In this document: piece by piece, positions 1-64,000 of the stretch
How positions within the stretch are numbered: the stretch's first letter is position 1
Layout: every line of letters begins with the position of its first letter
Assembly: GCA_963747935.1 (NCBI GenBank)
Contig: CAVVGY010000009.1
Coordinates: 72,752 to 136,751 of the forward strand
Reading direction: 5' to 3'
DNA length: 64,000 nt
Origin: an uncultured Thermoleophilia bacterium
GTDB taxonomy: Bacteria > Actinomycetota > Thermoleophilia > UBA2241
Translations under genes and position numbers: made by a program
The notes under the pieces: generated by a model
Database searches by the model: none
What the model saw: the letters and a program-made list of their open reading frames with translations, nothing else
What the model was told of the DNA's origin: nothing

Positions 1-177
1 ATCGCGGCGGTGCAGCGCTGGACGTTCGCCGAGGGCCTGCGCGGCTACGTCTCGCTGGAGGCGCACATGGCCTGCGGCACGGGGTCGTGCCACGGCTGCG
101 TGGTCGACACGGCGCGCGGCAAGCTTCGCGTGTGCAGCGAGGGGCCGGTGTTCCGGCTGGACGAGGTCACGCCGTAA
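1..177 (+). CDS. pyrK: dihydroorotate dehydrogenase (class 1B) electron-transfer subunit, C-terminal end only (gene runs off the left edge)
   Basis: Frame 1 is open from base 1 and reads ...EAHMACGTGSCHGCVVDTARGKLRVCSEGPVFRLDEV. This is a C-x4-C-x2-C...C 2Fe-2S type ending as in PyrK. Its TAA overlaps the pyrD ATG (TAATG, 175-179). Confidence 0.7.
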   Translation: MAAVQRWTFAEGLRGYVSLEAHMACGTGSCHGCVVDTARGKLRVCSEGPVFRLDEVTP

Positions 178-1130
178 TGGCGGCCGACCTCTCCGTGCGG
201 CTCGGGCCGATCGAGCTCGCGCACCCGCTCGTGGACGCGTCCGGTACGTTCGACCTGCTCGAGTACGCGCGGCGCTACGACGGCGACTACTTCGCAGACT
301 TCCCGTTTGCGGCCTACGTGCCCAAGACCGTCACCGCCGACGCGCGCACCGGCAACCCGGCGCCGCGCGTCACCGAGACCCCGGCCGGCATGATCAACGC
401 CATCGGCCTCGAGAACCCGGGCATCCACACCTGGATCACGCACCTGCCGGAGTGGGCGGCCCTTGAGCAGCCCGTGATCGTGAGCGTCGGCGGCAACGAT
501 CCGGAGCAGTATGCCGCCGTGGTGCGTGCGCTCGAGGAGTATCTGGCGACCGCCCCCACCGGCGAGGCCCCGCGTATCGAGGGCTACGAGCTCAACATCT
601 CGTGCCCCAACGTCTCCAGCGGTCTCCAGATCGGGGCCGATCCTGTGGCCACACGAGAGGTGCTGGCTGCGTGCCGCGAGGCCACCTCGCGTTTTCTGCT
701 CGCCAAGCTCACGCCCAACGTCCGCGACGTCACCGAGATCGGCGGAGCGGCCCTGGAGGCCGGCGCCGACGGCCTCTCTCTCGTCAACACCTTCAAGGCG
801 ATGGTCCTCGACCGCCAGACGCTCAAGCCGTTCCTCGGCAACCGCACGGGCGGGCTCTGTGGACCCGCGATCAAGCCCATCGCCCTGCGCATGGTCGCCG
901 AGGTGGCGCAGGCGTTTCCCGATGCGCCGGTCGTCGGCATGGGCGGCGTGATGACCGGCATGGACGCGCTCGAGTTCATCGCCTGCGGCGCGACGGCTGT
1001 GGCGGTGGGCGCCGCCAACTTCACCTCGTTCGAGGCGCCCGTGCGGATCCTTCAGGAGTTCCGCGACGAGCTCGAGGCGCACGGGTTCGCGTCGGTCGCC
1101 GAGGCGCGCGGGGCGGCGCTTCACGCCTGA
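177..1130 (+). CDS. pyrD: dihydroorotate dehydrogenase, class 1B catalytic subunit
   Basis: In ORF 87..1130 the conserved part begins at ATG 177 (MAADLSVRLGPIELAHPLVDASGTF). It has the NAIGLENPG, ELNISCPN and GMGGV motifs typical of class-1 DHODH and is translationally coupled to pyrK. Confidence 0.9.
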   Translation: MAADLSVRLGPIELAHPLVDASGTFDLLEYARRYDGDYFADFPFAAYVPKTVTADARTGNPAPRVTETPAGMINAIGLENPGIHTWITHLPEWAALEQPVIVSVGGNDPEQYAAVVRALEEYLATAPTGEAPRIEGYELNISCPNVSSGLQIGADPVATREVLAACREATSRFLLAKLTPNVRDVTEIGGAALEAGADGLSLVNTFKAMVLDRQTLKPFLGNRTGGLCGPAIKPIALRMVAEVAQAFPDAPVVGMGGVMTGMDALEFIACGATAVAVGAANFTSFEAPVRILQEFRDELEAHGFASVAEARGAALHA

Positions 1131-1209
1131 GCGCCTGGGCCTGCGGCGGCCTGCGCCCACAGACGCAGGATCGGCGCCAAGATCTCGCGCCAGAACGGCG
1201 CGACCGTGG

Positions 1210-1431
1210 TCAGAGGGGTGACGGTTCGGCCACCGAACCCGGCATGGGCACGACCTGCAGGTCCGGCAGTTCTGCCGCCGGGATGCTGAGCAGCGTCGGC
1301 ATCCGCGCGTCCTCGTCGATGACCCTGACAAGGTAGACCACACCGCCGGCTCTCTCGATACGCTCCAGGACGGTCGCGCGGACGCCGCTGTTCAGCAGAA
1401 CCGTCAACCCGATCGGATCGGGTACCCCCAC
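1210..1431 (-). CDS. hypothetical small protein (73 aa)
   Basis: It is the only non-repetitive ORF in the ~520-bp pyrD-mihF spacer (..VVYLVRVIDEDARMPTLLSIPAAEL..). I recognise no family, and coding status is uncertain. Confidence 0.3.
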   Translation of the reverse strand: MGVPDPIGLTVLLNSGVRATVLERIERAGGVVYLVRVIDEDARMPTLLSIPAAELPDLQVVPMPGSVAEPSPL

Positions 1432-1635
1432 GCGCCCCCCTCGCTGGCCCTACAGAGCCCAACGAGCGGCGGGCGCGATACTTAGCGCCACGAGGAGTCT
1501 CAGGCCACCATCTGCTTCCCGTGCTCGGCACCAGGCTCATCGGCCGGCTCGACGGCGAAAAAGTATGGAGATGGAGGGACTTTGCGGGACCGCACGGAGG
1601 CCGAAACCGCCTTGCAGGCACGGTCCGTCCCGACA

Positions 1636-1641
1636 TATACT
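1636..1641 (+). promoter_or_regulatory. candidate -10 hexamer TATACT placed for a leaderless mihF transcript
   Basis: TATACT ends 8 nt before the mihF ATG (1650) and no Shine-Dalgarno lies between them. The same hexamer recurs upstream of rimP and mglB. Confidence 0.3.
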
Positions 1642-1649
1642 CTCGCGCG

Positions 1650-1985
1650 ATGTCCGCCTCCTCTTCCAAGCAGTTCAACACGGCCCCGGCCCGGTCGCTC
1701 GGCCAGCGCATGGACGCGCTGGGCAAGGCCAACGAGGTCCGCAGCCGCCGCGCGACGCTCAAATCCGACCTCAAGCACGGTCGCATGAGCATCAACGAGA
1801 TCCTCGCCGCGCCGCCCGAGTACCTGCTCACCGCCAAGGTCGCGGACCTGCTCATGGCCGCCCCCAAGTGCGGCCGCGTCAAGTCCGCGCGCATCATGGA
1901 GCAGTGCCGCATCAGCCCGAGCAAGACCGTCGGCGGTCTCTCGGAGCGCCAGCGGCACGAACTGCTCGCCTACTTCGGAGGCTGA
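1650..1985 (+). CDS. mihF: integration host factor, actinobacterial type (MihF)
   Basis: The internal ATG of ORF 1521..1985 gives MSASSSKQFNTAPARSLGQRMDALGKANEVRSRRATLKSDLKHGRMSINEIL...GLSERQRHELLAYFG. The gene sits immediately upstream of gmk-rpoZ, as in the actinobacterial mihF-gmk-rpoZ arrangement. Confidence 0.85.
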   Translation: MSASSSKQFNTAPARSLGQRMDALGKANEVRSRRATLKSDLKHGRMSINEILAAPPEYLLTAKVADLLMAAPKCGRVKSARIMEQCRISPSKTVGGLSERQRHELLAYFGG

Positions 1986-1997
1986 CCCATCCCGGCA

Positions 1998-2549
1998 GTG
2001 TTCGTCATCTCGGGGCCCTCGGGCGCCGGGAAGGGGACCGTCATCGCCCTCGTCCGCCAGCGGCTCGACCACGTGGTGACGTCGGTGTCGGCCACCACCC
2101 GCGCACCCAGGCCCGGCGAGGCCGACGGCCGGGAGTACCACTTTCTCGACGAGCAGGCGTTTCGCGTCGCCGTGGCGGCGGGGGACTTCCTGGAATGGGT
2201 AGAGTACAGTGGGAACCTGTACGGAACGCTCCGCAGTGAGGTGGAGCGCAAGGTCGCGGCCGGCGACGACGTGATCCTCGAGATCGAGCTCATCGGCGCG
2301 CGGGCCGTGCGCAAGACCATGCCGGAGGCCATCTCGGTGTTCATCGCACCACCGAGCATGGCCGAGCTCGCGCAGCGGCTTCGCGGCCGCGGCACGGAGA
2401 CGGCGGCCGCCATCGCGAAGCGTCTGCACAGGGCGGAGGCCGAGGTCGCCGCAGCAAAGGAGTTCGACCACGTCGTGGTGAACGACGAGGCTGGGCGCGC
2501 CGCCGACGAGGTGGCCGCCATCATCGAAGCGCAGAGGAAGGAACACTAA
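1998..2549 (+). CDS. gmk: guanylate kinase
   Basis: GTG start. P-loop VISGPSGAGKGT, plus SATTRAPRPGEADGREYHF and EIELIGA motifs. Confidence 0.9.
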   Translation: MFVISGPSGAGKGTVIALVRQRLDHVVTSVSATTRAPRPGEADGREYHFLDEQAFRVAVAAGDFLEWVEYSGNLYGTLRSEVERKVAAGDDVILEIELIGARAVRKTMPEAISVFIAPPSMAELAQRLRGRGTETAAAIAKRLHRAEAEVAAAKEFDHVVVNDEAGRAADEVAAIIEAQRKEH

Positions 2550-2789
2550 GTGGATAAGCCCCGCATCGACGAGCTGCTCCCGCACGCGGACGGCTCTCGC
2601 TACGAACTCGTCATGATCGCCGCCAAGCGCGCGCGGCAGATCAACAACTACTACCACAGCCTTGGCGAGAACACGCTCGGGCTCGAGGAGCTCACGCCGC
2701 CGCTCATCACGACGCGCAGCACGAACCTCCTCACCATCGCCTTCGAGGAGATCGTCGACAACAAGATCGACCACGAGACGCCTGACTGA
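2550..2789 (+). CDS. rpoZ: DNA-directed RNA polymerase subunit omega
   Basis: 79 aa with the RYELVMIAAKRARQINNYY core. The start abuts the gmk stop. Confidence 0.85.
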   Translation: MDKPRIDELLPHADGSRYELVMIAAKRARQINNYYHSLGENTLGLEELTPPLITTRSTNLLTIAFEEIVDNKIDHETPD

Positions 2790-2800
2790 GTGAGCCGTCG

Positions 2801-4013
2801 GTGAGCGACGTCCCCACCATGCATGCCGCCCGCACCGTGCTCGTCGGTGTCACGGGCGGCATCGCCATCTACAAGGCCGTCGAGCTGGTACGCGGCCTGG
2901 TCAAGGACGGGTACCAGCCGCTGGTCGTGACCACTGAGGCCGCCCAGCGCTTCGTCATGCCGCTCACCTTCGCCGCCGTCTCGCAGGCGCCGGTGCTGGA
3001 CGACCAGAGCGCCTGGCAGGCCAGCGGCGGCTGGTTCCAGCACATCGAGGCGGCCCGGCAGGCGAGCGTGATGGTCGTGGCTCCCGCCACCGCCAACACG
3101 CTCGCCAAGATGGCCGCCGGCATGGCCGACAACCTGCTCACGGCCATCTACCTCGCATTCCGCGGCCCCGTGATCGTCGCGCCCACCATGAACTGGGCGA
3201 TGAACGAGCACGCCGCCACGCGTCGAGAACCTCCGCGTGCTCGCGGAGCGTGGGGTGGAGGTGCTGCCCACCGAGAGCGGCGAGCTCGCCTGCGGCGAAG
3301 AGGGATCGGGGCGGATGGCATCTCCTGAGGCCATCCGCATGGCCGTGCGCCGAGCGCTCGCGGCCTCTGCGTCGGGGCCGCTGGCCGGCAAGAAGGTCGT
3401 CGTCACCTCCGGTGGCACGCGCGAGCGCATCGACGCCGTGCGCTTCATCGGCAACCGCTCCAGCGGCAAGATGGGGCGCGCGGTGGCCGACGAGGCCTAC
3501 CTGCGCGGCGCCCAGGTCACGCTCGTCACGACGCAGCCCGCCGAGGGCGCGGTGTACAACGTGGTGCCGGTAGAGAGCGCCGCTGAGATGGCCGCGGCCG
3601 TCTCCGAGGCCGTGCGCGACGCGGACGTCCTCGTCATGGCGGCGGCTGTGGCCGACTTCCGACCGCAGGACGAAGAGGGTGGCAAGATCGAACGCGGCGA
3701 CCGCGAGACGCTCACGCTCCAGCTCGTGCGCACCGTGGACGTGCTCGCGTCCACCGCCCGTCCCGGGCTCTTCCGCGTCGGCTTCGCCGCGGAGGCCGGC
3801 CCGCGCCTCGACCGCGCCCGGGCCAAGAAGGCCGCCAAGGGCGTCGACCTCCTCGTCTTCAACGACATCCTCGCCGAGGGCGTGGGCATCGGCTCGGACG
3901 AGAACGAGATCACCATCCTCACGCCGGACGCCGAGGTGCACGTACCGCGCACGACCAAGACGGCCTGCGCGGCCGCCATCGCCGACCACATCGAGCAGGG
4001 GCTGTCGCGGTGA
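2801..4013 (+). pseudogene. coaBC: bifunctional phosphopantothenoylcysteine decarboxylase / phosphopantothenate-cysteine ligase (CoaBC), reading frame broken once near 3222
   Basis: ORF 2801..3328 carries the CoaC half (VGVTGGIAIYKAVELVR...APATANTLAKMAAGMADNLL...MNWAMNEHAAT). The family continuation ENLRVLAERGVEVLPTESGELACGEEGSGRMASPEAI and the whole CoaB half (VTSGGTRERIDAVRFIGNRSSGKMG) lie in the frame of ORF 3237..4013. A 1-nt indel near 3221-3225 joins the two. Confidence 0.85.
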
Positions 4014-4567
4014 CGCTCGAGCGCGCACCGGTACTGGCAGAGGTCGAGTCACGCGTCACCAACGAGAACCTGCGCCGGCACATGCTGGCCACCGAGGCGA
4101 TCATGCGCGCGCTCGCCGTGCACTTCGGCGAGGACGCGGACGTCTGGGGCCTGGCCGGCCTCGGGCACGACCTGGACACGGAGGAGACCGAGGACGACGT
4201 CACGCGGCACGGCGCCCTCGCCGCGGAGACGCTGCGGGGTCTCGGGCTGCCCGAAGAAGCCGTGCATGCCGTGGCTGCGCACAACCCGGACACCGGTGTC
4301 GAGGCGACCGAACGGATCGACGTGGCTCTGGTGGCGGCGGACCAGCTCAGCGGCCTCATCACCGCGGCGGCGCTCGTCCGCCCGGAGAAGGACCTCGCCG
4401 GCGTCAAGCTCAAGTCGGTGCGCAAGCGATACCGCGAGGGCGCGTTCGCGCGCGGGGTCGACCGGGAGTCGATCGCCCGCTGTGCAGAGCTGGGTCTCGA
4501 CCTCGACGAGTTCCTCGCCCTCGGGCTCGAGGCCATGCAGGCCGTCGCGCCCGATCTCGGCCTCTGA
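4010..4567 (+). CDS. HD/HDIG-domain phosphohydrolase-like protein
   Basis: 185 aa with ...NLRRHMLATEAIMRAL...GLGHDLD...AVAAHN motifs of HD-domain proteins. The GTG start overlaps the coaBC stop (GTGA). Confidence 0.65.
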   Translation: MTLERAPVLAEVESRVTNENLRRHMLATEAIMRALAVHFGEDADVWGLAGLGHDLDTEETEDDVTRHGALAAETLRGLGLPEEAVHAVAAHNPDTGVEATERIDVALVAADQLSGLITAAALVRPEKDLAGVKLKSVRKRYREGAFARGVDRESIARCAELGLDLDEFLALGLEAMQAVAPDLGL

Positions 4568-4575
4568 GAGCGCCC

Positions 4576-4965
4576 GTGGAGTCAGTCGAGCGCCGCGTCC
4601 CCGAGTTCAGCGAGAGCAGCGAGGCCTACACGCTGTTCCGCCGCGGCGCGGAGTTCCTGGACGACGGCCACCCGGCACAGGCGTCCCTGTACCTGTCCCG
4701 CGCCTTGAGCCTCGAGCCTGGCAAGAACTCCATCCGCGAGGCCCTCGCCCGCGCCGAATTCGCGCTGGGGCGCTACGAGCACGCCGCTCAACTCTTTGAA
4801 GAGGTGGTCGAGACGGCGCCCGTCAACGACTACGCCCACTACGCGCTCGCGCGCTGCCTGCGCCTGCTGGGGCGCAGGGAAGAGGCGCGGGCCCACCTGC
4901 GGCTGGCCCGCGCCCTGCACCCCGCCTGCGAGACCTACCGCAAGCCGCTCGACGGCGTCGACTGA
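4576..4965 (+). CDS. tetratricopeptide-repeat protein
   Basis: Only the last ~129 codons of ORF 3679..4965 look real: YTLFRRGAEFLDDGHPAQASLYLSRALSLEPGKNSIREALARAEFALGRYEHAAQLFEEVVETAPVNDYAHYALARCL (TPR-like). An in-frame GTG lies at 4576. Confidence 0.55.
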   Translation: MESVERRVPEFSESSEAYTLFRRGAEFLDDGHPAQASLYLSRALSLEPGKNSIREALARAEFALGRYEHAAQLFEEVVETAPVNDYAHYALARCLRLLGRREEARAHLRLARALHPACETYRKPLDGVD

Positions 4966-4998
4966 CCGGCGCCGGGCGGGTCTCCACGGCCCGGGGGC

Positions 4999-6087
4999 TC
5001 AGCCGGGCAGGGCGGGCGGAGGCGGCGTCCCGTGAGTCTCCTGCTGCGGCGGGACGACGGGCACGGCCGGCAGCGCCGGGTCCGAAGGCGCTCCGCTCTG
5101 CGACCGTGCGAGCGCGTGGACCGGGAGCCCGTCGGGGCCTCCGGGTCGCTGCGCCAGCGCCTCCGGCCCCACGTGCGCCATGTCCAGCAGAACCTTGATG
5201 CGCTCCGAGATCGGCGGGTGGGTGTCGAACACGCCGGTGATCTCTTTCGCCTTCTTGAGCGGGTTGGCGATGTAGAGGTGCGCGGTGGCGCGGTTGGCGT
5301 GCCGCAGCTTCCCGGGGTCTGAGGCGATGTCGTTCAGGGCGCGAGCGAGACCCAGCGGATTCCGCGTGAGCTCCACTGCGGAGGCGTCGGCGAGGTACTC
5401 GCGCCGCCGCGACACGGCGAACTGCACGCCGTAGGCGGCAAGCGGGGCGAGGATCGCGAGCACGAGCGCGACGATCATGAAGATGGCCTGCCCCTGGTCG
5501 CCGCCGGAGCCGCCTCCGCCGCGCCGGCGGCCCATGCCGCCCCAGAAGCTCCAGCGAAGGAAGAAGTCGGCGATGAGCGCGATCATGCCCACCAGGATGC
5601 CGACCAGGGTCTCGAAGCGGATGTCGTAGTTGCGGATGTGCGACATCTCGTGGGCGATCACGCCCTGGAGTTCCTCGCGGTCCAGCCGGTCGAGCAGGCC
5701 TTTGGTCACGGCGACCGACGCGTGCTGCGGGTCGCGCCCGGTCGCCAGCGCATTCGGCGCGGCCTCGTCGAGCACGTACACCGCCGGCACCTGAGGCAGG
5801 CCGGCGGCGATCGTCATCTCCTCGACGATGTTGTAGAGCTGCGGCTCCTCGGCGTGCGTGACGCGGCGGGCGCCGCTGACCGCCAGGATCATCCTGTCAC
5901 CGCTGTAGTAGCCGATGATGCTCCACACGATGGCGGCGATGCCGAACACGCCCAGCAGGCCGATGCCGCCGGAGGAGCCGCCCAGCGTCGCGTAGCCTAT
6001 GGCGAAGCCCAGCGCCGCGAGGATGGCGACGACCAGGCCGGCGAGCAGCCAGGACGCTCGGCGGTTGCGGGCGATCTGTTCGTACAT
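4999..6087 (-). CDS. htpX: M48-family zinc metalloprotease (HtpX-like)
   Basis: 362 aa with N-terminal TM helices, the HEMSHIRNYD zinc motif, further TM helices, and a Pro/Gly-rich tail. Confidence 0.85.
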   Translation of the reverse strand: MYEQIARNRRASWLLAGLVVAILAALGFAIGYATLGGSSGGIGLLGVFGIAAIVWSIIGYYSGDRMILAVSGARRVTHAEEPQLYNIVEEMTIAAGLPQVPAVYVLDEAAPNALATGRDPQHASVAVTKGLLDRLDREELQGVIAHEMSHIRNYDIRFETLVGILVGMIALIADFFLRWSFWGGMGRRRGGGGSGGDQGQAIFMIVALVLAILAPLAAYGVQFAVSRRREYLADASAVELTRNPLGLARALNDIASDPGKLRHANRATAHLYIANPLKKAKEITGVFDTHPPISERIKVLLDMAHVGPEALAQRPGGPDGLPVHALARSQSGAPSDPALPAVPVVPPQQETHGTPPPPALPG

Positions 6088-6114
6088 GCGACCCTGCTGC
6101 TGGGCGGTACCGGT

Positions 6115-6675
6115 CTACCTGAGATCGACGGCGGGAACGGCGCGGTCGCTCTCGGGCGCCTCGAAGAACTGCCGCGTGGTGAAGTTGAACATCCCGGCGA
6201 TGAGGTTGGACGGGAACATCTGGATCTTGTTGTTATAGGTGAGCACGCTGTCGTTGTAGAACTGCCGCGCGAAGGCGATCTTGTTCTCCGTGGACGTGAG
6301 CTCCTCCTGGAGTTGCATGACGTTCTGGTTGGCCTTGAGGTCCGGGTAGTTCTCGGTCACGGCGAACAGGCTCTTGAGCGTGCCGGTGAGGATGTTCTCG
6401 GCCTCGGCCTGCGCCTGCGGGCCCTGCTTGCCGGCGTCGATCGCCGCCGCGCGCGCCTGGGTGACGGCCGTGAGCGTGTCCTGCTCGTAGGCCATGTAGT
6501 CCTTGACCGACTCGACCAGGTTGGGGATGAGATCGTGCCGGCGCTTGAGCTGCACCTCGATCTGGCTCCACGAGTTGTCGACCTGGTTGCGGCGCTTGAC
6601 GAGCCCGTTGTACATGCCGGCCAGTATGGCGACGATCGCGACCACGATGACGATGAGGACGATGACGGCGATCAA
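6115..6675 (-). CDS. lemA: LemA family protein
   Basis: [51 protein letters not shown] is a typical LemA sequence. The likely TTG start at 6675 is preceded by GAAAGGAG, and there is one N-terminal TM helix. The gene lies directly upstream of htpX on the same strand. Confidence 0.85.
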
Positions 6676-6784
6676 GCGGCGCTCCTTTCGTTGTTCCGTG
6701 CTATGTGCGTAGTGTACGCCACCGGGGAGAACCCACCAGGTGTGCGTGTGACACAGCCGCACGGCTTCACTATCCTAGGTTCCC

Positions 6785-7586
6785 ATGAAGGCGCGTACCC
6801 GAGACATCATCTTCCTGGCCGCCGGCCTTGCCGTGCTGCTCGCCGCCGTGATCGGCGGGTACTCCGTGGTGCGCGCCCGCGCCGCAGGCTCGGGCGCGTC
6901 CCAGTCCCTGGCGCCGGTGCCTTCTCCTACGCCGGGGGCCTCCGGCGCCCCCGCGCCGCAGTACGAGCGCTGGACCGTGGGCAAGGCCGCGGGCCGGTGG
7001 TCGTCTACACGCAGCGCCAGCACGTCCGCGCCGGTCAAGACCCAACTCGGCAAGCTCAACCAGAACGGCTACCCGATGCTGGTGCTGGTCGACTCGATCA
7101 AAGGACGTGGGCGGCAAGGTCTGGTACAGCGTCTGGGTGCGCGATGCGCCCCAACGGGACGCGCGGCTGGGTCCCCGAGGACAAGCTCGCCTTCTACACC
7201 ACCTCCGTCCAAGATCATCATCGACCTGTCGGAGCGCAAGCTCTACGTGTACAAGCGGCGGGGCGAGGGCATCGCCAAGTACAGCGTCGCGGTCGGCAGG
7301 CCGGGCCTGTCAGCACGCCCACGGGCTTCTACTACATCGACGCAGAAGCTCAAGCCGTCCACGACCCGAACGGGGTGTACGGAGTGCTGGCGATCGGCAT
7401 CAGCGCGTTCCAGCCCAAGCTTGCGACTGGCGAGCAGGGCGGTCCGGTCGCGATCCACGGGACCAACGAGCCGTGGCTCATCGGCAAGGCGATCAGCCAC
7501 GGGTGCGTGCGCATGACCAACAAAGACGTACTCAAGGAAGTGAGCCGCCGGTGCCGGCGGGCAGCCCGGTCGAGATCGTCAAGTAG
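6785..7586 (+). pseudogene. L,D-transpeptidase (YkuD domain) with signal anchor, broken by at least five frameshifts
   Basis: The protein can only be read by hopping frames. The segments are MKARTRDIIFLAAGLAVLLAAV... (frame 2), DVGGKVWYSVWVRDAP (frame 3), NGTRGWVPEDKLAFYTTSV (frame 1), KIIIDLSERKLYVYKRRGEGIAKYSVAVGRPG (frame 2), VSTPTGFYYIDAEAQ...PVAIHGTNEPWLIGKAISHGCVRMTNKDVLKEV (frame 1) and VPAGSPVEIVK* (frame 3). The shifts lie near 7102, 7150, 7210, 7305 and 7549. Confidence 0.75.
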
Positions 7587-7592
7587 CGGGGC

Positions 7593-7877
7593 TCACCAGT
7601 ACTCTCCCTGGTGCAGGAGCATGTCGTGGGCCTTGCACTTGGGGCACGTGTACGACGCGGCCTTCTCGAGGAAGAAGAGTTCGCTCCCGCAGATCACGCA
7701 ACGGAACTCGTCCACGTGGATGTCGGCGCCGGTCATGTCGACCTCGGCGATGATGCCGCACTCCACGCAGTAGGAGGGCATGAAGCGCTGGCGCGGGTCG
7801 TACACGCTGACCCCCCAGCGGATCCGGTCGGCCTTGTAGCCGCATTGGCGGCACTCGAACGTCGTGTACTCACCCAT
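7593..7877 (-). CDS. hypothetical double zinc-ribbon protein (94 aa, four CxxC pairs)
   Basis: MGEYTTFECRQCGY...YCVECGI...FRCVICGS...YTCPKCKAH. The four evenly spaced CxxC motifs give a coherent non-repetitive sequence. Confidence 0.55.
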   Translation of the reverse strand: MGEYTTFECRQCGYKADRIRWGVSVYDPRQRFMPSYCVECGIIAEVDMTGADIHVDEFRCVICGSELFFLEKAASYTCPKCKAHDMLLHQGEYW

Positions 7878-7980
7878 CGTCGCCTCGCCCTCTCACCGAG
7901 TCTCCACTGCACGTTCACTATCGGCAGAACAGGCTGGAGCCTGAGCGTGGGCTTCCTTGTACGCCTCGCGAGCCCGGTGC

Positions 7981-7986
7981 TATACT
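7981..7986 (+). promoter_or_regulatory. candidate -10 hexamer TATACT of the rimP-nusA-infB operon
   Basis: TATACT lies in the AT-richer spacer ~80 nt upstream of rimP. It is the same hexamer as upstream of mihF and mglB. Confidence 0.3.
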
Positions 7987-8027
7987 CTCTCGAGCAAGAC
8001 AACACCACGAGGCGGCACTTCTGCGTG

Positions 8028-8056
8028 AAAGTCGGTGGCAACCGACTTTTCTCGTG
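8028..8056 (+). terminator. leader hairpin plus U-rich tract (attenuator-like) just upstream of rimP
   Basis: AAAGTCGGT(8028-8036)/ACCGACTTT(8041-8049) form a perfect 9-bp stem with a GGCA loop, followed by TTTTCTCGTGTT. It ends 12 nt before the rimP ATG. Confidence 0.45.
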
Positions 8057-8067
8057 TTAGGGGTCGT

Positions 8068-8538
8068 ATGAGGGAGAAGAGAGAGGAACTGGAGAAGGAG
8101 ATCGAGACCGCGCTCGCCGAGCACTTCCCGGAGGTCGAACTGGTCGACTTCGAGGTGCGCGGACGGGCGACGCCGACTCTCACGCTGTTCATCGACCGCC
8201 CCGGAGGGGTCGACGTCGACCTCTGCGCCGCAGTCAGTCTGGCGCTCGAGGATCTGCGTGAGCGCTTCGCGCTCGAGGTCTCGTCCCCTGGCCTGGACAG
8301 GAGGCTCCGCAAGCCGGAGCACTTCGCCGTTCAGGTCGGCCGTGAGGTGGCCGTCCAGATGGCCGAACCCATCGACGGTCGCCGCAACTTCCGCGGCGTG
8401 CTGGCGGCGGCCGGGCCGGACTCAATCACCCTCACGCTCGAGGGCGGGGCAGCGGTCACGCTGCCGCTGGCCGGCCTCGGCAAGGCGCACGTGGTCCACA
8501 ACTTTGAGACAGACGCAAAACGACGGAGGCCATCGTGA
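8068..8538 (+). CDS. rimP: ribosome maturation factor RimP
   Basis: MREKREELEKEIETALAEHFPEVELVDFEVRGRATPTLTLFIDRPGGVDVDLCAAVS...LEVSSPGLDRRL. An AGGGG Shine-Dalgarno precedes ATG 8068, and the gene lies directly upstream of nusA. Confidence 0.85.
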   Translation: MREKREELEKEIETALAEHFPEVELVDFEVRGRATPTLTLFIDRPGGVDVDLCAAVSLALEDLRERFALEVSSPGLDRRLRKPEHFAVQVGREVAVQMAEPIDGRRNFRGVLAAAGPDSITLTLEGGAAVTLPLAGLGKAHVVHNFETDAKRRRPS

Positions 8539-9824
8539 GTAGAGAGATCATCGAGGCTCTGCGCCAGATCGAGAGCGAGAAGGGTATCGCCTTCGAGGCG
8601 CTCGTCGAGGCTCTCGAGGACGCACTCCTGTCCGCCTACAAGAAGTCGCCCGACGCGGCGGAGTACGCCACGGTCGAGATCGACACGGAGACCGGCGACA
8701 TGCGGGTCTACCAGCTCATCTTCCCGGAGCACATCGACACGGAGGCCCTCAAGGTCCACGACGAGGAGACCGGCGAAGAGGTCGGACTCGACCTCAGCGG
8801 CGTCGACATGAGCGAGGTCGAGCGCATCGAGGTCACGCCCGACGACTTCGGCCGCATCGCCGCGATGACCGCCAAACAGGTCATCCTCCAGCGCATCCGC
8901 GAGGCGGAGCGGGACCTCATGTACGAGGAGTACATCGACCGGGTGGGCGAGCTGGTCACCGGCATCGTGCAGCAGAGCGACCCGCGCCACAACACGCTGA
9001 TCGAACTGGGCCGCGTAGAGGCGGAGCTGCCGCGCGGCGAGCAGATCGAGACGGAGCACTACGAGCACGGCGCGCGTATCAAGGCCGTCATCATGCGCGT
9101 GGAGGAGTCGGCCAAGGGCCCGCAGGTCAAGCTTTCCCGGCGCAGTGAGGAGCTCGTGCGCAAGCTGTTCGAGCTCGAGGTCCCTGAGATCGCGGACGGC
9201 CTGGTGGAGATCCGCCAGGTGGCGCGCGAGACCGGGTACCGCGGCCGCGACGGCAAGCCCGTCCCCGGCCGCTGCAAGATCGCCGTCGTGTCGCACGCCG
9301 ACGGCGTCGACCCCGTCGGCGCCTGCGTGGGCCCGCGCGGCTCGCGCGTGCGCATGGTGGTCAGCGAGCTGCGCGGCGAGCGCATCGACATCATCCCGTA
9401 CAACGAGGACGCCGCGCGCTTCGTCGCCAAGGCGCTCTCGCCGGCGCGGGTGCGCGAGGTCATCGTCGACGACGACGAGAAGACTGCCACGATCATCGTC
9501 CCCGACGACCAGCTGTCGCTCGCCATCGGCAAGGAGGGCCAGAACGCCCGCCTCGCGAGCAAGCTCACCGGCTGGCGCATCGACATCAAGAGCCAGCAGC
9601 AGATGGCCGAGGCCGAGAACAGCCTCGAGTTCGGTGAGGACGACGGCGTCGACGGCCAGTGCATGGCCATCGGGCGCAGCGGCAAGCGTTGTCCCAACCA
9701 GGCGGAGCCCGGCTCCAAGTACTGCAGCATCCACGCCGACTACGTGCCGGCCGAACCAGAGACCGCGGCGGCCAAGCCCGCCGAGGTCGCGGCGGACGAG
9801 GCCGTGGAGGCCGGCGAGGAGTGA
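8535..9824 (+). CDS. nusA: transcription termination/antitermination factor NusA
   Basis: 429 aa with the N-terminal domain ([14 protein letters not shown]), S1 and KH regions ([32 protein letters not shown]; [25 protein letters not shown]). It has an unusual Cys/His-containing acidic tail. Confidence 0.95.
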
Positions 9825-10111
9825 TCGCCGTGGCGACGCCGGAGAGGACGTGCGTCGGCTGTCGCCGCAGGCGCGGCCAGCAGGAGCTGGTGAGGCTCGT
9901 GCAAGATCACGGACGTGTCGTACAGGCGCGTCCGGGCGCTCCCGGCAGGAGCGCATACCTGTGTCCAGAACAGACGTGCCTGGAGACCGCGGAGAAGAGG
10001 CGTGCGTTCGCGCGTGCCTTCCGCGGCCCGGTCACTCTCGATCCCGGCGTGCGTGAATCGTTCGCGCTGCGCGGGAAGACGAAAGGCGGTGAGGTGAATG
10101 GCGAAACGTAA
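9821..10111 (+). CDS. ylxR: YlxR/DUF448 family RNA-binding protein
   Basis: [27 protein letters not shown]...GRSAYLCPEQTCLETAEKRRAFARAF. The GTG start overlaps the nusA stop, in the canonical nusA-ylxR-infB position. Confidence 0.8.
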   Translation: MIAVATPERTCVGCRRRRGQQELVRLVQDHGRVVQARPGAPGRSAYLCPEQTCLETAEKRRAFARAFRGPVTLDPGVRESFALRGKTKGGEVNGET

Positions 10112-12173
10112 AGTCTCGGACATCGCGACCCAGAGAAAGACCAGCGTCGACGATGTGCTCGCCCACCTCAAGAAGGCGGGCATCGAAGTGGTCGACGGCG
10201 AGGTCAACGTCGACGATGAGGCCATCGAGAAGGCGTACACAGCGACGACGGGCGCGGTGCGACGCCGCTCGGGCGGAGGTACGGCCGGCAAGAAGCGCCG
10301 CGTCATCATCGACGCCGGCGCGTCGCGGCGTGGCGGCGGCCCGGGCGACCGGCGTCGCGGCCGCGGGCGCGGTCGCGGACGCGACCGTGAGGAGCAGCAG
10401 ACCGCACCGGTCGTGCCGACAGGTCTGGTCAAGGTCCCGTCGGGGTCCTCGGTCAAGGACATTTCGCAGCTCCTCGGCGTCACGACTTCCGACATCATCA
10501 AGGCCCTCATGGGCTACGGCGAGATGGTCACCATCACGCAGACGCTGAGCGACGAGGCCATCGAGGTCCTTGCCACCGACTTCGCCCGCGAGGTCGAGAT
10601 CACCCACGCGGCCGACGAAGAGGCCGAGCTCGAGAAGGAAGCGGTCGACGACCCCGAGGACCTCAAGCCGAGGGCCTCCGTCATCACCGTCATGGGCCAC
10701 GTCGACCACGGCAAGACGAGCCTGCTCGACGCCATCCGGGACACCGCCGTCGCCGCCGGCGAGGCCGGCGGCATCACGCAGCACATCGGCGCGTACCAGG
10801 TCAGGCACAACGGCCAGCTGGTCACGTTCATCGACACGCCCGGCCACGCCGCGTTCACCGCCATGCGCGCCCGCGGCGCCAAGGTCACCGATATCGCCGC
10901 CATCGTGGTGGCCGCCGACGACGGCGTCATGCCGCAGACGGTGGAGGCCATCGACCACGCCAAGGCGGCGGGCGTGCCCATCGTCATCGTGGTCAACAAG
11001 ATCGACAAGCCCGACGCCAACATCGAGCGCATCAAGCAGCAGCTCGCCGAGCACGGCATCGTGCCGGAGGACTGGGGCGGGGACAACGTGTTCGTCGAGG
11101 CGAGCGCCAAGAAGCGCATCGGCCTGGACAACTTCCTCGACATGCTGCTCCTGGTGGCGGAGGTCGGTGACCTCAGGGCCAACCCGGACGCTCCGGCCAG
11201 CGGGTTCGTGATCGAGTCGAAGGTCGACCCAGGACGCGGCGTCGTGGCGACGATCCTCGTCAGCCGCGGCACGCTGCGCGTGGGCGACGCCATCGTCGCC
11301 GGTGAGGCCAGCGGCAAGGTACGCGCCATGCGGGACTTCCGCGGCGAGCCGCTCAAGGAGGGTGGTCCGTCCACGCCGGTCGAGATCATCGGCTTCGACG
11401 AGCTTCCCGTGGCCGGCGAGTTCGCGCGTGTGGTCAAGGACGAGCGCGCCGCCCGTGCTCTCGGCCAGAAGCGCGCCAACCGGCTCAAGACCGAGGCGCT
11501 CGCCAAGCAGCGCGCGCTCACGCTGGACGACGTCTTCGCGCGCATCGCCGCGGGCAAGGTGCTCGACCTCAACCTGGTGGTCAAGGCCGACGTGCAGGGC
11601 AGCCTCGAGGCGCTCAGCGACGCGCTGCTCAAGATCCAGCATCCCGAGGTCAAGGTGCGCATCATCCACTCGGGCGTCGGCGGCGTGAACGAGTCCGACG
11701 TCATGCTGGCGAGCGCGTCCGACGCCATCATCATCGGCTTCAACGTCCGTCCGAGCCCCCAGGCGACTGCTCTGGCCGAAAGCGAAGGCGTGGACATCCG
11801 CACGTACCGCGTGATCTACAAGGTCACCGAGGACATCACGGCCGCCCTGGTCGGCATGCTCAAGCCGACCATCGAAGAGGTCGTGCTCGGTCAGGCCGAG
11901 GTGCGCACCACGTTCAAGGCGTCCAAGCTGGGCACCATCGCCGGCTGCATGGTCACGCACGGCAAGATCGTGCGCAACGCCAACGTGCGCGTGCTGCGCA
12001 ACGACGTGGTGGCCTACGACGGCAAGATGGGCTCGCTCAAGCGCTTCGCCGAAGACGCGCGCGAGGTCCTTGAAGGCTTCGAATGCGGCATCCTGGTCGA
12101 CGGCTTCAACGACCTCAAAGAAGGGGACGTGCTGGAGGCGTACGAGACCAGAGAAGTCGCTCGTGAGGCCTGA
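10098..12173 (+). CDS. infB: translation initiation factor IF-2
   Basis: 691 aa with a G-domain (VITVMGHVDHGKTSLLDAIR, DTPGHAAF, NKIDK) and conserved C-terminal domains. Confidence 0.95.
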   Translation: MAKRKVSDIATQRKTSVDDVLAHLKKAGIEVVDGEVNVDDEAIEKAYTATTGAVRRRSGGGTAGKKRRVIIDAGASRRGGGPGDRRRGRGRGRGRDREEQQTAPVVPTGLVKVPSGSSVKDISQLLGVTTSDIIKALMGYGEMVTITQTLSDEAIEVLATDFAREVEITHAADEEAELEKEAVDDPEDLKPRASVITVMGHVDHGKTSLLDAIRDTAVAAGEAGGITQHIGAYQVRHNGQLVTFIDTPGHAAFTAMRARGAKVTDIAAIVVAADDGVMPQTVEAIDHAKAAGVPIVIVVNKIDKPDANIERIKQQLAEHGIVPEDWGGDNVFVEASAKKRIGLDNFLDMLLLVAEVGDLRANPDAPASGFVIESKVDPGRGVVATILVSRGTLRVGDAIVAGEASGKVRAMRDFRGEPLKEGGPSTPVEIIGFDELPVAGEFARVVKDERAARALGQKRANRLKTEALAKQRALTLDDVFARIAAGKVLDLNLVVKADVQGSLEALSDALLKIQHPEVKVRIIHSGVGGVNESDVMLASASDAIIIGFNVRPSPQATALAESEGVDIRTYRVIYKVTEDITAALVGMLKPTIEEVVLGQAEVRTTFKASKLGTIAGCMVTHGKIVRNANVRVLRNDVVAYDGKMGSLKRFAEDAREVLEGFECGILVDGFNDLKEGDVLEAYETREVAREA

Positions 12174-12486
12174 CGCCTGCATCGGCGTCTATCTCGCGGA
12201 GCTGCACTTCCCGGAGGCACGCACGCTCAAGGACAAGCGCGCGCCGCTCAGCTCGCTGCGTGACGTCCTGCAGTCCCGGTTTCACGCCTCGTTCAGCGAG
12301 GTAGGTCTGCAGGATGTGTGGCAGAGGGCGCGGGTGCTCGTGGTGCTCGCGGCCTCGTCGCTCCAGCAGACGCGCGAGCGTCTCGACCAGATCGACCGGT
12401 ACCTGCACGCGCGGGAGTACGAAGTCTCGCGCGTGCTGCTCAAGACAGCCGACTCAGTGGACACGGTATGGGAATTCGACTCCTGA
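12163..12486 (+). CDS. DUF503 (YlxP-like) protein
   Basis: An in-frame GTG at 12163 gives VRPDACIGVYLAELHFPEARTLKDKRAPLSSLRDVLQSRF... The gene sits in the conserved slot between infB and rbfA. Confidence 0.7.
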   Translation: MRPDACIGVYLAELHFPEARTLKDKRAPLSSLRDVLQSRFHASFSEVGLQDVWQRARVLVVLAASSLQQTRERLDQIDRYLHAREYEVSRVLLKTADSVDTVWEFDS

Positions 12487-12896
12487 AGATCAACGAGAGT
12501 ATCAAGGAGACCCTCTCCTCGGTCATCACCGCGGAGGGTCTCAAGGACCCCCGCGTCGGGTTCGTGACCGTGACGGGGGTCGAGACGTCGACCGACCTGC
12601 GGCACGCCAAGGTGTACGTCAGCGTGCTCGGCGGCAAGACGGACCGCGAGCTCACGATGAAGGCCCTGGGCAAGTCGCGAGGGTTCCTGCAGGCCAAGAT
12701 CAACGCGTCGCTGCACATGAAGCGCACGCCGCAGCTCCAGTTCTGCTACGACGACACGCTCGACAACGCGCTTCGCCTCGAACGCGCTCTCAAGCGTGAG
12801 GCGGAGGTGCTCGGCGAGGACGCGCACGAGATCCCGACGCCCGGCATCGAACCCTTGGAGGGCGCCGAGGCGGCCGGCGGTGAGGACGAAGAGTGA
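12468..12896 (+). CDS. rbfA: ribosome-binding factor A
   Basis: MGIRLLKINESIKETLSSVITAEGLKDPRVGFVTVTGVETSTDLRHAKVYVSVLG...RTPQLQFCYDDTLDNA. Confidence 0.9.
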   Translation: MGIRLLKINESIKETLSSVITAEGLKDPRVGFVTVTGVETSTDLRHAKVYVSVLGGKTDRELTMKALGKSRGFLQAKINASLHMKRTPQLQFCYDDTLDNALRLERALKREAEVLGEDAHEIPTPGIEPLEGAEAAGGEDEE

Positions 12897-13861
12897 AGCA
12901 GCTCGCAGCCGACCTCGACGCCCTGTGCCGGCGCATGCGCGCCGAGCGCAAGGTGGCGCTCGCCGTCCACGAGAAGCCGGACCAGGACGCGCTCGGCGCG
13001 GCCGCCGGCATGCTCGACCTCTTCGCACAGCTCGGCGTGGACGCCGAGCTGTGGGTGTCCGAGGGCGAGCTCCTGCCGCTCGGCGACGAACTGCTGCCAC
13101 CGGGCAAGGTGCGGCGCGGCGCCCCGCCGCAGGACGCCGCGCTCTACGCGCTCGACTCGGGCAACCCCGAGCGGCTCGCGCTGCCCAGCTGGGGCGACGT
13201 GGCGGTCAACATCGACCACCACCACGACAACCCGGGCTACGGCGAGCTCGCGTTCGTGCGGGGCGGCGCCAGCAGCACGAGCGAACTCGTCTGCGACATC
13301 GCCCGGGCTCTGGACCTGGCGCCTTCGGCGGCCGCCCCGGCGTTGTACGCCGGCATCTCGTTCGACACGGGCCACTTCCACCACGACAGCACCGGCCCCT
13401 CCACGTTCCGCACAGCCGCGTGGCTGGTGGAACTCGGCGCGGACGTGAGGGCGCTCTACACGCTCATGTACGAACGTCGCACGGAGGCGTCGCTCCGCCT
13501 GTGGGCGCGGGCGATCGCCGACGCTCGCTCGGTCGCCAGCGGTAAGGCCCTGCTCGCCGCCGTCACGCTGGCCGACTACGAAGCCACCGGCGCCGGACCG
13601 GAGGAGACCGAGGGTATCGTCGACAGCCTGCGCGGCGTCGACGGCGTGGAAGCCGCGGCCCTCGCCAAAGAACAATCCGCCGGCGTGCGCACGCGCGTCA
13701 GCCTGCGCTCGGAGACCATCGACGTCAGCTCCATCGCGGCCCTCCGGGGCGGCGGCGGCCACAAGCTGGCGGCGGGATTCTCCAGCGACGACAGTCCTGA
13801 GGAGGTGATCGCGTGGCTCAGTTCCGAACTCGAAAGGCGCTTCTCGACGGCGTCCTCCTGA
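12893..13861 (+). CDS. nrnA: DHH/DHHA1 family phosphoesterase (NrnA-like oligoribonuclease/pAp phosphatase)
   Basis: 322 aa with HEKPDQDALGAAAGM, NIDHHHDN and GGGGHKLAAGFS motifs. GTGA overlap with rbfA. Confidence 0.8.
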   Translation: MKQLAADLDALCRRMRAERKVALAVHEKPDQDALGAAAGMLDLFAQLGVDAELWVSEGELLPLGDELLPPGKVRRGAPPQDAALYALDSGNPERLALPSWGDVAVNIDHHHDNPGYGELAFVRGGASSTSELVCDIARALDLAPSAAAPALYAGISFDTGHFHHDSTGPSTFRTAAWLVELGADVRALYTLMYERRTEASLRLWARAIADARSVASGKALLAAVTLADYEATGAGPEETEGIVDSLRGVDGVEAAALAKEQSAGVRTRVSLRSETIDVSSIAALRGGGGHKLAAGFSSDDSPEEVIAWLSSELERRFSTASS

Positions 13862-14724
13862 TCGACAAGCCGGAGGGCTTCACGTCGCACGACGTCGTCG
13901 CCCGTGTTCGCCGGGACCTGCGCCCGAGCGTCAAGAAGGTGGGCCACGCCGGGACCCTGGACCCGTTCGCCACCGGGCTGCTGGTGGTGCTGGTGGGCCG
14001 GGCGACCAAGCTGGCGCGGTTCTTCGTCGACCTGCCCAAGGAGTACGAGTGCACCGTCAAGTTCGGCGTGCGCTCCGACACCGGCGACCTGACCGGCGTG
14101 CTCAGCGAGACCGCTGAGACCACTACGCGGGCCGCGGTGGACGAAGTGATCCCGCGGTTCCTCGGACGCATCATGCAGAGCGTGCCCATGACCTCGGCGG
14201 TCAAGGTGGACGGCGAGCGGCTCTACAAGAAGGCCCATCGGGGTGAGGTCATCGAGACCCCCGTCAAAGAGGTCGAGATCGAGGCCATCGAGGTGCTCGA
14301 GTTCGACGAGGCCTCCCAGACCATGCGCTGCCGCATCGCCTGCTCCAAGGGCACCTACGTGCGCCAGCTCGCCATCGACATCGGCGAGGCCGTGGGTGCG
14401 GGAGCTCACCTGGAGCAGTTGTCGCGCACGGCCGTGGGCGACCTCCGGCTGGACGAGGCGCAGACCCTGGCCGTGTTCGAGGAGGGCGTGGAGGCCCGCG
14501 ACCTCGGTGACGAGCACATCCCAGGGCTCGTGCCGGCCGCCGTGGCGCTGCAGTTCATGCCCGGCATCGAGCTCTCCGCCGCCCAGGTCACCGCGGTGCG
14601 CAACGGCGCCAGGCTGCCGGGCGGCCCGCAGGAACCCGTGCGGCTGACGTTCCGCGGCGAGCTCATCGCCGTCTACGGCCCCGCCGAGGAGGGCAACGCG
14701 CTCAAGCTGCTCGTCAAGACCTGA
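13813..14724 (+). CDS. truB: tRNA pseudouridine(55) synthase
   Basis: GVLLIDKPEGFTSHDVVARVRR...GHAGTLDPFATGLLVVLVGRATKL. Confidence 0.9.
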   Translation: MAQFRTRKALLDGVLLIDKPEGFTSHDVVARVRRDLRPSVKKVGHAGTLDPFATGLLVVLVGRATKLARFFVDLPKEYECTVKFGVRSDTGDLTGVLSETAETTTRAAVDEVIPRFLGRIMQSVPMTSAVKVDGERLYKKAHRGEVIETPVKEVEIEAIEVLEFDEASQTMRCRIACSKGTYVRQLAIDIGEAVGAGAHLEQLSRTAVGDLRLDEAQTLAVFEEGVEARDLGDEHIPGLVPAAVALQFMPGIELSAAQVTAVRNGARLPGGPQEPVRLTFRGELIAVYGPAEEGNALKLLVKT

Positions 14725-15710
14725 TGGAGGTCGTGTCCGACATCGCATCCCTCGCCGATCGGCCGCGCGCGCTCGCGCTCGGCACGTTCGACGGCGTGCA
14801 CGCCGGCCACCGCGCCGTCATCGGCCGTGCCATGGAGCTCGCGCGGGAGCGCGCCTTCACGAGCGCGGTGGTGACGTTCGACCGGCATCCGCTCAGCGTG
14901 ATCGACCCCGCACGCGTACCTCGGCTGCTCACCTCCAACGACGAGAAGATCCGCCTCATCGAGGAGCTCGGTCCGGACGAGCTGATCCTGCTGCCGTTCG
15001 ACGAGGACTTCGCCGCGCTCACGCCCGCGGAGTTCTGCGAGGGCCTGCTCGCCGGCCGGCTGCAGGCACGCGTCGTGGTGGTGGGCGAGAACTTCAACTT
15101 CGGGGCGCGTGGCGCCGGCGACGCAGCCCAGCTGCGCGCCTGCGGCGCCGCCAGTGGGTACGACGTCGAGGTCGCCACGCTCGTCACGGATCGTGGCGCG
15201 CCGATCAGCTCCACGCGCATCCGGCGGCTGCTCCACGACGGCGAGCTCGAGGAGGTGCGCGAGATCCTCGGCCGGCCGCCGTCGGCCACCGGCGTGGTGG
15301 TGCACGGCGACAAACGCGGCCGCACGCTCGGCGTACCGACCGCCAACGTGGACGTCGAGGCCGGCACCATCTTCCCGGGGCGCGGCGTGTACGCCGTGCG
15401 TGCCCTGGTGGAGGACAGGTGGTACCGCTCCGCCGTCAACATCGGTCACAACCCGACGTTCCAGAGCAGGGACGAGCCCACCACGCACGTGACCGTCGAG
15501 GCGTTCCTGCTGGACTTCTCCGGGGACATCTACGACCGTGAGATCCGGCTGGACTTCCTGCACAAGATCCGCGACGAGCGGCGCTTCGACAGCGTCGATG
15601 CGCTCGTCGCGCAGATGCGGCTGGACATCGCCGCGGCCGGCGAGCTCTCCGACCCCGCCCTGGCGGAGGCCGGACTCGGCGGCGGAGAGGGCGGCGCGCA
15701 CGCAGGCTGA
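14724..15710 (+). CDS. ribF: bifunctional riboflavin kinase / FMN adenylyltransferase
   Basis: LALGTFDGVHAGHRAVI (FAD synthetase half) and GVVVHGDKRGRTLGVPTANV...EAFLLDFSGDIYDREIRLDFLHKIRDERRF (kinase half). Confidence 0.9.
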   Translation: MEVVSDIASLADRPRALALGTFDGVHAGHRAVIGRAMELARERAFTSAVVTFDRHPLSVIDPARVPRLLTSNDEKIRLIEELGPDELILLPFDEDFAALTPAEFCEGLLAGRLQARVVVVGENFNFGARGAGDAAQLRACGAASGYDVEVATLVTDRGAPISSTRIRRLLHDGELEEVREILGRPPSATGVVVHGDKRGRTLGVPTANVDVEAGTIFPGRGVYAVRALVEDRWYRSAVNIGHNPTFQSRDEPTTHVTVEAFLLDFSGDIYDREIRLDFLHKIRDERRFDSVDALVAQMRLDIAAAGELSDPALAEAGLGGGEGGAHAG

Positions 15711-15846
15711 CGCCTCCGCGCCGCCCGTCCGTCACGGTTTCTAGCCGCCACACCCTGTGCTACCCTAGCGCGACCGCTTTCTCGGTCGCGGGCCAGCCAG
15801 CCCCGCGACTGGGTTTCCGGACACTCCCGGAGGGAGGTGACAAGAC

Positions 15847-16116
15847 ATGGCAATGACCAAAGACGCCAAAGAGACCATTATCGCCAAGCACGCCAAGCAC
15901 GACGGCGATACCGGTTCCCCCGAGGTCCAGATCGCGCTCCTCACCGAGCGCATCTCCACCCTCACCGAGCACCTCAAGACCCACAAGAAGGACCATCACA
16001 GCCGTCGCGGGCTGCTCAAGATGGTGGGTCAGCGTCGCCGGCTGCTCAACTACCTGCAGGCGCGCGACCTCGAGCGCTATCGCGCGCTCGTCAAGGAGCT
16101 CGAGCTCCGCAAGTAA
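15847..16116 (+). CDS. rpsO: 30S ribosomal protein S15
   Basis: 89 aa: [57 protein letters not shown] lies upstream. Confidence 0.95.
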
Positions 16117-16221
16117 CACACCACACCTGCGGCGCCAGACGCGCCGCGAACAGTCGTCCCCGTGAGGGATATCCCACGCCGACGAAAGAGTGCCCGTGCG
16201 CAATTGGGCGGCGGGTGAGAG

Positions 16222-18330
16222 ATGAAGGAAGAGATGAACATCATTGAAGTAGAGGTCGGGGGACAGACGATCACCCTCGAGACCGGACGCCTCGCCAAGC
16301 AGGCCAACGGGGCCGTGCTCGTGCGCTGTGGCGACACGGTCGTCCTTGCCGCCGCGACCAAGCGCGACGACGTGCGCGAAGGGCAGGACTTCTTCCCGCT
16401 GACCGTCGACGTTGAGGAGCGCCACTACGCCGCGGGCAAGATCCCCGGCGGGTTCATCAAGCGCGAATCGCGTCCGAGCGAGAAGGCCATCCTGGCCGCT
16501 CGCCAGATCGACCGGCCCCTCCGGCCGCTGTTCCCCAAGGGCTTCATGAACGAGGTCCACATCGTAGCCACCACGCTGTCGGTCGACTTCGAGCAGTCGT
16601 ACGACGTGCTCGCGACCCTCGGCGCCTCGGCGGCGCTCACGATCAGCGACATCCCGTTCGGCGGCCCTGTGGGCTCCGTGCACGTCGGGCGCATCGACGG
16701 CCTGCTGGTCGTCAACCCGACGCTCGAGGAGCTGCAGAACGAATCGGACATGGACCTCGTCGTCACCGGCACCGCCGACGCCATCGTCATGGTCGAGGCC
16801 GGCGCCAAGCAGGTCTCCGAGTCCGTCATCGTCGAGGCGCTCAAGATCGCGCACGACGAGATCAAGAAGCTCGTCGCCGTGCAGCTCGAGCTCCAGCGCC
16901 TGGTCGGCAAGCCCAAGCTCGAGGTCCCCGCGTGGACCGTCGACGAGGGTGTGCTCGAGCAGGTGCGCAGCGGCTTCGGCGCGGCCCTCGACGCCGCCAC
17001 CAGCGTGCCCGGCAAGAAGGAGCGCATGGACGCGACCGCCGAGGTCAAGAAGGCGGCCGCCGAGCAGCTCATCGCCGAGGACGCCGACCTCGAGCGCGTG
17101 ACGCAGGTCAAGCGCGCCATCGCCAAGCTCGAGAAGGACATCATCCGCGAGCGCATCGCCGTCAAGAAGATCCGCCCCGACGGCCGTGCCACCGACGAGG
17201 TCCGGCCGATCAGCTGCGAGGTGGGCATCATCCCGCGCACGCACGGCAGCGCCCTGTTCACGCGCGGTGAGACTCAGGCCCTGAGCCTGCTCACCCTCGG
17301 CGGGACCGGCGAGTTCCAGCGCATCGACGGCCTCGGCATCGAGGACAAGAAGCGCTACATCCACCACTACAACTTCCCGCCGTACTCCGTCGGCGAGACC
17401 GGGTTCATGCGCGGCCCCAAGCGCCGTGACATCGGCCACGGCGCCCTCGCCGAGCGCGCTCTCCTGCCGGTCCTGCCGAGCGAGCTCGACTTCCCGTACA
17501 CGATCCGTATCGTGAGCGAGATCCTCGAGAGCAACGGCTCGTCCTCCATGGCGAGCGTCTGCGGCAGCACCCTCAGCCTCATGGACGCCGGCGTGCAGAT
17601 CAGCGCACCGGTGGCCGGCACCGCGATGGGTCTCATCAAGGAGGGCGACGCCTACGTCGTGCTCACCGACATCGCGGGTGTGGAGGACCACCTGGGCGAC
17701 ATGGACTTCAAGGTCGCCGGCACCGCCGAGGGCATCACCGCCCTCCAGATGGACATCAAGATCACCGGCGTCACGTTCGAGATCCTCACCGAGGCCCTCG
17801 AGCAGGCGCGCAAGGCCCGCCTGCACATCCTCGGCAAGATGGCCGAGGCCCTCAGCGAGCCTCGTGACGAGCTCAGCCAGTGGGCGCCGCGCATCTTCTC
17901 CATCCAGATCAACCCCGACCAGATCGGGCTCATCATCGGCAAGGGCGGCGAGACCATCCGCGGCATGACCGAGGAGTTCAGCGCCGACATCGACATCCAG
18001 GACGACGGGACGATCTTCATCTGCGCCCCCGACGAGGAGGCTGCGGAGGGCGTCAAGAACCGCATCCAGTCGATGACCAAGGAGGTCGAGGTCGGGGACG
18101 TGTTCACCGGACGCGTCGTCAAGACCACCGACTTCGGCGCGTTCGTCGAGCTCAAGAAGGGCACCGACGGGCTGCTCCACATCTCACGGCTGGCCCCCAA
18201 GGGCGAGCGCGTGAAGGCAGTCGAGGACGTCGTCAAGCGCGGCGACTCGGTGACCGTCGAGGTCGTCGAGATCGACAAGGCACGCAACCGCATCGGCCTG
18301 ACGCTCCTCAAGTCGGCCGACTCGGAATAG
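16222..18330 (+). CDS. pnp: polyribonucleotide nucleotidyltransferase (PNPase)
   Basis: 702 aa with two RNase PH-like domains, KH (LIIGKGGETIRGM) and S1 (GDVFTGRVVKTTDFGAFVEL) domains. Confidence 0.95.
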   Translation: MKEEMNIIEVEVGGQTITLETGRLAKQANGAVLVRCGDTVVLAAATKRDDVREGQDFFPLTVDVEERHYAAGKIPGGFIKRESRPSEKAILAARQIDRPLRPLFPKGFMNEVHIVATTLSVDFEQSYDVLATLGASAALTISDIPFGGPVGSVHVGRIDGLLVVNPTLEELQNESDMDLVVTGTADAIVMVEAGAKQVSESVIVEALKIAHDEIKKLVAVQLELQRLVGKPKLEVPAWTVDEGVLEQVRSGFGAALDAATSVPGKKERMDATAEVKKAAAEQLIAEDADLERVTQVKRAIAKLEKDIIRERIAVKKIRPDGRATDEVRPISCEVGIIPRTHGSALFTRGETQALSLLTLGGTGEFQRIDGLGIEDKKRYIHHYNFPPYSVGETGFMRGPKRRDIGHGALAERALLPVLPSELDFPYTIRIVSEILESNGSSSMASVCGSTLSLMDAGVQISAPVAGTAMGLIKEGDAYVVLTDIAGVEDHLGDMDFKVAGTAEGITALQMDIKITGVTFEILTEALEQARKARLHILGKMAEALSEPRDELSQWAPRIFSIQINPDQIGLIIGKGGETIRGMTEEFSADIDIQDDGTIFICAPDEEAAEGVKNRIQSMTKEVEVGDVFTGRVVKTTDFGAFVELKKGTDGLLHISRLAPKGERVKAVEDVVKRGDSVTVEVVEIDKARNRIGLTLLKSADSE

Positions 18331-18374
18331 CAGAGAGAAGCGAGAGCAGGGAGCGGGCCATAGAGGCCTACCGC

Positions 18375-19628
18375 CTGTCAACGCTGGACAACGGCCTGCG
18401 TGTGGCCACCGAGCGCATCGAAAGCGTGCGCTCGGTGGCCCTCGGGGTCTGGATCGCCGCCGGCTCGCGGCTCGAGCCGTTGGAGCTCGGCGGCATCTCC
18501 CACTTCATCGAGCACCTGATCTTCAAGGGCTCGGACAAGTACTCGGCGAGTCAGATCGCCCACATCTTCGACGACATGGGCGCCGAGCCCAACGCGTCGA
18601 CCTCCAAGGAGCACACGCTGGTCAATGCGCGGCTCCTGGACGAGAACCTCGACAAGGCGTTCGAGGTCATCGCCGAGATGGTCGCGCGGCCCGCGTTCCC
18701 CGAGCTCGACCAGGAGCGCGAGGTCGTGCTCGAAGAGGTGGCGATGTACGAGGACTCGCCGCCCGAGCTCATCCACGACGAGATCGCCGAGGTCGTGTTC
18801 GGTGAGCACCCGCTCGGGCGCCCCATCATCGGCCACTACGAGACGCTCTCGGCCCTCGACCTCGCTACGGTGCGCAGGTACCACGACGAGCACTACGTGA
18901 ACCCCGGCATCGTCGTGGCGGCCGGCGGCAGCGTGGACCACGACCACTTGTGTGAGCTCACGGCCAAGCACTTCCGCCCCGAGCCCGGCGCCGTCATCGT
19001 GCGCCCGGAGCTGAGCATCCCCGAGACCCGGCACAGGGCGCGCTTCACCCAGAAGGACACGGAGCAGTACCACGTGTGCCTCGGAGGTCCGGGGCCACGC
19101 CGGGGCGACCCGGACCGCTACGCCGTGTTCGTCGTCGACACCATCCTGGGCGGCTCCTGGAGCAGTCACCTCTTCCAGGAGGTGCGCGAGAAGCGCGGCC
19201 TCGCCTACTCCGTGTACTCGTACACCTCGCTGTACGCCGAGGCGGGGCTCACCGCCGTCTACTTCGGCTCGCGGCAGGAGGCGGTCGGCGAGGCCATGGG
19301 AGTCATCCTCGAAGTCCTCGCGGACCTCGAGACCCACATGACGGACGCCGCCATCGAGCGCGCCAAGAACCACCTCAAGGGACAGCTCGTGCTGAGCATG
19401 GAGAGCCCGGGCGCGCGCATGCAGTCGCTGGGTCGCGCCGTGCTCCTCGAGCAACCCGTCCTGAGCGTGGACGAGGTCCTCGAGCGCATCGACGCCGTGG
19501 ACCACGACGCTGTCGTCGCCGCCGTGCGGCGGTACTATGACCCGGAGACGTGGTCCACCGCCTGCATCGGCCCGCTCGCGGAGCCGTTCGAGGCTGTGGC
19601 GCAAGGGTTCTCCTGGGAGGAGCGGTAG
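18375..19628 (+). CDS. M16-family (insulinase-like) zinc peptidase; start codon uncertain
   Basis: LSTLDNGLRVATERIESVRSVALGVWIAAGSRLE...GISHFIEHLIFKG (HxxEH motif). The frame is open from the pnp stop, but there is no ATG/GTG/TTG before the conserved N-terminus. CTG 18375 or ATA 18360 are the only candidates. Confidence 0.75.
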   Translation: MSTLDNGLRVATERIESVRSVALGVWIAAGSRLEPLELGGISHFIEHLIFKGSDKYSASQIAHIFDDMGAEPNASTSKEHTLVNARLLDENLDKAFEVIAEMVARPAFPELDQEREVVLEEVAMYEDSPPELIHDEIAEVVFGEHPLGRPIIGHYETLSALDLATVRRYHDEHYVNPGIVVAAGGSVDHDHLCELTAKHFRPEPGAVIVRPELSIPETRHRARFTQKDTEQYHVCLGGPGPRRGDPDRYAVFVVDTILGGSWSSHLFQEVREKRGLAYSVYSYTSLYAEAGLTAVYFGSRQEAVGEAMGVILEVLADLETHMTDAAIERAKNHLKGQLVLSMESPGARMQSLGRAVLLEQPVLSVDEVLERIDAVDHDAVVAAVRRYYDPETWSTACIGPLAEPFEAVAQGFSWEER

Positions 19629-19633
19629 GCGTC

Positions 19634-20392
19634 ATGATCGACGTCCTGGTCACCGGCGCGGCAGGCAAGATGGGCGCGCTCAGCGCGGCCACCGTGGCCG
19701 CGCAGGACGACCTGCGGCTCGTCGCGCTCGTCGACCCGCGCAAGGGCGACGGGGGAGAGGTGCCCTGGTTCAAGGACGTCGCCGGCGCGCTCGCGCTCAC
19801 GTCGCCGGCCGCCGCGCTCGAGTTCAGCGTGCCCGGCGCGGTGTACGAGAACTCTGCCGCGCTGCTCGACGCCGGCGTGCCGACCGTGGTCGGCGCCACC
19901 GGCCTCACCGACGACCAAGTGGCCGACCTCACCGCGCGGGCACAGGCGTCCGGAGCCGGGCTCGTGATCGTGCCCAACTTCGCGCTCGGCGCCGTGCTGC
20001 TCATGAAGTTCGCCGCCGACGCGGCGCGGTACTACACGCACGCCGAGATCATCGAGACGCACGAGAAGGGCAAGATCGACGCGCCCTCCGGCACCTCACT
20101 GCGCACGGCGCGGCTCATGGCTGAGGCGCCGGGGTCCGCCCTTGTGGCCCCGCCCGGCGCCGGCCAGGAGTCACGCGGCCTCACCGCCGACGGCCGCGTC
20201 ACCATCCACAGCGTCCGGCTGCCCGGCGCCGTGGCGCACCAGGAGGTCGTGTTCGGCGGCGAGGACGAGCTCCTCACCCTGCGCCACGACTCGCTCTCGC
20301 GCCGGTCGTTCATGCCCGGCGTGCTGCTTGCGCTGCGCCGGGCGCCCGACGTCACCGGCGCCGTCATCGGCCTCGAGAACCTGCTTGATTGA
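19634..20392 (+). CDS. dapB: 4-hydroxy-tetrahydrodipicolinate reductase
   Basis: MIDVLVTGAAGKMG...HAEIIETHEKGKIDAPSGTSL... Confidence 0.9.
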   Translation: MIDVLVTGAAGKMGALSAATVAAQDDLRLVALVDPRKGDGGEVPWFKDVAGALALTSPAAALEFSVPGAVYENSAALLDAGVPTVVGATGLTDDQVADLTARAQASGAGLVIVPNFALGAVLLMKFAADAARYYTHAEIIETHEKGKIDAPSGTSLRTARLMAEAPGSALVAPPGAGQESRGLTADGRVTIHSVRLPGAVAHQEVVFGGEDELLTLRHDSLSRRSFMPGVLLALRRAPDVTGAVIGLENLLD

Positions 20393-20426
20393 ACCTGACG
20401 AGCCTGCGACTGGGAGAAGCGACCTG

Positions 20427-21314
20427 ATGAGCGACCCCCTCGGGACCATCTTGACCGCGATGGTGACGCCCTTCGACGCCGAAGGCGCCGTGGACCACGA
20501 GAAGCTGGCCGCGCTCGCCGAGTTCCTGCTCGCCAACGGGTCCGACGGCCTCGTCGTGGCCGGCACCACCGGCGAGTCACCTACGCTCACCGACGACGAG
20601 AAGCTCGCCATGTTCCGCACCGTGGTGGAGACCGTCGGGGGCAGGGCGCCTGTCGTCGCCGGCACCGGATCGAACGACACCGCTCACAGCGTCGGACTCA
20701 CGCGTGCCGCGGAGGCCTGCGGCGTCGACGGCGTCCTCGCCGTGACGCCGTACTACAACAAGCCGCCCGAGCGCGGCGTCCTGGCGCACTTCCGCGCGGT
20801 AGCGGGCGCCACCAGCCTGCCGGTCATCCTCTACAACATCCCCGGGCGCTGCGTCATCAACGTCTCTCCGGAGGCGCTCGCGGAGCTGGGGAACACGGAG
20901 AACATCGTGGCCGTCAAGCAAGCCAACCCGGACCTGGCGGAGACCGACCGGCTCATGGAGTTGAGCGACCTGGCCGTATATGCCGGCAACGACGACATGC
21001 TGTGCGACGTCATGGCGCGCGGCGGCGCAGGCGGCATCTGCGTGGCCAGCCACGTCGTCGGACCGCGAATGGCGCTGGTCGCCCGGCTGTGCCGGGAAGG
21101 CGACCTGGAGGCGGCGCGGGCAGAGGACGCGGCGCTCCACGACCTGTACAAGGCCCTGTTCATCACCGCCAACCCCATCCCGGTCAAGGCGGCGCTGAAC
21201 CTGCTCGGGCACGAGGTCGGAGGCTTGCGCCTCCCGCTCGTGCCCGCCACACCCGAAGAAGAAGACGTGGTGGCCGCGGAGCTCAGAAGGCTCGGTCTGC
21301 TGACCGCCTCCTGA
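20427..21314 (+). CDS. dapA: 4-hydroxy-tetrahydrodipicolinate synthase
   Basis: GTILTAMVTPFDAEGAVDHEKLAALAEFLLANGSDGLVVAGTTGESPTLTDDEK...VAVKQA. Confidence 0.9.
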   Translation: MSDPLGTILTAMVTPFDAEGAVDHEKLAALAEFLLANGSDGLVVAGTTGESPTLTDDEKLAMFRTVVETVGGRAPVVAGTGSNDTAHSVGLTRAAEACGVDGVLAVTPYYNKPPERGVLAHFRAVAGATSLPVILYNIPGRCVINVSPEALAELGNTENIVAVKQANPDLAETDRLMELSDLAVYAGNDDMLCDVMARGGAGGICVASHVVGPRMALVARLCREGDLEAARAEDAALHDLYKALFITANPIPVKAALNLLGHEVGGLRLPLVPATPEEEDVVAAELRRLGLLTAS

Positions 21315-21357
21315 ACCGCGCGGCTCGCCCGCACACACACAGAGAGAAGGCAACACC

Positions 21358-23022
21358 ATGAGTGAAGACGCCGTACGCATCATCCCCCTCGGGGGGCTCG
21401 GCGAGATCGGCAAGAACATGACCGCGATCGAGTACCGCGGCAAGATCGTGGTCGTCGACTGCGGCATCGAGTTCCCCCGGGACGAGATGCTGGGCATCGA
21501 CCTCATCCTCCCGGACATCCGCTGGCTGCTGTCGCGCAAGGACGACGTGCTGGCCTTCGTGATCACGCACGGGCACGAGGACCATCACGGCGCTCTGCCG
21601 TTCGTGCTCAAACAGCTGAACCGGCCCGTCTACGGCAGCCGGTTCACGCTCGCGCTCATCAAGAGCAAGCTCGACGAGCACGGGCTCATCAAGAGCGTCG
21701 AGCTCCACGAGGTCAGCGAGAAGTCCAAGCTCGAGCTCGGACCGTTCGACCTCTCGTTCGTCGCCGTGAGCCACAGCGTGCCCGACGCGCTCAGCGTCGT
21801 GCTGGGCACCAAGGCCGGCGCAGTGGTCATCACCGGCGACTACAAGTTCGACCACACGCCCATCGACGGACGCATCACCGACGTCAACACGTTCGCCCGT
21901 CTGGGTGAGCAGGGTGTGCTGGCGCTGCTGGGCGACTCCACCAACGCCGTCCACAAGGGCTCCACGCCGTCCGAAGCCGTCGTCGGCCAGGCGTTCCACC
22001 AGATCTTCGCCGAGGCCGAAGGCCGCGTGATCGTCGCCTGCTTCGCCTCGCACCTCCACCGCGTGCAGCAGGCCATCCAGATCGCCCACCTGCACGGGCG
22101 CAAGTTCGCCGTCTCCGGGCGCTCGATGATCAAGAACGTCAACATCGCCCGCAACCTCGGCATCCTCAAGGTGCCGGACGGAGCGATGATCAAGCTCACC
22201 GAGATCGACGACTACCGGCCGGAGGAGATCCTCATCCTCACCACCGGCAGCCAAGGCGAGCCGCTCTCCGCGCTCACGCGCATGGCGTTCGACGACCACC
22301 CGCAGGTGGAGCTCAACGAGGGCGACACGGTGGTCATCTCCGCAACGCCCATCCCCGGCAACGAGCTGAGCGTCGGCAACACCATCAACCGGCTGCTCAA
22401 GGTCGGCGCGACCGTCATCTCCGGGCCCGACAGCGGCGTACACGTCAGCGGTCACGGCTCGCAGGAGGACCTGCGCATGATGCTCAACCTCACGCGGCCG
22501 CGGTTCTTCCTGCCGGTGCACGGTGAATACCGGCACCAGCACATCCACCGCGGCCTCGCGCGCGAGTCGGGCATCGCCGAGGAGGACATCTTCATCCTCG
22601 AGAACGGCGACGTCCTCGAGATCGACGGCGAGGACGCCGAGATCGTGGACAAGGTGCCCACCGGCATGGTGTTCGTCGACGGCTTCGAGATCGGCGACGA
22701 GGAGGGGCTGGTGCTGCGCGACCGGCAGCAGCTGGCCGGCGACGGCATCCTCATCGCGGTCATCACCCTGGATGCGCAGAGCGGCGAGGTCGTCGCCGAG
22801 CCGGAGCTGGTCGCCCGTGCGTTCCTGCACGACGACGAGCGGCTCAAGGACATCCTCGACGAGTGCACCGTGGCGCTGGACAAGCTCCTGGACGAGCTCG
22901 GCGCCGACCGCGTCACCGACCAGAAGCTCATCCGCGAGGACGTCAACCAGCGGCTCTCCGAGCTGGTCTTCCAGCGCACCAGGCGCAGGCCGCTCATCAT
23001 GCCGGTGGTCGTCGAGGTCTGA
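21358..23022 (+). CDS. rnj: ribonuclease J
   Basis: 554 aa: IIPLGGLGEIGKNMTAIEY...ITHGHEDHHGALP (metallo-beta-lactamase/beta-CASP fold) plus a C-terminal domain. Confidence 0.9.
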   Translation: MSEDAVRIIPLGGLGEIGKNMTAIEYRGKIVVVDCGIEFPRDEMLGIDLILPDIRWLLSRKDDVLAFVITHGHEDHHGALPFVLKQLNRPVYGSRFTLALIKSKLDEHGLIKSVELHEVSEKSKLELGPFDLSFVAVSHSVPDALSVVLGTKAGAVVITGDYKFDHTPIDGRITDVNTFARLGEQGVLALLGDSTNAVHKGSTPSEAVVGQAFHQIFAEAEGRVIVACFASHLHRVQQAIQIAHLHGRKFAVSGRSMIKNVNIARNLGILKVPDGAMIKLTEIDDYRPEEILILTTGSQGEPLSALTRMAFDDHPQVELNEGDTVVISATPIPGNELSVGNTINRLLKVGATVISGPDSGVHVSGHGSQEDLRMMLNLTRPRFFLPVHGEYRHQHIHRGLARESGIAEEDIFILENGDVLEIDGEDAEIVDKVPTGMVFVDGFEIGDEEGLVLRDRQQLAGDGILIAVITLDAQSGEVVAEPELVARAFLHDDERLKDILDECTVALDKLLDELGADRVTDQKLIREDVNQRLSELVFQRTRRRPLIMPVVVEV

Positions 23023-23037
23023 GCCCGCCGACGTACC

Positions 23038-23083
23038 AGTTCGACGCCGGCGCTGCTAGGGATTCGCGCGCCGGCGTCGAACT
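23038..23083 (+). terminator. long perfect hairpin between rnj and ftsK (terminator or processing site)
   Basis: AGTTCGACGCCGGCG(23038-23052)/CGCCGGCGTCGAACT(23069-23083) form a 15-bp perfect stem with a 16-nt loop, followed by TGTTGTT. It ends 8 nt before the ftsK ATG. Confidence 0.45.
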
Positions 23084-23091
23084 TGTTGTTC

Positions 23092-25650
23092 ATGGCGACT
23101 GCACGCCCGAAACAGGCTCGTAAACGCTCGGGCGCCGCTTCGCGCACGCGCCCCCGCACCGCCTCTGCCACGTACCGCGCCAAAGCCAAGGGCGACGCGC
23201 GCACCAAGCCCAGGGATCCCGGCTCGCGGCACCGCCGCGAACTCGGCGCCATCGCCTGCCTCGCGGTCGCCGTCTTCCTCGCGTTCGTGCTGTACCTGGG
23301 CTGGGACGGCGGCTCGCTCGGGCGCTGGCTCGGCGACGCGGCGCGGTGGCTCGTCGGCGTGCTCGCTTTCGCCCTTCCGCTGCTCCTCGGGTTCCTCGCG
23401 TACCTGCTCGTCGTGCGCGAGGAGAACCGGCCTCGGCGCGGCATGACGTGGGGTGTGGCGTTCATCGTCGCCGGCATCGCCCTTGCGGCTGCCGCGGACG
23501 CGTTCGGCATCTTCAGCGGCGAGCGCCCCGACGCGCTCTTCCGCGACGCGTACATGAGCGGTCACGGCGGCATGCTCGGCGAGGCGCAGTGGGCCGTGCT
23601 CAGCCCGTTCATCGGCCGCGTGGGGGTGGACGTCCTCGTCGTCGCGCTCGTCGTGGCCGGCATCCTGCTGGTCACGGGGTCGTCCCTGCGCCAGTGGGCG
23701 AGTCACAGCAAGCAGGGCGTCGCCAAGGCCGGCCGCGCGGCGCGCAGCCAGGCCGAGGCGTTCGGCGTACGCCGCCAGGAGCAGGCCGACACGCGCCTCG
23801 TGGAGCTCGACGAGTCACCCACCATCGACGCCGCCGACCAGATGCGCACGTCCATCCGCCCGGCGGTGACGCCGGGGCTCGACTTCTCGCGCCCGGTCCC
23901 CTCCGGTCCGCACCTCATCGACGGCGTTGACGAGGCCCCCGAGATCTTCGGCGAGCCGACGCGCCCGCCGGCAGACCCCGAGCCGGAGCCCGAACCCGTG
24001 ACCACCGCCGACGACGGGGTGCAGCTCTCCCTCGCCGCCGCGGCGGCGGCCAAGGCGGCGAGCGAAGATGGGGAGGCAGGTGACGCAGAAGTCGCGCTCG
24101 CCTTCGCCGACGCCGAGAAGCGCCAGTGGGCGCTCCCGGATCCATCCCTGCTGCGCCGGCTCGCCCAGAGCAGCGGGGAGTCCCCGGAGGCCATCGCCGG
24201 CGTGGCCGAGCGCCTCGTCGCGACGCTGGCCAGCTTCAACATCCCGGCGCGGGTCATCGGCACCGTCTCCGGCCCGCGCGTGACCCGGTACGAGCTGCAG
24301 CTCGAGCCCGGCATCAAGGTCGGCAAGGTGGCCAACCTCAAGGACGACCTCAAGTACGCCCTGGCGGCCACCGACGTGCGCGTGCTCGCGCCGATCCCCG
24401 GCAAGACGGCCGTCGGCGTCGAGGTGCCCAACATCCAGGCCAGCTACGTCTCGCTCGGCGACATCCACGGGCTGTTCCCGCAGCACGCCTCGCCGATGTC
24501 GTTCTGGCTCGGCAAGGACGTCACCGGCAAAGCCATCCTGGCCGACCTGGTGACCATGGTGCACCTGCTCATCGCCGGCACCACCGGCTCCGGCAAGAGC
24601 GGCTGCCTCAACGCGCTCATCACCTCGATCCTGCTGCGCGCCACGCCGGACGAGGTGCGCATGATCATGATCGACCCCAAGAAGGTCGAGCTCAGCAACT
24701 TCAACGGCGTGCCGCACCTGCTGGCGCCGGTGGTCACCAACATGAAGCAGGCCACCTACGTGCTGGACAACATCTGCCGGGAGATGGACCGTCGCTACGA
24801 CGTGCTCTCGCGCAACGGCTGCCAGAACATCCGCCAGCTGAACAAGAAGCGGGCGCGCGTCGGCGAAGAGGCCATGCCGTACACCATGGTGATCGTCGAC
24901 GAGCTGGCCGACCTCATGATGGTGGCCCCGTCGGAGGTGGAGGACTCCATCATCCGGCTCGGCCAGCTCGGCCGCAGCTGCGGCATCCACCTCGTGGTGG
25001 CCACGCAGCGACCGTCGGTCGACGTCGTGACCGGCATGATCAAGACCAACATCCCGTCGCGCATCGCCTTCGCCGTCAGCTCCCAGACCGACAGCCGCAT
25101 CATCCTGGACCAGGGTGGGGCGGAGAGTCTGCTCGGCATGGGCGACATGCTGTTCAGCCCCATGGGGAGCAGCAAGCTCCTGCGCGTGCAGGGCGCCCTG
25201 GTCACGAGCGCCGAGATGAAGCTGATCACCGAGCACTGGAAGCGCCAGGCCAAGCCGGAGTACCACGAGGAACTGCTCGAGAACCCGGCCGGGCCCGAGG
25301 CCGAGCAGTCCAAACAGGCGGCCGGCGGCGACGAGTACCTCGCAGACGCCATCAAGACCGTGGTGAACACCGGCGCGGCGAGCGTCGCGTTGCTCCAGCG
25401 CCGCCTGCGCGTGGGCTACGCCCGCGCCGGCCGGCTCATCGACATCATGGAAGAGATGGGCATCATCTCCGGGTACGACGGCAGCAAGGCCCGCTCGGTG
25501 CTCATCGACGAGGCGGGCCTGCCCGCAGCGCTGGCCCGGCTCACCGGCGAGGTCGTCGAGGACCTTCCGGTGGACGACGAGCCCGCTCCGAACACCGAGG
25601 CGCCGGAGGAGCCGCCTGCGGCGGCTGAGCCGGCGCCCGTCACCGACTGA
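23092..25650 (+). CDS. ftsK: DNA translocase FtsK
   Basis: N-terminal TM helices, a linker, a motor domain (LIAGTTGSGKSGCLNALI, MVIVDELADLMM, ATQRPSVDV) and the gamma domain (ASVALLQRRLRVGYARAGRLIDIME). Confidence 0.9.
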   Translation: MATARPKQARKRSGAASRTRPRTASATYRAKAKGDARTKPRDPGSRHRRELGAIACLAVAVFLAFVLYLGWDGGSLGRWLGDAARWLVGVLAFALPLLLGFLAYLLVVREENRPRRGMTWGVAFIVAGIALAAAADAFGIFSGERPDALFRDAYMSGHGGMLGEAQWAVLSPFIGRVGVDVLVVALVVAGILLVTGSSLRQWASHSKQGVAKAGRAARSQAEAFGVRRQEQADTRLVELDESPTIDAADQMRTSIRPAVTPGLDFSRPVPSGPHLIDGVDEAPEIFGEPTRPPADPEPEPEPVTTADDGVQLSLAAAAAAKAASEDGEAGDAEVALAFADAEKRQWALPDPSLLRRLAQSSGESPEAIAGVAERLVATLASFNIPARVIGTVSGPRVTRYELQLEPGIKVGKVANLKDDLKYALAATDVRVLAPIPGKTAVGVEVPNIQASYVSLGDIHGLFPQHASPMSFWLGKDVTGKAILADLVTMVHLLIAGTTGSGKSGCLNALITSILLRATPDEVRMIMIDPKKVELSNFNGVPHLLAPVVTNMKQATYVLDNICREMDRRYDVLSRNGCQNIRQLNKKRARVGEEAMPYTMVIVDELADLMMVAPSEVEDSIIRLGQLGRSCGIHLVVATQRPSVDVVTGMIKTNIPSRIAFAVSSQTDSRIILDQGGAESLLGMGDMLFSPMGSSKLLRVQGALVTSAEMKLITEHWKRQAKPEYHEELLENPAGPEAEQSKQAAGGDEYLADAIKTVVNTGAASVALLQRRLRVGYARAGRLIDIMEEMGIISGYDGSKARSVLIDEAGLPAALARLTGEVVEDLPVDDEPAPNTEAPEEPPAAAEPAPVTD

Positions 25651-25762
25651 CCCTCAGCCTCGCCGCGCGTTTGTCTTCCCAAGGGCGCATTACTAGACTG
25701 TACGTTCGGGTGACCCCCTCTTCGGGGCGCCCCGCCGCCGACTGAGGAGTACCGCATCCACT

Positions 25763-26536
25763 GTGTTTGAGATCGGCAACACGCTGCGCGAGGCCCGCGT
25801 CCGCCGCAACCTGACTCTCCAGCAGGTCGAGGAGGACATCAAGATCCGGGTCAAGTACGTCCAGGCCATGGAGAACGAGGACTGGGACGTCATGCCCGGC
25901 GTCACCTACGTCAAGGGCTTCCTGCGCACCTACGCCACGTATCTGGGTCTCGACCCGGACGTCATCATCGGCGAGTTCCGCAGTCGCGGGATGGTGCCGT
26001 CCCAGGAGCACCACGAGCCATTCAGTGGGTCGTCGGTCATCGGCAAGCCGCGCAGCCACCGTGGGCGCAACACCATCGTCGTCGTCGCCGTGCTCTGTCT
26101 GGTGGCGCTCGCGGCCATCTACGTGGTCGGCCTGCTCAACGGCAACGGTGGTGGCGACGAGCCGACCACCAAGCCGGGTGCGCTGGGCATCGCGAGCCCG
26201 TCGGCTTCGCCGAGCACGTCGCCCAAGCCCAAGAAGAGCGCCACCGCCACGCCGGAGTGGCAGAAGAACCTCGTCAAGCTCGAGGCCAAGGGCGGCGACT
26301 GCTGGATGGAGGTGCGGCGCAACAACAGCACCGGCGTCGTCCTGTTCTCGGGTACGCTCAAGGAAGGCGACAAGAAGAAGTTCAAGGGCAAGGACATCTG
26401 GATGAGCTTCGGTGCACCGGCCAACGTACGACTCGACGTCGAGGGCAAGGACGTCAAGCTCAAGAGCGACACGGGACCGTGGCCGGTCGAGGTCATCCAG
26501 GGGCGCGTGGTCCAGGGCTCCGACATCCAGGGGTAA
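25763..26536 (+). CDS. RodZ-like protein (XRE-type HTH, TM helix, C-terminal DUF4115-like domain)
   Basis: MFEIGNTLREARVRRNLTLQQVEEDIKIRVKYVQAMENEDW...GFLRTYATYLGLD, then one TM helix, a Ser/Pro linker, and a beta-rich C-terminus (CWMEVRRNNSTGVVLFSGTLKEGDKKKF). Confidence 0.7.
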   Translation: MFEIGNTLREARVRRNLTLQQVEEDIKIRVKYVQAMENEDWDVMPGVTYVKGFLRTYATYLGLDPDVIIGEFRSRGMVPSQEHHEPFSGSSVIGKPRSHRGRNTIVVVAVLCLVALAAIYVVGLLNGNGGGDEPTTKPGALGIASPSASPSTSPKPKKSATATPEWQKNLVKLEAKGGDCWMEVRRNNSTGVVLFSGTLKEGDKKKFKGKDIWMSFGAPANVRLDVEGKDVKLKSDTGPWPVEVIQGRVVQGSDIQG

Positions 26537-26539
26537 CGC

Positions 26540-27031
26540 ATGGCCAAGGAATTCTCGTTCGACGTGGTCTCCAAAGCGGACATCAACGAGGTCCGCAACG
26601 CCGTCAACATGGCGCAGAAGGAGATCGCGACCCGCTACGACTTCAAGAAGAGCGCGAGCTCGGTGGCGCTCGAGGACGAGACCATCGTCCTCACCTCGGA
26701 CAACGACGGCAAGCTCAAGCAGGTCATCGATGTGCTCGAGGACAAACTCGTGCGCCGCAAGGTGCCGCTCAAGGCGCTCCAGTACGGCAAGGTGGAGGAG
26801 GCGCTCGGAGGCACCGTCCGCCAGCGCGCGCCCATCGCCCAGGGCATCCCCGACGAGAAGGCCAAGGCCATGAACAAGCTGCTGCGGCAGCGGTTCAAGA
26901 AGGTCAAGGTCCAGATCCAGGGCGACACGGTGCGCGTGTTCTCGGGCAGCAAAGACGAGTTGCAGGCCGCCATGGGTGCACTCCGCGACGAGGACTGGGG
27001 CATCCCGGTCCAGTTCGTCAACTACCGCTGA
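26540..27031 (+). CDS. yajQ: YajQ family nucleotide-binding protein (UPF0234)
   Basis: MAKEFSFDVVSKADINEVRNAVNMAQKEIATRYDFKKS...VQIQGDTVRVFSGSKDELQ. Confidence 0.85.
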   Translation: MAKEFSFDVVSKADINEVRNAVNMAQKEIATRYDFKKSASSVALEDETIVLTSDNDGKLKQVIDVLEDKLVRRKVPLKALQYGKVEEALGGTVRQRAPIAQGIPDEKAKAMNKLLRQRFKKVKVQIQGDTVRVFSGSKDELQAAMGALRDEDWGIPVQFVNYR

Positions 27032-28373
27032 CGCCGCCGCTCACGGCGATCTGAGGCCCCCGACGGGCAGCACCTTCTTCATCCAGACGCTCGGCTGCCC
27101 AAAGAACGAGGCCGACTCCGACGCGCTCGAGGAGCGGCTGCGGGCCGCCGGGCATCGCCCGGCCCCGGCCGGCAGCGCCTCCGTCCTCGTCGTGAACACG
27201 TGCGGATTCATCGACGCGGCCAAGGAGGAGTCCATCGAGGCCATCCTGGACGCCGCGGAGGCCGCGCACGCGCACGGAGCGCGGGTCGCGGCCGTCGGCT
27301 GCCTCGTCGAGCGCTACCGGGACGAACTCGCCGCGGAACTGCCGGAGGTCGACCTCTGGTGCGGCCTCGACACGGCGCCGCTCCTCGCGGCCTTGTCCCA
27401 GAGCGGGGGAGAGGCGCACGGTGATGCCGCACGGCCCGCCGGCGCCGCGGTGCCCGTGCCCCGACGCCCGCGCCCGGTGAGCGCCTACGTCAAGGTCTCG
27501 GACGGCTGCGACCGCCGGTGCTCGTTCTGCGCCATCCCGCTGATCAAGGGCGACTACGAGATCGTCCCGGCGGGCGAAGTCCTGCGTGCGGCGCGCGCGC
27601 AACTCGCCGCCGGCGCGCGCGAACTCGTGCTCGTCGGCCAGGACACGTCGCGCTGGACCGAACCCGGCTGGGGCGGGATGAGCCGCCTGCTCGGCGAGCT
27701 GGCGGCCCTCGAGCCGGCTCCGGCCTGGCTCCGGCTGCTCTACCTGCAGCCCGACGGCGTCACAGACGAGCTCCTGGAGGCCCTGGCGGCGCACGCGGTG
27801 CCCTACGTGGACGTGCCCCTTCAGCACGCCTCCGGCGCCGTCCTGCGCCGCATGCGGCGCTCAGGTGACGGCGCCGCGCACCTCGCGCTGCTCGGACGCG
27901 TGCGCGCGGCGCTTCCCGGCGCGGCCGTGCGCTCGACGTTCATCACCGGGTTCCCGGGCGAGACCGAGGCGGAGTTCGAAGAGCTCGAGGACTTCGTGCG
28001 CGAGGCCGGGCTCGCCGTGGCCGGCGTGTTCGTCTACGACGAGCAGGAGGGCACGGCGGCATCCGGGATGCCCGGCGCCGTGCCGCACGAACTCGCCGTC
28101 GAGCGGGCCGCCCATCTCGGCGAGCTCATCGACCGCGAGGCCGCCCCCTTCTGGCGGAGCCTCGCAGGCAGTACGGTCGACGTGCTCATCGAGCGCGGCA
28201 CGTCGCGGCCCGACGGTGCTTCGGTCGGACGCGTCGCCGTGCAGGCGCCCGACGTCGACGGACGCACCACGGTCACCGGCGTACGGGCACGCAGAGGTGA
28301 CCTGATCCGAGCCGTCGTGAGTGACGCCCTCGGGTATGATGTGGAGGCCGTCGCCGCGACAGGGAGACCGTGA
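26976..28373 (+). CDS. rimO: ribosomal protein S12 methylthiotransferase RimO (radical SAM); start uncertain
   Basis: FFIQTLGCPKNEADSDALE...VKVSDGCDRRCSFCAIP (CxxxCxxC)...TRAM-like C-terminus. ATG 26976 overlaps yajQ by 56 nt and no canonical start lies closer. Confidence 0.8.
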   Translation: MHSATRTGASRSSSSTTADAAAHGDLRPPTGSTFFIQTLGCPKNEADSDALEERLRAAGHRPAPAGSASVLVVNTCGFIDAAKEESIEAILDAAEAAHAHGARVAAVGCLVERYRDELAAELPEVDLWCGLDTAPLLAALSQSGGEAHGDAARPAGAAVPVPRRPRPVSAYVKVSDGCDRRCSFCAIPLIKGDYEIVPAGEVLRAARAQLAAGARELVLVGQDTSRWTEPGWGGMSRLLGELAALEPAPAWLRLLYLQPDGVTDELLEALAAHAVPYVDVPLQHASGAVLRRMRRSGDGAAHLALLGRVRAALPGAAVRSTFITGFPGETEAEFEELEDFVREAGLAVAGVFVYDEQEGTAASGMPGAVPHELAVERAAHLGELIDREAAPFWRSLAGSTVDVLIERGTSRPDGASVGRVAVQAPDVDGRTTVTGVRARRGDLIRAVVSDALGYDVEAVAATGRP

Positions 28374-28975
28374 CCACTCAGAGCAAAAGCAGCCAGCTCA
28401 ACCTCGCCAACAGCATCACCATCGCCAGGATCCTGCTGGTGCCGGTGTTCCTGGTCCTGCTGTTCGCCGGCCTGCCCGAGCCGTGGGGCGACCTCGCCGC
28501 CGCCGCGGTCTTCATCCTGGCCGCCGCCACCGACAAGCTCGACGGCTACGTGGCGCGCCGCAGCAAGCAGATCACCACTCTCGGTCAGTTCCTCGACCCG
28601 CTCGCCGACAAGCTCCTCATCGCCGCCGCTCTCATCGCGCTGGTCGCGCAGGACCGCGTGGCCGCGTGGGTCGCCACCGTCATCATCGTCCGCGAGGTCG
28701 CGGTGAGCGTGCTCCGCATCGTGGGGGTCAGCCAGGGCGTCTCCATCCCGGCGGACAAATACGGCAAGCTCAAGACGGTGCTGCAGATCGTGTACATCGT
28801 CTACGTGCTGTTCCCGACGGCCGACATCGCCAGGTACATCCACGTCTCCACCGATGTGGCCGTCATCATCCAGTGGATCCTCGCCATCGCCGTCGTGATC
28901 GTCACGCTGTACAGCGGCGTGCGGTACTTCATCAACGCCCGGGGCATCATCCACATGCCGGGGACGACTGACTGA
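28370..28975 (+). CDS. pgsA: CDP-diacylglycerol--glycerol-3-phosphate 3-phosphatidyltransferase
   Basis: NLANSITIARILLVPVF...ATDKLDGYVARRSKQITTLGQFLDPLADKLL (CDP-alcohol phosphatidyltransferase motif). Confidence 0.85.
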   Translation: MTTQSKSSQLNLANSITIARILLVPVFLVLLFAGLPEPWGDLAAAAVFILAAATDKLDGYVARRSKQITTLGQFLDPLADKLLIAAALIALVAQDRVAAWVATVIIVREVAVSVLRIVGVSQGVSIPADKYGKLKTVLQIVYIVYVLFPTADIARYIHVSTDVAVIIQWILAIAVVIVTLYSGVRYFINARGIIHMPGTTD

Positions 28976-30225
28976 TGCCTCCCGGCGCACCCCGCGCCGC
29001 CGTGGTGCTGAGCGGCAACGAACTGCTCGACGGCCGCACCCGTGACACCAACGGCGCCTTCGTGTGCGACGACCTCAGCCGCCGAGGCGTCAAGGTGCTC
29101 GAACTCCTCACCGTCGCCGACGACCGCGAGCGTCTCTCGGCGACCCTGCGGCACGCGCTCGACGGTCAGCCCGACCTGCTCGTTGTGGGGGGAGGGCTGG
29201 GCACCACGCACGACGACCTTACGGCCGAGTGCATCGCCGAGGTCCTCGGCGTCGCCCTCGAGGAGGACGCGGAGGCGCTCGCGTACCTCGAGGAGAGGAT
29301 CCGCGTGGTGGCCGCGCGGCGCCACATGGACTTCGCGGACATGCTCGCCCTCGCGCGGCGGCAGGCCACTCTGCCGGCCGGCTCCACTGCCGTGCCGCCG
29401 GCCGGCGTCGCCCCCGGCATCGCCGCGCGCGCGGGACACACACGGATCTTCGCCTACCCGGGCGTGCCCTACGAATTCCGTCAGATGTGGCTCGAGACGG
29501 CCGCGGAGCTCGAGCGCGACGGCTTCTTCCCGGATGTCGCCGTGCGCACCGTGCGCGTGTTCGGCGTCGGCGAGCTCCAGGTCGGCCCCGTCATCGACGC
29601 CCTGCCCAGCGACCAGGTCGAGCTGGGCATCAACGTGGGTGGGGGAGAGGTGACCGTCAAGATCCGCTACCGCAGGGAGCCGGGCGCCCAGACCCAGGCA
29701 GACGCGCTGGTCGCCGCGCTCGAGGCCGGCGTACCCGTCTACTCCACGGACGGGCGGACCATCGACGATCTCATCGCGGACGGACTCCGCGGGACCGGGA
29801 GGACCCTGGCCGTCGCGGAATCCTGCACCGGCGGGATGCTCGGCGCCCGGCTCACGGCGAGGCCCGGCAGTTCGGACTACTTCAGCGGCGGCGTGATCAG
29901 CTACTCGAACCAGGCGAAGATGGACCTGCTCGGCGTGCCGCCGGGCATGCTGGCCCAGTACGGCGCCGTGTCGGAGGAGGTGGCGCGCGCCATGGCCGAG
30001 GGCGCGCGCGACGCACTCCACAGCGACTACGCGCTCTCGATCACCGGCGTGGCCGGTCCCGACGGGGGCACCGAGGACAAGCCGGTCGGCCTCGTGTACC
30101 TGGGCTGTGCCGGCCCCGGCGAGACGCGGGTGCGCAAGGGCAACTTCCCCGGAGACCGCGACACCGTGCGCACGTTCAGCGTCACCGGCGCACTTCACCT
30201 GCTCCGCCAAGCGCTCTCCTCGTGA
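28975..30225 (+). CDS. cinA: competence/damage-inducible protein CinA (MoCF-like + PncC-type nicotinamide-nucleotide amidohydrolase domains)
   Basis: 416 aa: AAVVLSGNELLDGRTRDTNGAF...GGGLGTTHDDLT...LAVAESCTGGMLGARLT...GLVYLG. Confidence 0.85.
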   Translation: MPPGAPRAAVVLSGNELLDGRTRDTNGAFVCDDLSRRGVKVLELLTVADDRERLSATLRHALDGQPDLLVVGGGLGTTHDDLTAECIAEVLGVALEEDAEALAYLEERIRVVAARRHMDFADMLALARRQATLPAGSTAVPPAGVAPGIAARAGHTRIFAYPGVPYEFRQMWLETAAELERDGFFPDVAVRTVRVFGVGELQVGPVIDALPSDQVELGINVGGGEVTVKIRYRREPGAQTQADALVAALEAGVPVYSTDGRTIDDLIADGLRGTGRTLAVAESCTGGMLGARLTARPGSSDYFSGGVISYSNQAKMDLLGVPPGMLAQYGAVSEEVARAMAEGARDALHSDYALSITGVAGPDGGTEDKPVGLVYLGCAGPGETRVRKGNFPGDRDTVRTFSVTGALHLLRQALSS

Positions 30226-30794
30226 GCGAGGAGGCTCGGGCAGGGGACTCCGTCCAGCCCGAGCGGCTGCGCCTCTTCGTCGCCTGCGATCTGCCGCCTG
30301 AGGTAGAGCGCGCCGTGCGAGCGTGGCAGAGCAAGGAACTCTCGCGCCACGAAGACCTCCGCGTGCTGCCCACGCTGCACCTCACGCTTGCATTCCTCGG
30401 CAGCGTCGACGGGCACCGGATCGGCGACCTCGAGCGGATCCTCTCGGGTGTCGCCTGGCGGCCGGCCGAGTGCCGACTCAAGGAGCCTCTGTTCCTGCCG
30501 GCCCACGGCAAGCGGAGAGTCGTCGCGCTGGAGCTCGACGATCCGTCCGGGACGCTGCGTAGACTGCAGGGAGAGGTCTCCGCCGGGCTGGCGTCAGAGG
30601 GCCTCTACGAGCCCGAGAAGCGCCCGTGGTTGCCCCACGTCACGGTGGCGAGATTCCGCCGTCCTGGTCACCCTTTTTCCCTGCAAAATGTGAACATCGG
30701 GTCGTTTGGAGTCGTCCGGATGGTCCTGTATAGTAGCCACCTGAAGCCGGGAGGTGCAGTGCACACCCCGCTGGCAGACTTCCCCGCGTCCTGA
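30222..30794 (+). CDS. thpR: RNA 2',3'-cyclic phosphodiesterase (2H phosphoesterase, ThpR/LigT-like)
   Basis: GTG 30222 (GTGA overlap with cinA). Two HxT motifs: LHLTLAFLG and PHVTVARF. Confidence 0.75.
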
Positions 30795-30813
30795 GCAAGA
30801 GAGGAGCGCTACA

Positions 30814-31890
30814 TTGGACAAGGACAAAGCCCTCGAGGCTGCCGTCACCCAGATCGAGCGTCAGTTCGGCAAGGGCAGCGTCATGCGCATGGGCGACCAC
30901 CCCGTGAGCGACGAGATGCAGACCGTCCCCACGGGGTGCCTCCCGCTCGACATCGCCCTGGGGGTCGGCGGCATCCCGCGCGGCCGCATCGTCGAGATCT
31001 ACGGCCCGGAGTCCTCCGGCAAGACCACCATGGTCTACCACCTCATCGCCCAGGCGCAGAAGCGCGGCGGTCAGGCGGCCTTCATCGACGCCGAGCACGC
31101 CATGGACCCCATCTACGCCAAGGCCATCGGCGTGGATGTGGACAACCTGCTGGTCTCCCAGCCGGACTACGGCGAGCAGGCCCTGGAGATCGCCGAGATG
31201 CTGGTGCGCAGCGGCGCCCTCGACATCGTCGCCATCGACTCCGTCGCCGCGCTCACGCCCAAGGCCGAGATCGAGGGCGAGATGGGCGACAGCTTCGTGG
31301 GCCTGCAGGCGCGGCTCATGAGCCAGGCCCTGCGCAAGCTGAACGGCAGCCTCAGCCGCTCGGGCACCATCTGCGTGTTCACCAACCAGTTGCGCGAGAA
31401 GATCGGCGTCATGTTCGGCAACCCCGAGGTCACCACCGGCGGTAAGGCGCTCAAGTTCTACGCCACCATCCGCCTCGACATCCGCCGCATCGAGACACTC
31501 AAGGACGGCACGGAGGCCGTGGGCAACCGCTGCCGCGTCAAGGTCGTCAAGAACAAGGTCGCGCCGCCGTTCAAGCAGGCGGAGTTCGACATCATGTACG
31601 GCCAGGGCGTGTCTCGCGAGGGCACGCTGCTCGACCTCGGCGTGCTGTACGACGTCGTCGCCAAGAGCGGCGCCTTCTTCAGCTACAACGACGAGCGTCT
31701 CGGCCAGGGCCGCGCCAACGCCAAGGTCTTCCTCAAGGAGAATCCGGACATCGCCGACGCCATCGAGGCGCAGATCCGGTCCAAGGCCGGGTTGCCCGGC
31801 AGCGTGCCGCAGGACGACGGCGCGGCGGCCTCCGTCAAGGAAGTCCCCGAGGGCGTCGACCCGGTCACCGGCGAGGTCCTCAAGGTCTAG
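30814..31890 (+). CDS. recA: recombinase RecA
   Basis: TTG 30814 lies 7 nt after [35 protein letters not shown]...[12 protein letters not shown]... Confidence 0.95.
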
Positions 31891-31893
31891 GCC

Positions 31894-32532
31894 GTGCCGG
31901 TCGTCACCGCCCTGCGCGCCACCCGTCGTGGCGGGGTGGCGCTGCACGTGGACGACGAGTACGTCTGCGTCGTCAGCGAGTCGCTCGTCGCTCGCTGGCA
32001 CCTGTTCAAAGGCCGTGAGCTCTCGGCCGACGATGTAGCCCAGGTCAGGGCCGCCTCGTCGGCCGAGCGCGTCATGGGCGACGCCTACCGGCTGCTCGGG
32101 CACCGCGCCCGGAGCACCGACGAGCTGCGGCGGCGCCTCCTGGCCAAGGAGCACGACGAGGCCACCGTGGACGAGGCGCTCGAGCGTCTCGCCGCCGACG
32201 GATTCCTGGACGACGCCGCCTTCGCACGCAGCTACGTCGCCGACAAGCGGCGCCTGGACGGCTGGGGCGTGGACCGGATCCGCCGAGGGCTGGGCGGGCT
32301 CGGGGTGGACCCCACAGTCATCGGCGAGGTCCTGGGTGAGGGCGCGGCCGACGACGGCGCCGAGCTCGACCGCGCCCTGGCCGCGCTGCGCAAGCGCGGC
32401 GCGCCGGAGCCGCCGCTGGACGCGGCCCGCCGGCGCGCATTCCAGGCTCTCCAGCGCCGAGGCTTCTCCTCAGCCACGGCCTACGCCGCGGTACGCGTCT
32501 GGGTCGAGGAATCGCCGCTCCGGCCGAATTGA
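31894..32532 (+). CDS. recX: recombination regulator RecX
   Basis: 212 aa of repeated three-helix modules (..RALDAAYRLLGHRARSTDELRRRLL.., ..FARSYVADKRR..). Immediately downstream of recA. Confidence 0.85.
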   Translation: MPVVTALRATRRGGVALHVDDEYVCVVSESLVARWHLFKGRELSADDVAQVRAASSAERVMGDAYRLLGHRARSTDELRRRLLAKEHDEATVDEALERLAADGFLDDAAFARSYVADKRRLDGWGVDRIRRGLGGLGVDPTVIGEVLGEGAADDGAELDRALAALRKRGAPEPPLDAARRRAFQALQRRGFSSATAYAAVRVWVEESPLRPN

Positions 32533-32774
32533 CGCGGTAAGCTGCGGTAACGTACCATCGGCCCACGCGACGTGTGCGCGTGCTTTGTGTATTCCACTTC
32601 TCGCTCTTGCATGGCGATACAGACGGCGGCAGGTCCGCCGATCAGGCTGAGAACCGAACTACCAGGGGTCAACGATGAGAGTTTTGGGAGGTTTCACGTA
32701 CCTGCAGTCGTCCTGACCCCTGGACGTAGTCACAGCTGAACCCAAGTATCGCGGTGCACGTGCGAGCGTGGCAC
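32533..32774 (+). promoter_or_regulatory. candidate structured RNA element (rny leader or small RNA) between recX and rny
   Basis: A 240-nt non-coding stretch holds a perfect 10-bp stem, CCAGGGGTCA(32662-32671)/TGACCCCTGG(32714-32723). The stem encloses a 13-codon mini-ORF (32675-32716), and the region is followed by a strong intrinsic terminator. Confidence 0.35.
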
Positions 32775-32803
32775 AGGCCGGGCGCGTTTGCCCGGCCTTT
32801 TTT
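32775..32803 (+). terminator. intrinsic (Rho-independent) terminator/attenuator 29 nt upstream of rny
   Basis: AGGCCGGGC/GCCCGGCCT form a perfect 9-bp GC stem with a 6-nt loop, followed by a run of six T. Confidence 0.65.
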
Positions 32804-32831
32804 CGTGCTGCGCGACCTGTGAAGGGATTGG

Positions 32832-34367
32832 ATGATGGAAATAGCGGTCTCTATCGTTGTTGGTTTGGTGGTCGGCATTGCGGTGGGGTACTTCATCCGC
32901 CGCAACCTCGCTTCGAACAAGCTGGCGGGCGCCGAGCGCGACGCTGAGAAGCTGCTCAAGGACTCCCAGCGTGAAGCGGACACCATCGTCAAGGAGGCCC
33001 GCCTCGAGGCCAAGGAGGAGGTCCACCGGGTCCGCAGCGAGGTCGAGGCCGAGCTTCGCGACCGGCGCGAGGAGCTGGGCAAGTCCGAGCAGCGCATGCT
33101 GCAGCGCGAGGAGGCCATCGACGCTCGCGCCGCCGAGCAGGACCGCCGCGAGCAGTCCATCCGCGACCGCGACGCCAACAGCCAGCGCCTCTCCGACGAG
33201 CTCAACAACGCGCACGCCGAGGCCATGATCCAGCTGGAGCGCATCTCCGGCCTGAGCGCTGCCCAGGCCAAGGAGATGCTGCTCAAGCAGACCGAGGACG
33301 AGGCGCGCCACGAGATGGCCAAGCTCGTCCGCCAGATCGAGGAGGAGGCGCGCAGGGAGGCCGACCGGCGCGCCCGCAACATCCTCTCGATCAGCATCCA
33401 GCGCACGGCGGCCAACCACGTCGCCGAGACCACCGTGTCCGTGGTCAACCTGCCGTCGGACGACATGAAGGGCCGCATCATCGGGCGCGAAGGCCGCAAC
33501 ATCCGCACGCTCGAGAACATCACCGGCATCGACTTCATCATCGACGACACCCCCGAGGCCGTGGTGCTCTCCGGCTTCGACGGCGTGCGCCGCGAGACCG
33601 CCCGCCTCACGCTCACCAAGCTCATCACCGACGGGCGCATCCACCCGGCGCGCATCGAGGAGACCTACACCGCGGCCAAGGCCGAGGTCGAGGCCGCGAT
33701 GGAAGAAGCCGGCGAGGCTGCCTGCTTCGACACCAACGTCCACGGTGTGGCGCCCGAGCTGGTCAGGGTCCTCGGGCGCCTCAAGTACCGCACCAGCTAC
33801 GGCCAGAACGTGCTCAACCACTCCATCGAGGTCGCGCACCTCGCCGGCATCATGGCCGCGGAGCTGGGCGCCAACGTCAAGATCGCCAAGCGCGCCGGCC
33901 TGCTCCACGACATCGGCAAGGCCATCGACCACGAGGTCGACGGCTCGCACGCGGACATCTCCCAGCAGCTCTGCAAGAAGTACAGGGAGTCGCAGAGCGT
34001 GTGCCACGCCATCCAGGCGCACCACCAGGACGTGGAGCCGCAGACCGTGGAGGCCGTGCTCGTGCAGGCGGCCGACGCGATCAGCGCCGCCCGCCCGGGT
34101 GCCCGCCGCGAGTCGCTCGAGAACTACATCAAGCGGCTCGAGTCGCTGGAGCACATCGCCGAGGCCCACAAGGGCGTCGAGAAATGCTTCGCCATGCAGG
34201 CGGGGCGCGAGGTGCGCGTCATGGTCAAGCCCGGAGAGATCGACGACGACGCCACGTCGCTCCTCGCGCACGAGATCGCGCGCGAGATCGAGGACCAGCT
34301 CGACTACCCGGGCCAGATCCGCGTCACCGTCATCCGCGAGAGCCGCGCCGTCGACATCGCCAAGTAG
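32832..34367 (+). CDS. rny: ribonuclease Y
   Basis: 511 aa with an N-terminal TM helix, a long coiled coil, KH ([15 protein letters not shown]) and HD (LLHDIGKA) domains. Confidence 0.9.
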
Positions 34368-34466
34368 CCGGTGTGCCTTCGCTGCACCGCCAGTTGAGCC
34401 CGCTCCGCAGCTCAATGGGCGGCGCGGAGAGGGCGCCCACGCGCCCGCTCGCCGCCTGACGGACCT

Positions 34467-35794
34467 GTGATGACCGGCCGCTACTATCTCCGCTCGTTCG
34501 GCTGCCAGATGAACGAGCACGACGCCGAACGGATCCGCGCGCTGCTCGAGGCCGAAGGCCTGGAGCGCGCGGTCGAGCCGGACGACGCCGACGTGCTCGT
34601 GTACAACACCTGCACCGTGCGCAAGAGCGCCGACGACCGGCTCGCAGGCCACCTGGGGACCGCCGCGAGGCTCAAGCGCGACGACCCCTCACGCGTGGTG
34701 CTCGTCACGGGCTGCCTGCCGCAGGCGGAGCAGGCTGGCTTCTTCGCGCGCTTCCCGTTCGTGGACGGCGCGCTCGGGCCGCAGAACCTGCATCGCCTGC
34801 CGGAGCTTGCTCCACACGGCGGTCGAGCCGGCCGGCGAAGCGCACGCCGGCTACTTCGAGGACGGGCCCAGCTTCAGCGGTGACATCGCCGCCCGCAGGG
34901 AGCGCCCGTACCAGGCGTGGGTGCAGGTCATGAGCGGCTGCACCAACTTCTGCTCCTACTGCATCGTGCCCTACGTTCGCGGGCCCGAGCGCAGCCGGCG
35001 GATCGACGACCTCGCCGCCGAGGTCGAGAGGCTCGTGGCGGACGGCGTGCGCGAGGTCACGCTCCTCGGCCAGAACGTCAACGCCTACGGACTCGACCTG
35101 CGGCACGGGGGAGAGGCGGCAGCACCTGCGTTCGCGGGGCTCCTGCGGCGCCTGGACGCCGTCGAGGGGCTCGACCGCGTCCGGTTCATGACGTCGCACC
35201 CCAAGGACCTCGGCGACGACCTCGTCGCGGCCGTCGCCGAGCTGCCCAGCGTGTGCGAGCACGTCCACCTTCCGGCGCAGGCGGGCTCTGACCGCGTGCT
35301 GCGAGCCATGCGCCGCGGCTACTCGGCCGGCCAGTACCTCGAGCGCGTGCACGCCCTGCGTGCAGCCGTACCGGACGTCAGTATCACCACGGACCTCATC
35401 GCAGGGTTCCCCGGTGAGACCGACGAGGACTTCGAGCGGACCCTGGACCTGGTCCGGCAGGCCGCGTTCGACGCGGCGTACACGTTCGTCTACTCGCCGC
35501 GCTCCGGCACGCGCGCCGCGGATCTCCCGCGACCAGGTGCCTCCGGAGGTCCGCCGCGAGCGCGTGGAACGGCTCATCGAGCTCACGCAGCAACTGGCGC
35601 TCGCCTCCCGGCAGGCGTGGGTGGGACGGCGGGCCGAGGTGCTGATCGAGGGCACCAGCAGGGACGGCGAGTTGCACCGCGGGCGCTCGCGCCAGAACGT
35701 CACCGTGAACGTCGCCGGAGCCGTCGAGCCCGGTGCTATAGTGACGGTGGAGATCACCGCAGCGACCTCCACCACGCTGCGCGGCACGGTCTGA
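34467..35794 (+). pseudogene. miaB: tRNA-2-methylthio-N6-dimethylallyladenosine synthase MiaB (radical SAM), frame broken twice (near 34808 and 35530)
   Basis: Three consecutive ORF pieces read colinearly as MiaB. They are [18 protein letters not shown]...LHRLPEL | [10 protein letters not shown]...[23 protein letters not shown]...[14 protein letters not shown] | [20 protein letters not shown]...TRAM domain. Confidence 0.85.
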
Positions 35795-35818
35795 GCCGGC
35801 GACCAGGGAGGTACCGTC

Positions 35819-36613
35819 ATGCAAGGCTGCATCTGCCCTCATCCCCCGCTGCTCATCCCTGAAGTCGGCGGCACCGCGCGCAACAAGATCGCCTCCACAG
35901 TCGCCGCCATGGAGAGACTCGCCGCCTCGGTCGGAGAGCCCGAGACCATCGTCGTCATCTCGCCGCACGCCGACGACTTCGGCTCCTCCCACGCCGTCAA
36001 GACGCCGCCGCGCCTGAGGGGCGACTTCGGCCGCTTCCGCAACCCGGACGCGGCCTTCAGCTACGACAACGACGTGCAGTTCGCGGAACTCCTCTTGGCG
36101 CTCGCCGGCGACAGCCGCAAGCTCCGCGTGGTGCCGGACGACAGCGAAGTGCTCGACTGGGGAGTGCTCGTCCCTCTGAGCTTCCTGCGCCCGCAGAGGA
36201 TCGTCAGCCTGTCCGTGGTCGGCCCCTACGCCGAGCACCGCGCGCTCGGCCAGCTCGTCAGGCGGTGCGCCGAAGAACTCGGTCGCGACACGCTGTTCCT
36301 GGCCTCCGGGGACCTCTCGCACGCGCTCATCCACGGCGCGCCGGCCCCGTACGACCCGCGCGGCAAGCTCTTCGACGACGAGGTCCAGAGCCTGCTCGCC
36401 GTCGGCGACTTCGTCGGCCTGTCGCGCATCGAGCCGGTCCTGCTGGACGGCGCGGCCGAGTGCGGCCTGCGCAGCTTCGTCGCGCTCGGCGGCTTTCTGG
36501 GCGACGACGCGACCGTCGAACCCGAGATCCTCAGCTACGAGGGCCCCTACGGCGTCGGCTACCTCGTCGCCCGCTTCGGTCCGCGGCCGCACGCCGCGGA
36601 CGCGACCGTATGA
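35819..36613 (+). CDS. class III extradiol dioxygenase subunit B-like (LigB/MEMO superfamily) protein
   Basis: [18 protein letters not shown]...VVISPHAD...[12 protein letters not shown]...[12 protein letters not shown], a LigB/MEMO-like pattern. The stop overlaps the AMMECR1 start (ATGA). Confidence 0.55.
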
Positions 36614-37177
36614 CCGAAGCGGTCGGTACTCAGGGGCCGGCGGACTACGCGTTCGCCTGCGTGCGCTCCTACGTCGCCGGCGGCCTCGCGCCGGAGCCGC
36701 CGGCGGACGCGTTCTACGAGCGTCCGGCGGCCTGCTTCGTCACGCTCAAGAAGCGCGGCGAACTGCGCGGCTGCATCGGCACGCTTGAGCCCGGCCAGGC
36801 CGCGCTCGGCTGGGAGATCGCGCACAACGCGCGCTCCTCCGCGCTGCGCGACCCGCGGTTCCCGCCGGTGGTCGGCGACGAGGTCGAGGCGCTCACCTGT
36901 TCGGTGGACGTCCTGAGCCCGAGTGAGCCCTGCGAGATGACCGACCTCGATCCCGCGGATATACGGCGTCATCGTCGCGTCCGGCTTCAAGCGCGGCGTG
37001 CTGCTGCCCGCCCTGGAGGGCGTCGACACCGTCGAGCAGCAGGTCGGCATCGCGCTGCAGAAGGCGGGCATCGCGCCGGACGACAGCTTCGAGGTCCGGC
37101 GCTTCCGCGTCACGCGCTACCGGCAGGGCGACCCGGCCACGGAGCCGGAAGACGACGCCGCACCCGTCGGCGACTGA
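36610..37177 (+). pseudogene. AMMECR1-domain protein, frame broken once near 36960
   Basis: ACFVTLKKRGELRGCIGTLEP...ALRDPRFPPV...LTCSVDVLSPSEP in one frame. It continues as [37 protein letters not shown]...RFRVTRY in the next frame, ending at TGA 37175-37177. Confidence 0.75.
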
Positions 37178-37189
37178 CCTGAGACGAGC

Positions 37190-38110
37190 GTGACCGGCGT
37201 CCCGCCGGTGGTCGCCCTCTTCGGCGCCACCGCCCTCGGCAAGAGCGACGTAGCGCTCGAACTGGCGTCCCTTCTCGGCGCCGACATCGTCGTCGCCGAC
37301 TCGATGCAGATCTACGCCGGGCTGCCCATCCTCACGAACCAGCCCGGCGCCGAGTCGCGCGCGCGGGTGCGCTACCACCTCGTGGGGTGGGCGCCGCCCC
37401 AGGAGGACTTCACGGTGGCCGAGTACGCAGATCGGGCGCATGCGGCTGTGGACGCCGTGCTCGATGAGGGCCGGAGCGTGGTGGCCGAAGGCGGCTCCGG
37501 CCTCTACCTGCGCGCCCTCCTCGGCGACCTCGCCTTCGGCGGGGCGCCCGACCCGGCGCGCAGAGCCGAGCTCGATGCACGGTGGGAGCGCGAGCCGGAG
37601 GCGCTCGTCGCCGAGCTCCGCCGGCGCGCGCCGGACGTCGCCGCGCGGGTGGACGCTCGCAACGGGCGTCGCGTCGTGCGCGCGCTCGAGTCGCTCGACC
37701 AGCCCGGAGAGAAACAGACAGGCGAGCTCTGGGAGCCCGGCGGCCGCTACCGGCACCTGCTGTTCGCGCTCGTCCCCGACGAGGACCGCGCCGCGCTCAA
37801 AGAGCGCATCGAGCGGCGCGTCGACGAGATGCTCGCCGCCGGCGCGCTCGAGGAGGTCGCCGCGGCCCGGGCCGCCGGGCCGTTCTCACGAACGGCGGCC
37901 CAGGCGATCGGCGTGCGCGAGCTCTGCGCCGTCCTGGACGGCGAGCTCGCGCTGCCCGAGGCGGCTGCGCGCATGAAGGCGCGCACGCGCACCCTGGCGC
38001 GCCGCCAGCTCACCTGGATGCGCAAGCTGCCCGACGCCTCACTGGTGCCCGTCGCCGGGCGCACCCCGGCGGACGTCGCCGCAGACGTCCTGAGCCGCCT
38101 GAGCGCCTGA
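37190..38110 (+). CDS. miaA: tRNA dimethylallyltransferase
   Basis: VVALFGATALGKSDVALELA...IVVADSMQIYAGLPILTNQP... Confidence 0.9.
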   Translation: MTGVPPVVALFGATALGKSDVALELASLLGADIVVADSMQIYAGLPILTNQPGAESRARVRYHLVGWAPPQEDFTVAEYADRAHAAVDAVLDEGRSVVAEGGSGLYLRALLGDLAFGGAPDPARRAELDARWEREPEALVAELRRRAPDVAARVDARNGRRVVRALESLDQPGEKQTGELWEPGGRYRHLLFALVPDEDRAALKERIERRVDEMLAAGALEEVAAARAAGPFSRTAAQAIGVRELCAVLDGELALPEAAARMKARTRTLARRQLTWMRKLPDASLVPVAGRTPADVAADVLSRLSA

Positions 38111-38196
38111 GCCGGCTGCGCGAACACGCATGGTAGGATGTGGGTTCGAGCGCGGCGAGAGCCGCGCGCTGTGCGCTCACAGGGGGTCATGAATCC

Positions 38197-39066
38197 GTGC
38201 AGCCTCGTTGGCAGGGTCTCGGCAAGGTCCAGTTCTCGAAGTGGCAGGGCCTCGGCAACAACTACATCGTCCTTCACGTGGACCAGCTCCCGTTCGAGCT
38301 GACCCCGGATCGCGTCCGCTTGCTCTGCGACCGCAACGTGGGCATCGGGTCGGACGGCATCCTGCTCATCGGCGAGCAGACCGGTGAAGCCCGCTTCGGC
38401 CTGCGCATCTTCAACCCCGACGGCAGCGAAGCCGAGATGTGCGGCAACGGCGTGCGCATGGTGGCGCGCAAGCTCAAGATGGAAGGCCTCATCACAGGCG
38501 ACACCGTCGTCCTCGACACGCCGGCGGGAGAGATCGTCCCCAAGCTCGGCGAGGGCTTCGAGGTCACGGTCGACATGGGCATCGCCCGCTTCGGAGGCGA
38601 GAAGCTGACCGGGTTCGACGGCGACGCCGTGGAAGAGAGCCTCAACGCCGCCGGCCGCAATTTCACGTTCACGTTCGTCGACGTCGGCAATCCGCACGCC
38701 ATCATCCAGTCCCCGTGGCCGCTGGAGCTCGTGCCGCTGCACGAGGTCGGCCCGATGATCGAGGAGCACAAGTACTTCCCCCGCAAGGCCAACGTAGAGT
38801 TCGTCAAGGTGCTCGGCGAGCACGACGCCAAGGTGCGCGTGTGGGAGCGCGGGGTGGGGGAGACCCGGGCCTGCGGCACCGGCGCCACCGCCACCGCCGT
38901 CGCGCTGGTGCGCACCGGGCAGTGCACGAGCCCGGTCACCGTCGAACTCCCGGGCGGCAAGCTCGTGGTGGAGGTGAAGCCGGACTGGCGGGTGTTCATG
39001 ACCGGTCCGGCCGAGGAGATCTACCACGGCGACCTCTCGCTCGAGTTCCTCTCGCATCTCGAGTAA
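38197..39066 (+). CDS. dapF: diaminopimelate epimerase
   Basis: ..VQFSKWQGLGNNYIVL...NPDGSEAEMCGNGVR...ETRACGTGATA (both catalytic Cys motifs). The start is taken at in-frame GTG 38197; ATG 38140 is also possible. Confidence 0.85.
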   Translation: MQPRWQGLGKVQFSKWQGLGNNYIVLHVDQLPFELTPDRVRLLCDRNVGIGSDGILLIGEQTGEARFGLRIFNPDGSEAEMCGNGVRMVARKLKMEGLITGDTVVLDTPAGEIVPKLGEGFEVTVDMGIARFGGEKLTGFDGDAVEESLNAAGRNFTFTFVDVGNPHAIIQSPWPLELVPLHEVGPMIEEHKYFPRKANVEFVKVLGEHDAKVRVWERGVGETRACGTGATATAVALVRTGQCTSPVTVELPGGKLVVEVKPDWRVFMTGPAEEIYHGDLSLEFLSHLE

Positions 39067-39102
39067 TCCCGCTCGCTCACGACCAGTCACTCTCGGAGGA
39101 CC

Positions 39103-40267
39103 ATGAGGATCGCAGAACGCGTTCGCACGCTGCCCCCGTACCTGTTCGCCGCCATCGAGCGGCAGATCGCCGAGCGCAAGGCCGCCGGCATCGACGTCAT
39201 CAGCCTGGGCATCGGCGATCCGGACCTGCCCACGCCGCCGCACGTCATCGAGGCGCTGGCGGCCGGCGCGAACGATCCTGCCACGCACCAGTACCCGAGT
39301 AACCAGGGCGAGCTCGGCTTCCGCGAGGCGGTGGCCGGGTTCTACGCCTCGCGCTTCGGCGTCGATCTCGACGTGGCCACCGAGATCGTGCCGCTGCTTG
39401 GCGCCAAGGAGGGCATCGCCCACATCTGCCAGGTCTTGCTCGACCCTGGAGACCTGGCGCTGGCGGCGGACCCCGGCTATCCCGTGTACGTCACCGGACC
39501 GCAGCTCGCGGACGGAGTGGCCCAGCACCTGCCGCTCGTGCCCGCACTGGGCTTCCAGCCGGACCTCGACGCGATCCCGGCAGAGACCGCCGCGAAGGCC
39601 AAGCTGATCTTCGTCAGCTACCCGAACAATCCGACGGGCGCCGTGATCGAAGATGACTTCTTCGCCCGTCTGGTCGCGTTCGCCAAGGCCAACGACGTCG
39701 TCGTGGTCCACGACAACGCCTACGCCGACATCACCTACGACGGCTACGTGGCGCCGAGCTTCCTGGCCACGCCCGGCGCCTCCGAGGTCGGTGTGGAGAT
39801 GTTCAGCCTCTCCAAGAGCTACAACATGACCGGCTGGCGCGCCGGCGCCATCGTCGGCAATCCTGAGGTCGTCGACGCGTACTGGCGCCTCAAGACCAAC
39901 CTGGACTCCGGCATGTTCGGCGCCGTGCAGCGCGCCGCGGCGGCCGCACTCGAGCGGTTCGCAGGAGTGCGTGCGCGAGATGTGCCGCGTGTACCACCGG
40001 CGGCGTGACCTGCTCGTGGAGGCGCTCCGTACGGTCGGCATGCACGTGGAGCCGCCGAAGGGCACTATCTACCTGTGGGTACCTGTGCCCGAAGGCTACA
40101 CATCAGCGACCTTCACCCAGCAGGTGCTGGAGCAGGCGGACGTGGTGGTCACGCCGGGGGCAGCCTATGGCCCCTCCGGCGAAGGCTACGTCCGCATGTC
40201 GCTCACCCTGCCGGACGACCGCCTCGAGGAGGCGGTGCGTCGCATCGAGGAGCGCGTACGCCTCTAG
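39103..40267 (+). pseudogene. dapL: LL-diaminopimelate aminotransferase (DapL-type class I aminotransferase), frame broken once near 39950
   Basis: [43 protein letters not shown]...NPTGAV...[14 protein letters not shown] in ORF 39103..40008. It continues as [22 protein letters not shown]...PKGTIYLWVPVP in ORF 39971..40267. Confidence 0.8.
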
Positions 40268-40295
40268 CAACTCTCACTACGCTCTCGAGGCCCGT

Positions 40296-41666
40296 GTGAC
40301 GGACCCTGAGACCGATCTCGAAGGCAGCGCCACCGAAGGCCGTCCGCGGACCGTCGTGTTCGCGGTCGTCCCGAGCCGCCGCGGCGAGCCCGGCGAGGAC
40401 GAGGAACTGGTCGAGATCAAGGAGCTTCTGCGCTCGGCCGACATGGAGTGGGTCGCCGACGTCATCCAGCACCGCGATTCGCCCAATCCTCGCACCTACC
40501 TCGGCAAGGGCAAGATGGTCGAGCTCAAGGAGACCGTAGCGGAGCAGAAGGCCGCGGTGGCCGTCTGCGAGGACGATCTCTCCCCGGCGCAGGTCGCGTC
40601 CGTGCTCGACGCGGTCGACGCCGACGTACTCGACCGCACGGAGCTCATCCTCACCGTGTTCAGCAAGCACGCGCACTCGCTGGAGGGCACCATGCAGGTG
40701 CACCTCGCGCAGCTCGAGTACGAGCTCACGCGTATGCGCGGCAAGGGCCTCGTGATGAGCCGCCTCGGCGCCGGCGTGGACATGCGCGGCCCCGGCGAGA
40801 CCAAGATGGAGGTCGACCGCCGCGTCGTGCGCAAGCGCATCCAGACGCTCCGCGGCCGCATCGAGCAGATGGCGCGCACACGCAGGACCCAGCGTGCGCA
40901 CCGTATCCGCGCCGGCGTGCCGCTCATCGCCCTCGCCGGCTACACCAACGCCGGCAAGTCCACGCTGCTCAACGCGCTCACCGACGCCCACGTCTCGGTG
41001 CAGGACCGCCTGTTCGAGACGCTGGATCCGACTTCGCGCAGCTTCCGCTACCACGACCGCGACTACGTGCTCACCGACACCGTGGGCTTCATCCGCAAGC
41101 TGCCGCACCAGCTCGTCGACGCGTTCGCCAGCACCCTCGAGGAGACCACGCTGGCCGACGTCGTGCTCGTGGTGGCCGACGCCAGCCTCGAGGTCTCCGA
41201 GATCGCGGTGCGCGAGCAGACCGTTGCCGACGTGCTCGACAGGATCGGCAGCACGGCGCCTCGCATCATGGTCTTCAACAAGATCGACTGCCTCGATGAG
41301 CCCAAGCTCCAGCGTCTCAAGGCCCTCTATCCGGACGCGGAGTTCGTCGCCGCCGGCAAGGGCTACGGACTGGACCTGCTGCAGGCGCGCCTGGCGCGGT
41401 TCTTCGACCGCGCGCTGCGGCCCGTCAAGCTCCTGTTCCCGTACAGCGAGGCCGGCGAGATGCACCGGCTGCGCGGCATCGCCAGTGACGTGCACGAGGA
41501 GCACACGCCGGAGGGCGTGGTCTTCGAGGCCCGGCTGCCCGCGGCCGAGGCCGGGCGCTACGCACGCTACCGCGTCGAACCTGAGATCCCCAGCGACCTC
41601 CCGGACGAGTCCGGCACTCCCGACGACGAGGCTGCTCCGCCGGACGACGCCGACGTCGATGACTGA
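40296..41666 (+). CDS. hflX: GTPase HflX
   Basis: GTG 40296. LDRTELILTVFSKHAHSLEGTMQVHLAQLEY...IALAGYTNAGKSTLLNALT...DTVGFI...NKID. Confidence 0.9.
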   Translation: MTDPETDLEGSATEGRPRTVVFAVVPSRRGEPGEDEELVEIKELLRSADMEWVADVIQHRDSPNPRTYLGKGKMVELKETVAEQKAAVAVCEDDLSPAQVASVLDAVDADVLDRTELILTVFSKHAHSLEGTMQVHLAQLEYELTRMRGKGLVMSRLGAGVDMRGPGETKMEVDRRVVRKRIQTLRGRIEQMARTRRTQRAHRIRAGVPLIALAGYTNAGKSTLLNALTDAHVSVQDRLFETLDPTSRSFRYHDRDYVLTDTVGFIRKLPHQLVDAFASTLEETTLADVVLVVADASLEVSEIAVREQTVADVLDRIGSTAPRIMVFNKIDCLDEPKLQRLKALYPDAEFVAAGKGYGLDLLQARLARFFDRALRPVKLLFPYSEAGEMHRLRGIASDVHEEHTPEGVVFEARLPAAEAGRYARYRVEPEIPSDLPDESGTPDDEAAPPDDADVDD

Positions 41667-42117
41667 CGCCGGCCTGCCCGTCCCGGTCCGCCTGCTCACG
41701 CCCGCGGCGCGGCTCCCCGAGCGCGCCTACGAGCACGACGCCGCCTGGGACCTCTACGCGGCGGAGGAGGCCACGCTCCCGCCGCTGCATCGCGCAGTGG
41801 TCGGCACCGGCATCGCCCTTGGCCTCCCGCCGCACCTCGCCGCTTTCACGCTGCCACGCTCCGGACTCGCCGCCCGCCACGGCATCTCCATCGTGAACGC
41901 TCCGGGGCTCATCGACCCCGGCTACCGCGGCGAGGTCCGCATCATCCTGCTCAACACCGACGCAGAGGCCACGTTCGTCGTCGCCCCGGGCGACCGGATC
42001 GCCCAGTTGCTCTTCCTGCCCATGACCGATGTCCACCTGTTTACGGCGGAGACCCTCGACGACACCCACCGTGGTGAGAGAGGATTCGGCTCAAGCGGCA
42101 CAGGGGGGAGGACCTGA
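41659..42117 (+). CDS. dut: dUTP diphosphatase
   Basis: RLPERAYEHDAAWDLYA...PRSGLAARHGISIVNAPGLIDPGYRGEVRIILLN...RGERGFGSSG. Confidence 0.85.
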   Translation: MTDAGLPVPVRLLTPAARLPERAYEHDAAWDLYAAEEATLPPLHRAVVGTGIALGLPPHLAAFTLPRSGLAARHGISIVNAPGLIDPGYRGEVRIILLNTDAEATFVVAPGDRIAQLLFLPMTDVHLFTAETLDDTHRGERGFGSSGTGGRT

Positions 42118-42611
42118 TGGCCGACCAGCCCCAGGAGCCGAAGGCAGCCGTCGAGGAGACGGCTCCGGCAGACGAGAAGCCTACTATTCGGGTCGCAGGA
42201 CTGCTCATCCACGAAGGTAGTATCTTGATGGTAGAGCAGGGGAGAGGCGACGACCACTATTGGCTGCTGCCCGGCGGAGGCGTCCTGTTCGGCGAGACGC
42301 TCTCGGACGCGCTCAAGCGTGAACTCCGCGAGGAACTCGGCATGCGCGTCGGCGTCCAGCGGCTCGTGGCCATCGTCGAGTCGATCTCGCCGGATCCGGA
42401 GTACGCCAAGCACGTCGTGCACCTGGTGTTCGAGATCTCGGCGCCGACGGAGGACCTGCCGGAGCCACAGGAGGACAAAGTGCTCAACGCGCGGTTCCTC
42501 AGCGAGTTCCAGTTGCAGTCCGCGGACGTGCGCCCGCCGATCTCCGAGTTCCTGAGCGGCTGCGTGAGGGAGATGCCCTCGTCACCGCAGTACCTCGGGC
42601 GCCGCTGGTAG
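42117..42611 (+). CDS. NUDIX hydrolase
   Basis: Nudix box GGGVLFGETLSDALKRELREELG. The start abuts the dut stop. Confidence 0.8.
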   Translation: MADQPQEPKAAVEETAPADEKPTIRVAGLLIHEGSILMVEQGRGDDHYWLLPGGGVLFGETLSDALKRELREELGMRVGVQRLVAIVESISPDPEYAKHVVHLVFEISAPTEDLPEPQEDKVLNARFLSEFQLQSADVRPPISEFLSGCVREMPSSPQYLGRRW

Positions 42612-43294
42612 GCGCGTTCTCCGCTCGACAGTCCGTGATTCCAGTCCGCCGGCGACCCGCTGCGCCTGCCAGGTAACACGCGATAATCTCCGTTATGTAA
42701 AGTAACAGGTCAGAAACCCCGGCCGGCCTCTTCGCCAGGCCCGTCACCGGCAGCGGGCTCACAGCGACTCCTCCCCGGGATCTTCACCTTCTTCACGGAC
42801 GTGGACGCAGTTGCCGGCTTCTCCGGTAGTGCGTCCGACCGTGCGCGCACAAGTCCTGGCACCCGGACCGATTCCTTCTCGCATGACCAACGCGCGCGAC
42901 GCCACGTGTCGTACGGTCCAGACTTCCACCGGCCCGGCAGCGCACCGGCCTCCCCCACACCACCTCCGTCCTTGGATTGGACTGTCGGATCATCCCGTCC
43001 TGAGTCGGACAGACGGCGCTGGTGGCGTCGTTGGGGCTGAGCGCGTCCGACGCCCACCTCCTGGTCACGCGCAAAGGCTGTGGCTGGGTCACTCCGTCTC
43101 GAGAGCCGCTACGGCTAGATTAGTAGCATGTGCCGACTACCTGATTCGTAGGCGGGCCTCCCGCAACAAGGACCACACGTTCCCGGCTCAACGGTGACTG
43201 TGCGACAGCCGGACCGACGGGCAATGACACCAGAAAGGACGGGTCTCCAGCAGGATGAGGCCCGCGACGTGTCATCACTGGATGAGGAGAGACC

Positions 43295-44323
43295 ATGCTG
43301 CGCAGACGCCCTAAAGCGTCCATTGCCGTTGCGATCACGGTGGCTGCCGCAGTCCTCGCGGCCCTTGCGGCAGCAGGCTGCAGCATCCGCCCCGCATCCG
43401 CCTCCACGCCGAAGGGGTACTCGTTCGCCGCCTACGGTGACATCAGGCCGGATTCGAGCTCGCCGACTGCTGACTACGGACCCGGCTTCCATCGCGTCAT
43501 GGCGAAGCTGGGCAGCCTGCCCCACGCCTTCGACGTGGTTGTGGGCGACATCATCCAGAACGCCTCCGGGGGCTACACGCTGGCCACGACCGAGCAGAAG
43601 TACAACGACATGCTGGCGCAGCTCGGACCGGACGCGCAGGCGCGGCATGTCTGGGTTGTGGGCAACCACGAGGGCGTGCAGACACAGACGGGGGCCGGCG
43701 CCTTCTCGGCCGTCCTCCACCCCGGTCCCCGCTGGTACACCTACAGCTACGGCGCGGGCACGGCCGATCAGCCCAGGGTGGTCGTGATCGTCCTCTCGAC
43801 CGAAGAGGCAGGCATGACGGGCCGCATCGGCTACTACGGCGTGGGCGACAGCCGCAACTCGGCCCAGGCTGACTTCCTGGTGCACGCACTGCAGACGCAC
43901 GCGGGCGACCAGCACACCTACCTCGTCGTCGCCATGCACCGGCCCATCACCGATCCAAAGCCGAACGAGTCCTTCGACGTCAACGGCGAGCGGCTTCCGC
44001 TGGAACACCTGTTCGCCAGGTACGGCGTCGACCTCGTGCTGAACGGCCACGTCCACGCGTACGTGCGGCACGTGATGCCCAACGGCCTGCCGTACATCAC
44101 CGTAGGGACCGGCGGGTCCCCGCTCTACAGCCCGCGCACCACCGTGACCACGTCGCCCGGCACGGACGCCCGCAGGATCTTCGGGCACTACGGTTTCACG
44201 CTGTTCCGGGTGGGCGGCGACGGCATGGCCGGCACCACCTTCAGCCTGGACACCTCGACCGGGAAGTGGCGCGTCGCCGACCGGTTCAGTGTGCCGCAGC
44301 AGCAGCCGCTGCCGGGCGGCTGA
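43295..44323 (+). CDS. secreted calcineurin-like metallophosphoesterase (lipobox-like signal peptide)
   Basis: MLRRRPKASIAVAITVAAAVLAALAAAGCS..., then YSFAAYGDIRPD, VVVGDIIQNA, VVGNHE, VVAMHRP and LNGHVHAY motifs. It is a paralogue of 54565..56034. Confidence 0.7.
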   Translation: MLRRRPKASIAVAITVAAAVLAALAAAGCSIRPASASTPKGYSFAAYGDIRPDSSSPTADYGPGFHRVMAKLGSLPHAFDVVVGDIIQNASGGYTLATTEQKYNDMLAQLGPDAQARHVWVVGNHEGVQTQTGAGAFSAVLHPGPRWYTYSYGAGTADQPRVVVIVLSTEEAGMTGRIGYYGVGDSRNSAQADFLVHALQTHAGDQHTYLVVAMHRPITDPKPNESFDVNGERLPLEHLFARYGVDLVLNGHVHAYVRHVMPNGLPYITVGTGGSPLYSPRTTVTTSPGTDARRIFGHYGFTLFRVGGDGMAGTTFSLDTSTGKWRVADRFSVPQQQPLPGG

Positions 44324-44432
44324 ACGCGTCGACGATTGTGCGCCGGGCCTGCTAAGTGCGAGGGAAAGGAATGGCATCCCGCTCAACACCAACGACCGCC
44401 CGTTCAGTACCTGGACCAGAACCGAGGACACC

Positions 44433-45764
44433 GTGAAAGGCAGCAGTTCTCCGAACGGCAGAAGCGAGTACCGGCAGGCCGTCATCCTTGTGGGAGGTGA
44501 GGGCAGCCGGCTGCGACCGATCACGTCGCGGGTGCCGAAGCCTGCCGCTCCCCTGCTGGGGCGGCCGTTCGTCAGCTACATCCTGGAGAACCTGGTCCAC
44601 CACGGAGTGGACCGCGTGGTCTTCTCCACCGGCTACCTCGCCGCCGCCATCGAGGCGGAGGTCGGCGACGGAGGCCGGTACGGCCTCGATGTAAGGTACG
44701 CCTTCGAGGACTCGCCCCTCGGGACCGCGGGAGCCATCAGGAACGCCGCGTCCGCGCTGGAGCCCGGCGGCTTCCTCGTGCTGAACGGGGACATCCTGAG
44801 CGACGCCGACCTGAGCGCCGTCGTCGCGTTCCACCGGGAGAGGCAGGCGGTCGCCACGCTGCTGACCACGGCGGTCGACGATCCCAGCCGCTACGGCCTG
44901 GTTGACGTTCGGGCGGACGGCCGGGTCGCGAGCTTCGTCGAGAAGCCCGGTGACGACTGGCCCGGTCCAGGCCTCATCAACGCCGGTGTGTACGTCCTCG
45001 AGCACGAGGCGCTCGACCTCATCCCACCTGGGCGCGAGTTCAGCATCGAGCGCGGCGTCTTCCCCTCACTGGCCGCCTCCGGCAGTCTCTACGCCTTCGT
45101 CGGCGCGGGCTACTGGCGCGACATCGGCACACCTCAGAGCTACCTGCAGGCACATTTCGACCTGCTGCGCGGACCGCTTGGGGTCGGGGCTCGCCGCGGG
45201 CTAGACGACGGCCACGACGGGGACGGGCAGGGACTCGTCTCCATCTCGCCGGATGCGCGCATCGATCCCGAGGCACAGCTCGTGCCTCCCGTGCACGTGG
45301 CCGGCGACGCCGTCATCAAGCGCGGCGCGACCGTCGGTCCGCTGACGGTGGTGGGCCGCGGCGCCCGGGTCGGCCGAGGAGCCCTGGTGGTCGCCTCCGT
45401 GCTCCAGGATGGCGTCAAGGTCGGTCGGGACGCGGTGGTGGACCACAGCGTCATCGTGCGGCGGGCCACCGTCGGCAGCGGATCGCACTTGAGCGATGTG
45501 GTCATCGGAGAGGCCTGCAACGTCGGCAAGGGAAACGTCCTCGCGAACGGGCTGCACCTCTTCCCTCAGGCGATCCTCCCGGACCGCAGCGTCAAGTTCC
45601 GTGACTCCGGAGCACCGGCGCTGGCCGCACCCGCCACCGCACTCGATGCAGCGGATCGGCAGGAGTCTTCCGGTGTGGACCGGCAGGTTTTGGCAGTGGC
45701 GGACCTGGAGGACCTTGCGGCCGCGTCTCCGGGAGAGCTGGGAGACCTCGAGCCGGCGGCCTGA
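44433..45764 (+). CDS. NDP-sugar pyrophosphorylase, GDP-mannose pyrophosphorylase-like (nucleotidyltransferase + left-handed beta-helix)
   Basis: GTG 44433. AVILVGGEGSRLRPITSRVPKPAAPLLGRPFVSYILENL...LGTAGAIRNA...NGDILSDADL...YWRDIGTPQSY, then hexapeptide-repeat-like V/G-rich repeats. Confidence 0.8.
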   Translation: MKGSSSPNGRSEYRQAVILVGGEGSRLRPITSRVPKPAAPLLGRPFVSYILENLVHHGVDRVVFSTGYLAAAIEAEVGDGGRYGLDVRYAFEDSPLGTAGAIRNAASALEPGGFLVLNGDILSDADLSAVVAFHRERQAVATLLTTAVDDPSRYGLVDVRADGRVASFVEKPGDDWPGPGLINAGVYVLEHEALDLIPPGREFSIERGVFPSLAASGSLYAFVGAGYWRDIGTPQSYLQAHFDLLRGPLGVGARRGLDDGHDGDGQGLVSISPDARIDPEAQLVPPVHVAGDAVIKRGATVGPLTVVGRGARVGRGALVVASVLQDGVKVGRDAVVDHSVIVRRATVGSGSHLSDVVIGEACNVGKGNVLANGLHLFPQAILPDRSVKFRDSGAPALAAPATALDAADRQESSGVDRQVLAVADLEDLAAASPGELGDLEPAA

Positions 45765-45790
45765 GGAGGCGCCGCAGGGCGCTCTCCTCA
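45762..45790. terminator. GC-rich hairpin between convergent genes (no clear U-tract)
   Basis: TGAGGAGGCGCC...GGCGC(T)CTCCTCA forms a 12-bp stem with one bulge. It spans the stop of the nucleotidyltransferase and faces the 3' end of the minus-strand phosphatase gene. Confidence 0.3.
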
Positions 45791-45812
45791 GGCCGCCTCG
45801 GCCCACTCGGTC

Positions 45813-47231
45813 TCAGTAGCCGTACGTCACGACGTCGAACGACTGCCCGAGCGAGTTGACCGGCATCACGGTCACCTGGTTGGAGGTCACTGTGACCTTG
45901 AGGAAGCTGAAGACCTGCGCTGGCGAGGTCGGCGGCTTGGCGGCTCCTGTCGCGCTGCCCTTGTTCGATGAGTAGCTCCAGCCGATGCCGTAGGCGTCGA
46001 ACGGACTCGTCCCGTGCTGGCCGATGGGCTCGAGCTTCTCCCCTCCCGCCCCGGTGACGTAAGACACGAAGCTCTCCCCGGGTTGCTGGAAGTTGCGCTC
46101 ATAGATGTGGGCGTGGCCGTTGAAGACGAACTGCACGCCGTACTGCGTGAGAAGCGCCGCCAGGCTGTTCGGCCCATGGAGGTAGCTGTCGGTGGTCTCG
46201 CTCGAGTTGTCGGAGTACATGGGGAAGTGGAAGACCGCGAACTTCAGCGCGGCCGGGTGGGTGGCGAGGTCGTTGGCCAGCCACTGGTACTCGGCCGCGG
46301 TCGGCGCCCAGTGCGCGGCGTGGTCGTCCGAGTACAGAGTCCCCGTCCCGGTGTTCGTGTTCGCCCAGGCGGCCGTGAGCACGTAGTAGCGCGCAGTTCC
46401 GATGCTGAACGCGTACCACGCGGACGGGTAGTTCGCCGTACTGGTGCCCGGCACGCTGTAGGAATCCATCTGATAGCGCCCGGCCGACAGTACGGGCGCC
46501 GTGGGCTGTGGCCAGATGTTGAGGAACGTGCTGTTGAAGCCGTGGTTGCCCGGCGACCCGAACATCGACATGACGTCGCCGACGTTCTTGTAGAGCGACG
46601 GGCCGAAGACGTCCGAGATGTTGGTGCCCGTCTGGAACAGGTCGCCGTAGTTGGCCTGGTTGCCACTTGGATAGGCGACGTCGCCGGCGCTGAGGATGAA
46701 GGATGCGCCGCTCGAAGCGATCTGGCTCATGAGGTTGGCCTGGTCTGTCGTGCTGGTGCCGGCTCCCCAGTCGCCGAGCACCGCGAAGGAGTACGAGCCG
46801 GAGCTCGGCGGCGTGGTGAACGACGGAGAGGTATCCACGCCGAGCAGGTCCACCACCGGCGTGTTGAAGAACACGCGGTAGCTGTACACCGTACCGGGCT
46901 GCAACCCGGTGATCTTGGCCTTCCATTGGTACTCGGCCACCCCGTTGACCGAGATCGACGTCTTGCTGCCATTCGCCTTGTGCGCGGTGGCCGACTCGAT
47001 GCCGGCCTGGCCGTAGGTCGCATAGCCGGTGGTCTGGCTCCGGTCGGTGGCCCAGTTGATGGTCGCGTTGTACGTCGTGCCCGCGCTGACCACGTCGGTC
47101 AGATACGGATACCGCTTCAGCTGCGGCTGACTTGCCGCGCTGACGGTGGTCTGGGCGAGTGCGAATCCCGCAAGGGCCACAGCGACCAGGATCCCGGTCA
47201 GCCCGACTTGGACGGTCCAGCGTCGCATCAC
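45813..47231 (-). CDS. secreted purple-acid-phosphatase-like metallophosphoesterase
   Basis: Signal peptide, an N-terminal FN3-like region (YPYLTDV...YSYRV), then GDWG, SAGDVAY, GNHG, HFPMYS and NGHAHIYER motifs. Confidence 0.75.
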   Translation of the reverse strand: MMRRWTVQVGLTGILVAVALAGFALAQTTVSAASQPQLKRYPYLTDVVSAGTTYNATINWATDRSQTTGYATYGQAGIESATAHKANGSKTSISVNGVAEYQWKAKITGLQPGTVYSYRVFFNTPVVDLLGVDTSPSFTTPPSSGSYSFAVLGDWGAGTSTTDQANLMSQIASSGASFILSAGDVAYPSGNQANYGDLFQTGTNISDVFGPSLYKNVGDVMSMFGSPGNHGFNSTFLNIWPQPTAPVLSAGRYQMDSYSVPGTSTANYPSAWYAFSIGTARYYVLTAAWANTNTGTGTLYSDDHAAHWAPTAAEYQWLANDLATHPAALKFAVFHFPMYSDNSSETTDSYLHGPNSLAALLTQYGVQFVFNGHAHIYERNFQQPGESFVSYVTGAGGEKLEPIGQHGTSPFDAYGIGWSYSSNKGSATGAAKPPTSPAQVFSFLKVTVTSNQVTVMPVNSLGQSFDVVTYGY

Positions 47232-47401
47232 TCATCTTCTCCTGGTGTCGTCTTGTGAGGGTCGTGTGGTGTCAGTCTCTTGTTCCTCCTGCCCGCGCTC
47301 TGCTTCGCAGCAACGTTGTGAGCCCGGCTTCGCTCCAAACCAACGTCAGCGCGTTAGTCGTCCGGGCCGTTGGGCACTCGCAAAGACAAGGACAGGACAA
47401 C

Positions 47402-47416
47402 GGCGTGTCACACGCC
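47402..47416. promoter_or_regulatory. perfect 15-bp palindrome GGCGTGTCACACGCC in a divergent promoter region (candidate operator)
   Basis: It lies in the 238-bp spacer between the minus-strand phosphatase gene (start 47231) and the GtrA-fusion gene (start 47470). Confidence 0.3.
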
Positions 47417-47469
47417 GGTCGGACAGCGGCGACCTTCGCCGGAGATCACAGCCCCCGGGAGGCAGCAAC

Positions 47470-49146
47470 ATGAGAGCGGCGAAAGCTGCCGCGGAGAGCG
47501 CGACCATCACGCTCGGGCATTCCCCAGAAGAAGTCACGTCGGAAGCAGTCACGTCGGGACGCATGAGGACCGCGTTCGGATTCGCGGTCGTCGGAGCCAC
47601 CGGCATCTTCGTGAACCAAGTGGCACTGTGGCTGCAGGTCCGCTACCTGGGCGTCAACTACGCCGTCGCCGCGATCGTGGCGACGCAGGCCTCCACCACC
47701 TGGAACTTCTCGCTCAACGAGCTCCTCGTGTTCCGCGGGCGGGACGCAAAGCACGGACTGGCCGGTAGGTTCCTCGCCTTCTGGGCGGTCAACACCGGGA
47801 CGCTGCTCCTGCGTGTCCCCACGCTCGCCCTGCTCGTCTCGGTGCTGCGCATCCACTACCTCATCGCCAACCTCATCACGCTGATCGCGCTGTTCGTCGC
47901 GCGGTTCGTGGTCAGCGACCAGCTGATCTGGCGTCAGTCCGCGCCCCGGCAGGACGGCGCCGGTGCACCCGCTGGCACGGCCTCCGATGCGGGCGGGAGC
48001 TTCGCAACAGGCCAGGCTGGACGGAGCTGGAAACGCGGCTTCGCCCACACCTACGACATCCACGGGTTCGCTTCGATCGCATCAGACGTCCCGCTGCCGG
48101 AACTGAAGTACTTCCGCGACGCCTCCGTGGACGGCGGGGCCGACATCGAGATCCGCGTGGGCGACATCCTCAGTGGGCCGCGGCGCCGTATCGAGATCAC
48201 GGAGACCCCCGGCGTGATGTTGTACCAGGAGCACCTCGGCCGTCTGGGCGCCAACTTCCGCGTCGAGATCTTCGACAAGCTGAAAGTGACCGTCACCCCG
48301 CTCCTGGCCCACTCCCCACACGTCGTCTACACCAACATCGTGGAGGCGCTCCTGCGCTTCGTCCTCGCTTCTCGGGACTACGCCCTGCTCCACTCTGCCA
48401 CCGTGGTCATCGACGGCCAGGGCGTCATGCTGTCGGCGCACACCGACACAGGAAAGACCGCGACCATCCTGCGCATGCTGCGGGAGCACGGCGGCACCTT
48501 TCTCTCTGACGACATGACCATCGTGACGGGAGACGGCCCCGTCTACTCGTATCCCAAGCCACTGACGATCAGCCACCACACGCTGGCGGCCATCGACGGT
48601 GCGCTGCCCTCGCTGACGGAACGCACGCAGTTGGCCCTCAAGAGCAGGCTCCACTCGAAGGGCGGCCGGTCGACGGGGCTGCGGCTCTCGCGGATGAACC
48701 TGCCGATCATGTCCATGAACGCCGTGACGCAGGCGCTGGTCCCACCGCCCAAGTACCAGGTGTACGACCTGGTCCCGTGCGAGATCGGGGCCACGGCGAG
48801 GGTGCGCCACCTGGTGCTCATCGCCCGCGGTCCCCGCAAAGACGAGTCCGTGAACACCGACGAAGCCCTGGCGCAGCTCATCGAGAACACCGACGACGCC
48901 TACGGCTTCCCGCCGTTCCGCCAGCTCGCTCCCTTCGTCCAGCTCGGCGGCGAGACCTACCCGAAGCTGCGCAAGAAGGAGCGGGCCATCATCGAGAGCA
49001 TGCTGCTCAGCGGCGTGAGGGTGCGGCGCATGGTGCGCGACGACTTCTCATGGGCGGACGACATCCCCGCCTACGTGCGCAGCCACGAGGGCGTGCCTGA
49101 CCTGGCCGACTTCCGCCGCGAGGTCCCGGAACGCAGGGCGGCGTGA
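47470..49146 (+). CDS. fusion protein: N-terminal GtrA-like 4-TM domain + C-terminal HPr-kinase-like P-loop domain
   Basis: ATG 47470 lies 8 nt after GGGAGG. The GtrA-like part reads FGFAVVGATGIFVNQVALWL...WNFSLNELLVF...FVARFVVSDQLIW. The C-terminal part contains LLHSATVVIDGQGVMLSAHTDTGKTATILRMLREHGGTFLSDDMTIV, which is colinear with the HprK nucleotide-binding core (Walker A A-x4-GKT). Confidence 0.6.
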   Translation: MRAAKAAAESATITLGHSPEEVTSEAVTSGRMRTAFGFAVVGATGIFVNQVALWLQVRYLGVNYAVAAIVATQASTTWNFSLNELLVFRGRDAKHGLAGRFLAFWAVNTGTLLLRVPTLALLVSVLRIHYLIANLITLIALFVARFVVSDQLIWRQSAPRQDGAGAPAGTASDAGGSFATGQAGRSWKRGFAHTYDIHGFASIASDVPLPELKYFRDASVDGGADIEIRVGDILSGPRRRIEITETPGVMLYQEHLGRLGANFRVEIFDKLKVTVTPLLAHSPHVVYTNIVEALLRFVLASRDYALLHSATVVIDGQGVMLSAHTDTGKTATILRMLREHGGTFLSDDMTIVTGDGPVYSYPKPLTISHHTLAAIDGALPSLTERTQLALKSRLHSKGGRSTGLRLSRMNLPIMSMNAVTQALVPPPKYQVYDLVPCEIGATARVRHLVLIARGPRKDESVNTDEALAQLIENTDDAYGFPPFRQLAPFVQLGGETYPKLRKKERAIIESMLLSGVRVRRMVRDDFSWADDIPAYVRSHEGVPDLADFRREVPERRAA

Positions 49147-50799
49147 ATGAGGTTCTCGTCTGCTGACAGCACCAGCACTCTACCCGAGGCGCTGCGGCGC
49201 GAGGGCCGGCCCGAGCAGGCCCGCCACGCGGCAGAGGCCGCCCCGGCACCTCGAACGACGGGAGCCGGGGCGGGTATCGCCCTCAGCGTCACCGCCCGGC
49301 GTGTCCTGATCGCCGCCGCCGCCGGCACCGCGATCGCGGCGGCGCTCGGCTTGCGACTGTGGCACCTCAACGCGCTCGGGTTCAACAGCGACGAGGCGGC
49401 CTACGCCGGCCAGGCGGCCTCGATCGCCGGAGACCAGCACCTGTCCGGGCTGTTCCCGGTGTTCCGCGCGCATCCTCTCCTCTTTCAGCTCCTGGTCTCG
49501 ATCATCTACCGGGTGCACGTCGGCGAGCTGGGGCCCCGCCTGCTGGCGGTCGGATTCGGGGTCGCGACGGTGGTCGCGGGGTACGCGCTGGGCGCGCGCA
49601 TCTACGGGCGCACGGCCGGCCTCCTGACGGCCCTGTTGCTCGCCGTGATGCCGTACCTGGTCATCGTCAACCGCCAGGCGCTGCTGGACGGACCGATGGT
49701 GTTCTTCTCAGTCATCGCTCTGTGGCTCCTGGCGAAGTTCGTCGCCGAAGAGCGCCCTGCGTTCCTCTACGCCGCCGGCGGGGCCCTGGGGCTCGCGTTC
49801 CTGACCAAGGAGACGGCCATCCTGCTGGTGCCGGCCGTCTACGCGTTCCTCGCCGTGACGCCCAGCGTGCGAGTCAGGCTCAAGGACCTCGCGCTGTCGC
49901 TGGGGTGCTTTGCTCTGGTCGCTCTCCCCTATCCCCTGTCGCTGGCGATAGCCGGAGGGTCGAAGACGGGGCAGCACTTCCTGGTGTGGCAGCTCTTCCG
50001 TCCGGCCAACCACGCCTGGGACTTCTACCTCTCCGTGGTCCCGTCCGCGATGGGCATCCCTCTCGTCGTGCTCGCCGTGGCGGCTCTCGTGATGGTCGCC
50101 CTGGGGCGGACGTGGAGCTGGAGAGAGTCGCTGCTGGTGAGCTGGATCGTCGTCCCGGCGTTCTTCTTCGAACTGTGGCCGGTGAAGGGCTTCCAGTACT
50201 TGCTCCCGGCCGCCGCGCCGGTGGCGGTCATGGCGGCCGGGCTGCTCTCGGGGGCCGCGGCGAGGGGCTTGAAGGGCCTCGGCGACTGGCGGTTCTGGCA
50301 GGCCATGAGGGCCGGCATCGCCGTCGCAGTCATCGTGTCCCTCGGGGTCGTCAGCTGGATCGCCGTCACGACCTCGGGCTCGACCTCGTTCCTCGCCGGG
50401 ACGGGAGGCGTGCCCGGCGGCCGCGAGGCCGGGAACTGGATCCGGACGCACACCCCGCTGGGCGCCGAGTTCTTCTCCATCGGGCCGTCGATGGCCAACA
50501 TCCTGGAGTTCACAGGACAGCGCCGGGTCCTGGCGCTCTCGGTGAGCCCGAACCCCCTGCACCGCAACCCGGCCTACACGCCGGTCCCCAACCCGGACCT
50601 CCTCGTGCGCGGCAGCGAGGTCCAGTACATCGTCTGGGACTCCTACTCGGCCGCGCGCACGACGTACTTCACCCAGCGCCTCCTGACCTTGGTGAGGCGC
50701 TACCACGGGAGGCCCGTCCACGTGCAGACCGTGCCGGTGGAGGCAGGTGGCAGGTCTGTGCAGCGGCCCGTCATCATCATCTACGAGGTGCGGCCATGA
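49147..50799 (+). CDS. GT-C fold glycosyltransferase (PMT_2 / ArnT-like, family 39/83-type)
   Basis: 550 aa, polytopic. It has the first-loop DE motif (LGFNSDEAAYAG), ...RLLAVGFGVATVVAGYALGARIYGRTAGLLTALLLAVMPYLV..., and a soluble C-terminal domain. The ATG abuts the stop of the upstream gene. Confidence 0.8.
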   Translation: MRFSSADSTSTLPEALRREGRPEQARHAAEAAPAPRTTGAGAGIALSVTARRVLIAAAAGTAIAAALGLRLWHLNALGFNSDEAAYAGQAASIAGDQHLSGLFPVFRAHPLLFQLLVSIIYRVHVGELGPRLLAVGFGVATVVAGYALGARIYGRTAGLLTALLLAVMPYLVIVNRQALLDGPMVFFSVIALWLLAKFVAEERPAFLYAAGGALGLAFLTKETAILLVPAVYAFLAVTPSVRVRLKDLALSLGCFALVALPYPLSLAIAGGSKTGQHFLVWQLFRPANHAWDFYLSVVPSAMGIPLVVLAVAALVMVALGRTWSWRESLLVSWIVVPAFFFELWPVKGFQYLLPAAAPVAVMAAGLLSGAAARGLKGLGDWRFWQAMRAGIAVAVIVSLGVVSWIAVTTSGSTSFLAGTGGVPGGREAGNWIRTHTPLGAEFFSIGPSMANILEFTGQRRVLALSVSPNPLHRNPAYTPVPNPDLLVRGSEVQYIVWDSYSAARTTYFTQRLLTLVRRYHGRPVHVQTVPVEAGGRSVQRPVIIIYEVRP

Positions 50800-52172
50800 A
50801 CCGCATCCGCCTCGTCGTCCGCACGGCGCTCGTCATCATCGCGGCCGGCGTCCTGTGTCTGGCTGCCGCGGCGTCGCCCGCGCTCTCGTCCGGCACGGCC
50901 TCTCACGCCCCCCGAACGCCCATCAAGCACTTCGTGGTCGTCATGCAGGAGAACCACACCTTCGACAACTACTTCGGCACGTACCCCGGAGCCAACGGCA
51001 TCCCTGCGGGGACCCGCATGCCCTTGGACACTGCGTCCACGTCGACCGGCTTCGCCACTCCCTTCCACATCGGCGGCTCCGCGGCCACCGACCTCAACCA
51101 CAGCATCGCGTCCGCCGAGATCGCCTTCCACGGCGGCCGTATGGACGGGTTCTCGGCCGCACAGGACGTCGGCGCTCCGGCGCGACAGGTGATGGGCTAC
51201 TACAACGGGAGCGACTTGCCCCTCTACTGGAACATGGCCGACCAGTACGTGCTGTTCGACCGCTTCTTCTCCTCGGCGATGGGAGGCAGCCTCATCAACC
51301 ACTACTACTGGGTAGCCGGGGGCATCGGTGGCGTCCAGGGAAAGACGCTGGCTCGCCCCCTGGACGTGCCGACGATCTTCGACCGGCTGCAGAAGGCCGG
51401 CGTGTCGTGGAAGTTCTACGTGCAGAACTACGACCCGAAGATCAACTACAAGACGGTCCCGCCGACGACCGTCGCGAACTCAGGCTCCCAAGTGGTCTGG
51501 GCGCCCCTGCTCGACATCCCTCGCTTCGTGAACAACCGTCGGTTGGCGTCTCACATCGTCGACCTGAAGCAGTACTTCACCGACCTCCACAACGGGACCC
51601 TTCCGGCCGTCTCGTACATCGTGCCGTCCGGTGCGAGCGAGCATCCGCCGGGGAGCGTCCTGGCAGGCCAGCAGTACGTCAGCGGCCTCGTGAACTCCCT
51701 GATCGCGAGCAGTTCGTGGAGCAGTTCCGCCTTCATGCTGGCCTACGACGACTGGGGCGGGTGGTATGACCACGTCGTGCCGCCGCGACGCGACGCGAAC
51801 GGCGACGGATTCCGCGTGCCCGCCCTGCTGGTCAGCCCCTACGCCCGCCGCCACTTCGTCGACCACACGACGCTCGACTTCACCTCGATGCTCCAATTCA
51901 TCGAGAAGAACTGGAACCTGCGCCCGCTCACGCGCCTCGACGCGACGAGCCAGAGCATCATGGGCGCGTTCGACTTCAAGCAGTCCCCGAGACCGGCGGC
52001 CTTCATCTCGATGTCGCGGTCGGAGGGTCCCGCCGTTCGGACGACCGCGATGCGGGATATCGCGCTCTACTCCCTCTACGGCCTCGGCGCGCTCCTTGCC
52101 GTCGGCTTCATCGTCGTGGCCCGGGCCGCCAGTCGTCGCCCGCTTCGCCGCCCGGACAGGAGCGCAGGCTGA
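50796..52172 (+). CDS. phosphoesterase family protein (phospholipase C / AcpA-type acid phosphatase) with C-terminal TM anchor
   Basis: ATGA overlap with the GT-C gene. Signal peptide, then IKHFVVVMQENHTFDNYFGTYPGANG, ...LAYDDWGGWYDHVVPP...GFRVPALLVSPYARR..., and a terminal hydrophobic helix. Confidence 0.8.
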   Translation: MNRIRLVVRTALVIIAAGVLCLAAAASPALSSGTASHAPRTPIKHFVVVMQENHTFDNYFGTYPGANGIPAGTRMPLDTASTSTGFATPFHIGGSAATDLNHSIASAEIAFHGGRMDGFSAAQDVGAPARQVMGYYNGSDLPLYWNMADQYVLFDRFFSSAMGGSLINHYYWVAGGIGGVQGKTLARPLDVPTIFDRLQKAGVSWKFYVQNYDPKINYKTVPPTTVANSGSQVVWAPLLDIPRFVNNRRLASHIVDLKQYFTDLHNGTLPAVSYIVPSGASEHPPGSVLAGQQYVSGLVNSLIASSSWSSSAFMLAYDDWGGWYDHVVPPRRDANGDGFRVPALLVSPYARRHFVDHTTLDFTSMLQFIEKNWNLRPLTRLDATSQSIMGAFDFKQSPRPAAFISMSRSEGPAVRTTAMRDIALYSLYGLGALLAVGFIVVARAASRRPLRRPDRSAG

Positions 52173-53297
52173 TGGCGCGCCGTCCGCTACTCCTGCGCCG
52201 CGTCGGGCCTTTCGCGCTCGGGATCCTGGCGACGCTGCTCCTGCTGGCCGCGTGGCCGGCACCCTCGCGAGCGGCGCCCGCGGCGACCCTGCAACTGCAG
52301 ACCGTGCCTCGACTTCCTGGTGTGGGTCTGATGCTCGACGGCGTCACCCACCGGACGGACTCGTCGGGTTCGCTCCGGATCCGCACCTTCGCAGGCACGC
52401 ACAGCCTCAAGCTTCTCCCGACCACAGCCCTCCCGGGCGGCAGGATCGCACAGCCCGACGGCTGGCTCGGGCAGCGCGGAGTGCCGCAACAGATCACGCT
52501 GCCGTCCGGCACGACGGTGGAACACGTCTCGTTCATCGTGTCGCGGCCGGTGACGGTGACGGTCACCGACTATTCGGGCCGGCAGATCCCGCAGGGGCAA
52601 GATCGACCGGGTGACCCTCGTCAACAGCCTGGGGCAGCAATTCGTCCTCAGGTCTGGGTCGCCGAGCATCGTGCTCCCCCTCAACGGGGTGATCCACCCG
52701 CGCACGGGCTACGTGTCGGTGCCCCTCCGGTACTCCGTCCGCTCGGTCCTCGTCCGGGGCGGCGAGGTGGTGCACCGCAGCAGCCAGTCCTTTGCCGCCA
52801 GCGCTCCGGAGCCTTGGGTCATCAAGGGCCTGATCTTCCCGCTGCGCATCCAGGTGCGGGATGCGCTGTTCGGCTTCGCGGTCGGACGTTCTGTCGTGCT
52901 CGCACCGCGGTTCGGCACGAAGAGGACGCTGGAGCTCGGCTCGGGACACGACGTGCGCGTCGAAGGCCTGGCCCGAGGGACGTACGACGTCACCGCGCAC
53001 GGCCCCGGCCTCGGCCTCACCTCGGTCACGACGCTCTCGCGACCCCAGGAGGCCAAAGTCCTGCTCTTCTCCTGGGTCGACGTCGGCGTGGTGGGGGCGT
53101 TCGCCCTGGTGTTCCTCGTGGGGCTTCCTCTCGTCGGCGGACGCCTCGCGCGTCGCCCCGGCTCCCGGATGGTGCGGTGGCGGGAACGGCGGGTCCGGGA
53201 GGCGGCGCCCGCGGACGCAGGCGCGCGGGCGCAGGCAGCGCCTCCTCTGGACGCCCGGCGCTCAGCGGACACCCCTCCCCAAAGAAGGGCGTCATGA
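52172..53297 (+). pseudogene. hypothetical secreted, C-terminally anchored beta-sandwich-repeat protein; frame broken once at the GGGG run 52594-52597
   Basis: Signal peptide (LLLLAAWPAPSRAAPA), then ..VTVTVTDYSGRQIPQG in one frame. It continues as KIDRVTLVNSLGQQFVLRSG...RGTYDVTAHGPG...VDVGVVGAFALVFLVGLPLV (TM) in ORF 52611..53297. Removing one G restores a single ORF. Confidence 0.5.
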
Positions 53298-54532
53298 GCC
53301 GCGGGGGGCGTCACCGCCGCGGCCGGCCGCTCTCTCTGGCCACGGGCCTGCTCGTGGTCACGGCCCTCGCGGCCCTCGTCCCGGCGCTGCTCGTCTCCAG
53401 CGCGAAGGCGTCCCCGAGCGGCGGCGCCTCGCCACGGTCCTCCCTCGGCATCACCGGCACCGCGGCACAGCCGATCCCCGTGCTGGCCTACTACTACATC
53501 TGGTACAACCCGAGCTCGTGGAACAGGGCGAAGATGGACTACTCCGCCCTTGGCCGCTACTCCTCGAGTGACGTGGCGGTGATGCGGCAGCAGGTGGAAC
53601 TGGCCAAGAAGGCCGGCATCAGCGGCTTCCTCGTCAGCTGGAAGGACACGCCGGTGCTCGACGCCCGGCTCGCGGCGCTGGTCAAGGTGTGCGCCGCCGC
53701 GCACTTCAAGCTCGGCATCGTCTTCGAGGGCCTCGACTTCCACAGGGCCCCGATCCCGATGGCAGAGGTCCAGAACAGCTTCAGCTACTTCACCCAGCAG
53801 TACGCCGGCTCGCCGGTGTTCGACTGGTCCGGCAAGCCGATCGTCATCTGGGCGGGCACGTGGGGCTACACGAGCAGCCAGCTCGCGTCCATCACCAACG
53901 CCTACAGGCCCCGGTTGACGATCCTGGCGTCAGAGAAGCAGGTCAGCTCGTACGACGCCATCGCCCCGCTCTTCGACGGCAACGCGTACTACTGGTCGTC
54001 GGTCGACCCGCTCCACACGCCGAGCTATCAGAGCAAGATGGATGCCTTCTCCGCCGCGGTCCACAGCCACGGCGGCCTCTGGATCGCGCCGGCCGCACCG
54101 GGCTTCGATGCGACCCTGCTCGGCGGCACACGGGTCATCCCTCGCCGTGGCGGCCAGACGCTGCGCCTCGAGATGAACGCTGCGCTGGCCTCCTCGCCCG
54201 ACGCCATCGGCCTGATCAGCTGGAACGAGTTCAGCGAGAACTCCGCGGTGGAGCCCAGCCGCATGTACGGCTCCTCCACCCTGAAGACGCTCGCCGCCAT
54301 CCAGCACGCGCATCCCGGGGCCATCCCGAACTTCGACTCGAGCAGCCCGGCAGGGTTCCACGCGGGCGTGAGCCCCTTCGTCATCCTGGGCGCGGTGGTC
54401 TTCATCTTCGCCGGCAGCGCGCTGGCGCTGGCCCGCAGGGAGGGACGCCGGCGCCGAATGACGGCCGGCGCCGGACAGACGCGCGCCGGCCCTGCCCCGA
54501 AGATCCGGAGTGCGTCCCGGAGACCGAGGTAG
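53294..54532 (+). CDS. GH99-like (endo-alpha-mannosidase family-like) protein with signal peptide and C-terminal TM anchor
   Basis: ATGA overlap with the upstream gene. VLAYYYIWYNPSSW...GRYSSSDVAVMRQQVELAKKAGISGFLVSWKD...LISWNEFSENSAVEP is colinear with the GH99 pattern FYYxWY...G.YSS.D..V...H......IGV...SW...NEWHEGT.IE. Confidence 0.55.
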   Translation: MSRGGRHRRGRPLSLATGLLVVTALAALVPALLVSSAKASPSGGASPRSSLGITGTAAQPIPVLAYYYIWYNPSSWNRAKMDYSALGRYSSSDVAVMRQQVELAKKAGISGFLVSWKDTPVLDARLAALVKVCAAAHFKLGIVFEGLDFHRAPIPMAEVQNSFSYFTQQYAGSPVFDWSGKPIVIWAGTWGYTSSQLASITNAYRPRLTILASEKQVSSYDAIAPLFDGNAYYWSSVDPLHTPSYQSKMDAFSAAVHSHGGLWIAPAAPGFDATLLGGTRVIPRRGGQTLRLEMNAALASSPDAIGLISWNEFSENSAVEPSRMYGSSTLKTLAAIQHAHPGAIPNFDSSSPAGFHAGVSPFVILGAVVFIFAGSALALARREGRRRRMTAGAGQTRAGPAPKIRSASRRPR

Positions 54533-54564
54533 GGCCGGCGCGGCGACCTGCGTTCAGCGTGCCG

Positions 54565-56034
54565 TCACGGTGTGGGTGCGAACACGCGAGCCTCGACGAT
54601 CGAAGCGCGTCCGCTGCCCGACCTCAGCCCCTTGACGAGCACACGGATGTAGCGAGCCGACCGGCCTGGCGTCCACTTCTTCCACGCGTGCCCGTCGTTC
54701 GAGCGCTGCACCTGCCACGCATAGGTGCGCGGGGCGCCGGTGGGATCGAAGAACCGGACCTTCACCCGGCTCACGGTCCGCACGCTGCCGAGATCGACTC
54801 TCCACCATTGGGGGAAGGTCGCCCTCGCTGCCGTCCACCGCGTCGCGGTGAGGCCGTCGTTCGCGTATCTCCCGGCGCGCCGGCGGCTCGATGCGCTCGT
54901 CGGGAGCCCTTGGGAGACCAGCACTGACGTCGGGCTCGGACTGGGCGATGGGGTCACCGTCGGTGTCGTCGTGGGCGTCGGGGACGGCGTGACCCCCTCC
55001 GGCGCCTGCTGTGCCACGTCGAAGCTGTCGCCGACTCGCCACACCCAGTCGGTCTCCGAGGTCACGAAGGTATCCGCCTTCAGGTGCCCGGCCGTCGTGA
55101 CCTGGAACCTGGTGAACCCGAACTGCTCGTGCGTGGAGTCAACGGAGCCGATGCGCGACGCGTCGGCGCCCGGCGACGTGTGCGCAGCGTACATCTCATC
55201 TTTGGCCTCGGCTCCACCCATGCCCTGCACGAGGTAGGTCGTGCCGTCAGGCATCAGGTGGCGCACGTAGGCGTGCACGTGGCCCGCCAGGACGAGATCC
55301 ACGCCGTATTTGGCGAAGAGTTGCTCCAGCGCCTGGCGCTCGGCCGGGTGCGTGTCGTAGCCCTCGCCGGGCTTCGGATCGGCGATCGGGTGGTGCATGT
55401 TGACGACCAGGAAGGTGTTGGAGTCGTGCGCGTGAGCGCGGAGTTGCGACACCAGCCAATCGCCCTGCGCGCTGTTGGATGCGCTCCCCTCACCGGCGTA
55501 GCCGACGGTGCCCAGGTGCCCCGTCTCATAGGTCGACAGGTTGAAGACGATGATGCGCGGGTCTGACGCGGTGCCCGCGCCGTGAGTGGACACGTCGTAG
55601 TGAGCGGGATGGATGTTGCTCTCCCAGCCCGCGGCGCCCGCCGCCGACGTCCCTACGGCTTCGTGGTTGCCGACGGCGTAGCTCTTGGGGACGGCACGAG
55701 TGGCGCCCAACGCCGTGAAGAAGTCGGCGTACTTGGCGTCGACCGTCGCCGTCGTGTCGGTCGAGGCGACGTTGACGAGGTCGCCGACGACGACCTCGAA
55801 GGCGTGCGGCTCGGCGGCCATCTTGTCACGCACGTGCTGCCAGCCGGCCGAGTAGGAGGCGTGCAGTGCCTGACTGCCGGGGCGGATGTCGCCCCATGCG
55901 ATGAACGAGTACGCCACCGGGTCGCTCGCGGCCCCCGCTCTTGAAGGCGGGCGATGAAGAGCCCACGCGCCGAACGCGGCGACCAGGAGCGTGAGAAGTG
56001 TGACGAGGGTGAGGGTGAGACGGGTGTGGGACAA
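54565..56034 (-). CDS. secreted metallophosphoesterase with C-terminal F5/8 type C (discoidin)-like domain
   Basis: YSFIAWGDIRPG, VVVGDLVNVA, VGNHE, VVNMHHP and LAGHVHAY motifs, making it a paralogue of 43295..44323. A Thr/Pro/Ser linker leads to ..YANDGLTATRWTAARATFPQWWRVDLG..YIRV. Confidence 0.75.
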   Translation of the reverse strand: MSHTRLTLTLVTLLTLLVAAFGAWALHRPPSRAGAASDPVAYSFIAWGDIRPGSQALHASYSAGWQHVRDKMAAEPHAFEVVVGDLVNVASTDTTATVDAKYADFFTALGATRAVPKSYAVGNHEAVGTSAAGAAGWESNIHPAHYDVSTHGAGTASDPRIIVFNLSTYETGHLGTVGYAGEGSASNSAQGDWLVSQLRAHAHDSNTFLVVNMHHPIADPKPGEGYDTHPAERQALEQLFAKYGVDLVLAGHVHAYVRHLMPDGTTYLVQGMGGAEAKDEMYAAHTSPGADASRIGSVDSTHEQFGFTRFQVTTAGHLKADTFVTSETDWVWRVGDSFDVAQQAPEGVTPSPTPTTTPTVTPSPSPSPTSVLVSQGLPTSASSRRRAGRYANDGLTATRWTAARATFPQWWRVDLGSVRTVSRVKVRFFDPTGAPRTYAWQVQRSNDGHAWKKWTPGRSARYIRVLVKGLRSGSGRASIVEARVFAPTP

Positions 56035-56137
56035 GGTACGTCCCTCCTATGAAGCTGTGGGACAGGATAACGAGTGTCCTACCACTCGATACCCCGCAGG
56101 GTACACGGGCAAGGGACGGAGCGCCACCGAAGAGCTG

Positions 56138-57241
56138 TCAGCGCCCCGTCCCCCGCTCGAGAGCGGGCAGGTTGTTCGCCAGAGCGCGCACGTAGGCGTT
56201 GCCGAAGCGCGCGCCGTTCGGGTTCAAGACCTCTCGGCCGCTCGCATTGATCTTCGTCTGCCGGCCGGGCTCCACGGAAGTGCCCTCGCCCCACTCGTTC
56301 CACGTCTCGACGAGGTTCCAGGGGGTGCCGGCGGCCCTCATCCGGCGCACGGCCGTCTTGAATGACCTGAGGTTGCGCCGCAGCCTGACCCTCTCCCCCG
56401 CCGCGTCCTTCCAGAAGCCCGGGCTCACGAACGTCGAGTGGCGGGCGAAGCTGCCGTAGCGGCTCGACGGGGCGTACTGGTGCCAGGAGTCGGGCTGGTT
56501 CGGGTCGGAGGCGTACCCCTGGTACACCTTGAGCACGTAGTAGAACGCGCCGCCCGTCTGCGCGACAGCTTCCCTCCATCTCCGGCTGGTCCCCGCATCG
56601 TCTGACCCGTTGCCGTACACGAAGACGACCGGCTTGCCGCCCACCTTGAGGAAGTAGGGGCTGGAGGCGTAGGCGCTCTTGATGTACTCCAGGTCGGCCA
56701 CGAGCTGGCTGACCGACGGGTCACCGAAGCCCTCCTGCTCGTAGTACAGAGCGAAGCGAAGGTTGGGATAGGGGTTGTCGGCGCGCTTCATGAAGTCGTC
56801 GAGGTAGGTCTTGAGCGCGCCGTCCTGCTTGGTGCCGCGGCCGAACCAGGAGGCGATGGCCACCTCCTGCCTCGCCTCCGCCATCTTGGCGACTTCCCAC
56901 TTGAAGGTGCCGTAGTCGAGACTGCTGTAGAGCTCCGCCTTGGGATCGAAGCCGGGATGGAGATCCGGCAGGTAGTGGCTGAACCAGCGGTACGGCGGTC
57001 TGTTCCCCCCGTCCTGCCAGTAGCTGTAGGAGCCGTCGCAGGCGGCGTTCTTGTACCAGGGGTAGAAGAATGACGCGTAGTACGGCGCCGAGGGCTGGAA
57101 GGCGGCCGCGGCGCGTGACGGCGCGGCGGCCGCCGGGCCTTGAGCGCTGGCCGGCGACGTGGCCAGCGCTGCCGGCGCAATGATCGAGACGACTGCTGCT
57201 GCGACTGCGACTGCGGTGAGGGTGAGTCTGAAGCGACGCAC
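56138..57241 (-). CDS. secreted GH99-like (endo-alpha-mannosidase family-like) protein
   Basis: GTG 57241 lies 5 nt after GGGAGGAG. Signal peptide, then YYASFFYPWYKNAACDGSYSYW...ELYSSLDYGTFKWEVAKMAEARQEVAIASWFGRG...VETWNEWGEGTSVEP. Confidence 0.6.
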   Translation of the reverse strand: MRRFRLTLTAVAVAAAVVSIIAPAALATSPASAQGPAAAAPSRAAAAFQPSAPYYASFFYPWYKNAACDGSYSYWQDGGNRPPYRWFSHYLPDLHPGFDPKAELYSSLDYGTFKWEVAKMAEARQEVAIASWFGRGTKQDGALKTYLDDFMKRADNPYPNLRFALYYEQEGFGDPSVSQLVADLEYIKSAYASSPYFLKVGGKPVVFVYGNGSDDAGTSRRWREAVAQTGGAFYYVLKVYQGYASDPNQPDSWHQYAPSSRYGSFARHSTFVSPGFWKDAAGERVRLRRNLRSFKTAVRRMRAAGTPWNLVETWNEWGEGTSVEPGRQTKINASGREVLNPNGARFGNAYVRALANNLPALERGTGR

Positions 57242-57400
57242 TCGTGCTCCTCCCGGGGTCGGCCTCCAGCTCGTGGCCAGAGGCGTATGCGCGGAACTGG
57301 TAACGGATTCGGGCGGGTCAGCCACGGATTCGGCGCGTGGTCGCCCTCACCCTTGGTATCGACGTCGTCGACGCCGGCTTGAGGCTGGCTCGCGCCGCGC

Positions 57401-57619
57401 TCAGCGGCCCGTGCCCTGCTCGAACGCGGGCAGGTTGCCGGCCAGAGCGCGCACTTGGGCGTCGCCGAAGGGAGCGCCGTTGGGGTCGGCCACCTCCCTG
57501 CCGGCTGCGTCGATCAGCGTCTGCGCGCCGGGTTCGACGGACGAGCCCTCGCCCCACTCGTTCCTGAGAAGGACTGCGACTGCGGTGAGGGCGGGTCTGA
57601 TGGAGCGGTGCACGCACAC
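57401..57619 (-). pseudogene. remnant of a tandem GH99-like paralogue: signal-peptide codons fused in frame to the last ~50 codons
   Basis: The 72-aa ORF ...RPALTAVAVLLRNEWGEGSSVEPGAQTLIDAAGREVADPNGAPFGDAQVRALAGNLPAFEQGTGR* matches both ends of 56138..57241 (RLTLTAVAVAA... and ...NEWGEGTSVEPGRQTKINASGREVLNPNGARFGNAYVRALANNLPALERGTGR*). The same GGGAGG Shine-Dalgarno context is retained. Confidence 0.6.
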
Positions 57620-57780
57620 ACCTCCCGGGCCGGCCTCTGCATCCTGAGCAGGGGCTTTCCAAGAACGCGGCGCACGCTATACAACTCGTTGACCGACTGC
57701 CAACCGCTGATTATTGGGATGGATACTCGTACTCAGAAGGGCCGAGCGGACCGAGCGCTCAGACGGACGCCTGGGTACGC

Positions 57781-58309
57781 TCAGTAGGTGATCAGGCTGA
57801 AGACGTCGTAGCCCTCGAGCTTCTTGCGGCCCTCGAGGCCGGAGAGCTCGATGATGAAGGCGACGCCGACGACGTTGCCGCCGAGCTTCTCGACCAGCTC
57901 GATCTTGGCCCTGGCGGTGCCGCCGGTTGCGAGCAGGTCGTCGTGCACCAGCACGTTCTGGCCCGGCTTGATGGCGTCGGCGTGCACCTCGAGCTTGTCG
58001 GTGCCGTACTCGAGGTCGTACTCGGCGGCGATCACCGTCGTGCGGCAGCTTGCCGGGCTTGCGCGCGCAGACGAAGCCGGCGCCGAGGCCGTAGGCGACG
58101 GCGGCGCCGAGGATGAACCCGCGCGCCTCCGCGCCCATGACGACGTCCACGTGCTTGCCGACGCCGTATTCGACGAGACGGTCGACGGCCTCGTGGAGCG
58201 CCTTGGGCTCCTGCAGCAGCGGCATGATGTCGCGGAAGAGGATGCCCTCCTTGGGGAAGTCCGGGATGTCTCGGACGTGGGCGGCGAGGTCGAAGCCGGC
58301 GTCTGTCAT
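57781..58309 (-). pseudogene. apt: adenine phosphoribosyltransferase, frame broken once near 58040
   Basis: [32 protein letters not shown]...[31 protein letters not shown] in ORF 57677..58309. It continues as (TT)[41 protein letters not shown] in ORF 57781..58035. Confidence 0.85.
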
Positions 58310-58365
58310 GGGGGTCTCCTTCAGTGCGAACGCGGCGGTGCCGCTGGTGGTGACGAAGTGGGGCC

Positions 58366-59094
58366 TCAGCGCGTCTCGCCGCCGGTGAGCCGGCGGACGC
58401 CGCGGGCGAGCAGGAGCTGGCGCAGTTGTGTGGCGGCCTGGACGATGTCGTCGAGCTGGTCCAGGCCCTCGCGGCGCCGTTCGGGCCGGTTGGACCGCAG
58501 CGCCGGCAGCAGCACCTGCTCGATCAGGCCGATCTCACGGTCGACGGCGCTCTTGAGCACGCGCAGGTTCTTGGGGCGCAGGCCCAGCTGCGCGAGCTGC
58601 GCGGCCGCCGCCACGATGCCGGCGTCGGTCTCGGTGTACCGCTTGACGCCGCTCACCTGGCGGCCGTGGATGAGCTCGTAATCCTCGAGCTCGTCCATGA
58701 GGCCCACGTCCGCGCCGGTGAGCTGCATGACCTCCTCGCCGGTGTACTCGCGCCCCTCTCCCCCTGCGACCAGGTCGGTCTTGCGCAGGCCTTGCCGCGC
58801 AGACGGGAGAGTGCTCGCGGGGCTCCGCTCGAGCTCACGGCGGATGACCTTGAGCGGCAGGTACTCGTCGCGCTGCATGCTGAGCACGCGCACAAGACGG
58901 TTGAAGTCGTCCTGCGAGTAGAGACGGTAGCCCGACTTCGTGCGTCGCGGCGTGACCAGACCCTGCTCCTCGAGGTACCGGAGCTTGCTCACGCTGATGT
59001 CGGGGAACTCGCCGCGCAGCCGGTCGACCACCGTCCCGATGGTCAGCAGGCGCTCGTCCCCGACGTCGAACAGGAGTTCAGCGGTCTCGGACAC
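58366..59094 (-). CDS. MerR-family transcriptional regulator (two-domain, actinobacterial FtsR/Rv1828-like architecture)
   Basis: LLTIGTVVDRLRGEFPDISVSKLRYLEEQGLVTPRRTKSGYRLYSQDDFNRLVRVLSMQRDEYLPLKVIRREL. It sits directly downstream of an FHA gene, like the garA-Rv1828 pairing. Confidence 0.8.
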   Translation of the reverse strand: MSETAELLFDVGDERLLTIGTVVDRLRGEFPDISVSKLRYLEEQGLVTPRRTKSGYRLYSQDDFNRLVRVLSMQRDEYLPLKVIRRELERSPASTLPSARQGLRKTDLVAGGEGREYTGEEVMQLTGADVGLMDELEDYELIHGRQVSGVKRYTETDAGIVAAAAQLAQLGLRPKNLRVLKSAVDREIGLIEQVLLPALRSNRPERRREGLDQLDDIVQAATQLRQLLLARGVRRLTGGETR

Positions 59095-59112
59095 GTGACC
59101 CCCCAGGCCCCG

Positions 59113-59574
59113 TCAGCTCCCCGCCGGAGCGAGGAAGGTGAGCTTGTACTTGCCGATCTGGATCTCGTCGCCGTCGCTGAGCACCGTGCGGTCGCCGCGC
59201 CGGCGGTTGATGAAGGTGCCGTTGAGACTGCCCTCGTCGACGATGACCCAGACGTCGCCCTCGCGCACGACCACGGCGTGGTTGCGCGAGACGGTCACAT
59301 CGTCGAGGAAGATCTTCGCGTCCGGGTGGCGGCCGATGGAGATGCGCTCGTCGCGGAGGACGTAGGTCTCCCCCGCGCGGCCCCCGCCGGTCCTGATGAC
59401 GAGGCACGCGTCATCCGCGCAGGCGGCGAACGCCGGCACGTCCGCATCTTCCTCTCCCGGGACGTAGCTGAGCGTGGTGGCCGACTCGGGCTGGTCCGCC
59501 AGGAGGCTCGCCCCGCAGCGGACGCAGAAGCTGGCCCCCTCTGAGTTGCGGATGCCGCACTCGGGGCAGAACAC
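59113..59574 (-). CDS. FHA-domain protein with N-terminal zinc ribbon (GarA/OdhI-like)
   Basis: MFCPECGIRNSEGASFCVRCG (zinc ribbon), then ..ISIGRHPDAKIFLDDVTVSRNHAVV...DEGSLNGTFINRRR...LSDGDEIQIGKYKLTF (FHA). Confidence 0.85.
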   Translation of the reverse strand: MFCPECGIRNSEGASFCVRCGASLLADQPESATTLSYVPGEEDADVPAFAACADDACLVIRTGGGRAGETYVLRDERISIGRHPDAKIFLDDVTVSRNHAVVVREGDVWVIVDEGSLNGTFINRRRGDRTVLSDGDEIQIGKYKLTFLAPAGS

Positions 59575-59595
59575 GCTATTTCGCCGCCTCGGGCA

Positions 59596-59885
59596 TCAGT
59601 CCGCGTCCTCGTCGTCGCGGGCTTGACTTCGCCCTCCGGCTCCATCTCCGGGACGTTGCCGGCGAGGATCTGCGACAGGCCGGCCACGTCGTCCGCGGAG
59701 ACGATGGCCTCACCCTCAGAGTGCTTGCGCTGCAGGCGCATCACCAGTTCGGCGCGCAGGATGTCGAGTTCGCCGTGCAGGATACGCCGACGACGCGAGA
59801 TCTCACGTTCTTCGGCGTCGAGCTGGGCGATGAGCGCGCGCAGATCGTCGTCCGAGCGGGACACGAGGTCGACGATGTCATCCAT
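59596..59885 (-). CDS. small coiled-coil protein with an RsiG-like E-x3-S-x2-R-x3-(Q/H)-x3-D motif; 3' end uncertain
   Basis: MDDIVDLVSRSDDDLRALIAQLDAEEREISRRRRILHGELDILRAELVMRLQRK... As sequenced, the ORF runs on to 59295 through the FHA gene in another frame. A 1-nt shift near 59620 would give a natural acidic end (..ARDDEDAD*, TGA at 59596-59598). Confidence 0.45.
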
Positions 59886-59942
59886 GCCGCGACTCCTCTC
59901 CTTGCCTGGAGGGTTGGGCAGTCGATGCTACCCCCTGCGGCC

Positions 59943-60543
59943 TCAACGTTCAAGCTCAGGTTGAGGTGGGCGGCCGGCGTGGGGTTCTGCCCCTCCGGCC
60001 GCGTCGGGCACCTCGACGCGCACGACCTCGAGTTCCGCCAGATGAGTGAGCGCCTGCAGCACGTCGTACTCGTCGGCGTCCCCGCCCACCAGGATGCCGT
60101 CCACGAGATCGCCCACGGCGCGCGCGCCCGGGCCGAGGTACCCCAGCACACGGATCTCGAGCGGGTCGTCGGTGCCGCCGCCCAGGTAACGCACGACCGC
60201 CGGCGCCGGCAGGTGCCGGCGCATGCGGAACACCTCGTCGAGGCGGCGCATGCCCTCGATCAGGAGCCACTCCGTGGGCAGGTTGACCTCGTCCTCGTCG
60301 AGCTCTGCCGCCGGGTCGAAGTCGAACGAGCCGGTCCTGACCCCCAAGAGCGCATAGAACGCCTTTTCACCGGCGAGCTCGCCGGCCCGGGCGCCGACAA
60401 GGCGGCCGCCGCGGAACATCAGGACGCCGGCCACCGCGTCCTCCTCGTCGAGGATGACGAGCCGGCCGGTCTTGCCGCCGACCGACGTCATCTGCACGAG
60501 GTCGGAGCAGCGGGAGCTCGCCGAGGTCGCCGATCAAGCCCAT
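59943..60543 (-). pseudogene. DUF4388 (PATAN-like) domain protein, frame broken once near 60505
   Basis: ATG 60543 (GGAGG upstream) gives MGLIGDLGELPLL. The sequence then continues in ORF 59943..60497 as (D)LVQMTSVGGKTGRLVILDEEDAVAGVLMFRGGRLVGARAGELAGEKAFYALLGVRTGSFDFD, the typical DUF4388 N-terminal pattern. Confidence 0.65.
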
Positions 60544-60706
60544 GTGAGGGCCTCCGGCGAGAGTGTGATCGTCATCTGCACGCTTCGCTTTCCATCCGGT
60601 TGACTGCTTCGCAGCGCACGGCCGCCTTCCTCTCTCATGCTTTCCCGTCTGAGGACGATACAGAGTCCAGTGTCGGCTGGACGGACAACGCCAGACCGCG
60701 CTGCTA

Positions 60707-60712
60707 TATACT
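60707..60712 (+). promoter_or_regulatory. candidate -10 hexamer TATACT for the mglB-mglA pair
   Basis: TATACT lies 34 nt upstream of the likely mglB GTG (60746), in the 200-bp divergent spacer. Confidence 0.25.
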
Positions 60713-60745
60713 CGCTCCACCGCGGGCGTGGACAGGAGGGCGTGC

Positions 60746-61231
60746 GTGGCTCGTCGCAAGGGACTCGTGATCAACGATCGTCAGCTCGACCGCTGCGACG
60801 ACCTCCTGCAGAAGCTCAAGGAGGTCTCGGGGTCGAGCTTCCTCGCGCTCATCAGCACCTCGGGGCAGCCCATCACCACCGCCTCGGACGAGTACCACCC
60901 CGAGACACTCTCGCTCGCGTCGCTCGCCGCCAGCTCGTTCGCGGCCACGCAGCAGCTGGCCAGGATCCTCGACGAGAACGAGTTCACGCTGCTGTTCCAC
61001 GAGGGCAAGGGGCTCAACCTGCACGTCTCGCAGGTCACCGAGCAGGTGCTGCTCATCGTCACGTTCGGGCGCGAGACACAGGTCGGCAAGGTACGCCTGT
61101 ACACGCAGCGCGCCATCGAGGTGCTGCGCCAGATCTTCGACGGGCCGGAGGACGAAGCTTCTCCGGCCATGGACACCGACTTCGAGGCCGCCGCCGGCCT
61201 CGCCATGGACGACCTCTTCAAGGACATGTGA
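60746..61231 (+). CDS. mglB: Roadblock/LC7 domain protein (MglB-like GTPase-activating partner)
   Basis: GTG 60746 follows AGGAGGG. It is colinear with M. xanthus MglB as I recall it (..SLASLAASSFAATQQLARILDENEFTLLFHEGKGLNLHVSQV..VRLYTQRAIEVL.. and an acidic ..DDLFKDM tail). It lies immediately upstream of mglA. Confidence 0.75.
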   Translation: MARRKGLVINDRQLDRCDDLLQKLKEVSGSSFLALISTSGQPITTASDEYHPETLSLASLAASSFAATQQLARILDENEFTLLFHEGKGLNLHVSQVTEQVLLIVTFGRETQVGKVRLYTQRAIEVLRQIFDGPEDEASPAMDTDFEAAAGLAMDDLFKDM

Positions 61232-61240
61232 GACAGCCTT

Positions 61241-61819
61241 ATGCCCCTGATCAACTTCGCCGCCCGAGAGATCAACTACAAGATCGTCTACTACGGGTGC
61301 GGCCTGTGCGGCAAGACGACCAACCTCCAGTACATCCACCGCAAGATCAATCCCGAGGCGCGCGGCAAGCTCGTGAGCATCGCCACTGAGGAGGAGCGCA
61401 CGCTCTACTTCGACTTCCTCCCGCTCACGCTCGGCACGGTCAAGGGCATGCAGACCCGGTTCCACCTGTACACGGTGCCGGGCCAGAGCTACTACAACGC
61501 CAGCCGCAAGCTCGTGCTGCAGGGCGTGGACGGGGTCATCTTCGTGGCCGACTCGCAGATCACGCGCCTCGACGAGAACGTCGAGAGCTACCTCAACCTC
61601 TGGGACAACCTGCTCGGCCAGGGCGACGACCTCAGCAAGCTCGGGTTCGTCATCCAGATGAACAAGCGCGACCTCACCGACATCTTCTCGGTAGAGGACC
61701 TCAACGAGCTCCTCAACCACACCGGCTCGCCGGTCAGCGAGAGCAGCGCCGTCACCGGTCAGGGCGTGTTCGAGACGCTCAAGGTGGTCTGCAAGCAGGT
61801 CATCGCCAAGACGGGCTGA
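61241..61819 (+). CDS. mglA: MglA-type Ras-like small GTPase
   Basis: MPLINFAAREINYKIVYYGCGLCGKTTNLQYIHRK...RTLYFDFLPLTLG...TRFHLYTVPGQSYYNASRKLVLQGVDGVIFVADSQ...NKRDL. It is near-colinear with Myxococcus MglA motifs. Confidence 0.85.
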   Translation: MPLINFAAREINYKIVYYGCGLCGKTTNLQYIHRKINPEARGKLVSIATEEERTLYFDFLPLTLGTVKGMQTRFHLYTVPGQSYYNASRKLVLQGVDGVIFVADSQITRLDENVESYLNLWDNLLGQGDDLSKLGFVIQMNKRDLTDIFSVEDLNELLNHTGSPVSESSAVTGQGVFETLKVVCKQVIAKTG

Positions 61820-61870
61820 GGCGGGAGGCCCCAGCGGCGCAGGAGCTCTGCCCCGCCGGCCCGAAGCGCA

Positions 61871-63679
61871 TCACTGCCCGACGCGCTTGATCCAATCCAT
61901 CGGCGCGTAGTGCGACACGTACGTGTCGCGGAACAGCACCTTGCCCTCCGAGTCCTTCACCGTGCGCTCCACGCGCACGCTCTGCCCGTCGATGCCGCGC
62001 TCCCAGCGGATCACGCCGGGACCGAGGTCGCTGTCGTACACCACACGGGGATCGGACTCGCCGTGCGCCGGCTTGCGGACGTCGTAGAACGAGCTCGTCT
62101 TGTAAGCCACCTCGCGACCGGTCTTGCCCACCAGGGCCACGGTGAGCGCCCCGCCGTCGATCCAGCTGCGGATCATGACGCTCTTGCCGGTGTCGTTGCG
62201 GAACTTGAAGTCGAGCGCGCCCCACGCGACCGTGGCGTCGCGGCCCGTGGGGTAGTGCGAGATGTACAGCGAGTGCGCGTGCCGCTCCACCACCGGCAGT
62301 CCGGCGAAGAACACGGCGTTGAAGAGCGTGGTGGCGTACTGGCAGACACCGCCGCCGACGCCCTGGCGCAGCACGTTGTCGGCGGCGATCACCGGCGCGT
62401 AGTCGAACCCGCGGTTGGCCGTGCGCGGTCCCATGGCCTCGTTGAGCGAGAACGTCTGCCCCGGCTCGACCACGGTGCCGTCGACCAGCTTGGCGGCGAG
62501 CGCGATGTTGTTGGCGCGCGTGGCGTTGCGCGGGTCGAAGTAGGTGACGAACTGCGAGCCGAGGGCGGCGAGGCCCATGCTCTCCACGTCCTGCGTGCTC
62601 AGCTTGGGGAACTCCGGGGTGAGCGCCACGAAGATGGTCCGCAGCCCTCCGCCGGTGGCCGCGTCGTCCAGCTCGTCCATGAGCACCGGCATGTCCAGGA
62701 CCAGGCCTGACCTGCTCTCGGTGACGCGCACGGTGCCGTCGTCGTTGACCTCGACGCCCGCATCCACCGGCGGCGTCTCGGCGAACGCGAACAGCCGGTG
62801 GAGCTCCGCCGCGGCACGGTCGTTGTGGAACGTGAGCGGGTACTGGTCGGCGTCGCCGCCCTTGTTGACCGCCAGCATGCCGGCCATCTGCTCGGGCGAG
62901 AGCACGACCTCCCTGGACCGGTAGCGGAGCGTGATGGGCACGGCGAGGTACTCCGCGGCAGCGCTGGCGCGCGCCTCCGCGTCGACCGTGGTGATCTCGG
63001 GCTTGACGTCCTTGAACGGCACCGAGCCGGCGTAGGGACGCCCGGCGGCAAGGCTCGCCAGGATCGCGCGCTCCAGCGCGACGGCGTCGACCTCACGCCC
63101 GGCGCGCGCCGGGACCACGCCGAGCCGCTCACCGGTGAGTCTGAGGCGCGCGTCCTGCGCGGGAACGTCGACGTCCTCGCGCAGCGCCTCGAGTCCCGAG
63201 CGGTACGCCGCCGGATCGACCCGGACCACCGGTGCGACCTCGGTCGAGCCTTTGGGGAGCCACACGTCGACGAACGGCAGCTCATGGCGTCCGGTCTGGT
63301 AGGCCTTGCGCGCGGTCGCCGCCCCGTCGAGGCGCAGCCCGAGCTGGGCGAGCGTGTACGAGCGCGGCTCTTCGCCCTTGCCGGTGCTCAGCTGGACGGT
63401 GCCGATCCGCGCGCCCACGCGCGAGGCCACCGCTGCGGCGGCGGCCTGCTCGTCGAGGCCCTGCAGGCTCACGCCGGCGACGCTGACGCCGTCGCCCACC
63501 TTGTGCCACGCGACCGCCTGGAGCGCGACGAACCCGCCCGCCAGCAGCACGACGATCAGTAGCGCGGTCACGAGCCAGACGTGTCTGCGGTACCACGCGC
63601 CGAAGCGGCGCAGCGGTCCCCTGCGAGAGGCAGCGACGGGCTCCCCGGCCCCGGGGGATACGGCATCCATGACGTTCAT
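61871..63679 (-). CDS. VanW family protein (N-terminal TM anchor)
   Basis: 602 aa with an N-terminal helix (WLVTALLIVVLLAGGF) and the VanW core GGGVCQYATTLFNAVFFAGLPVVERHAHSLYISHYPTGRDATVAWGALDFKFRNDTG. Confidence 0.8.
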   Translation of the reverse strand: MNVMDAVSPGAGEPVAASRRGPLRRFGAWYRRHVWLVTALLIVVLLAGGFVALQAVAWHKVGDGVSVAGVSLQGLDEQAAAAAVASRVGARIGTVQLSTGKGEEPRSYTLAQLGLRLDGAATARKAYQTGRHELPFVDVWLPKGSTEVAPVVRVDPAAYRSGLEALREDVDVPAQDARLRLTGERLGVVPARAGREVDAVALERAILASLAAGRPYAGSVPFKDVKPEITTVDAEARASAAAEYLAVPITLRYRSREVVLSPEQMAGMLAVNKGGDADQYPLTFHNDRAAAELHRLFAFAETPPVDAGVEVNDDGTVRVTESRSGLVLDMPVLMDELDDAATGGGLRTIFVALTPEFPKLSTQDVESMGLAALGSQFVTYFDPRNATRANNIALAAKLVDGTVVEPGQTFSLNEAMGPRTANRGFDYAPVIAADNVLRQGVGGGVCQYATTLFNAVFFAGLPVVERHAHSLYISHYPTGRDATVAWGALDFKFRNDTGKSVMIRSWIDGGALTVALVGKTGREVAYKTSSFYDVRKPAHGESDPRVVYDSDLGPGVIRWERGIDGQSVRVERTVKDSEGKVLFRDTYVSHYAPMDWIKRVGQ

Positions 63680-63713
63680 GATACGGCAGCGTTCGCCGCC
63701 CGCACCCCGCGTC

Positions 63714-64000
63714 CTACTCGGCGTGCTCCCGGATGACGCTGCGGACGACCTCCAGGAACCCCTCGGCGAGGCGCTCGGAGTCCGGCCGGTCGGCGCCCTC
63801 GGCGTAGATGTGGAACACCGGCTCGTCGGCGTCGGGGAGCAGTTGCACCCAGCCGTCGTCGCGCTTGAGCTGGATGCCGTCGATGAGGCCGAGCTCGGCG
63901 TCGCCGGCGGCGGCCTCGCGCTGCAGGTGCTCCGTCGCCGTGCGCATCACGGTGCCCTTGAGCGCCCACGGGCACGCGACCGTCTTGTGGACGAGCGTGC
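63714..64000 (-). CDS. alpha-D-phosphohexomutase-like protein (PMM/PGM family), C-terminal domain only (gene runs off the right edge)
   Basis: The frame is open to the window end: ..LVHKTVACPWALKGTVMRTATEHL...LGLIDGIQLKRDDGWVQLLPDADEPVFHIYAEGADRPDSERL.., the typical domain-IV ending (DG.....W.L.RPS..EP...IY.E). Confidence 0.5.
   Translation of the reverse strand, partial: TLVHKTVACPWALKGTVMRTATEHLQREAAAGDAELGLIDGIQLKRDDGWVQLLPDADEPVFHIYAEGADRPDSERLAEGFLEVVRSVIREHAE

Follow-up and report, generated by a model that had tools for sequence, protein, structure and literature searches.

The five-gene operon g4-g8 was identified as a conserved unit, and its best reading, held at somewhat better than even odds, is a variant three-component-type pathway of lipid-linked-sugar glycosylation with its own hydrolase and phosphoesterases. 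Its probable role is to attach to the cell exterior, and to trim there, a sugar polymer of the mannose type that may carry phosphate; the assignment of mannose as the sugar is moderately supported by the sequence comparisons. The locus lies in a 64-kb stretch of DNA, which is called the window. The ten genes and the remnant placed between nudix and apt by the first-pass annotation were present, and the domains given for them there were recovered with Pfam and NCBIfam:

g1, 43295-44323, plus strand: lipoprotein-like calcineurin-type metallophosphoesterase (Metallophos 40 bits)
g2, about 44436-45764, plus strand: GDP-mannose-pyrophosphorylase-like sugar-1-phosphate nucleotidyltransferase (NTP_transferase 169 bits, with LbH)
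g3, 45813-47228, minus strand: purple-acid-phosphatase-like (PAP-like) metallophosphoesterase (Pur_ac_phosph_N 39 bits, Metallophos 45 bits)
g4, 47470-49146, plus strand: GtrA module with a kinase-like C-terminus (Pfam GtrA_DPMS_TM 69 bits)
g5, 49147-50799, plus strand: GT-C fold glycosyltransferase (PMT_2 75 bits; PMT, the GT39 model, 31.8 bits)
g6, 50796-52172, plus strand: AcpA/PLC-type phosphoesterase (PF04185 269 bits)
g7, 52172-53297, plus strand: beta-sandwich protein, frameshifted
g8, 53294-54532, plus strand: GH99-like (beta/alpha)8 hydrolase (GH99 35.1 bits, GH71 35.9 bits)
g9, 54565-56034, minus strand: Metallophos domain with an F5/8 type C domain (F5_F8_type_C_2 60 bits)
g10, 56138-57325, minus strand, start uncertain: second GH99-like/WbsX-like secreted protein (GH99 38 bits)
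remnant, 57401-57799, minus strand: decayed, internally deleted tandem duplicate of g10 (3' end and a short 5' piece)
apt, 58309-57781, minus strand: also frameshift-split

The 14-kb block is larger than the real unit, which is the translationally coupled core of GtrA-kinase-like g4, PMT_2-type GT-C g5, AcpA/PLC-type g6, beta-sandwich g7 and GH99-like g8 on the plus strand. The genes g1, g2, g9 and g10 are lineage-specific additions to it. The earlier view of the locus as one unit thus stood for g4-g8, often accompanied by a PAP-like gene, and did not stand for two of the phosphoesterases, the nucleotidyltransferase and the second GH99-like gene. The 1-4-nt overlaps reported from 47470 to 54532 were detected at g5/g6 (4 nt), g6/g7 (1 nt) and g7/g8 (4 nt), whereas g4 and g5 abut without overlap; 4-nt start/stop overlaps also occur in locus L002. 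The source gene calls agreed with the boundaries of g1, g5 and g8. Signal or TM segments had been noted in almost all proteins, and the hydropathy scan placed one at the N-terminus of every protein but g2 and g4, the hydrophobic segments of g4 being the membrane helices of its GtrA domain. C-terminal TM anchors were found by the same scan in g6, g7 and g8.

The conservation of the core was determined in the 35 related loci whose flanks reach 7 kb or more. The order g4-g5-g6-g7-g8 was kept in 28 of them, and g5, g6 and g8 were found together in 28/35 across Actinomycetota, including Acidimicrobiia. The individual genes were present in 32 (g5), 28 (g6) and 29 (g8) of the 35. In five loci (L009, L013, L022, L027, L036) a g4 homologue stood almost or entirely without the other core genes, and the core was incomplete in Chloroflexota-type and Dormibacterota loci, the operon being found mainly in soil Actinomycetota. 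A search started from g8 homologues resulted in the same operon in 3/3 contexts, one of which (L047) was without the PMT_2 gene. Fusion proteins of GT2, GtrA, HprK-like and PMT_2 parts were detected and, separately, fusions of g7 with g8. The genes are therefore not scattered but co-conserved in relatives, and since the core order is conserved in other genomes and recurs there in different flanking contexts, the clustering is not due to chance. The earlier statement that no characterised pathway is known to have this composition agrees with the literature searches, in which neither a characterised counterpart of the operon nor experimental data for any of its members were found.

In g4 a membrane domain of the GtrA/DPMS type, with four helices, is joined to a P-loop domain of about 370 aa that is cytoplasmic and has the PEPCK/HprK fold. 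The membrane profile matched the TM domain of P. furiosus DPMS (5mlz) with 3.5e-16, and Foldseek with the AF2 model of g4 (pLDDT 77) gave PEPCK at E ~1e-5 and HprK/P at E ~1e-3. The Walker A motif AHTDTGKT and the FLSDD motif of the kinase-like domain were invariant, and more than 3040 homologues of g4 were found. The profile matches of this domain to HprK-type families were faint or weak: a significant Pfam Hpr_kinase_C match was not found for g4 of the window, and the NCBIfam HprK equivalog scores of 16-24 bits were far under the cut-offs of 200-240. In most named relatives the first gene carries an extra DPMS-like GT2 domain, which in the fused orthologues matched P. furiosus DPMS (5mlz) with 9.3e-26 compared with 4e-8 for ArnC. 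The g4 of the window is without GT2 and none was found in the whole 64 kb, so the donor synthase is assumed and not seen. The missing GT2 and the PEPCK/HprK fold were overlooked in the first-pass annotation, as were the frameshift in g7 and the identity of the remnant.

About 11 hydrophobic segments and a C-terminal extracytoplasmic domain were detected in g5, whose orthologues keep the first-loop motif NSDEAxYAG. Proteins of the g5 type are fused to the g4 type in P0157, P0168, P0179 and P0246. The phosphoesterase g6 was predicted to be extracytoplasmic, with an N-terminal signal and a C-terminal TM anchor. It matched AcpA (2d1g) with 6.5e-36, keeping the residues aligned to the conserved AcpA motifs (QEN, GGS, YDDWGGWYDHV), and scored under both NCBIfam equivalog cut-offs. 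The QEN motif is degenerate in some orthologues, which indicates that catalysis by g6 may not be universal.

In g7 a signal peptide is followed by three Ig/CnaB-like beta-sandwich domains in tandem, then by a TM anchor and a cytoplasmic tail rich in Arg. A +1 frameshift was located to an extra G in the GGGG run near 52595-52598, where the GC3 frame switches; relative to L001, the closest relative, g7 has one surplus base. After repair g7 counts 374 aa, and intact homologues of 373-389 aa match it at 84% identity and 100% coverage. With the AF2 model of the homologue P0121 (pLDDT 79.5), Foldseek returned pilin and TIE-type beta-sandwich arrays (E 4e-11). The frameshifts in g7 and apt are probably assembly errors; the one in g7 means that the operon could be defective here. 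In six loci g7 is fused to g8, which was predicted to be membrane-anchored by TM segments at both termini. In the PDB comparison g8 matched BxGH99 (4ad1) with 5.6e-7, and the residues E333, E336 and Y252, the roles of which are described in PMC6001782, were identical in the alignment; the SWNEFSEN motif is near-invariant in g8 orthologues. As the GH99 and GH71 Pfam scores barely exceed the cut-offs, the specificity could differ. The BxGH99 mechanism employs the 2-OH of the substrate (PMC6001782), which points to manno-configured substrates. The HMM, PDB and structure checks upheld every domain call, the GH99-like and GT-C calls among them, and reassignment did not occur.

Among the accessory genes, g1 has a signal segment and a lipobox-like AAGC and is a paralogue of g9 (47% identical). 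Its close copy (79%) occurs in L001 only; in three more loci a metallophosphoesterase downstream of the GH99-like gene gave distant matches (29-31%), making 4/35 in total. The predicted cytoplasmic g2, the start of which is uncertain (ORF open from 44289), had as its best NCBIfam match the mannose-1-phosphate guanylyltransferase NF052502 man1P_GTase (317 bits, cut-off 440), and its best PDB matches include the GDP-Man pyrophosphorylases 7whr, 7x8j and 7d72 (~160 bits). It stands beside the operon only in the close relatives L001-L003. The PAP-like enzyme g3, predicted to be secreted and encoded divergently from g4, matched the PAP 6git from the PDB with 2.7e-7. In 17/35 loci a g3 homologue was found, in many cases inside the operon or as the next gene after the GH99-like one, and g3 is a recurrent sixth component of the system. 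The predicted secreted g9 comprises the metallophosphoesterase, a Pro/Thr linker and a discoidin (NedA-like) carbohydrate-binding domain; it is missing from L001, which is otherwise collinear and has 143 bp in place of 1667 bp. The metallophosphoesterases of L042 and L046 carry CBM96 and Ig domains. The NEWGEG motif of g10 equals NEWHEG of BxGH99 at 5/6 positions; g10 is only 23% identical to g8, and its homologues occur in 6/35 loci. The remnant was recognised by the direct repeats D1 and D3 (57401-57564 with 56138-56301, 79% identical; 57572-57600 with 57203-57231, 93%) and by a tblastn match to g10 residues 277-395 at 46%, extending at the protein level to 57799. It is not the ORF 57318-57662 named earlier, which was rejected as Arg-rich, off-frame and without a Pfam match.

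The analysis established directly which domains and folds are present, which catalytic residues are conserved, where membrane segments are predicted, and that the genes are co-conserved and in part fused; the sugar, the acceptor, the reaction directions and any phosphate cycle are what we infer. On the inner side of the membrane, polyprenyl-phosphate-mannose would be formed, in most orthologues by the DPMS-like GT2 fused to g4 and in the window genome by an assumed separate synthase, possibly supplied by the adjacent g2. The lipid-linked sugar would be handled by the membrane domain of g4 and used on the outer face by g5, which may build or decorate an envelope glycan. Beside g5, the proteins g6, g7 and g8 would act as outward-facing single-pass proteins: g8 as an endo-alpha-mannosidase-type hydrolase that cuts or trims the product, like the dedicated hydrolases of exopolysaccharide operons, g7 as a stalk or scaffold, and g6, together with the PAP-type enzyme, in cleaving or transferring phosphoester groups on the lipid carrier, lipid anchor or glycan. 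The PEPCK/HprK-fold domain of g4 may be a phosphotransferase or a nucleotide-sensing module coupled to donor supply. In the lineage of the window the core has gained g1, g2, g9, g10 and the decayed g10 copy. Points for this pathway are the co-conserved core with its start/stop overlaps, the recovery of the operon from g8 homologues, the fusions, the DPMS-like GT2, the catalytic residues of g8, the AcpA motif residues of g6, the carbohydrate-binding modules on phosphoesterases, the invariant Walker A/DD and the GDP-mannose-pyrophosphorylase-like g2; against it count the absence of GT2 from the window, the near-threshold GH99 and GH71 scores, a sugar identity taken from similarity, the degenerate QEN of some g6 orthologues, the frameshift in g7, the five loci with hardly more than g4, and the fact that no acceptor gene was identified.

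The acceptor could instead be a protein: g5 would then be a protein O-mannosyltransferase of non-canonical type, and O-glycans of envelope glycoproteins would be trimmed by the GH99-like enzymes. A glycoprotein product was an option raised in the first-pass annotation. Actinobacterial protein O-mannosylation employs polyprenyl-phosphate-mannose, and g5 also matches the GT39 model; its PMT_2 score is, however, more than twice as high, and the nearest NCBIfam matches are Agl23, ArnT and glycopolymer families, with Pmt not among them. The two GT-C paralogues in each of L007, L014, L037 and L044 suit a polymer with more than one linkage, and an endo-acting GH99-type enzyme requires at least a disaccharide-substituted mannose, so this reading is unlikely. 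Slightly less probable is a module of the phosphate-starvation (Pho) regulon. The secreted phosphoesterases would then recover phosphate from the surroundings or from polymers of the wall, and the task of the glycosylation genes would be confined to replacing or remodelling polymers rich in phosphate. As many as four of the encoded phosphoesterases are extracytoplasmic, which fits it, and weak, inconsistent PHO-box-like tandem 11-mers were found upstream of the first gene in 3/6 orthologous loci tested, with a self-chosen motif and threshold and a background of 1-4 matches per 21 kb. At the same threshold the promoter regions of the window contain no such site, and pst, phoU and phoR genes were not found nearby. 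Moreover, g6 is translationally coupled to the GT-C and GH99-like genes and membrane-anchored, not released, and the kinase-like domain and GtrA module have no role in scavenging. Of the two functions proposed earlier, the making and trimming of an envelope glycan that contains mannose and may be phosphorylated is a better fit than the phosphate-scavenging regulon because of the GtrA/GT-C core, the GT2 of the orthologues, the GH99 residues and the carbohydrate-binding modules; the first-pass interpretation is thus partly supported.

Bacterial GH99 enzymes act on yeast alpha-mannan, and the locus could on the model of Bacteroides mannan utilisation loci degrade foreign (fungal) phosphomannan with GH99-like endo-mannanases and phosphatases. 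The two GH99-like genes with retained catalytic residues and the carbohydrate-binding modules of the phosphoesterases are in favour of this. In contrast, a sugar importer, an exo-mannosidase and a catabolic regulator were not found in or beside the locus, two TM segments tether g8, and the hydrolase is co-conserved, at times fused, with biosynthetic membrane components; a catabolic role is therefore improbable. That envelope genes lie together by chance in a variable region, without a functional unit, would explain why the flanks differ from those of L001 and why g1, g2, g9 and g10 are lineage-specific. For the core it is contradicted by the co-conservation data, as the genes are collinear in dozens of genomes, joined by stop/start overlaps and in some lineages fused, and it can hardly be credited.

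Among known systems, the lipid-linked-sugar pathway shares its logic with the enterobacterial and phage GtrA/GtrB/GtrC, with CsbB-GtcA-YfhO of Bacillus and Listeria and with the streptococcal GacI/J/K/L, in which a lipid-linked monosaccharide is produced in the cell and consumed outside it. As in these systems, a four-helix module of the GtrA family is encoded together with a GT-C, and most orthologues of the operon add a GT2 polyprenyl-phosphate glycosyltransferase. In contrast, the GtrA module of the operon is fused to the 370-aa PEPCK/HprK-fold domain, the AcpA/PLC-type phosphoesterase, beta-sandwich anchor and GH99-like hydrolase are added, and the window copy is without GT2. P. furiosus DPMS (5mlz; GT2 with a GtrA-like four-helix TM domain) has the domain order of the fused orthologues and is the best solved relative of both the g4 membrane domain (top Foldseek match) and their GT2, but it is without a kinase-like domain and has the catalytic GT2 that g4 of the window lacks. 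The actinobacterial pathways of Ppm1 with Pmt (protein O-mannosylation) or with a GT-C (lipomannan) share the extracytoplasmic GT-C, the lipid-linked sugar and the high-GC Gram-positive host, and the window has a GDP-mannose supply gene nearby; g5 is of the PMT_2 type and not a canonical Pmt. Actinobacterial Ppm1 is not known to have a GtrA-like TM or kinase domain, nor are GH99-like or PF04185 genes known to accompany those of its pathways.

The similarity of g8 to BxGH99 covers ~250 residues with the catalytic positions conserved, whereas the E-values to known GH99 are just 1e-5 to 1e-7, the Pfam score is at threshold and the GH71 match is equal; g8 is membrane-anchored at both ends, and its setting is a biosynthetic operon in a bacterium of the Gram-positive type, not a catabolic locus or the Golgi. 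The family match of g6 to AcpA/PLC (PF04185; Francisella AcpA 2d1g, PlcH-type) is strong, with QEN, GGS and YDDxxxxYDH identical, but the scores under the equivalog cut-offs, the C-terminal anchor and the fixed GT-C and GH99-like partners set it apart. The kinase-like domain of g4 shares the fold, Walker A and acidic DD with HprK/P, ATP-dependent PEPCK and TIGR04352, TIGR04355 and ScmC, the HprK-related kinases of peptide-maturation cassettes; it is tethered to a sugar-lipid membrane module, whereas HprK/P and the cassette kinases act on HPr or peptide. Exopolysaccharide operons can encode their own hydrolase, and GacH-type phosphotransferases decorate glycans. Although the protein families differ throughout and g6 may hydrolyse and not transfer, the operon may by analogy be likened to these systems, in which a membrane synthase or transferase is likewise encoded along with a glycoside hydrolase of its own and an enzyme of the alkaline phosphatase superfamily.

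Between the NUDIX gene and apt of the window (G+C about 70%), third-position GC plots and ORF lists resolved ten genes and one remnant, and every domain named for them in the first-pass annotation was reproduced by Pfam and NCBIfam. The genes are referred to as g1-g10.

42117-42611: NUDIX gene, upstream border of the locus
43295-57662: envelope locus, g1-g10
g1: metallophosphoesterase (Metallophos) with a lipoprotein-like signal
g2: GDP-mannose-pyrophosphorylase-like protein
g3: PAP-like metallophosphoesterase
47470-54532, plus strand: g4-g8
g4: GtrA domain followed by a domain of PEPCK/HprK fold
g5: PMT_2-type GT-C transferase, predicted
g6: AcpA/PLC-type phosphoesterase (PF04185)
g7: beta-sandwich membrane protein
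g8: GH99-like protein
g9: Metallophos with a discoidin domain
g10: second GH99-like protein
57781-58309, minus strand: apt

By hydropathy scan, an N-terminal signal or anchor segment was found in every protein except g2 and g4, and C-terminal membrane anchors in g6, g7 and g8; the hydrophobic segments of g4 correspond to the helices by which its GtrA domain spans the membrane. The 1-4-nt overlaps described along the plus-strand genes were found at g5/g6 (4 nt), g6/g7 (1 nt) and g7/g8 (4 nt), whereas g4 and g5 only abut. The boundaries of g1, g5 and g8 were the same as the gene calls of the source assembly. The 683-bp stretch 42612-43294, between the NUDIX gene and g1, held no convincing ORF (the longest was without a Pfam match), no Rfam family and no tRNA, and it may be the site of the g1-g2 promoter or regulatory region. 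Rfam and tRNA scans of the whole window found nothing; at 70% GC, scanning for promoters and terminators yielded no usable signal.

The conservation of the locus was determined in public genomes and metagenomes, where g4 and g8 have more than 3040 and more than 3500 homologues, respectively (E<=1e-5). In three individually inspected contexts of g4 homologues, the gene order was the same, namely g4, PMT_2, PF04185, an unannotated protein of about 410 aa and a GH99-like protein, with differing flanks. The scan of species-representative genomes with g4 resulted in 39 loci in the Actinomycetota genera Streptomyces, Micromonospora, Amycolatopsis, Kibdelosporangium, Lentzea, Dactylosporangium and Oryzobacter and in Rhodococcus rhodnii, and also in Acidimicrobiia, Chloroflexia, Limnocylindrales and Dormibacterota. 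Gene content was counted by tblastn over the 35 loci in which g4 is followed by 7 kb or more of sequence, comprising scan loci and the three inspected contexts.

Loci with a homologue of each window gene
g5: 32/35
g8: 29/35
g6: 28/35
g7: 24/35 (divergent, so undercounted)
PAP-like g3: 17/35
g10-like: 6/35
g1-like: 4/35
g2: 2/35
g9: 1/35

Joint occurrence of g5, g6 and g8 was detected in 28 of the 35 loci, all of them from Actinomycetota, Acidimicrobiia included. Within the available flank, the core was only partial in the loci from Chloroflexia (L027), Limnocylindrales (L040) and Dormibacterota (L036). The lookup from three distant g8 homologues led to the same operon in all three cases, with no PMT_2 gene shown by L047. 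The GT2, GtrA, kinase-like and PMT_2 domains were found in one protein in P0157, and the latter three in P0168, P0179 and P0246; these may be either real fusions or the result of gene calls being merged on high-GC contigs. The g7 and g8 homologues lie within one ORF in six loci, and such fusions seem genuine in other lineages. The core order, the co-occurrence and the fusions define g4-g8 as the unit, often with the PAP-like enzyme. Of the gene set described, this unit is co-conserved in relatives; g1, g2, g9, g10 and the remnant are local additions to it.

Two other arrangements were observed. In L009, L013 and L022 (g4 homologue at 10001-11600), a GT2+GtrA+kinase-like gene is present and the other core genes are absent within 10 kb; genomes of this type belong to some Streptacidiphilus, Streptosporangiaceae and Streptomyces. 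The order in L007, L014, L037 and L044 is rearranged to g4, GT-C', GH99-like, GT-C, PF04185 and beta-sandwich, with two GT-C paralogues.

The GtrA-family four-helix module of g4 was identified by PF04138 (69 bits) and by four helices in the AF2 model, and its membrane domain matches the TM domain of P. furiosus DPMS (5mlz). The C-terminal 370 residues gave a confident model with a fold match to ATP-dependent PEPCK and HprK/P (Foldseek probability 1.0). The Walker A motif 'AHTDTGKT' and the following 'SDD' were invariant in 16 sequences. No Pfam match to Hpr_kinase_C was obtained in g4, and the TIGR00679 score was 15.9 against a cut-off of 240. The C-terminal domain is predicted to work like a P-loop phosphotransferase and is not a member of HprK/P.

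The family of the kinase-like domain comprises 164 cluster representatives at E<=1e-30, in which the domain stands alone, with GtrA, or with GT2 and GtrA. In most of the named genera, the g4 orthologue is a 790-900-aa GT2+GtrA+kinase-like protein, and the GT2 domain of the fused orthologues was much closer to DPMS (9e-26) than to ArnC (4e-8). The g4 of the window is without the GT2 domain, and tblastn of the whole window with four GT2 queries (three domains taken from fused proteins and one separate protein) detected no GT2. In two loci (L019:6908-8179, L033:11736-13010), a GT2-less g4 is followed by a gene for a processive-type GT2 (Glyco_tranf_2_3, PgaC/IcaA-like), not a DPMS-type one, which suggests a different polymer chemistry in that sub-branch.

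The PMT_2 score of g5 was 75 bits, with about 11 hydrophobic segments, and the acidic motif of the first outer loop, 'NSDEAxY', is conserved in the orthologues. The sequence search of g5 against the PDB gave no match; the protein is a predicted GT-C fold transferase. For g6, PF04185 scored 269 bits, and QEN, GGS and YDDWGGWYDHV were intact in the alignment with AcpA 2d1g. In the AcpA structure, the metal ligands and the nucleophile lie in QEN, the Ser of GGS and YDDxxxxYDH. The scores of g6 were below the equivalog cut-offs of both the phosphocholine-specific PLC (TIGR03396, 184.7 versus 580) and the Burkholderia-type acid phosphatase (TIGR03397, 183.4 versus 363). In a minority of g6 orthologues, QEN is replaced with QSN, QGG, QGD or QAN, and YDD with YDG, YDS or YEQ; some lineages may have a PF04185 protein that is not catalytically active.

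For the two GH99-like proteins, the PF16317 score was just above the gathering score of 33 for g8 (35.1) and above it for g10 (38.1); g8 scored equally on GH71 (35.9 versus 34). Residues E333, E336 and Y252 of BxGH99, which are the general base for 2-OH, the general acid/base and a conserved active-site tyrosine, respectively (PMC6001782), were aligned to identical residues in g8, and the catalytic motif of g8 is near-invariant in 31 orthologues. The NEWGEG motif is present in g10, which shares only 23% identity with g8. The model of a g7 homologue consists of a signal helix, an all-beta ectodomain and a TM helix, and resembles the tandem Ig/CnaB-type domains of Gram-positive pilins.

Among the remaining genes, g1 and g9 are paralogous (47% identity), and g9 is inserted relative to L001, the otherwise collinear locus of the closest relative. 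The PAP N-terminal domain (PF16656, 39 bits) and Metallophos (PF00149, 45 bits) were detected in g3, and the metal-ligand motifs read from its translation were GDWG, GDVAY, GNHG, FHFP and GHAH, the third with G where D or E is usual. g2 consists of an NTP_transferase domain and a left-handed beta-helix; its best NCBIfam match was the mannose-1-phosphate guanylyltransferase NF052502 (317 versus 440), and its top PDB matches were GDP-mannose pyrophosphorylases, with a UTP-glucose enzyme of equal score. In Micromonospora and one other genome (L016:16997-18544, L017:16588-18501, L042:16950-19787, L046:10206-13796), the operon is followed by CBM96 and right-handed beta-helix proteins and by very large metallophosphoesterases with Ig, fn3 and CBM96 domains. 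These are possibly glycan-targeted phosphoesterases and possible lyases or hydrolases.

The reading frame of g7 switches near 52595-52598, at a G run that is one base longer in the window than in the closest relative. With the extra base removed, g7 is 374 aa long; the intact homologues have 373-389 aa, the best with 84% identity at full length. A long ORF joining g7 and g8 into a single 786-aa protein was rejected for the window, as the GC3 frame switches and the stop of g7 overlaps the ATG of g8. apt is also split, near 58035: profile positions 1-92, the N-terminal half, are read in frame with the ATG at 58309, and positions 84-170, the C-terminal half, in the frame of ORF 57781-58305. The two frameshifts lie within 6 kb and apt is a housekeeping gene, which suggests indel errors of the assembly rather than decay. 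A third frameshift, suspected in the aminotransferase/hflX region, was not supported. The assignment of the remnant to ORF 57318-57662 was not borne out; that ORF is Arg-rich, and the remnant is an internally deleted tandem copy of g10.

The locus comes shortly after a conserved backbone (nusA, infB, pnp, rnj, ftsK, recA, rny, miaA, dapF, hflX), and its flanks share nothing with those of the closest relative. No terminal or bounding repeats were found around the locus, so a mobile-element origin was not supported; tblastn of g4 against plasmids gave no match and hence no sign of plasmid carriage. Both RNase J (21304-23022) and RNase Y (32823-34367) are encoded in the upstream backbone; RNase Y is not usual in classical Actinomycetes, a hint that the window may come from a deep-branching lineage of Actinomycetota. 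Downstream of apt, MerR-family, zinc-ribbon plus FHA and DUF4388 genes (58366-60497, minus strand) are followed by a gene for a VanW and PG_binding_4 protein (61871-63946).

By its architecture, the core is most likely a three-component system for lipid-linked sugars. Its polyprenyl-phosphate sugar, probably mannose, would be formed on the inner side, pass through the hands of the GtrA/DPMS-type module and be used by the GT-C on the outer side. By analogy with exopolysaccharide operons that carry a cognate hydrolase, the GH99-like g8 would be an endo-acting hydrolase dedicated to the system. The beta-sandwich g7 is a putative stalk or scaffold, a role that fits the g7-g8 fusion. The initial reading, by which a mannose-containing and possibly phosphorylated envelope glycan is made and trimmed here, was partly supported, and the unit is smaller (g4-g8) than the block described. 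Phosphate recurs in the system: the inner side has a domain of kinase fold, the outer side has two families of phosphoesterases, and carbohydrate-binding modules occur on related metallophosphoesterases, namely discoidin on that of g9, and CBM96 and Ig domains on those of L042 and L046. This combination suggests a phosphoester, formed and later processed, on the glycan, on its lipid anchor or on its carrier. In a more specific and fairly unlikely version, the PEPCK/HprK-fold domain would be a kinase acting on lipids, in physical contact with a DPMS-type synthase and the GtrA module. Its substrate would be either the polyprenol carrier or lipid-linked mannose, and the phosphorylated lipid-linked donor would be exported; the PLC/AcpA- and PAP-type enzymes would process the phosphate outside, while the GT-C would build a wall mannan or phosphomannan to be tailored by the GH99-like enzyme.

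A phosphate-scavenging Pho module would also account for secreted phosphoesterases and is weakly suggested by PHO-box-like repeats upstream of three of six orthologous loci, although none were detected in the promoter regions of the window; the scan was ad hoc. The best such repeat (GTTCATTTCGC TGTCATTTGCC) was found in L022, about 140 bp upstream of the ORF. That the locus serves mannan catabolism is unlikely because transporters and exo-mannosidases are absent and the proteins are membrane-tethered. A variant of protein O-glycosylation is a less likely alternative.

No characterised pathway of this composition came to light. The literature search on the combined gene set (GtrA, HPr kinase, GT-C, GH99, PLC, PAP) found no description, that on 'ScmC' returned unrelated acronyms only, and the source annotations are generic ('GtrA family protein', 'dolichol-phosphate mannosyltransferase', 'Glycosyl hydrolase family 71' or '99', 'hypothetical protein'), with no pathway named. 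Cultured carriers of the core include Streptomyces, Micromonospora, Amycolatopsis and Rhodococcus. If the lipid-linked-sugar model is true, the core represents a pathway for envelope glycans that has gone unrecognised in soil bacteria and antibiotic producers, an endogenous bacterial role for GH99-type enzymes and a PEPCK/HprK-type phosphotransferase tied to the metabolism of lipid-linked sugars. The polymer could then be of importance for phage adsorption, for susceptibility to antibiotics and for the phosphate economy of the wall. Were the lipid-kinase version true, it would add a previously unrecognised 'kinase-coupled' branch of three-component glycosylation and an envelope polymer made by many Actinomycetota of soil and by some relatives from other phyla. 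The window locus is one elaborated and possibly damaged copy of the system, with the GT2 domain absent and a probable assembly frameshift. In comparison with a complete three-component system, the window is short of the GT2 component, whereas both the GtrA module and the predicted GT-C are present.

Follow-up and report, generated by a model that had tools for sequence, protein, structure and literature searches.

What a kinase-type P-loop domain might do when joined to a membrane module of the lipid-linked-sugar pathways is the question raised by one gene in the 64-kb stretch of DNA analysed here (the window). The GtrB/GtrA/GT-C, Arn and DPMS/PMT pathways are generally regarded as requiring no nucleotide-dependent step once the lipid carries its sugar. 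An earlier note on this DNA described the gene as an unusual fusion of a GtrA-like membrane module to an HprK-like P-loop domain, and proposed that a membrane-tethered kinase- or phosphorylase-like domain might act on a lipid-linked or envelope sugar. The features of the gene and its neighbours are collected in Table 1.

Table 1. Features of the locus, with positions in the window.
Feature	Position	Strand	Extent and basis
Metallophosphoesterase, lipoprotein-type signal (…AAAGC)	43295..44323	+	Pfam Metallophos; N-terminal sequence
Sugar-1-phosphate nucleotidyltransferase with LbH domain, start codon uncertain	44433..45764	+	Pfam NTP_transferase, 2.2e-49
Secreted purple-acid-phosphatase(PAP)-like metallophosphoesterase, divergent	45813..47231	-	Pfam Metallophos and Pur_ac_phosph_N; signal-like N-terminus
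Whole gene: DPMS-type/GtrA four-helix membrane module, linker and predicted HprK/PEPCK-fold P-loop domain	47470..49146	+	558 aa
Membrane module, four TM helices, predicted N-in/C-in	47575..47931	+	residues 36-154; PF04138 match
Disordered low-complexity linker	47932..48039	+	residues 155-190; length varies among homologues
Soluble domain, predicted HprK/PEPCK fold, ~365 aa	48040..49128	+	residues 191-553
Predicted catalytic core: LLH308SA, beta1, P-loop A323-H-T-D-T-G-K329-T330, alpha1, beta2, D347-D348 at beta2 tip	48385..48516	+	residues 306-349
GT-C glycosyltransferase (PMT_2), ~10 or more TM segments	49147..50799	+	Pfam PMT_2, E=8.9e-21; hydropathy
PF04185 phosphoesterase (phospholipase C/acid phosphatase family)	50796..52172	+	Pfam, E=6.7e-80
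Conserved extracytoplasmic protein X, signal-like N-terminus, C-terminal TM anchor	52172..53297	+	tblastn of orthologues; hydropathy
GH99/GH71-like TIM-barrel hydrolase, signal-like N-terminus, C-terminal TM anchor	53294..54532	+	GH71 4.9e-9, GH99 1.1e-8; hydropathy
Secreted metallophosphoesterase with F5/8-type-C (NedA-like) carbohydrate-binding domain	54565..56034	-	Pfam; signal-like N-terminus

A genuine fusion in a widespread family

The open reading frame sits at the coordinates given in the earlier note (47470-49146), with its ATG at 47470, a TGA at 49144-49146 and a Shine-Dalgarno-like GGGAGG 7-8 nt 5' of the start; the AF2 model of the full-length protein has a pLDDT of 85.3. In the window at least one gene (X, below) is frameshifted when compared with its orthologues, and an aminotransferase gene is apparently split; both observations favour reading the gene as an artefact in which an assembly indel fused a small GtrA gene to a gene for a soluble protein. 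Comparison with homologues refutes this reading and leaves it a vanishingly small probability: more than 110 of them (48-91% identity) match the 558-aa ORF collinearly from end to end, with the same single-ORF architecture in independent assemblies that include complete genomes of cultured strains, and an identical 558-aa protein is recorded from another data set (P0001). The fusion is genuine, and the check for indel-joined genes raised in the earlier note came out negative.

Nor is the fusion rare, as the word “unusual” had implied. Taken alone, the C-terminal domain falls into 165 clusters at 50% identity (E<1e-30); relatives are encoded in 327 species genomes, mostly of Actinomycetota and Chloroflexota. 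A DPM1/GtrB-type GT2 with the consensus motifs DADLQHPP, TRY and GFKILLE is fused in-frame upstream in 65/90 related loci and adjacent in 5 more, and across the family GT2 co-occurs in 62/78 loci. We found no GtrB-type GT2 in the whole 64-kb window, using both tblastn and a 68-domain GT2 profile; the earlier note was correct on this absence, though not in taking it as a functional clue, since with GT2 fused in 65/90 related loci the window form is a minority, GT2-less state. Current database names for the family (“GtrA family protein”, “putative flippase GtrA”, “dolichol-phosphate mannosyltransferase”) overlook the kinase-type domain and the system to which it belongs, and among the papers searched none pairs GtrA with HPr kinase.

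Membrane module, linker and topology

Assignment of the N-terminal part to the GtrA family of four-helix modules is borne out by Pfam PF04138 (GtrA_DPMS_TM), which matches residues 38-154 at 69.5 bits (E=3.6e-19; cut-off 26.1) and is covered over positions 2-117 of its 117, and by four long helices in the AF2 model (residues 25-60, 64-87, 97-125 and 130-153). The module is homologous to the TM domain of PfDPMS, the type-III DPMS of Pyrococcus furiosus (PDB 5MLZ, 5MM1, 9EP0), with 34% identity by BLASTP (E=2e-14), a Foldseek superposition on 5MLZ at an rmsd of 1.5 A and 31% identity, and a profile match against the PDB at E=5.9e-16. The Pyrococcus TM module has been crystallised in complex with Dol-P-Man, whose flipped head group is held in a polar pocket (PMC12992685). 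The pocket residues Asn248 and Asn277, the gate residue Phe338, and Arg341 (a position held by Arg in Thermococcales and by Asn elsewhere; PMC12992685) align to N49 (47614), N79 (47704), F142 (47893) and R145 (47902) respectively; N79, F142 and R145 are invariant among 112 homologues and N49 is at least 90% conserved. Because all four residues are kept here, whereas classical GtrA proteins are without them, the module is by its sequence of the type-III DPMS kind, rather than a classical GtrA, which corrects its earlier assignment simply to the GtrA family. A classical stand-alone GtrA protein (~120-140 aa, no other domain) was also rejected on size and architecture, the protein being 558 aa long, 365 of them in its C-terminal domain, and its relatives 500-1300 aa.

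The likeness to PfDPMS has clear bounds. PfDPMS is archaeal and has nothing equivalent to the ~365-aa domain that follows TM4 throughout the present family, which is bacterial (Actinomycetota, Chloroflexota) and adds an invariant, family-specific R115-x-P117 in TM3. PfDPMS also carries an N-terminal GT2 with the motifs DADxQHPP, SRY and KIL; most relatives have a GT2 with DADLQHPP, (S/T)RY and KIL, whereas the window protein has no such domain.

Between the module and the C-terminal domain lies an unconserved linker of variable length (pLDDT <50 over residues 163-187), the N-terminal parts of the homologues differing in length. With 25-40 disordered residues between them, the domain is therefore tethered to the module and not rigidly docked on it. 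The positive-inside count favours an N-in/C-in arrangement of the membrane module, and the soluble domain has no hydrophobic segment. Single polypeptides combine the modules in several ways: P0140 is TM-kinase-GT-C, P0129 carries all four modules as GT2-TM-kinase-GT-C, GT-C is likewise fused to the kinase domain in P0151, P0218 and P0149, and in the permuted homologue P0188 the kinase domain comes first and the TM module after it. ATP is present only inside the cell. On the positive-inside count, the GT2/TM/GT-C fusions and the location of ATP, the kinase-type domain is predicted to face the cytoplasm, which is the outcome of the topology prediction suggested in the earlier note.

The C-terminal domain

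Modelled alone, the C-terminal domain is predicted with confidence (pLDDT 90.3, pTM 0.89) and consists of an N-terminal beta subdomain, a P-loop core, a helical insert (residues 382-423) and a C-terminal subdomain. Around 80 of its residues are invariant among the 112 homologues, including H308, T325, D326, G328, K329, T330, D347 and D348 in the core, and the AxTDTGKT motif is retained in 109/148 distant representatives, some of the others being fragments that lack the region. Secondary structure in the model runs from a strand at 317-323 through a helix at 329-340 to a strand at 343-346, followed by D347-D348. This order conforms to the beta1-Walker A-alpha1-beta2-Asp element, with the Walker-B Asp at the beta2 tip, that defines the HprK/PEPCK group (PMC7758060).

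All 50 PDB matches listed by Foldseek for the domain-only model are ATP-PEPCK or HprK/P, and the matches of the full-length model agree. ATP-PEPCK is matched with E down to 1.4e-5 and a query-normalised TM of 0.33-0.51 over up to 427 columns, with alignments of 300-430 columns that take in the N-terminal substrate-binding subdomain, and HprK/P with E down to 7e-5 and a target-normalised TM of up to 0.57. With HprK/P and PEPCK the family has in common the unusual arrangement of the P-loop, the Walker-B Asp at the beta2 tip right behind alpha1, and a conserved His upstream. Identity is only ~10%, however; the Walker A motif is AxTDTGKT where HprK/PEPCK proteins have GxSGxGKS or GLSGTGKT, and the large motifs YPKPLTIS, HSKxGR, PPPKY and NTDDAYGFPPF are found in this family only. 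At the level of sequence, a profile search of the PDB gave no match to HprK, and the best single-sequence match had E=0.95.

Profile searches point in the same direction at low scores. For the single protein, NCBIfam gave HprK_rel_A at 1.7e-5, HprK_rel_B at 2e-4 and hpr-ser (TIGR00679) at 0.006, and Pfam Hpr_kinase_C (PF07475) E=0.12; across the family, HprK_rel_A matches 76/78 members, HprK_rel_B 70/78 and hpr-ser 46/78. The HprK-related kinases of peptide cassettes (HprK_rel_A/B, ScmC/PF27840, paeninodin kinase) thus provide the best sequence-profile matches, at ~20-25 bits against cut-offs of 125-200. Membership of these families was rejected, with HprK_rel_A and HprK_rel_B at 24.1 and 20.5 bits (cut-off 200) and ScmC at 11.6 (125), and so was membership of HPr kinase/phosphorylase, with hpr-ser at 15.9 bits (240) and Hpr_kinase_C at 12.4 (33.3). 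Where a strength accompanies the precomputed Pfam label “ScmC” (PF27840) on the domain, it is weak or faint. Genomic surroundings differ as well: unlike HprK/P the family is membrane-tethered, and no HPr/PTS context and no HPr-like, precursor-peptide, PqqD, radical-SAM or lasso gene was seen in the annotated contexts here and in related loci, where the genes linked to the kinase domain encode glycosylation enzymes and phosphoesterases. From the structural models and the conserved residues, then, the C-terminal domain is an HprK/PEPCK P-loop fold in which the core phosphotransfer residues are invariant; the HprK-like assignment in the earlier note holds, and the fold comparison it proposed gave no sign of an unrelated fold.

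The surrounding cassette

As the earlier note reported, the gene abuts that for the GT-C transferase, the ATG of which follows its stop codon directly (TGAATG). The start of the PF04185 gene in turn overlaps the GT-C stop (ATGA), and its product, for which hydropathy shows a signal-like segment at the N-terminus and a TM anchor at the C-terminus, scored equally as PC-PLC and as acid phosphatase in NCBIfam. Gene X is split over two frames in the window by an indel near 52592-52602 (tblastn with the L007, L001 and L008 orthologues), and its orthologues match no Pfam family except for a weak CarboxypepD_reg match. The nucleotidyltransferase upstream best matches mycobacterial mannose-1-phosphate guanylyltransferase (man1P_GTase_Rv, E=1e-94, with a score short of the curated cut-off); it is also found upstream in related loci L001 and L087, and is adjacent in 3 of the first 84 related loci. 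Among the other phosphoesterases, the protein with the F5/8-type-C domain has functional analogues in the CBM96-Metallophos proteins of L018 and L085, and the lipoprotein-type enzyme is paralogue-like to its N-terminal half.

Across the 59 related loci with at least 7.9 kb downstream, GT-C is present in 55, PF04185 in 48 and the GH99-like hydrolase in 44, with a PAP-like homologue in 30 and either a PF04185 or a PAP-like enzyme in 57, counts which overstate the independent support because the loci are not phylogenetically independent. The linkage also holds in reverse: PF04185 orthologues of at least 44% identity sit behind a kinase domain in 8/8 contigs that reach far enough upstream, whereas PF04185 proteins of 42% identity or less never do. 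In L100 the end of the kinase is followed directly by PF04185, and in L089, where the kinase stands alone with no GT2 or TM module in the locus, GT-C, PF04185, X and the GH99-like hydrolase are still downstream. Judged by gene order, this is a conserved operon consisting of (GT2)-TM-kinase, GT-C, membrane-anchored PF04185, X and GH99-like hydrolase, often with more secreted phosphoesterases. The strongest signal from context, missing from the earlier note, is the tight linkage to the membrane-anchored extracytoplasmic PF04185 enzyme and the other secreted phosphoesterases.

Proposed function

Much of this organisation follows the logic of the GtrB/GtrA/GT-C and Arn systems, in which a GT2 charges polyprenyl phosphate with a sugar inside, a small four-helix module of GtrA type handles the resulting lipid-sugar and a GT-C passes the sugar on outside; the family has all three components, and the window the GtrA-type module and abutted GT-C without the GT2. 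Tailoring of a lipid-linked sugar before flipping has a precedent in the Arn pathway (ArnC, ArnD, ArnE/F, ArnT), where ArnD acts at the cytoplasmic face (PMC12690121), and we propose an analogous slot here, although the extra Arn enzyme is a deformylase/deacetylase whereas the present one is a P-loop phosphotransferase fold fused to a GtrA-type module. Unlike either system, the cassette adds an anchored PF04185 enzyme, the anchored protein X and a GH99-like hydrolase. WbdD-type kinases, which phosphorylate the end of lipid-linked O-antigen in the cytoplasm, are a precedent in concept for the cytoplasmic phosphorylation of a polyprenyl-linked glycan, but they have an unrelated eukaryotic-like kinase fold, belong to an ABC-transporter pathway and have no GT-C or GtrA partner.

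Considering the conserved residues and the structural models, the domain is probably an active phosphotransferase with a place in this lipid-linked-sugar pathway; the cassette genes point to an undescribed phosphorylation step in cell-surface sugar synthesis. That the substrate is specifically a lipid-linked sugar is a tentative proposal; a membrane-tethered kinase- or phosphorylase-like domain acting on such a sugar remains the best reading, though we hold it with considerable doubt. Under this proposal the protein would serve a conserved extracellular-glycosylation machine as its phosphotransferase subunit, anchored in the membrane and facing the cytoplasm; the donor would be a polyprenyl-phosphate-sugar, probably of mannose. 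At the inner membrane face a hydroxyl of the polyprenyl-phosphate-sugar would receive a phosphate from ATP (or PPi), as a tailoring or commitment step in the position of the deformylase ArnD between ArnC and ArnE/F-ArnT; the DPMS-type TM module would present or flip the phosphorylated lipid-sugar, the GT-C would move the sugar onto an acceptor outside, and the anchored PF04185, PAP-like and CBM-linked metallophosphoesterases would take the phosphate off the surface glycan or remodel it there. Phosphate on the glycan would accord with the carbohydrate-binding modules borne by the secreted phosphoesterases (F5/8C here, CBM96 in L018/L085). As the window cassette has no GT2, a housekeeping synthase would supply the lipid-sugar in this lineage, which would leave phosphorylation as the sole cytoplasmic step that the cassette encodes.

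Several points weigh against a lipid-sugar substrate. Characterised kinases of the fold act on protein or peptide serines, namely the Ser of HPr and lasso-peptide precursors (PMC8498205), and its other characterised relatives on a small carboxylate (PEPCK), never on a glycolipid. The likeness to HprK/PEPCK is remote (~10% identity, TM 0.4-0.5, no PDB match by sequence), the disordered linker tethers the domain without rigid docking, an extra phosphate on the head group would hamper flipping, and the secreted phosphoesterases could serve phosphate scavenging instead.

Alternative readings

The serine-specific relatives suggest a regulatory protein kinase/phosphorylase that senses ATP, PPi or Pi and (de)phosphorylates a serine on GT2, GT-C or another protein, switching glycosylation on or off, for instance with phosphate supply. 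The best HMM matches are indeed protein or peptide kinases (HprK_rel_A/B, hpr-ser, ScmC), and the cassette is rich in secreted phosphoesterases of kinds that in other bacteria belong to phosphate-starvation regulons. We consider such a role unlikely nevertheless: GT2 cannot be its universal target, because the kinase domain persists without GT2 in the window and without both GT2 and TM module in L089, the partner genes expected from HPr or peptide systems are missing from the annotated contexts, PHO-box-like repeats were looked for and not found, and the PEPCK match extends into the N-terminal substrate-binding subdomain. The phosphoesterase linkage, tight in both directions and including L100, also lends itself to carrier-lipid recycling, in which PF04185 would cleave a lipid-phosphate bond outside (on spent polyprenyl phosphate or, in the manner of a PLC, on a lipid-linked product), and the polyprenol would flip back and be re-phosphorylated by the domain to feed GT2. 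The equal PLC and acid phosphatase scores of the anchored PF04185 enzyme and the tethering of the kinase to lipid-binding membrane modules are in keeping with this. Known polyprenol kinases (DgkA-type, dolichol kinase) are integral membrane enzymes, however, unlike this soluble domain with no hydrophobic segment; general recycling of polyprenyl phosphate should need no cassette-specific enzyme, and the phosphoesterases with carbohydrate-binding modules would go unexplained, making this decidedly unlikely.

It is very unlikely that the domain phosphorylates no substrate and is instead a nucleotide-dependent gate or motor, in which ATP binding or hydrolysis at the P-loop would drive or gate translocation by the TM module. 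Its covalent attachment to the type of module crystallised with flipped Dol-P-Man, and the invariance of the P-loop and the Walker-B-type Asp, would suit such a device, but a long disordered linker transmits force poorly, the kinase of L089 stands alone with no TM module in its locus, proteins of the HprK/PEPCK topology group are phosphotransferases and not motors (PMC7758060), and translocators of lipid-linked sugar intermediates work without ATP (PMC12992685). A kinase for a soluble sugar, making for example an anomeric sugar-1-phosphate for a nucleotidyltransferase that supplies GT2 within a membrane-tethered salvage metabolon, draws on the Man-1-P guanylyltransferase-like gene that lies close upstream in the window, L001 and L087, and on the suitability of a PEPCK-like two-lobed architecture for small substrates. 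The rarity of an adjacent nucleotidyltransferase argues against it, the conserved partners being GT-C and PF04185 instead, and with a soluble substrate neither the membrane tethering nor the fusion between a TM module and a GT-C would be accounted for; we regard it as highly improbable.

Significance

A P-loop phosphotransferase-type domain with intact core residues is joined to a DPMS-type module, and sometimes to GT2 or GT-C too, in hundreds of species. Were the lipid-linked sugar or its carrier the target of the kinase, these pathways would gain a new enzymatic step and the HprK/PEPCK fold a new class of substrate, and a widespread, uncharacterised cell-envelope glycan system of soil Actinomycetota would be defined. 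Since carriers include cultivable strains (Micromonospora, Actinoplanes, Dactylosporangium, Oryzobacter and some Streptomyces), the system is directly testable. The fullest version of the proposal, in our view unlikely as a whole, is that this would be the first HprK/PEPCK-fold kinase to act on a glycolipid: a polyprenyl-phosphate-sugar would be phosphorylated inside as commitment to the flippase module and GT-C, PF04185 would strip the phosphate outside, and the ATP-spending cycle would make export directional, in a system widespread among soil Actinomycetota and Chloroflexota that would build an undescribed, possibly transiently phosphorylated surface glycan.

A widespread fusion of a membrane module to a P-loop domain

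The earlier note had read the open reading frame as an unusual fusion of a GtrA-like four-helix membrane module to an HprK-like soluble domain, abutting a GT-C gene. The fusion is real and the junction is as described: a single frame of 558 codons, preceded by GGGAGG 7-8 nt 5' of its ATG, ends directly against the GT-C start codon at 49147 (junction TGAATG). More than 110 homologues (48-91% identity) are collinear across the whole protein, and we therefore reject the possibility, raised in the same note, that an indel had joined two genes. An exact-sequence look-up of the protein in the assembly index gave no match, so homologues were used instead; an identical 558-aa protein (P0001) is recorded in another data set. 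The word unusual does not hold. Searching 1.84 billion representatives with the soluble domain alone recovered 1300 clusters (50% identity) below E=1e-3; 375 of these fell below 1e-10 and 165 below 1e-30. When one genome per species was scanned, 327 species proved to encode a relative. Those listed are mainly Actinomycetota and Chloroflexota, the former including Thermoleophilia, Micromonospora, Actinoplanes, Dactylosporangium, Streptosporangiaceae, Jatrophihabitans, Oryzobacter and a few Streptomyces; the closest relative is an uncultured Thermoleophilia MAG (81-87% identity). Database names given to the homologues are "GtrA family protein", "putative flippase GtrA" and "dolichol-phosphate mannosyltransferase".

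Features of the window (coordinates on the whole stretch)
Feature	Coordinates	Strand	Remarks
YkuD L,D-transpeptidase-domain protein	5638-7773	+	
MiaB/RimO-type radical-SAM methylthiotransferase	26976-28373	+	UPF0004 + Radical_SAM + TRAM
Class-I/II aminotransferase, two overlapping ORFs	39103-40008; 39971-40267	+	read as halves of one gene
HflX-type GTPase then NUDIX hydrolase	40005-42611	+	
Metallophosphoesterase	43295-44323	+	lipoprotein-type signal (…AAAGC)
Nucleotidyltransferase	44433-45764	+	
Purple-acid-phosphatase-like (PAP-like) enzyme	45813-47231	-	
Target, membrane module + kinase domain	47470 (ATG) to TGA 49144-49146	+	558 aa
PF04185 phosphoesterase	50796-52172	+	signal-like N-terminus; C-terminal TM helix, Arg-rich tail
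Protein X	52172-53297	+	signal-like N-terminus; C-terminal TM helix, Arg-rich tail
GH99-like hydrolase	53294-54532	+	signal-like N-terminus; C-terminal TM helix, Arg-rich tail
Metallophosphoesterase	54565-56034	-	C-terminal F5/8-type-C (NedA-like) carbohydrate-binding domain

The membrane module resembles that of dolichyl-phosphate mannose synthase

Residues 38-154 match Pfam GtrA_DPMS_TM along its full length (E=3.6e-19; 69.5 bits, cut-off 26.1), and the full-length AlphaFold2 model, built from 112 homologues (pLDDT 85.3), contains four long helices (25-60, 64-87, 97-125 and 130-153), in agreement with the four-helix reading. Lys/Arg clusters precede TM1, occupy the TM2-TM3 loop and follow TM4, which by prediction places both termini in the cytoplasm. 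Among solved structures the nearest is the TM domain of Pyrococcus furiosus dolichyl-phosphate mannose synthase (PfDPMS): Foldseek recovers it (5mlz; rmsd 1.5 A at 31% identity), as do a search of PDB sequences with the family profile (E=5.9e-16) and pairwise BLASTP (34% identity, E=2e-14).

Flipped Dol-P-Man has been found bound within this PfDPMS domain, in a polar pocket of Asn248, Asn277 and Arg341 gated by Phe338, and these pocket and gate motifs are missing in classical GtrA proteins (PMC12992685, 2026). The four residues align to N49, N79, R145 and F142 of our protein; in the family N79, F142 and R145 never vary, and conservation of N49 reaches 90% or more. Since all four are kept, DPMS-type TM domain, of the kind that binds lipid-linked sugars, is a better description of the module than generic GtrA. 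Unlike PfDPMS, the family carries an invariant R115-x-P117 in TM3.

The soluble domain is a distant branch of the HprK/PEPCK fold

A linker (residues 163-187), disordered in the AlphaFold2 model and unconserved among homologues, leads to a domain (residues ~191-553) that is modelled confidently alone (pLDDT 90.3, pTM 0.89). All 50 PDB structure matches listed for it are ATP-dependent PEP carboxykinases (lowest E 1.4e-5, alignments of up to 427 columns, query-normalised TM 0.33-0.51) or HPr kinase/phosphorylases (E down to 7e-5, target-normalised TM up to 0.57), and the full-length model has the same neighbours. Matches to HprK-related HMMs are weak in the single protein (HprK_rel_A 1.7e-5, HprK_rel_B 2e-4, hpr-ser 0.006, Pfam Hpr_kinase_C 0.12) and systematic across the family (HprK_rel_A 76/78, HprK_rel_B 70/78, hpr-ser 46/78, ScmC 26/78), with every score far under its curated cut-off; precomputed matches to Pfam PF27840 (ScmC) are weak or faint wherever their strength is shown. 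We therefore regard the domain as a distant, separate branch of the HprK/PEPCK fold, outside any named family. A profile sequence search against PDB chains found only the DPMS TM domain, and the domain as a single fragment reached HprK at E=0.95 amid dehydrogenase noise, with no significant match; the fold assignment thus rests on structure prediction and the family-wide weak HMM matches.

The core order agrees with this assignment, as the earlier note had proposed from the P-loop segment. It runs beta1 (317-323), A323-H-T-D-T-G-K-T330, alpha1 (329-340), beta2 (343-346) and D347-D348, reproducing the beta1-P-loop-alpha1-beta2-Asp arrangement that separates the HprK/PEPCK group from other P-loop proteins (PMC7758060). 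H308, T325, D326, G328, K329, T330, D347 and D348 are invariant, as are many more residues in the family-specific motifs YPKPLTIS, HSKxGR, NxPIM, PPPK and NTxDAYxFPPF. The P-loop AxTDTGKT is retained in 109 of 148 distant representatives, some of the others being fragments that lack the region. To judge from these alignments, the pattern of conservation is that of an active enzyme.

Fusions and neighbours tie the domain to lipid-linked glycosylation genes

Neither tblastn nor a profile made from 68 GT2 domains, run on all six-frame ORFs, detected a GtrB/DPM1-type GT2 anywhere in the 64-kb window, extending the absence first noticed at the locus. This GT2-less form is a minority state. Fusion to a polyprenyl-phosphate GT2 is frequent: at 65 of 90 related loci the TM module is preceded, within one uninterrupted frame, by a GT2 domain, and at 5 more the GT2 is a separate adjoining gene (4 of them in Chloroflexota). 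The fused GT2 consensus (DADLQHPP, TRY, GFKILLE) has the motifs of DPM1/GtrB/PfDPMS-type polyprenyl-phosphate glycosyltransferases. Other architectures join GT2, TM module, kinase domain and GT-C in one 1310-aa protein (P0129), TM module, kinase domain and GT-C (P0140, P0151 and P0218), or kinase domain and GT-C (P0149); in P0188 (L090:3115-4800) the order is permuted, with a kinase-like domain ahead of the GtrA/DPMS module, and stand-alone kinase domains of 350-380 aa also occur. Such fusions functionally tie the kinase domain to all three classical components, GT2, TM module and GT-C, and fit only a kinase domain that lies in the cytoplasm.

Partners were counted around the anchor gene, only at loci with enough flanking DNA. 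A PMT_2 GT-C is present at 55/59 loci, a PF04185 phosphoesterase at 48/59, a GH99/GH71-like hydrolase at 44/59, a PAP-like enzyme at 30/59, either PF04185 or a PAP-like enzyme at 57/59, and an upstream GT2 at 62/78, these loci being phylogenetically related, so that the numbers do not represent independent events. Cassette junctions overlap or abut (TGAATG, ATGA, TGATG). Genetic coupling to GT-C and to extracytoplasmic, membrane-anchored phosphoesterases is obligate. A stand-alone kinase (L089) is followed by genes for a TPR protein, GT-C, PF04185, an unknown protein and a GH99-like protein. In a variant from Actinoplanes sp. CA-030573 (L018:7200-16843), a fused GT2-TM-kinase precedes a processive GT2 (Glyco_tranf_2_3), GT-C, a protein of the GH5 cellulase family and a CBM96-metallophosphoesterase. 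The processive GT2, the GH5 protein and the CBM96 enzyme stand there instead of PF04185, X and the GH99-like gene, which suggests that the module can serve different exopolysaccharide systems.

We also ran the test in reverse, ranking 80 metagenomic loci fetched by the PF04185 profile by identity to the window enzyme. At 44% identity or more, PF04185 stands behind GT-C, with one exception lacking GT-C within 2.3 kb, and behind the kinase domain in 8/8 contigs reaching far enough; at 42% or less the kinase domain is found in none and GT-C is nearby in only three. Two loci depart from the usual gene order: in the metagenomic contig L100 (1-1721) the end of a kinase-like domain is followed directly by PF04185 with no GT-C between, and L096 holds a cassette-type PF04185 (51% identity) with GT-C missing from the 2.3 kb upstream of it.

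From their signal-like N-termini and C-terminal TM helices, PF04185, X and the GH99-like hydrolase would sit on the outside of the membrane beside GT-C. Signal-like N-termini are found on all three metallophosphoesterases of the window; together, PF04185, the PAP-like enzyme and the two metallophosphoesterases amount to four secreted phosphoesterases within 13 kb. The latter two flank the cassette on either side and, judged by eye, have similar N-terminal regions. The upstream nucleotidyltransferase most resembles mycobacterial mannose-1-phosphate guanylyltransferase (E=1e-94, below cut-off).

Sequence quality and the remainder of the window

Gene X is split over two frames, with the switch near 52592-52602; its orthologues in L007, L001 and L008 follow frame 2 to ~52591-52600 and frame 3 from ~52593-52602. 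An indel in the assembly or a pseudogene would account for the switch, and the listed 786-aa ORF (52172-54532) is therefore a chimera of the X N-terminus, out-of-frame sequence and the GH99-like gene. The overlapping aminotransferase ORFs suggest a second frameshift near 39970-40000, and the two breaks together hint that the assembly is indel-prone. With at least one frameshift relative to orthologues, the window sequence is of imperfect quality; the target ORF is unbroken. "MFD" MAGs are the closest public relatives.

A promoter and terminator scan of 42.6-56.4 kb gave nothing above shuffled expectation, and searches of the window for tRNA genes and Rfam families found none. The idea of a phosphate regulon is unsupported: the search for paired PHO-box-like direct repeats turned up 1, where 2.6 were expected, and it lies away from the locus. 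Ten further long ORFs of the window were compared with Pfam; the eight on the minus strand (8-36 kb) received no family and may be spurious, being antisense frames such as high-GC DNA can leave open.

A possible kinase step on a lipid-linked intermediate

The domain is predicted to face the cytoplasm with its catalytic motifs intact, and we infer that its substrate is a membrane-bound intermediate of the cycle, phosphorylated on a hydroxyl. That the substrate is specifically a polyprenyl-phosphate-sugar, phosphorylated on a sugar hydroxyl, is the reading we favour, tentatively. A soluble, peripheral domain suits an exposed head group more than a buried polyprenol hydroxyl, which also counts against the domain being a polyprenol kinase that recycles the carrier together with PF04185, a role we consider distinctly unlikely. 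Persistence of the kinase without GT2 is as expected if, in GT2-less carriers, phosphorylation would commit a housekeeping lipid-sugar to this pathway, and carbohydrate-binding modules on the co-encoded secreted phosphoesterases imply a phosphorylated glycan substrate. The Arn pathway, in which a lipid-linked sugar is tailored between the GT2 and flippase/GT-C steps (PMC12690121), offers a precedent; more speculatively, the extra invariant TM3 Arg could fit a more anionic head group.

Rather than acting on a lipid-linked sugar, the domain might serve as a regulatory Ser kinase/phosphorylase, which seems unlikely; its P-loop might gate a flippase through nucleotide binding, which we hold to be improbable; or it might phosphorylate a soluble sugar, which is more improbable still. 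Within the literature collection searched there was no paper naming GtrA together with HPr kinase, only general reviews on GtrA, GT-C, polyprenol and a kinase domain, and only unrelated acronyms for ScmC/SynChlorMet.

The system is predicted to follow the working logic of GtrB/GtrA/GT-C or Arn-like lipid-linked glycosylation, and it contains a DPMS-type synthase module; its novelty is that a P-loop phosphotransferase is built in and paired with a phosphoesterase on the outside.
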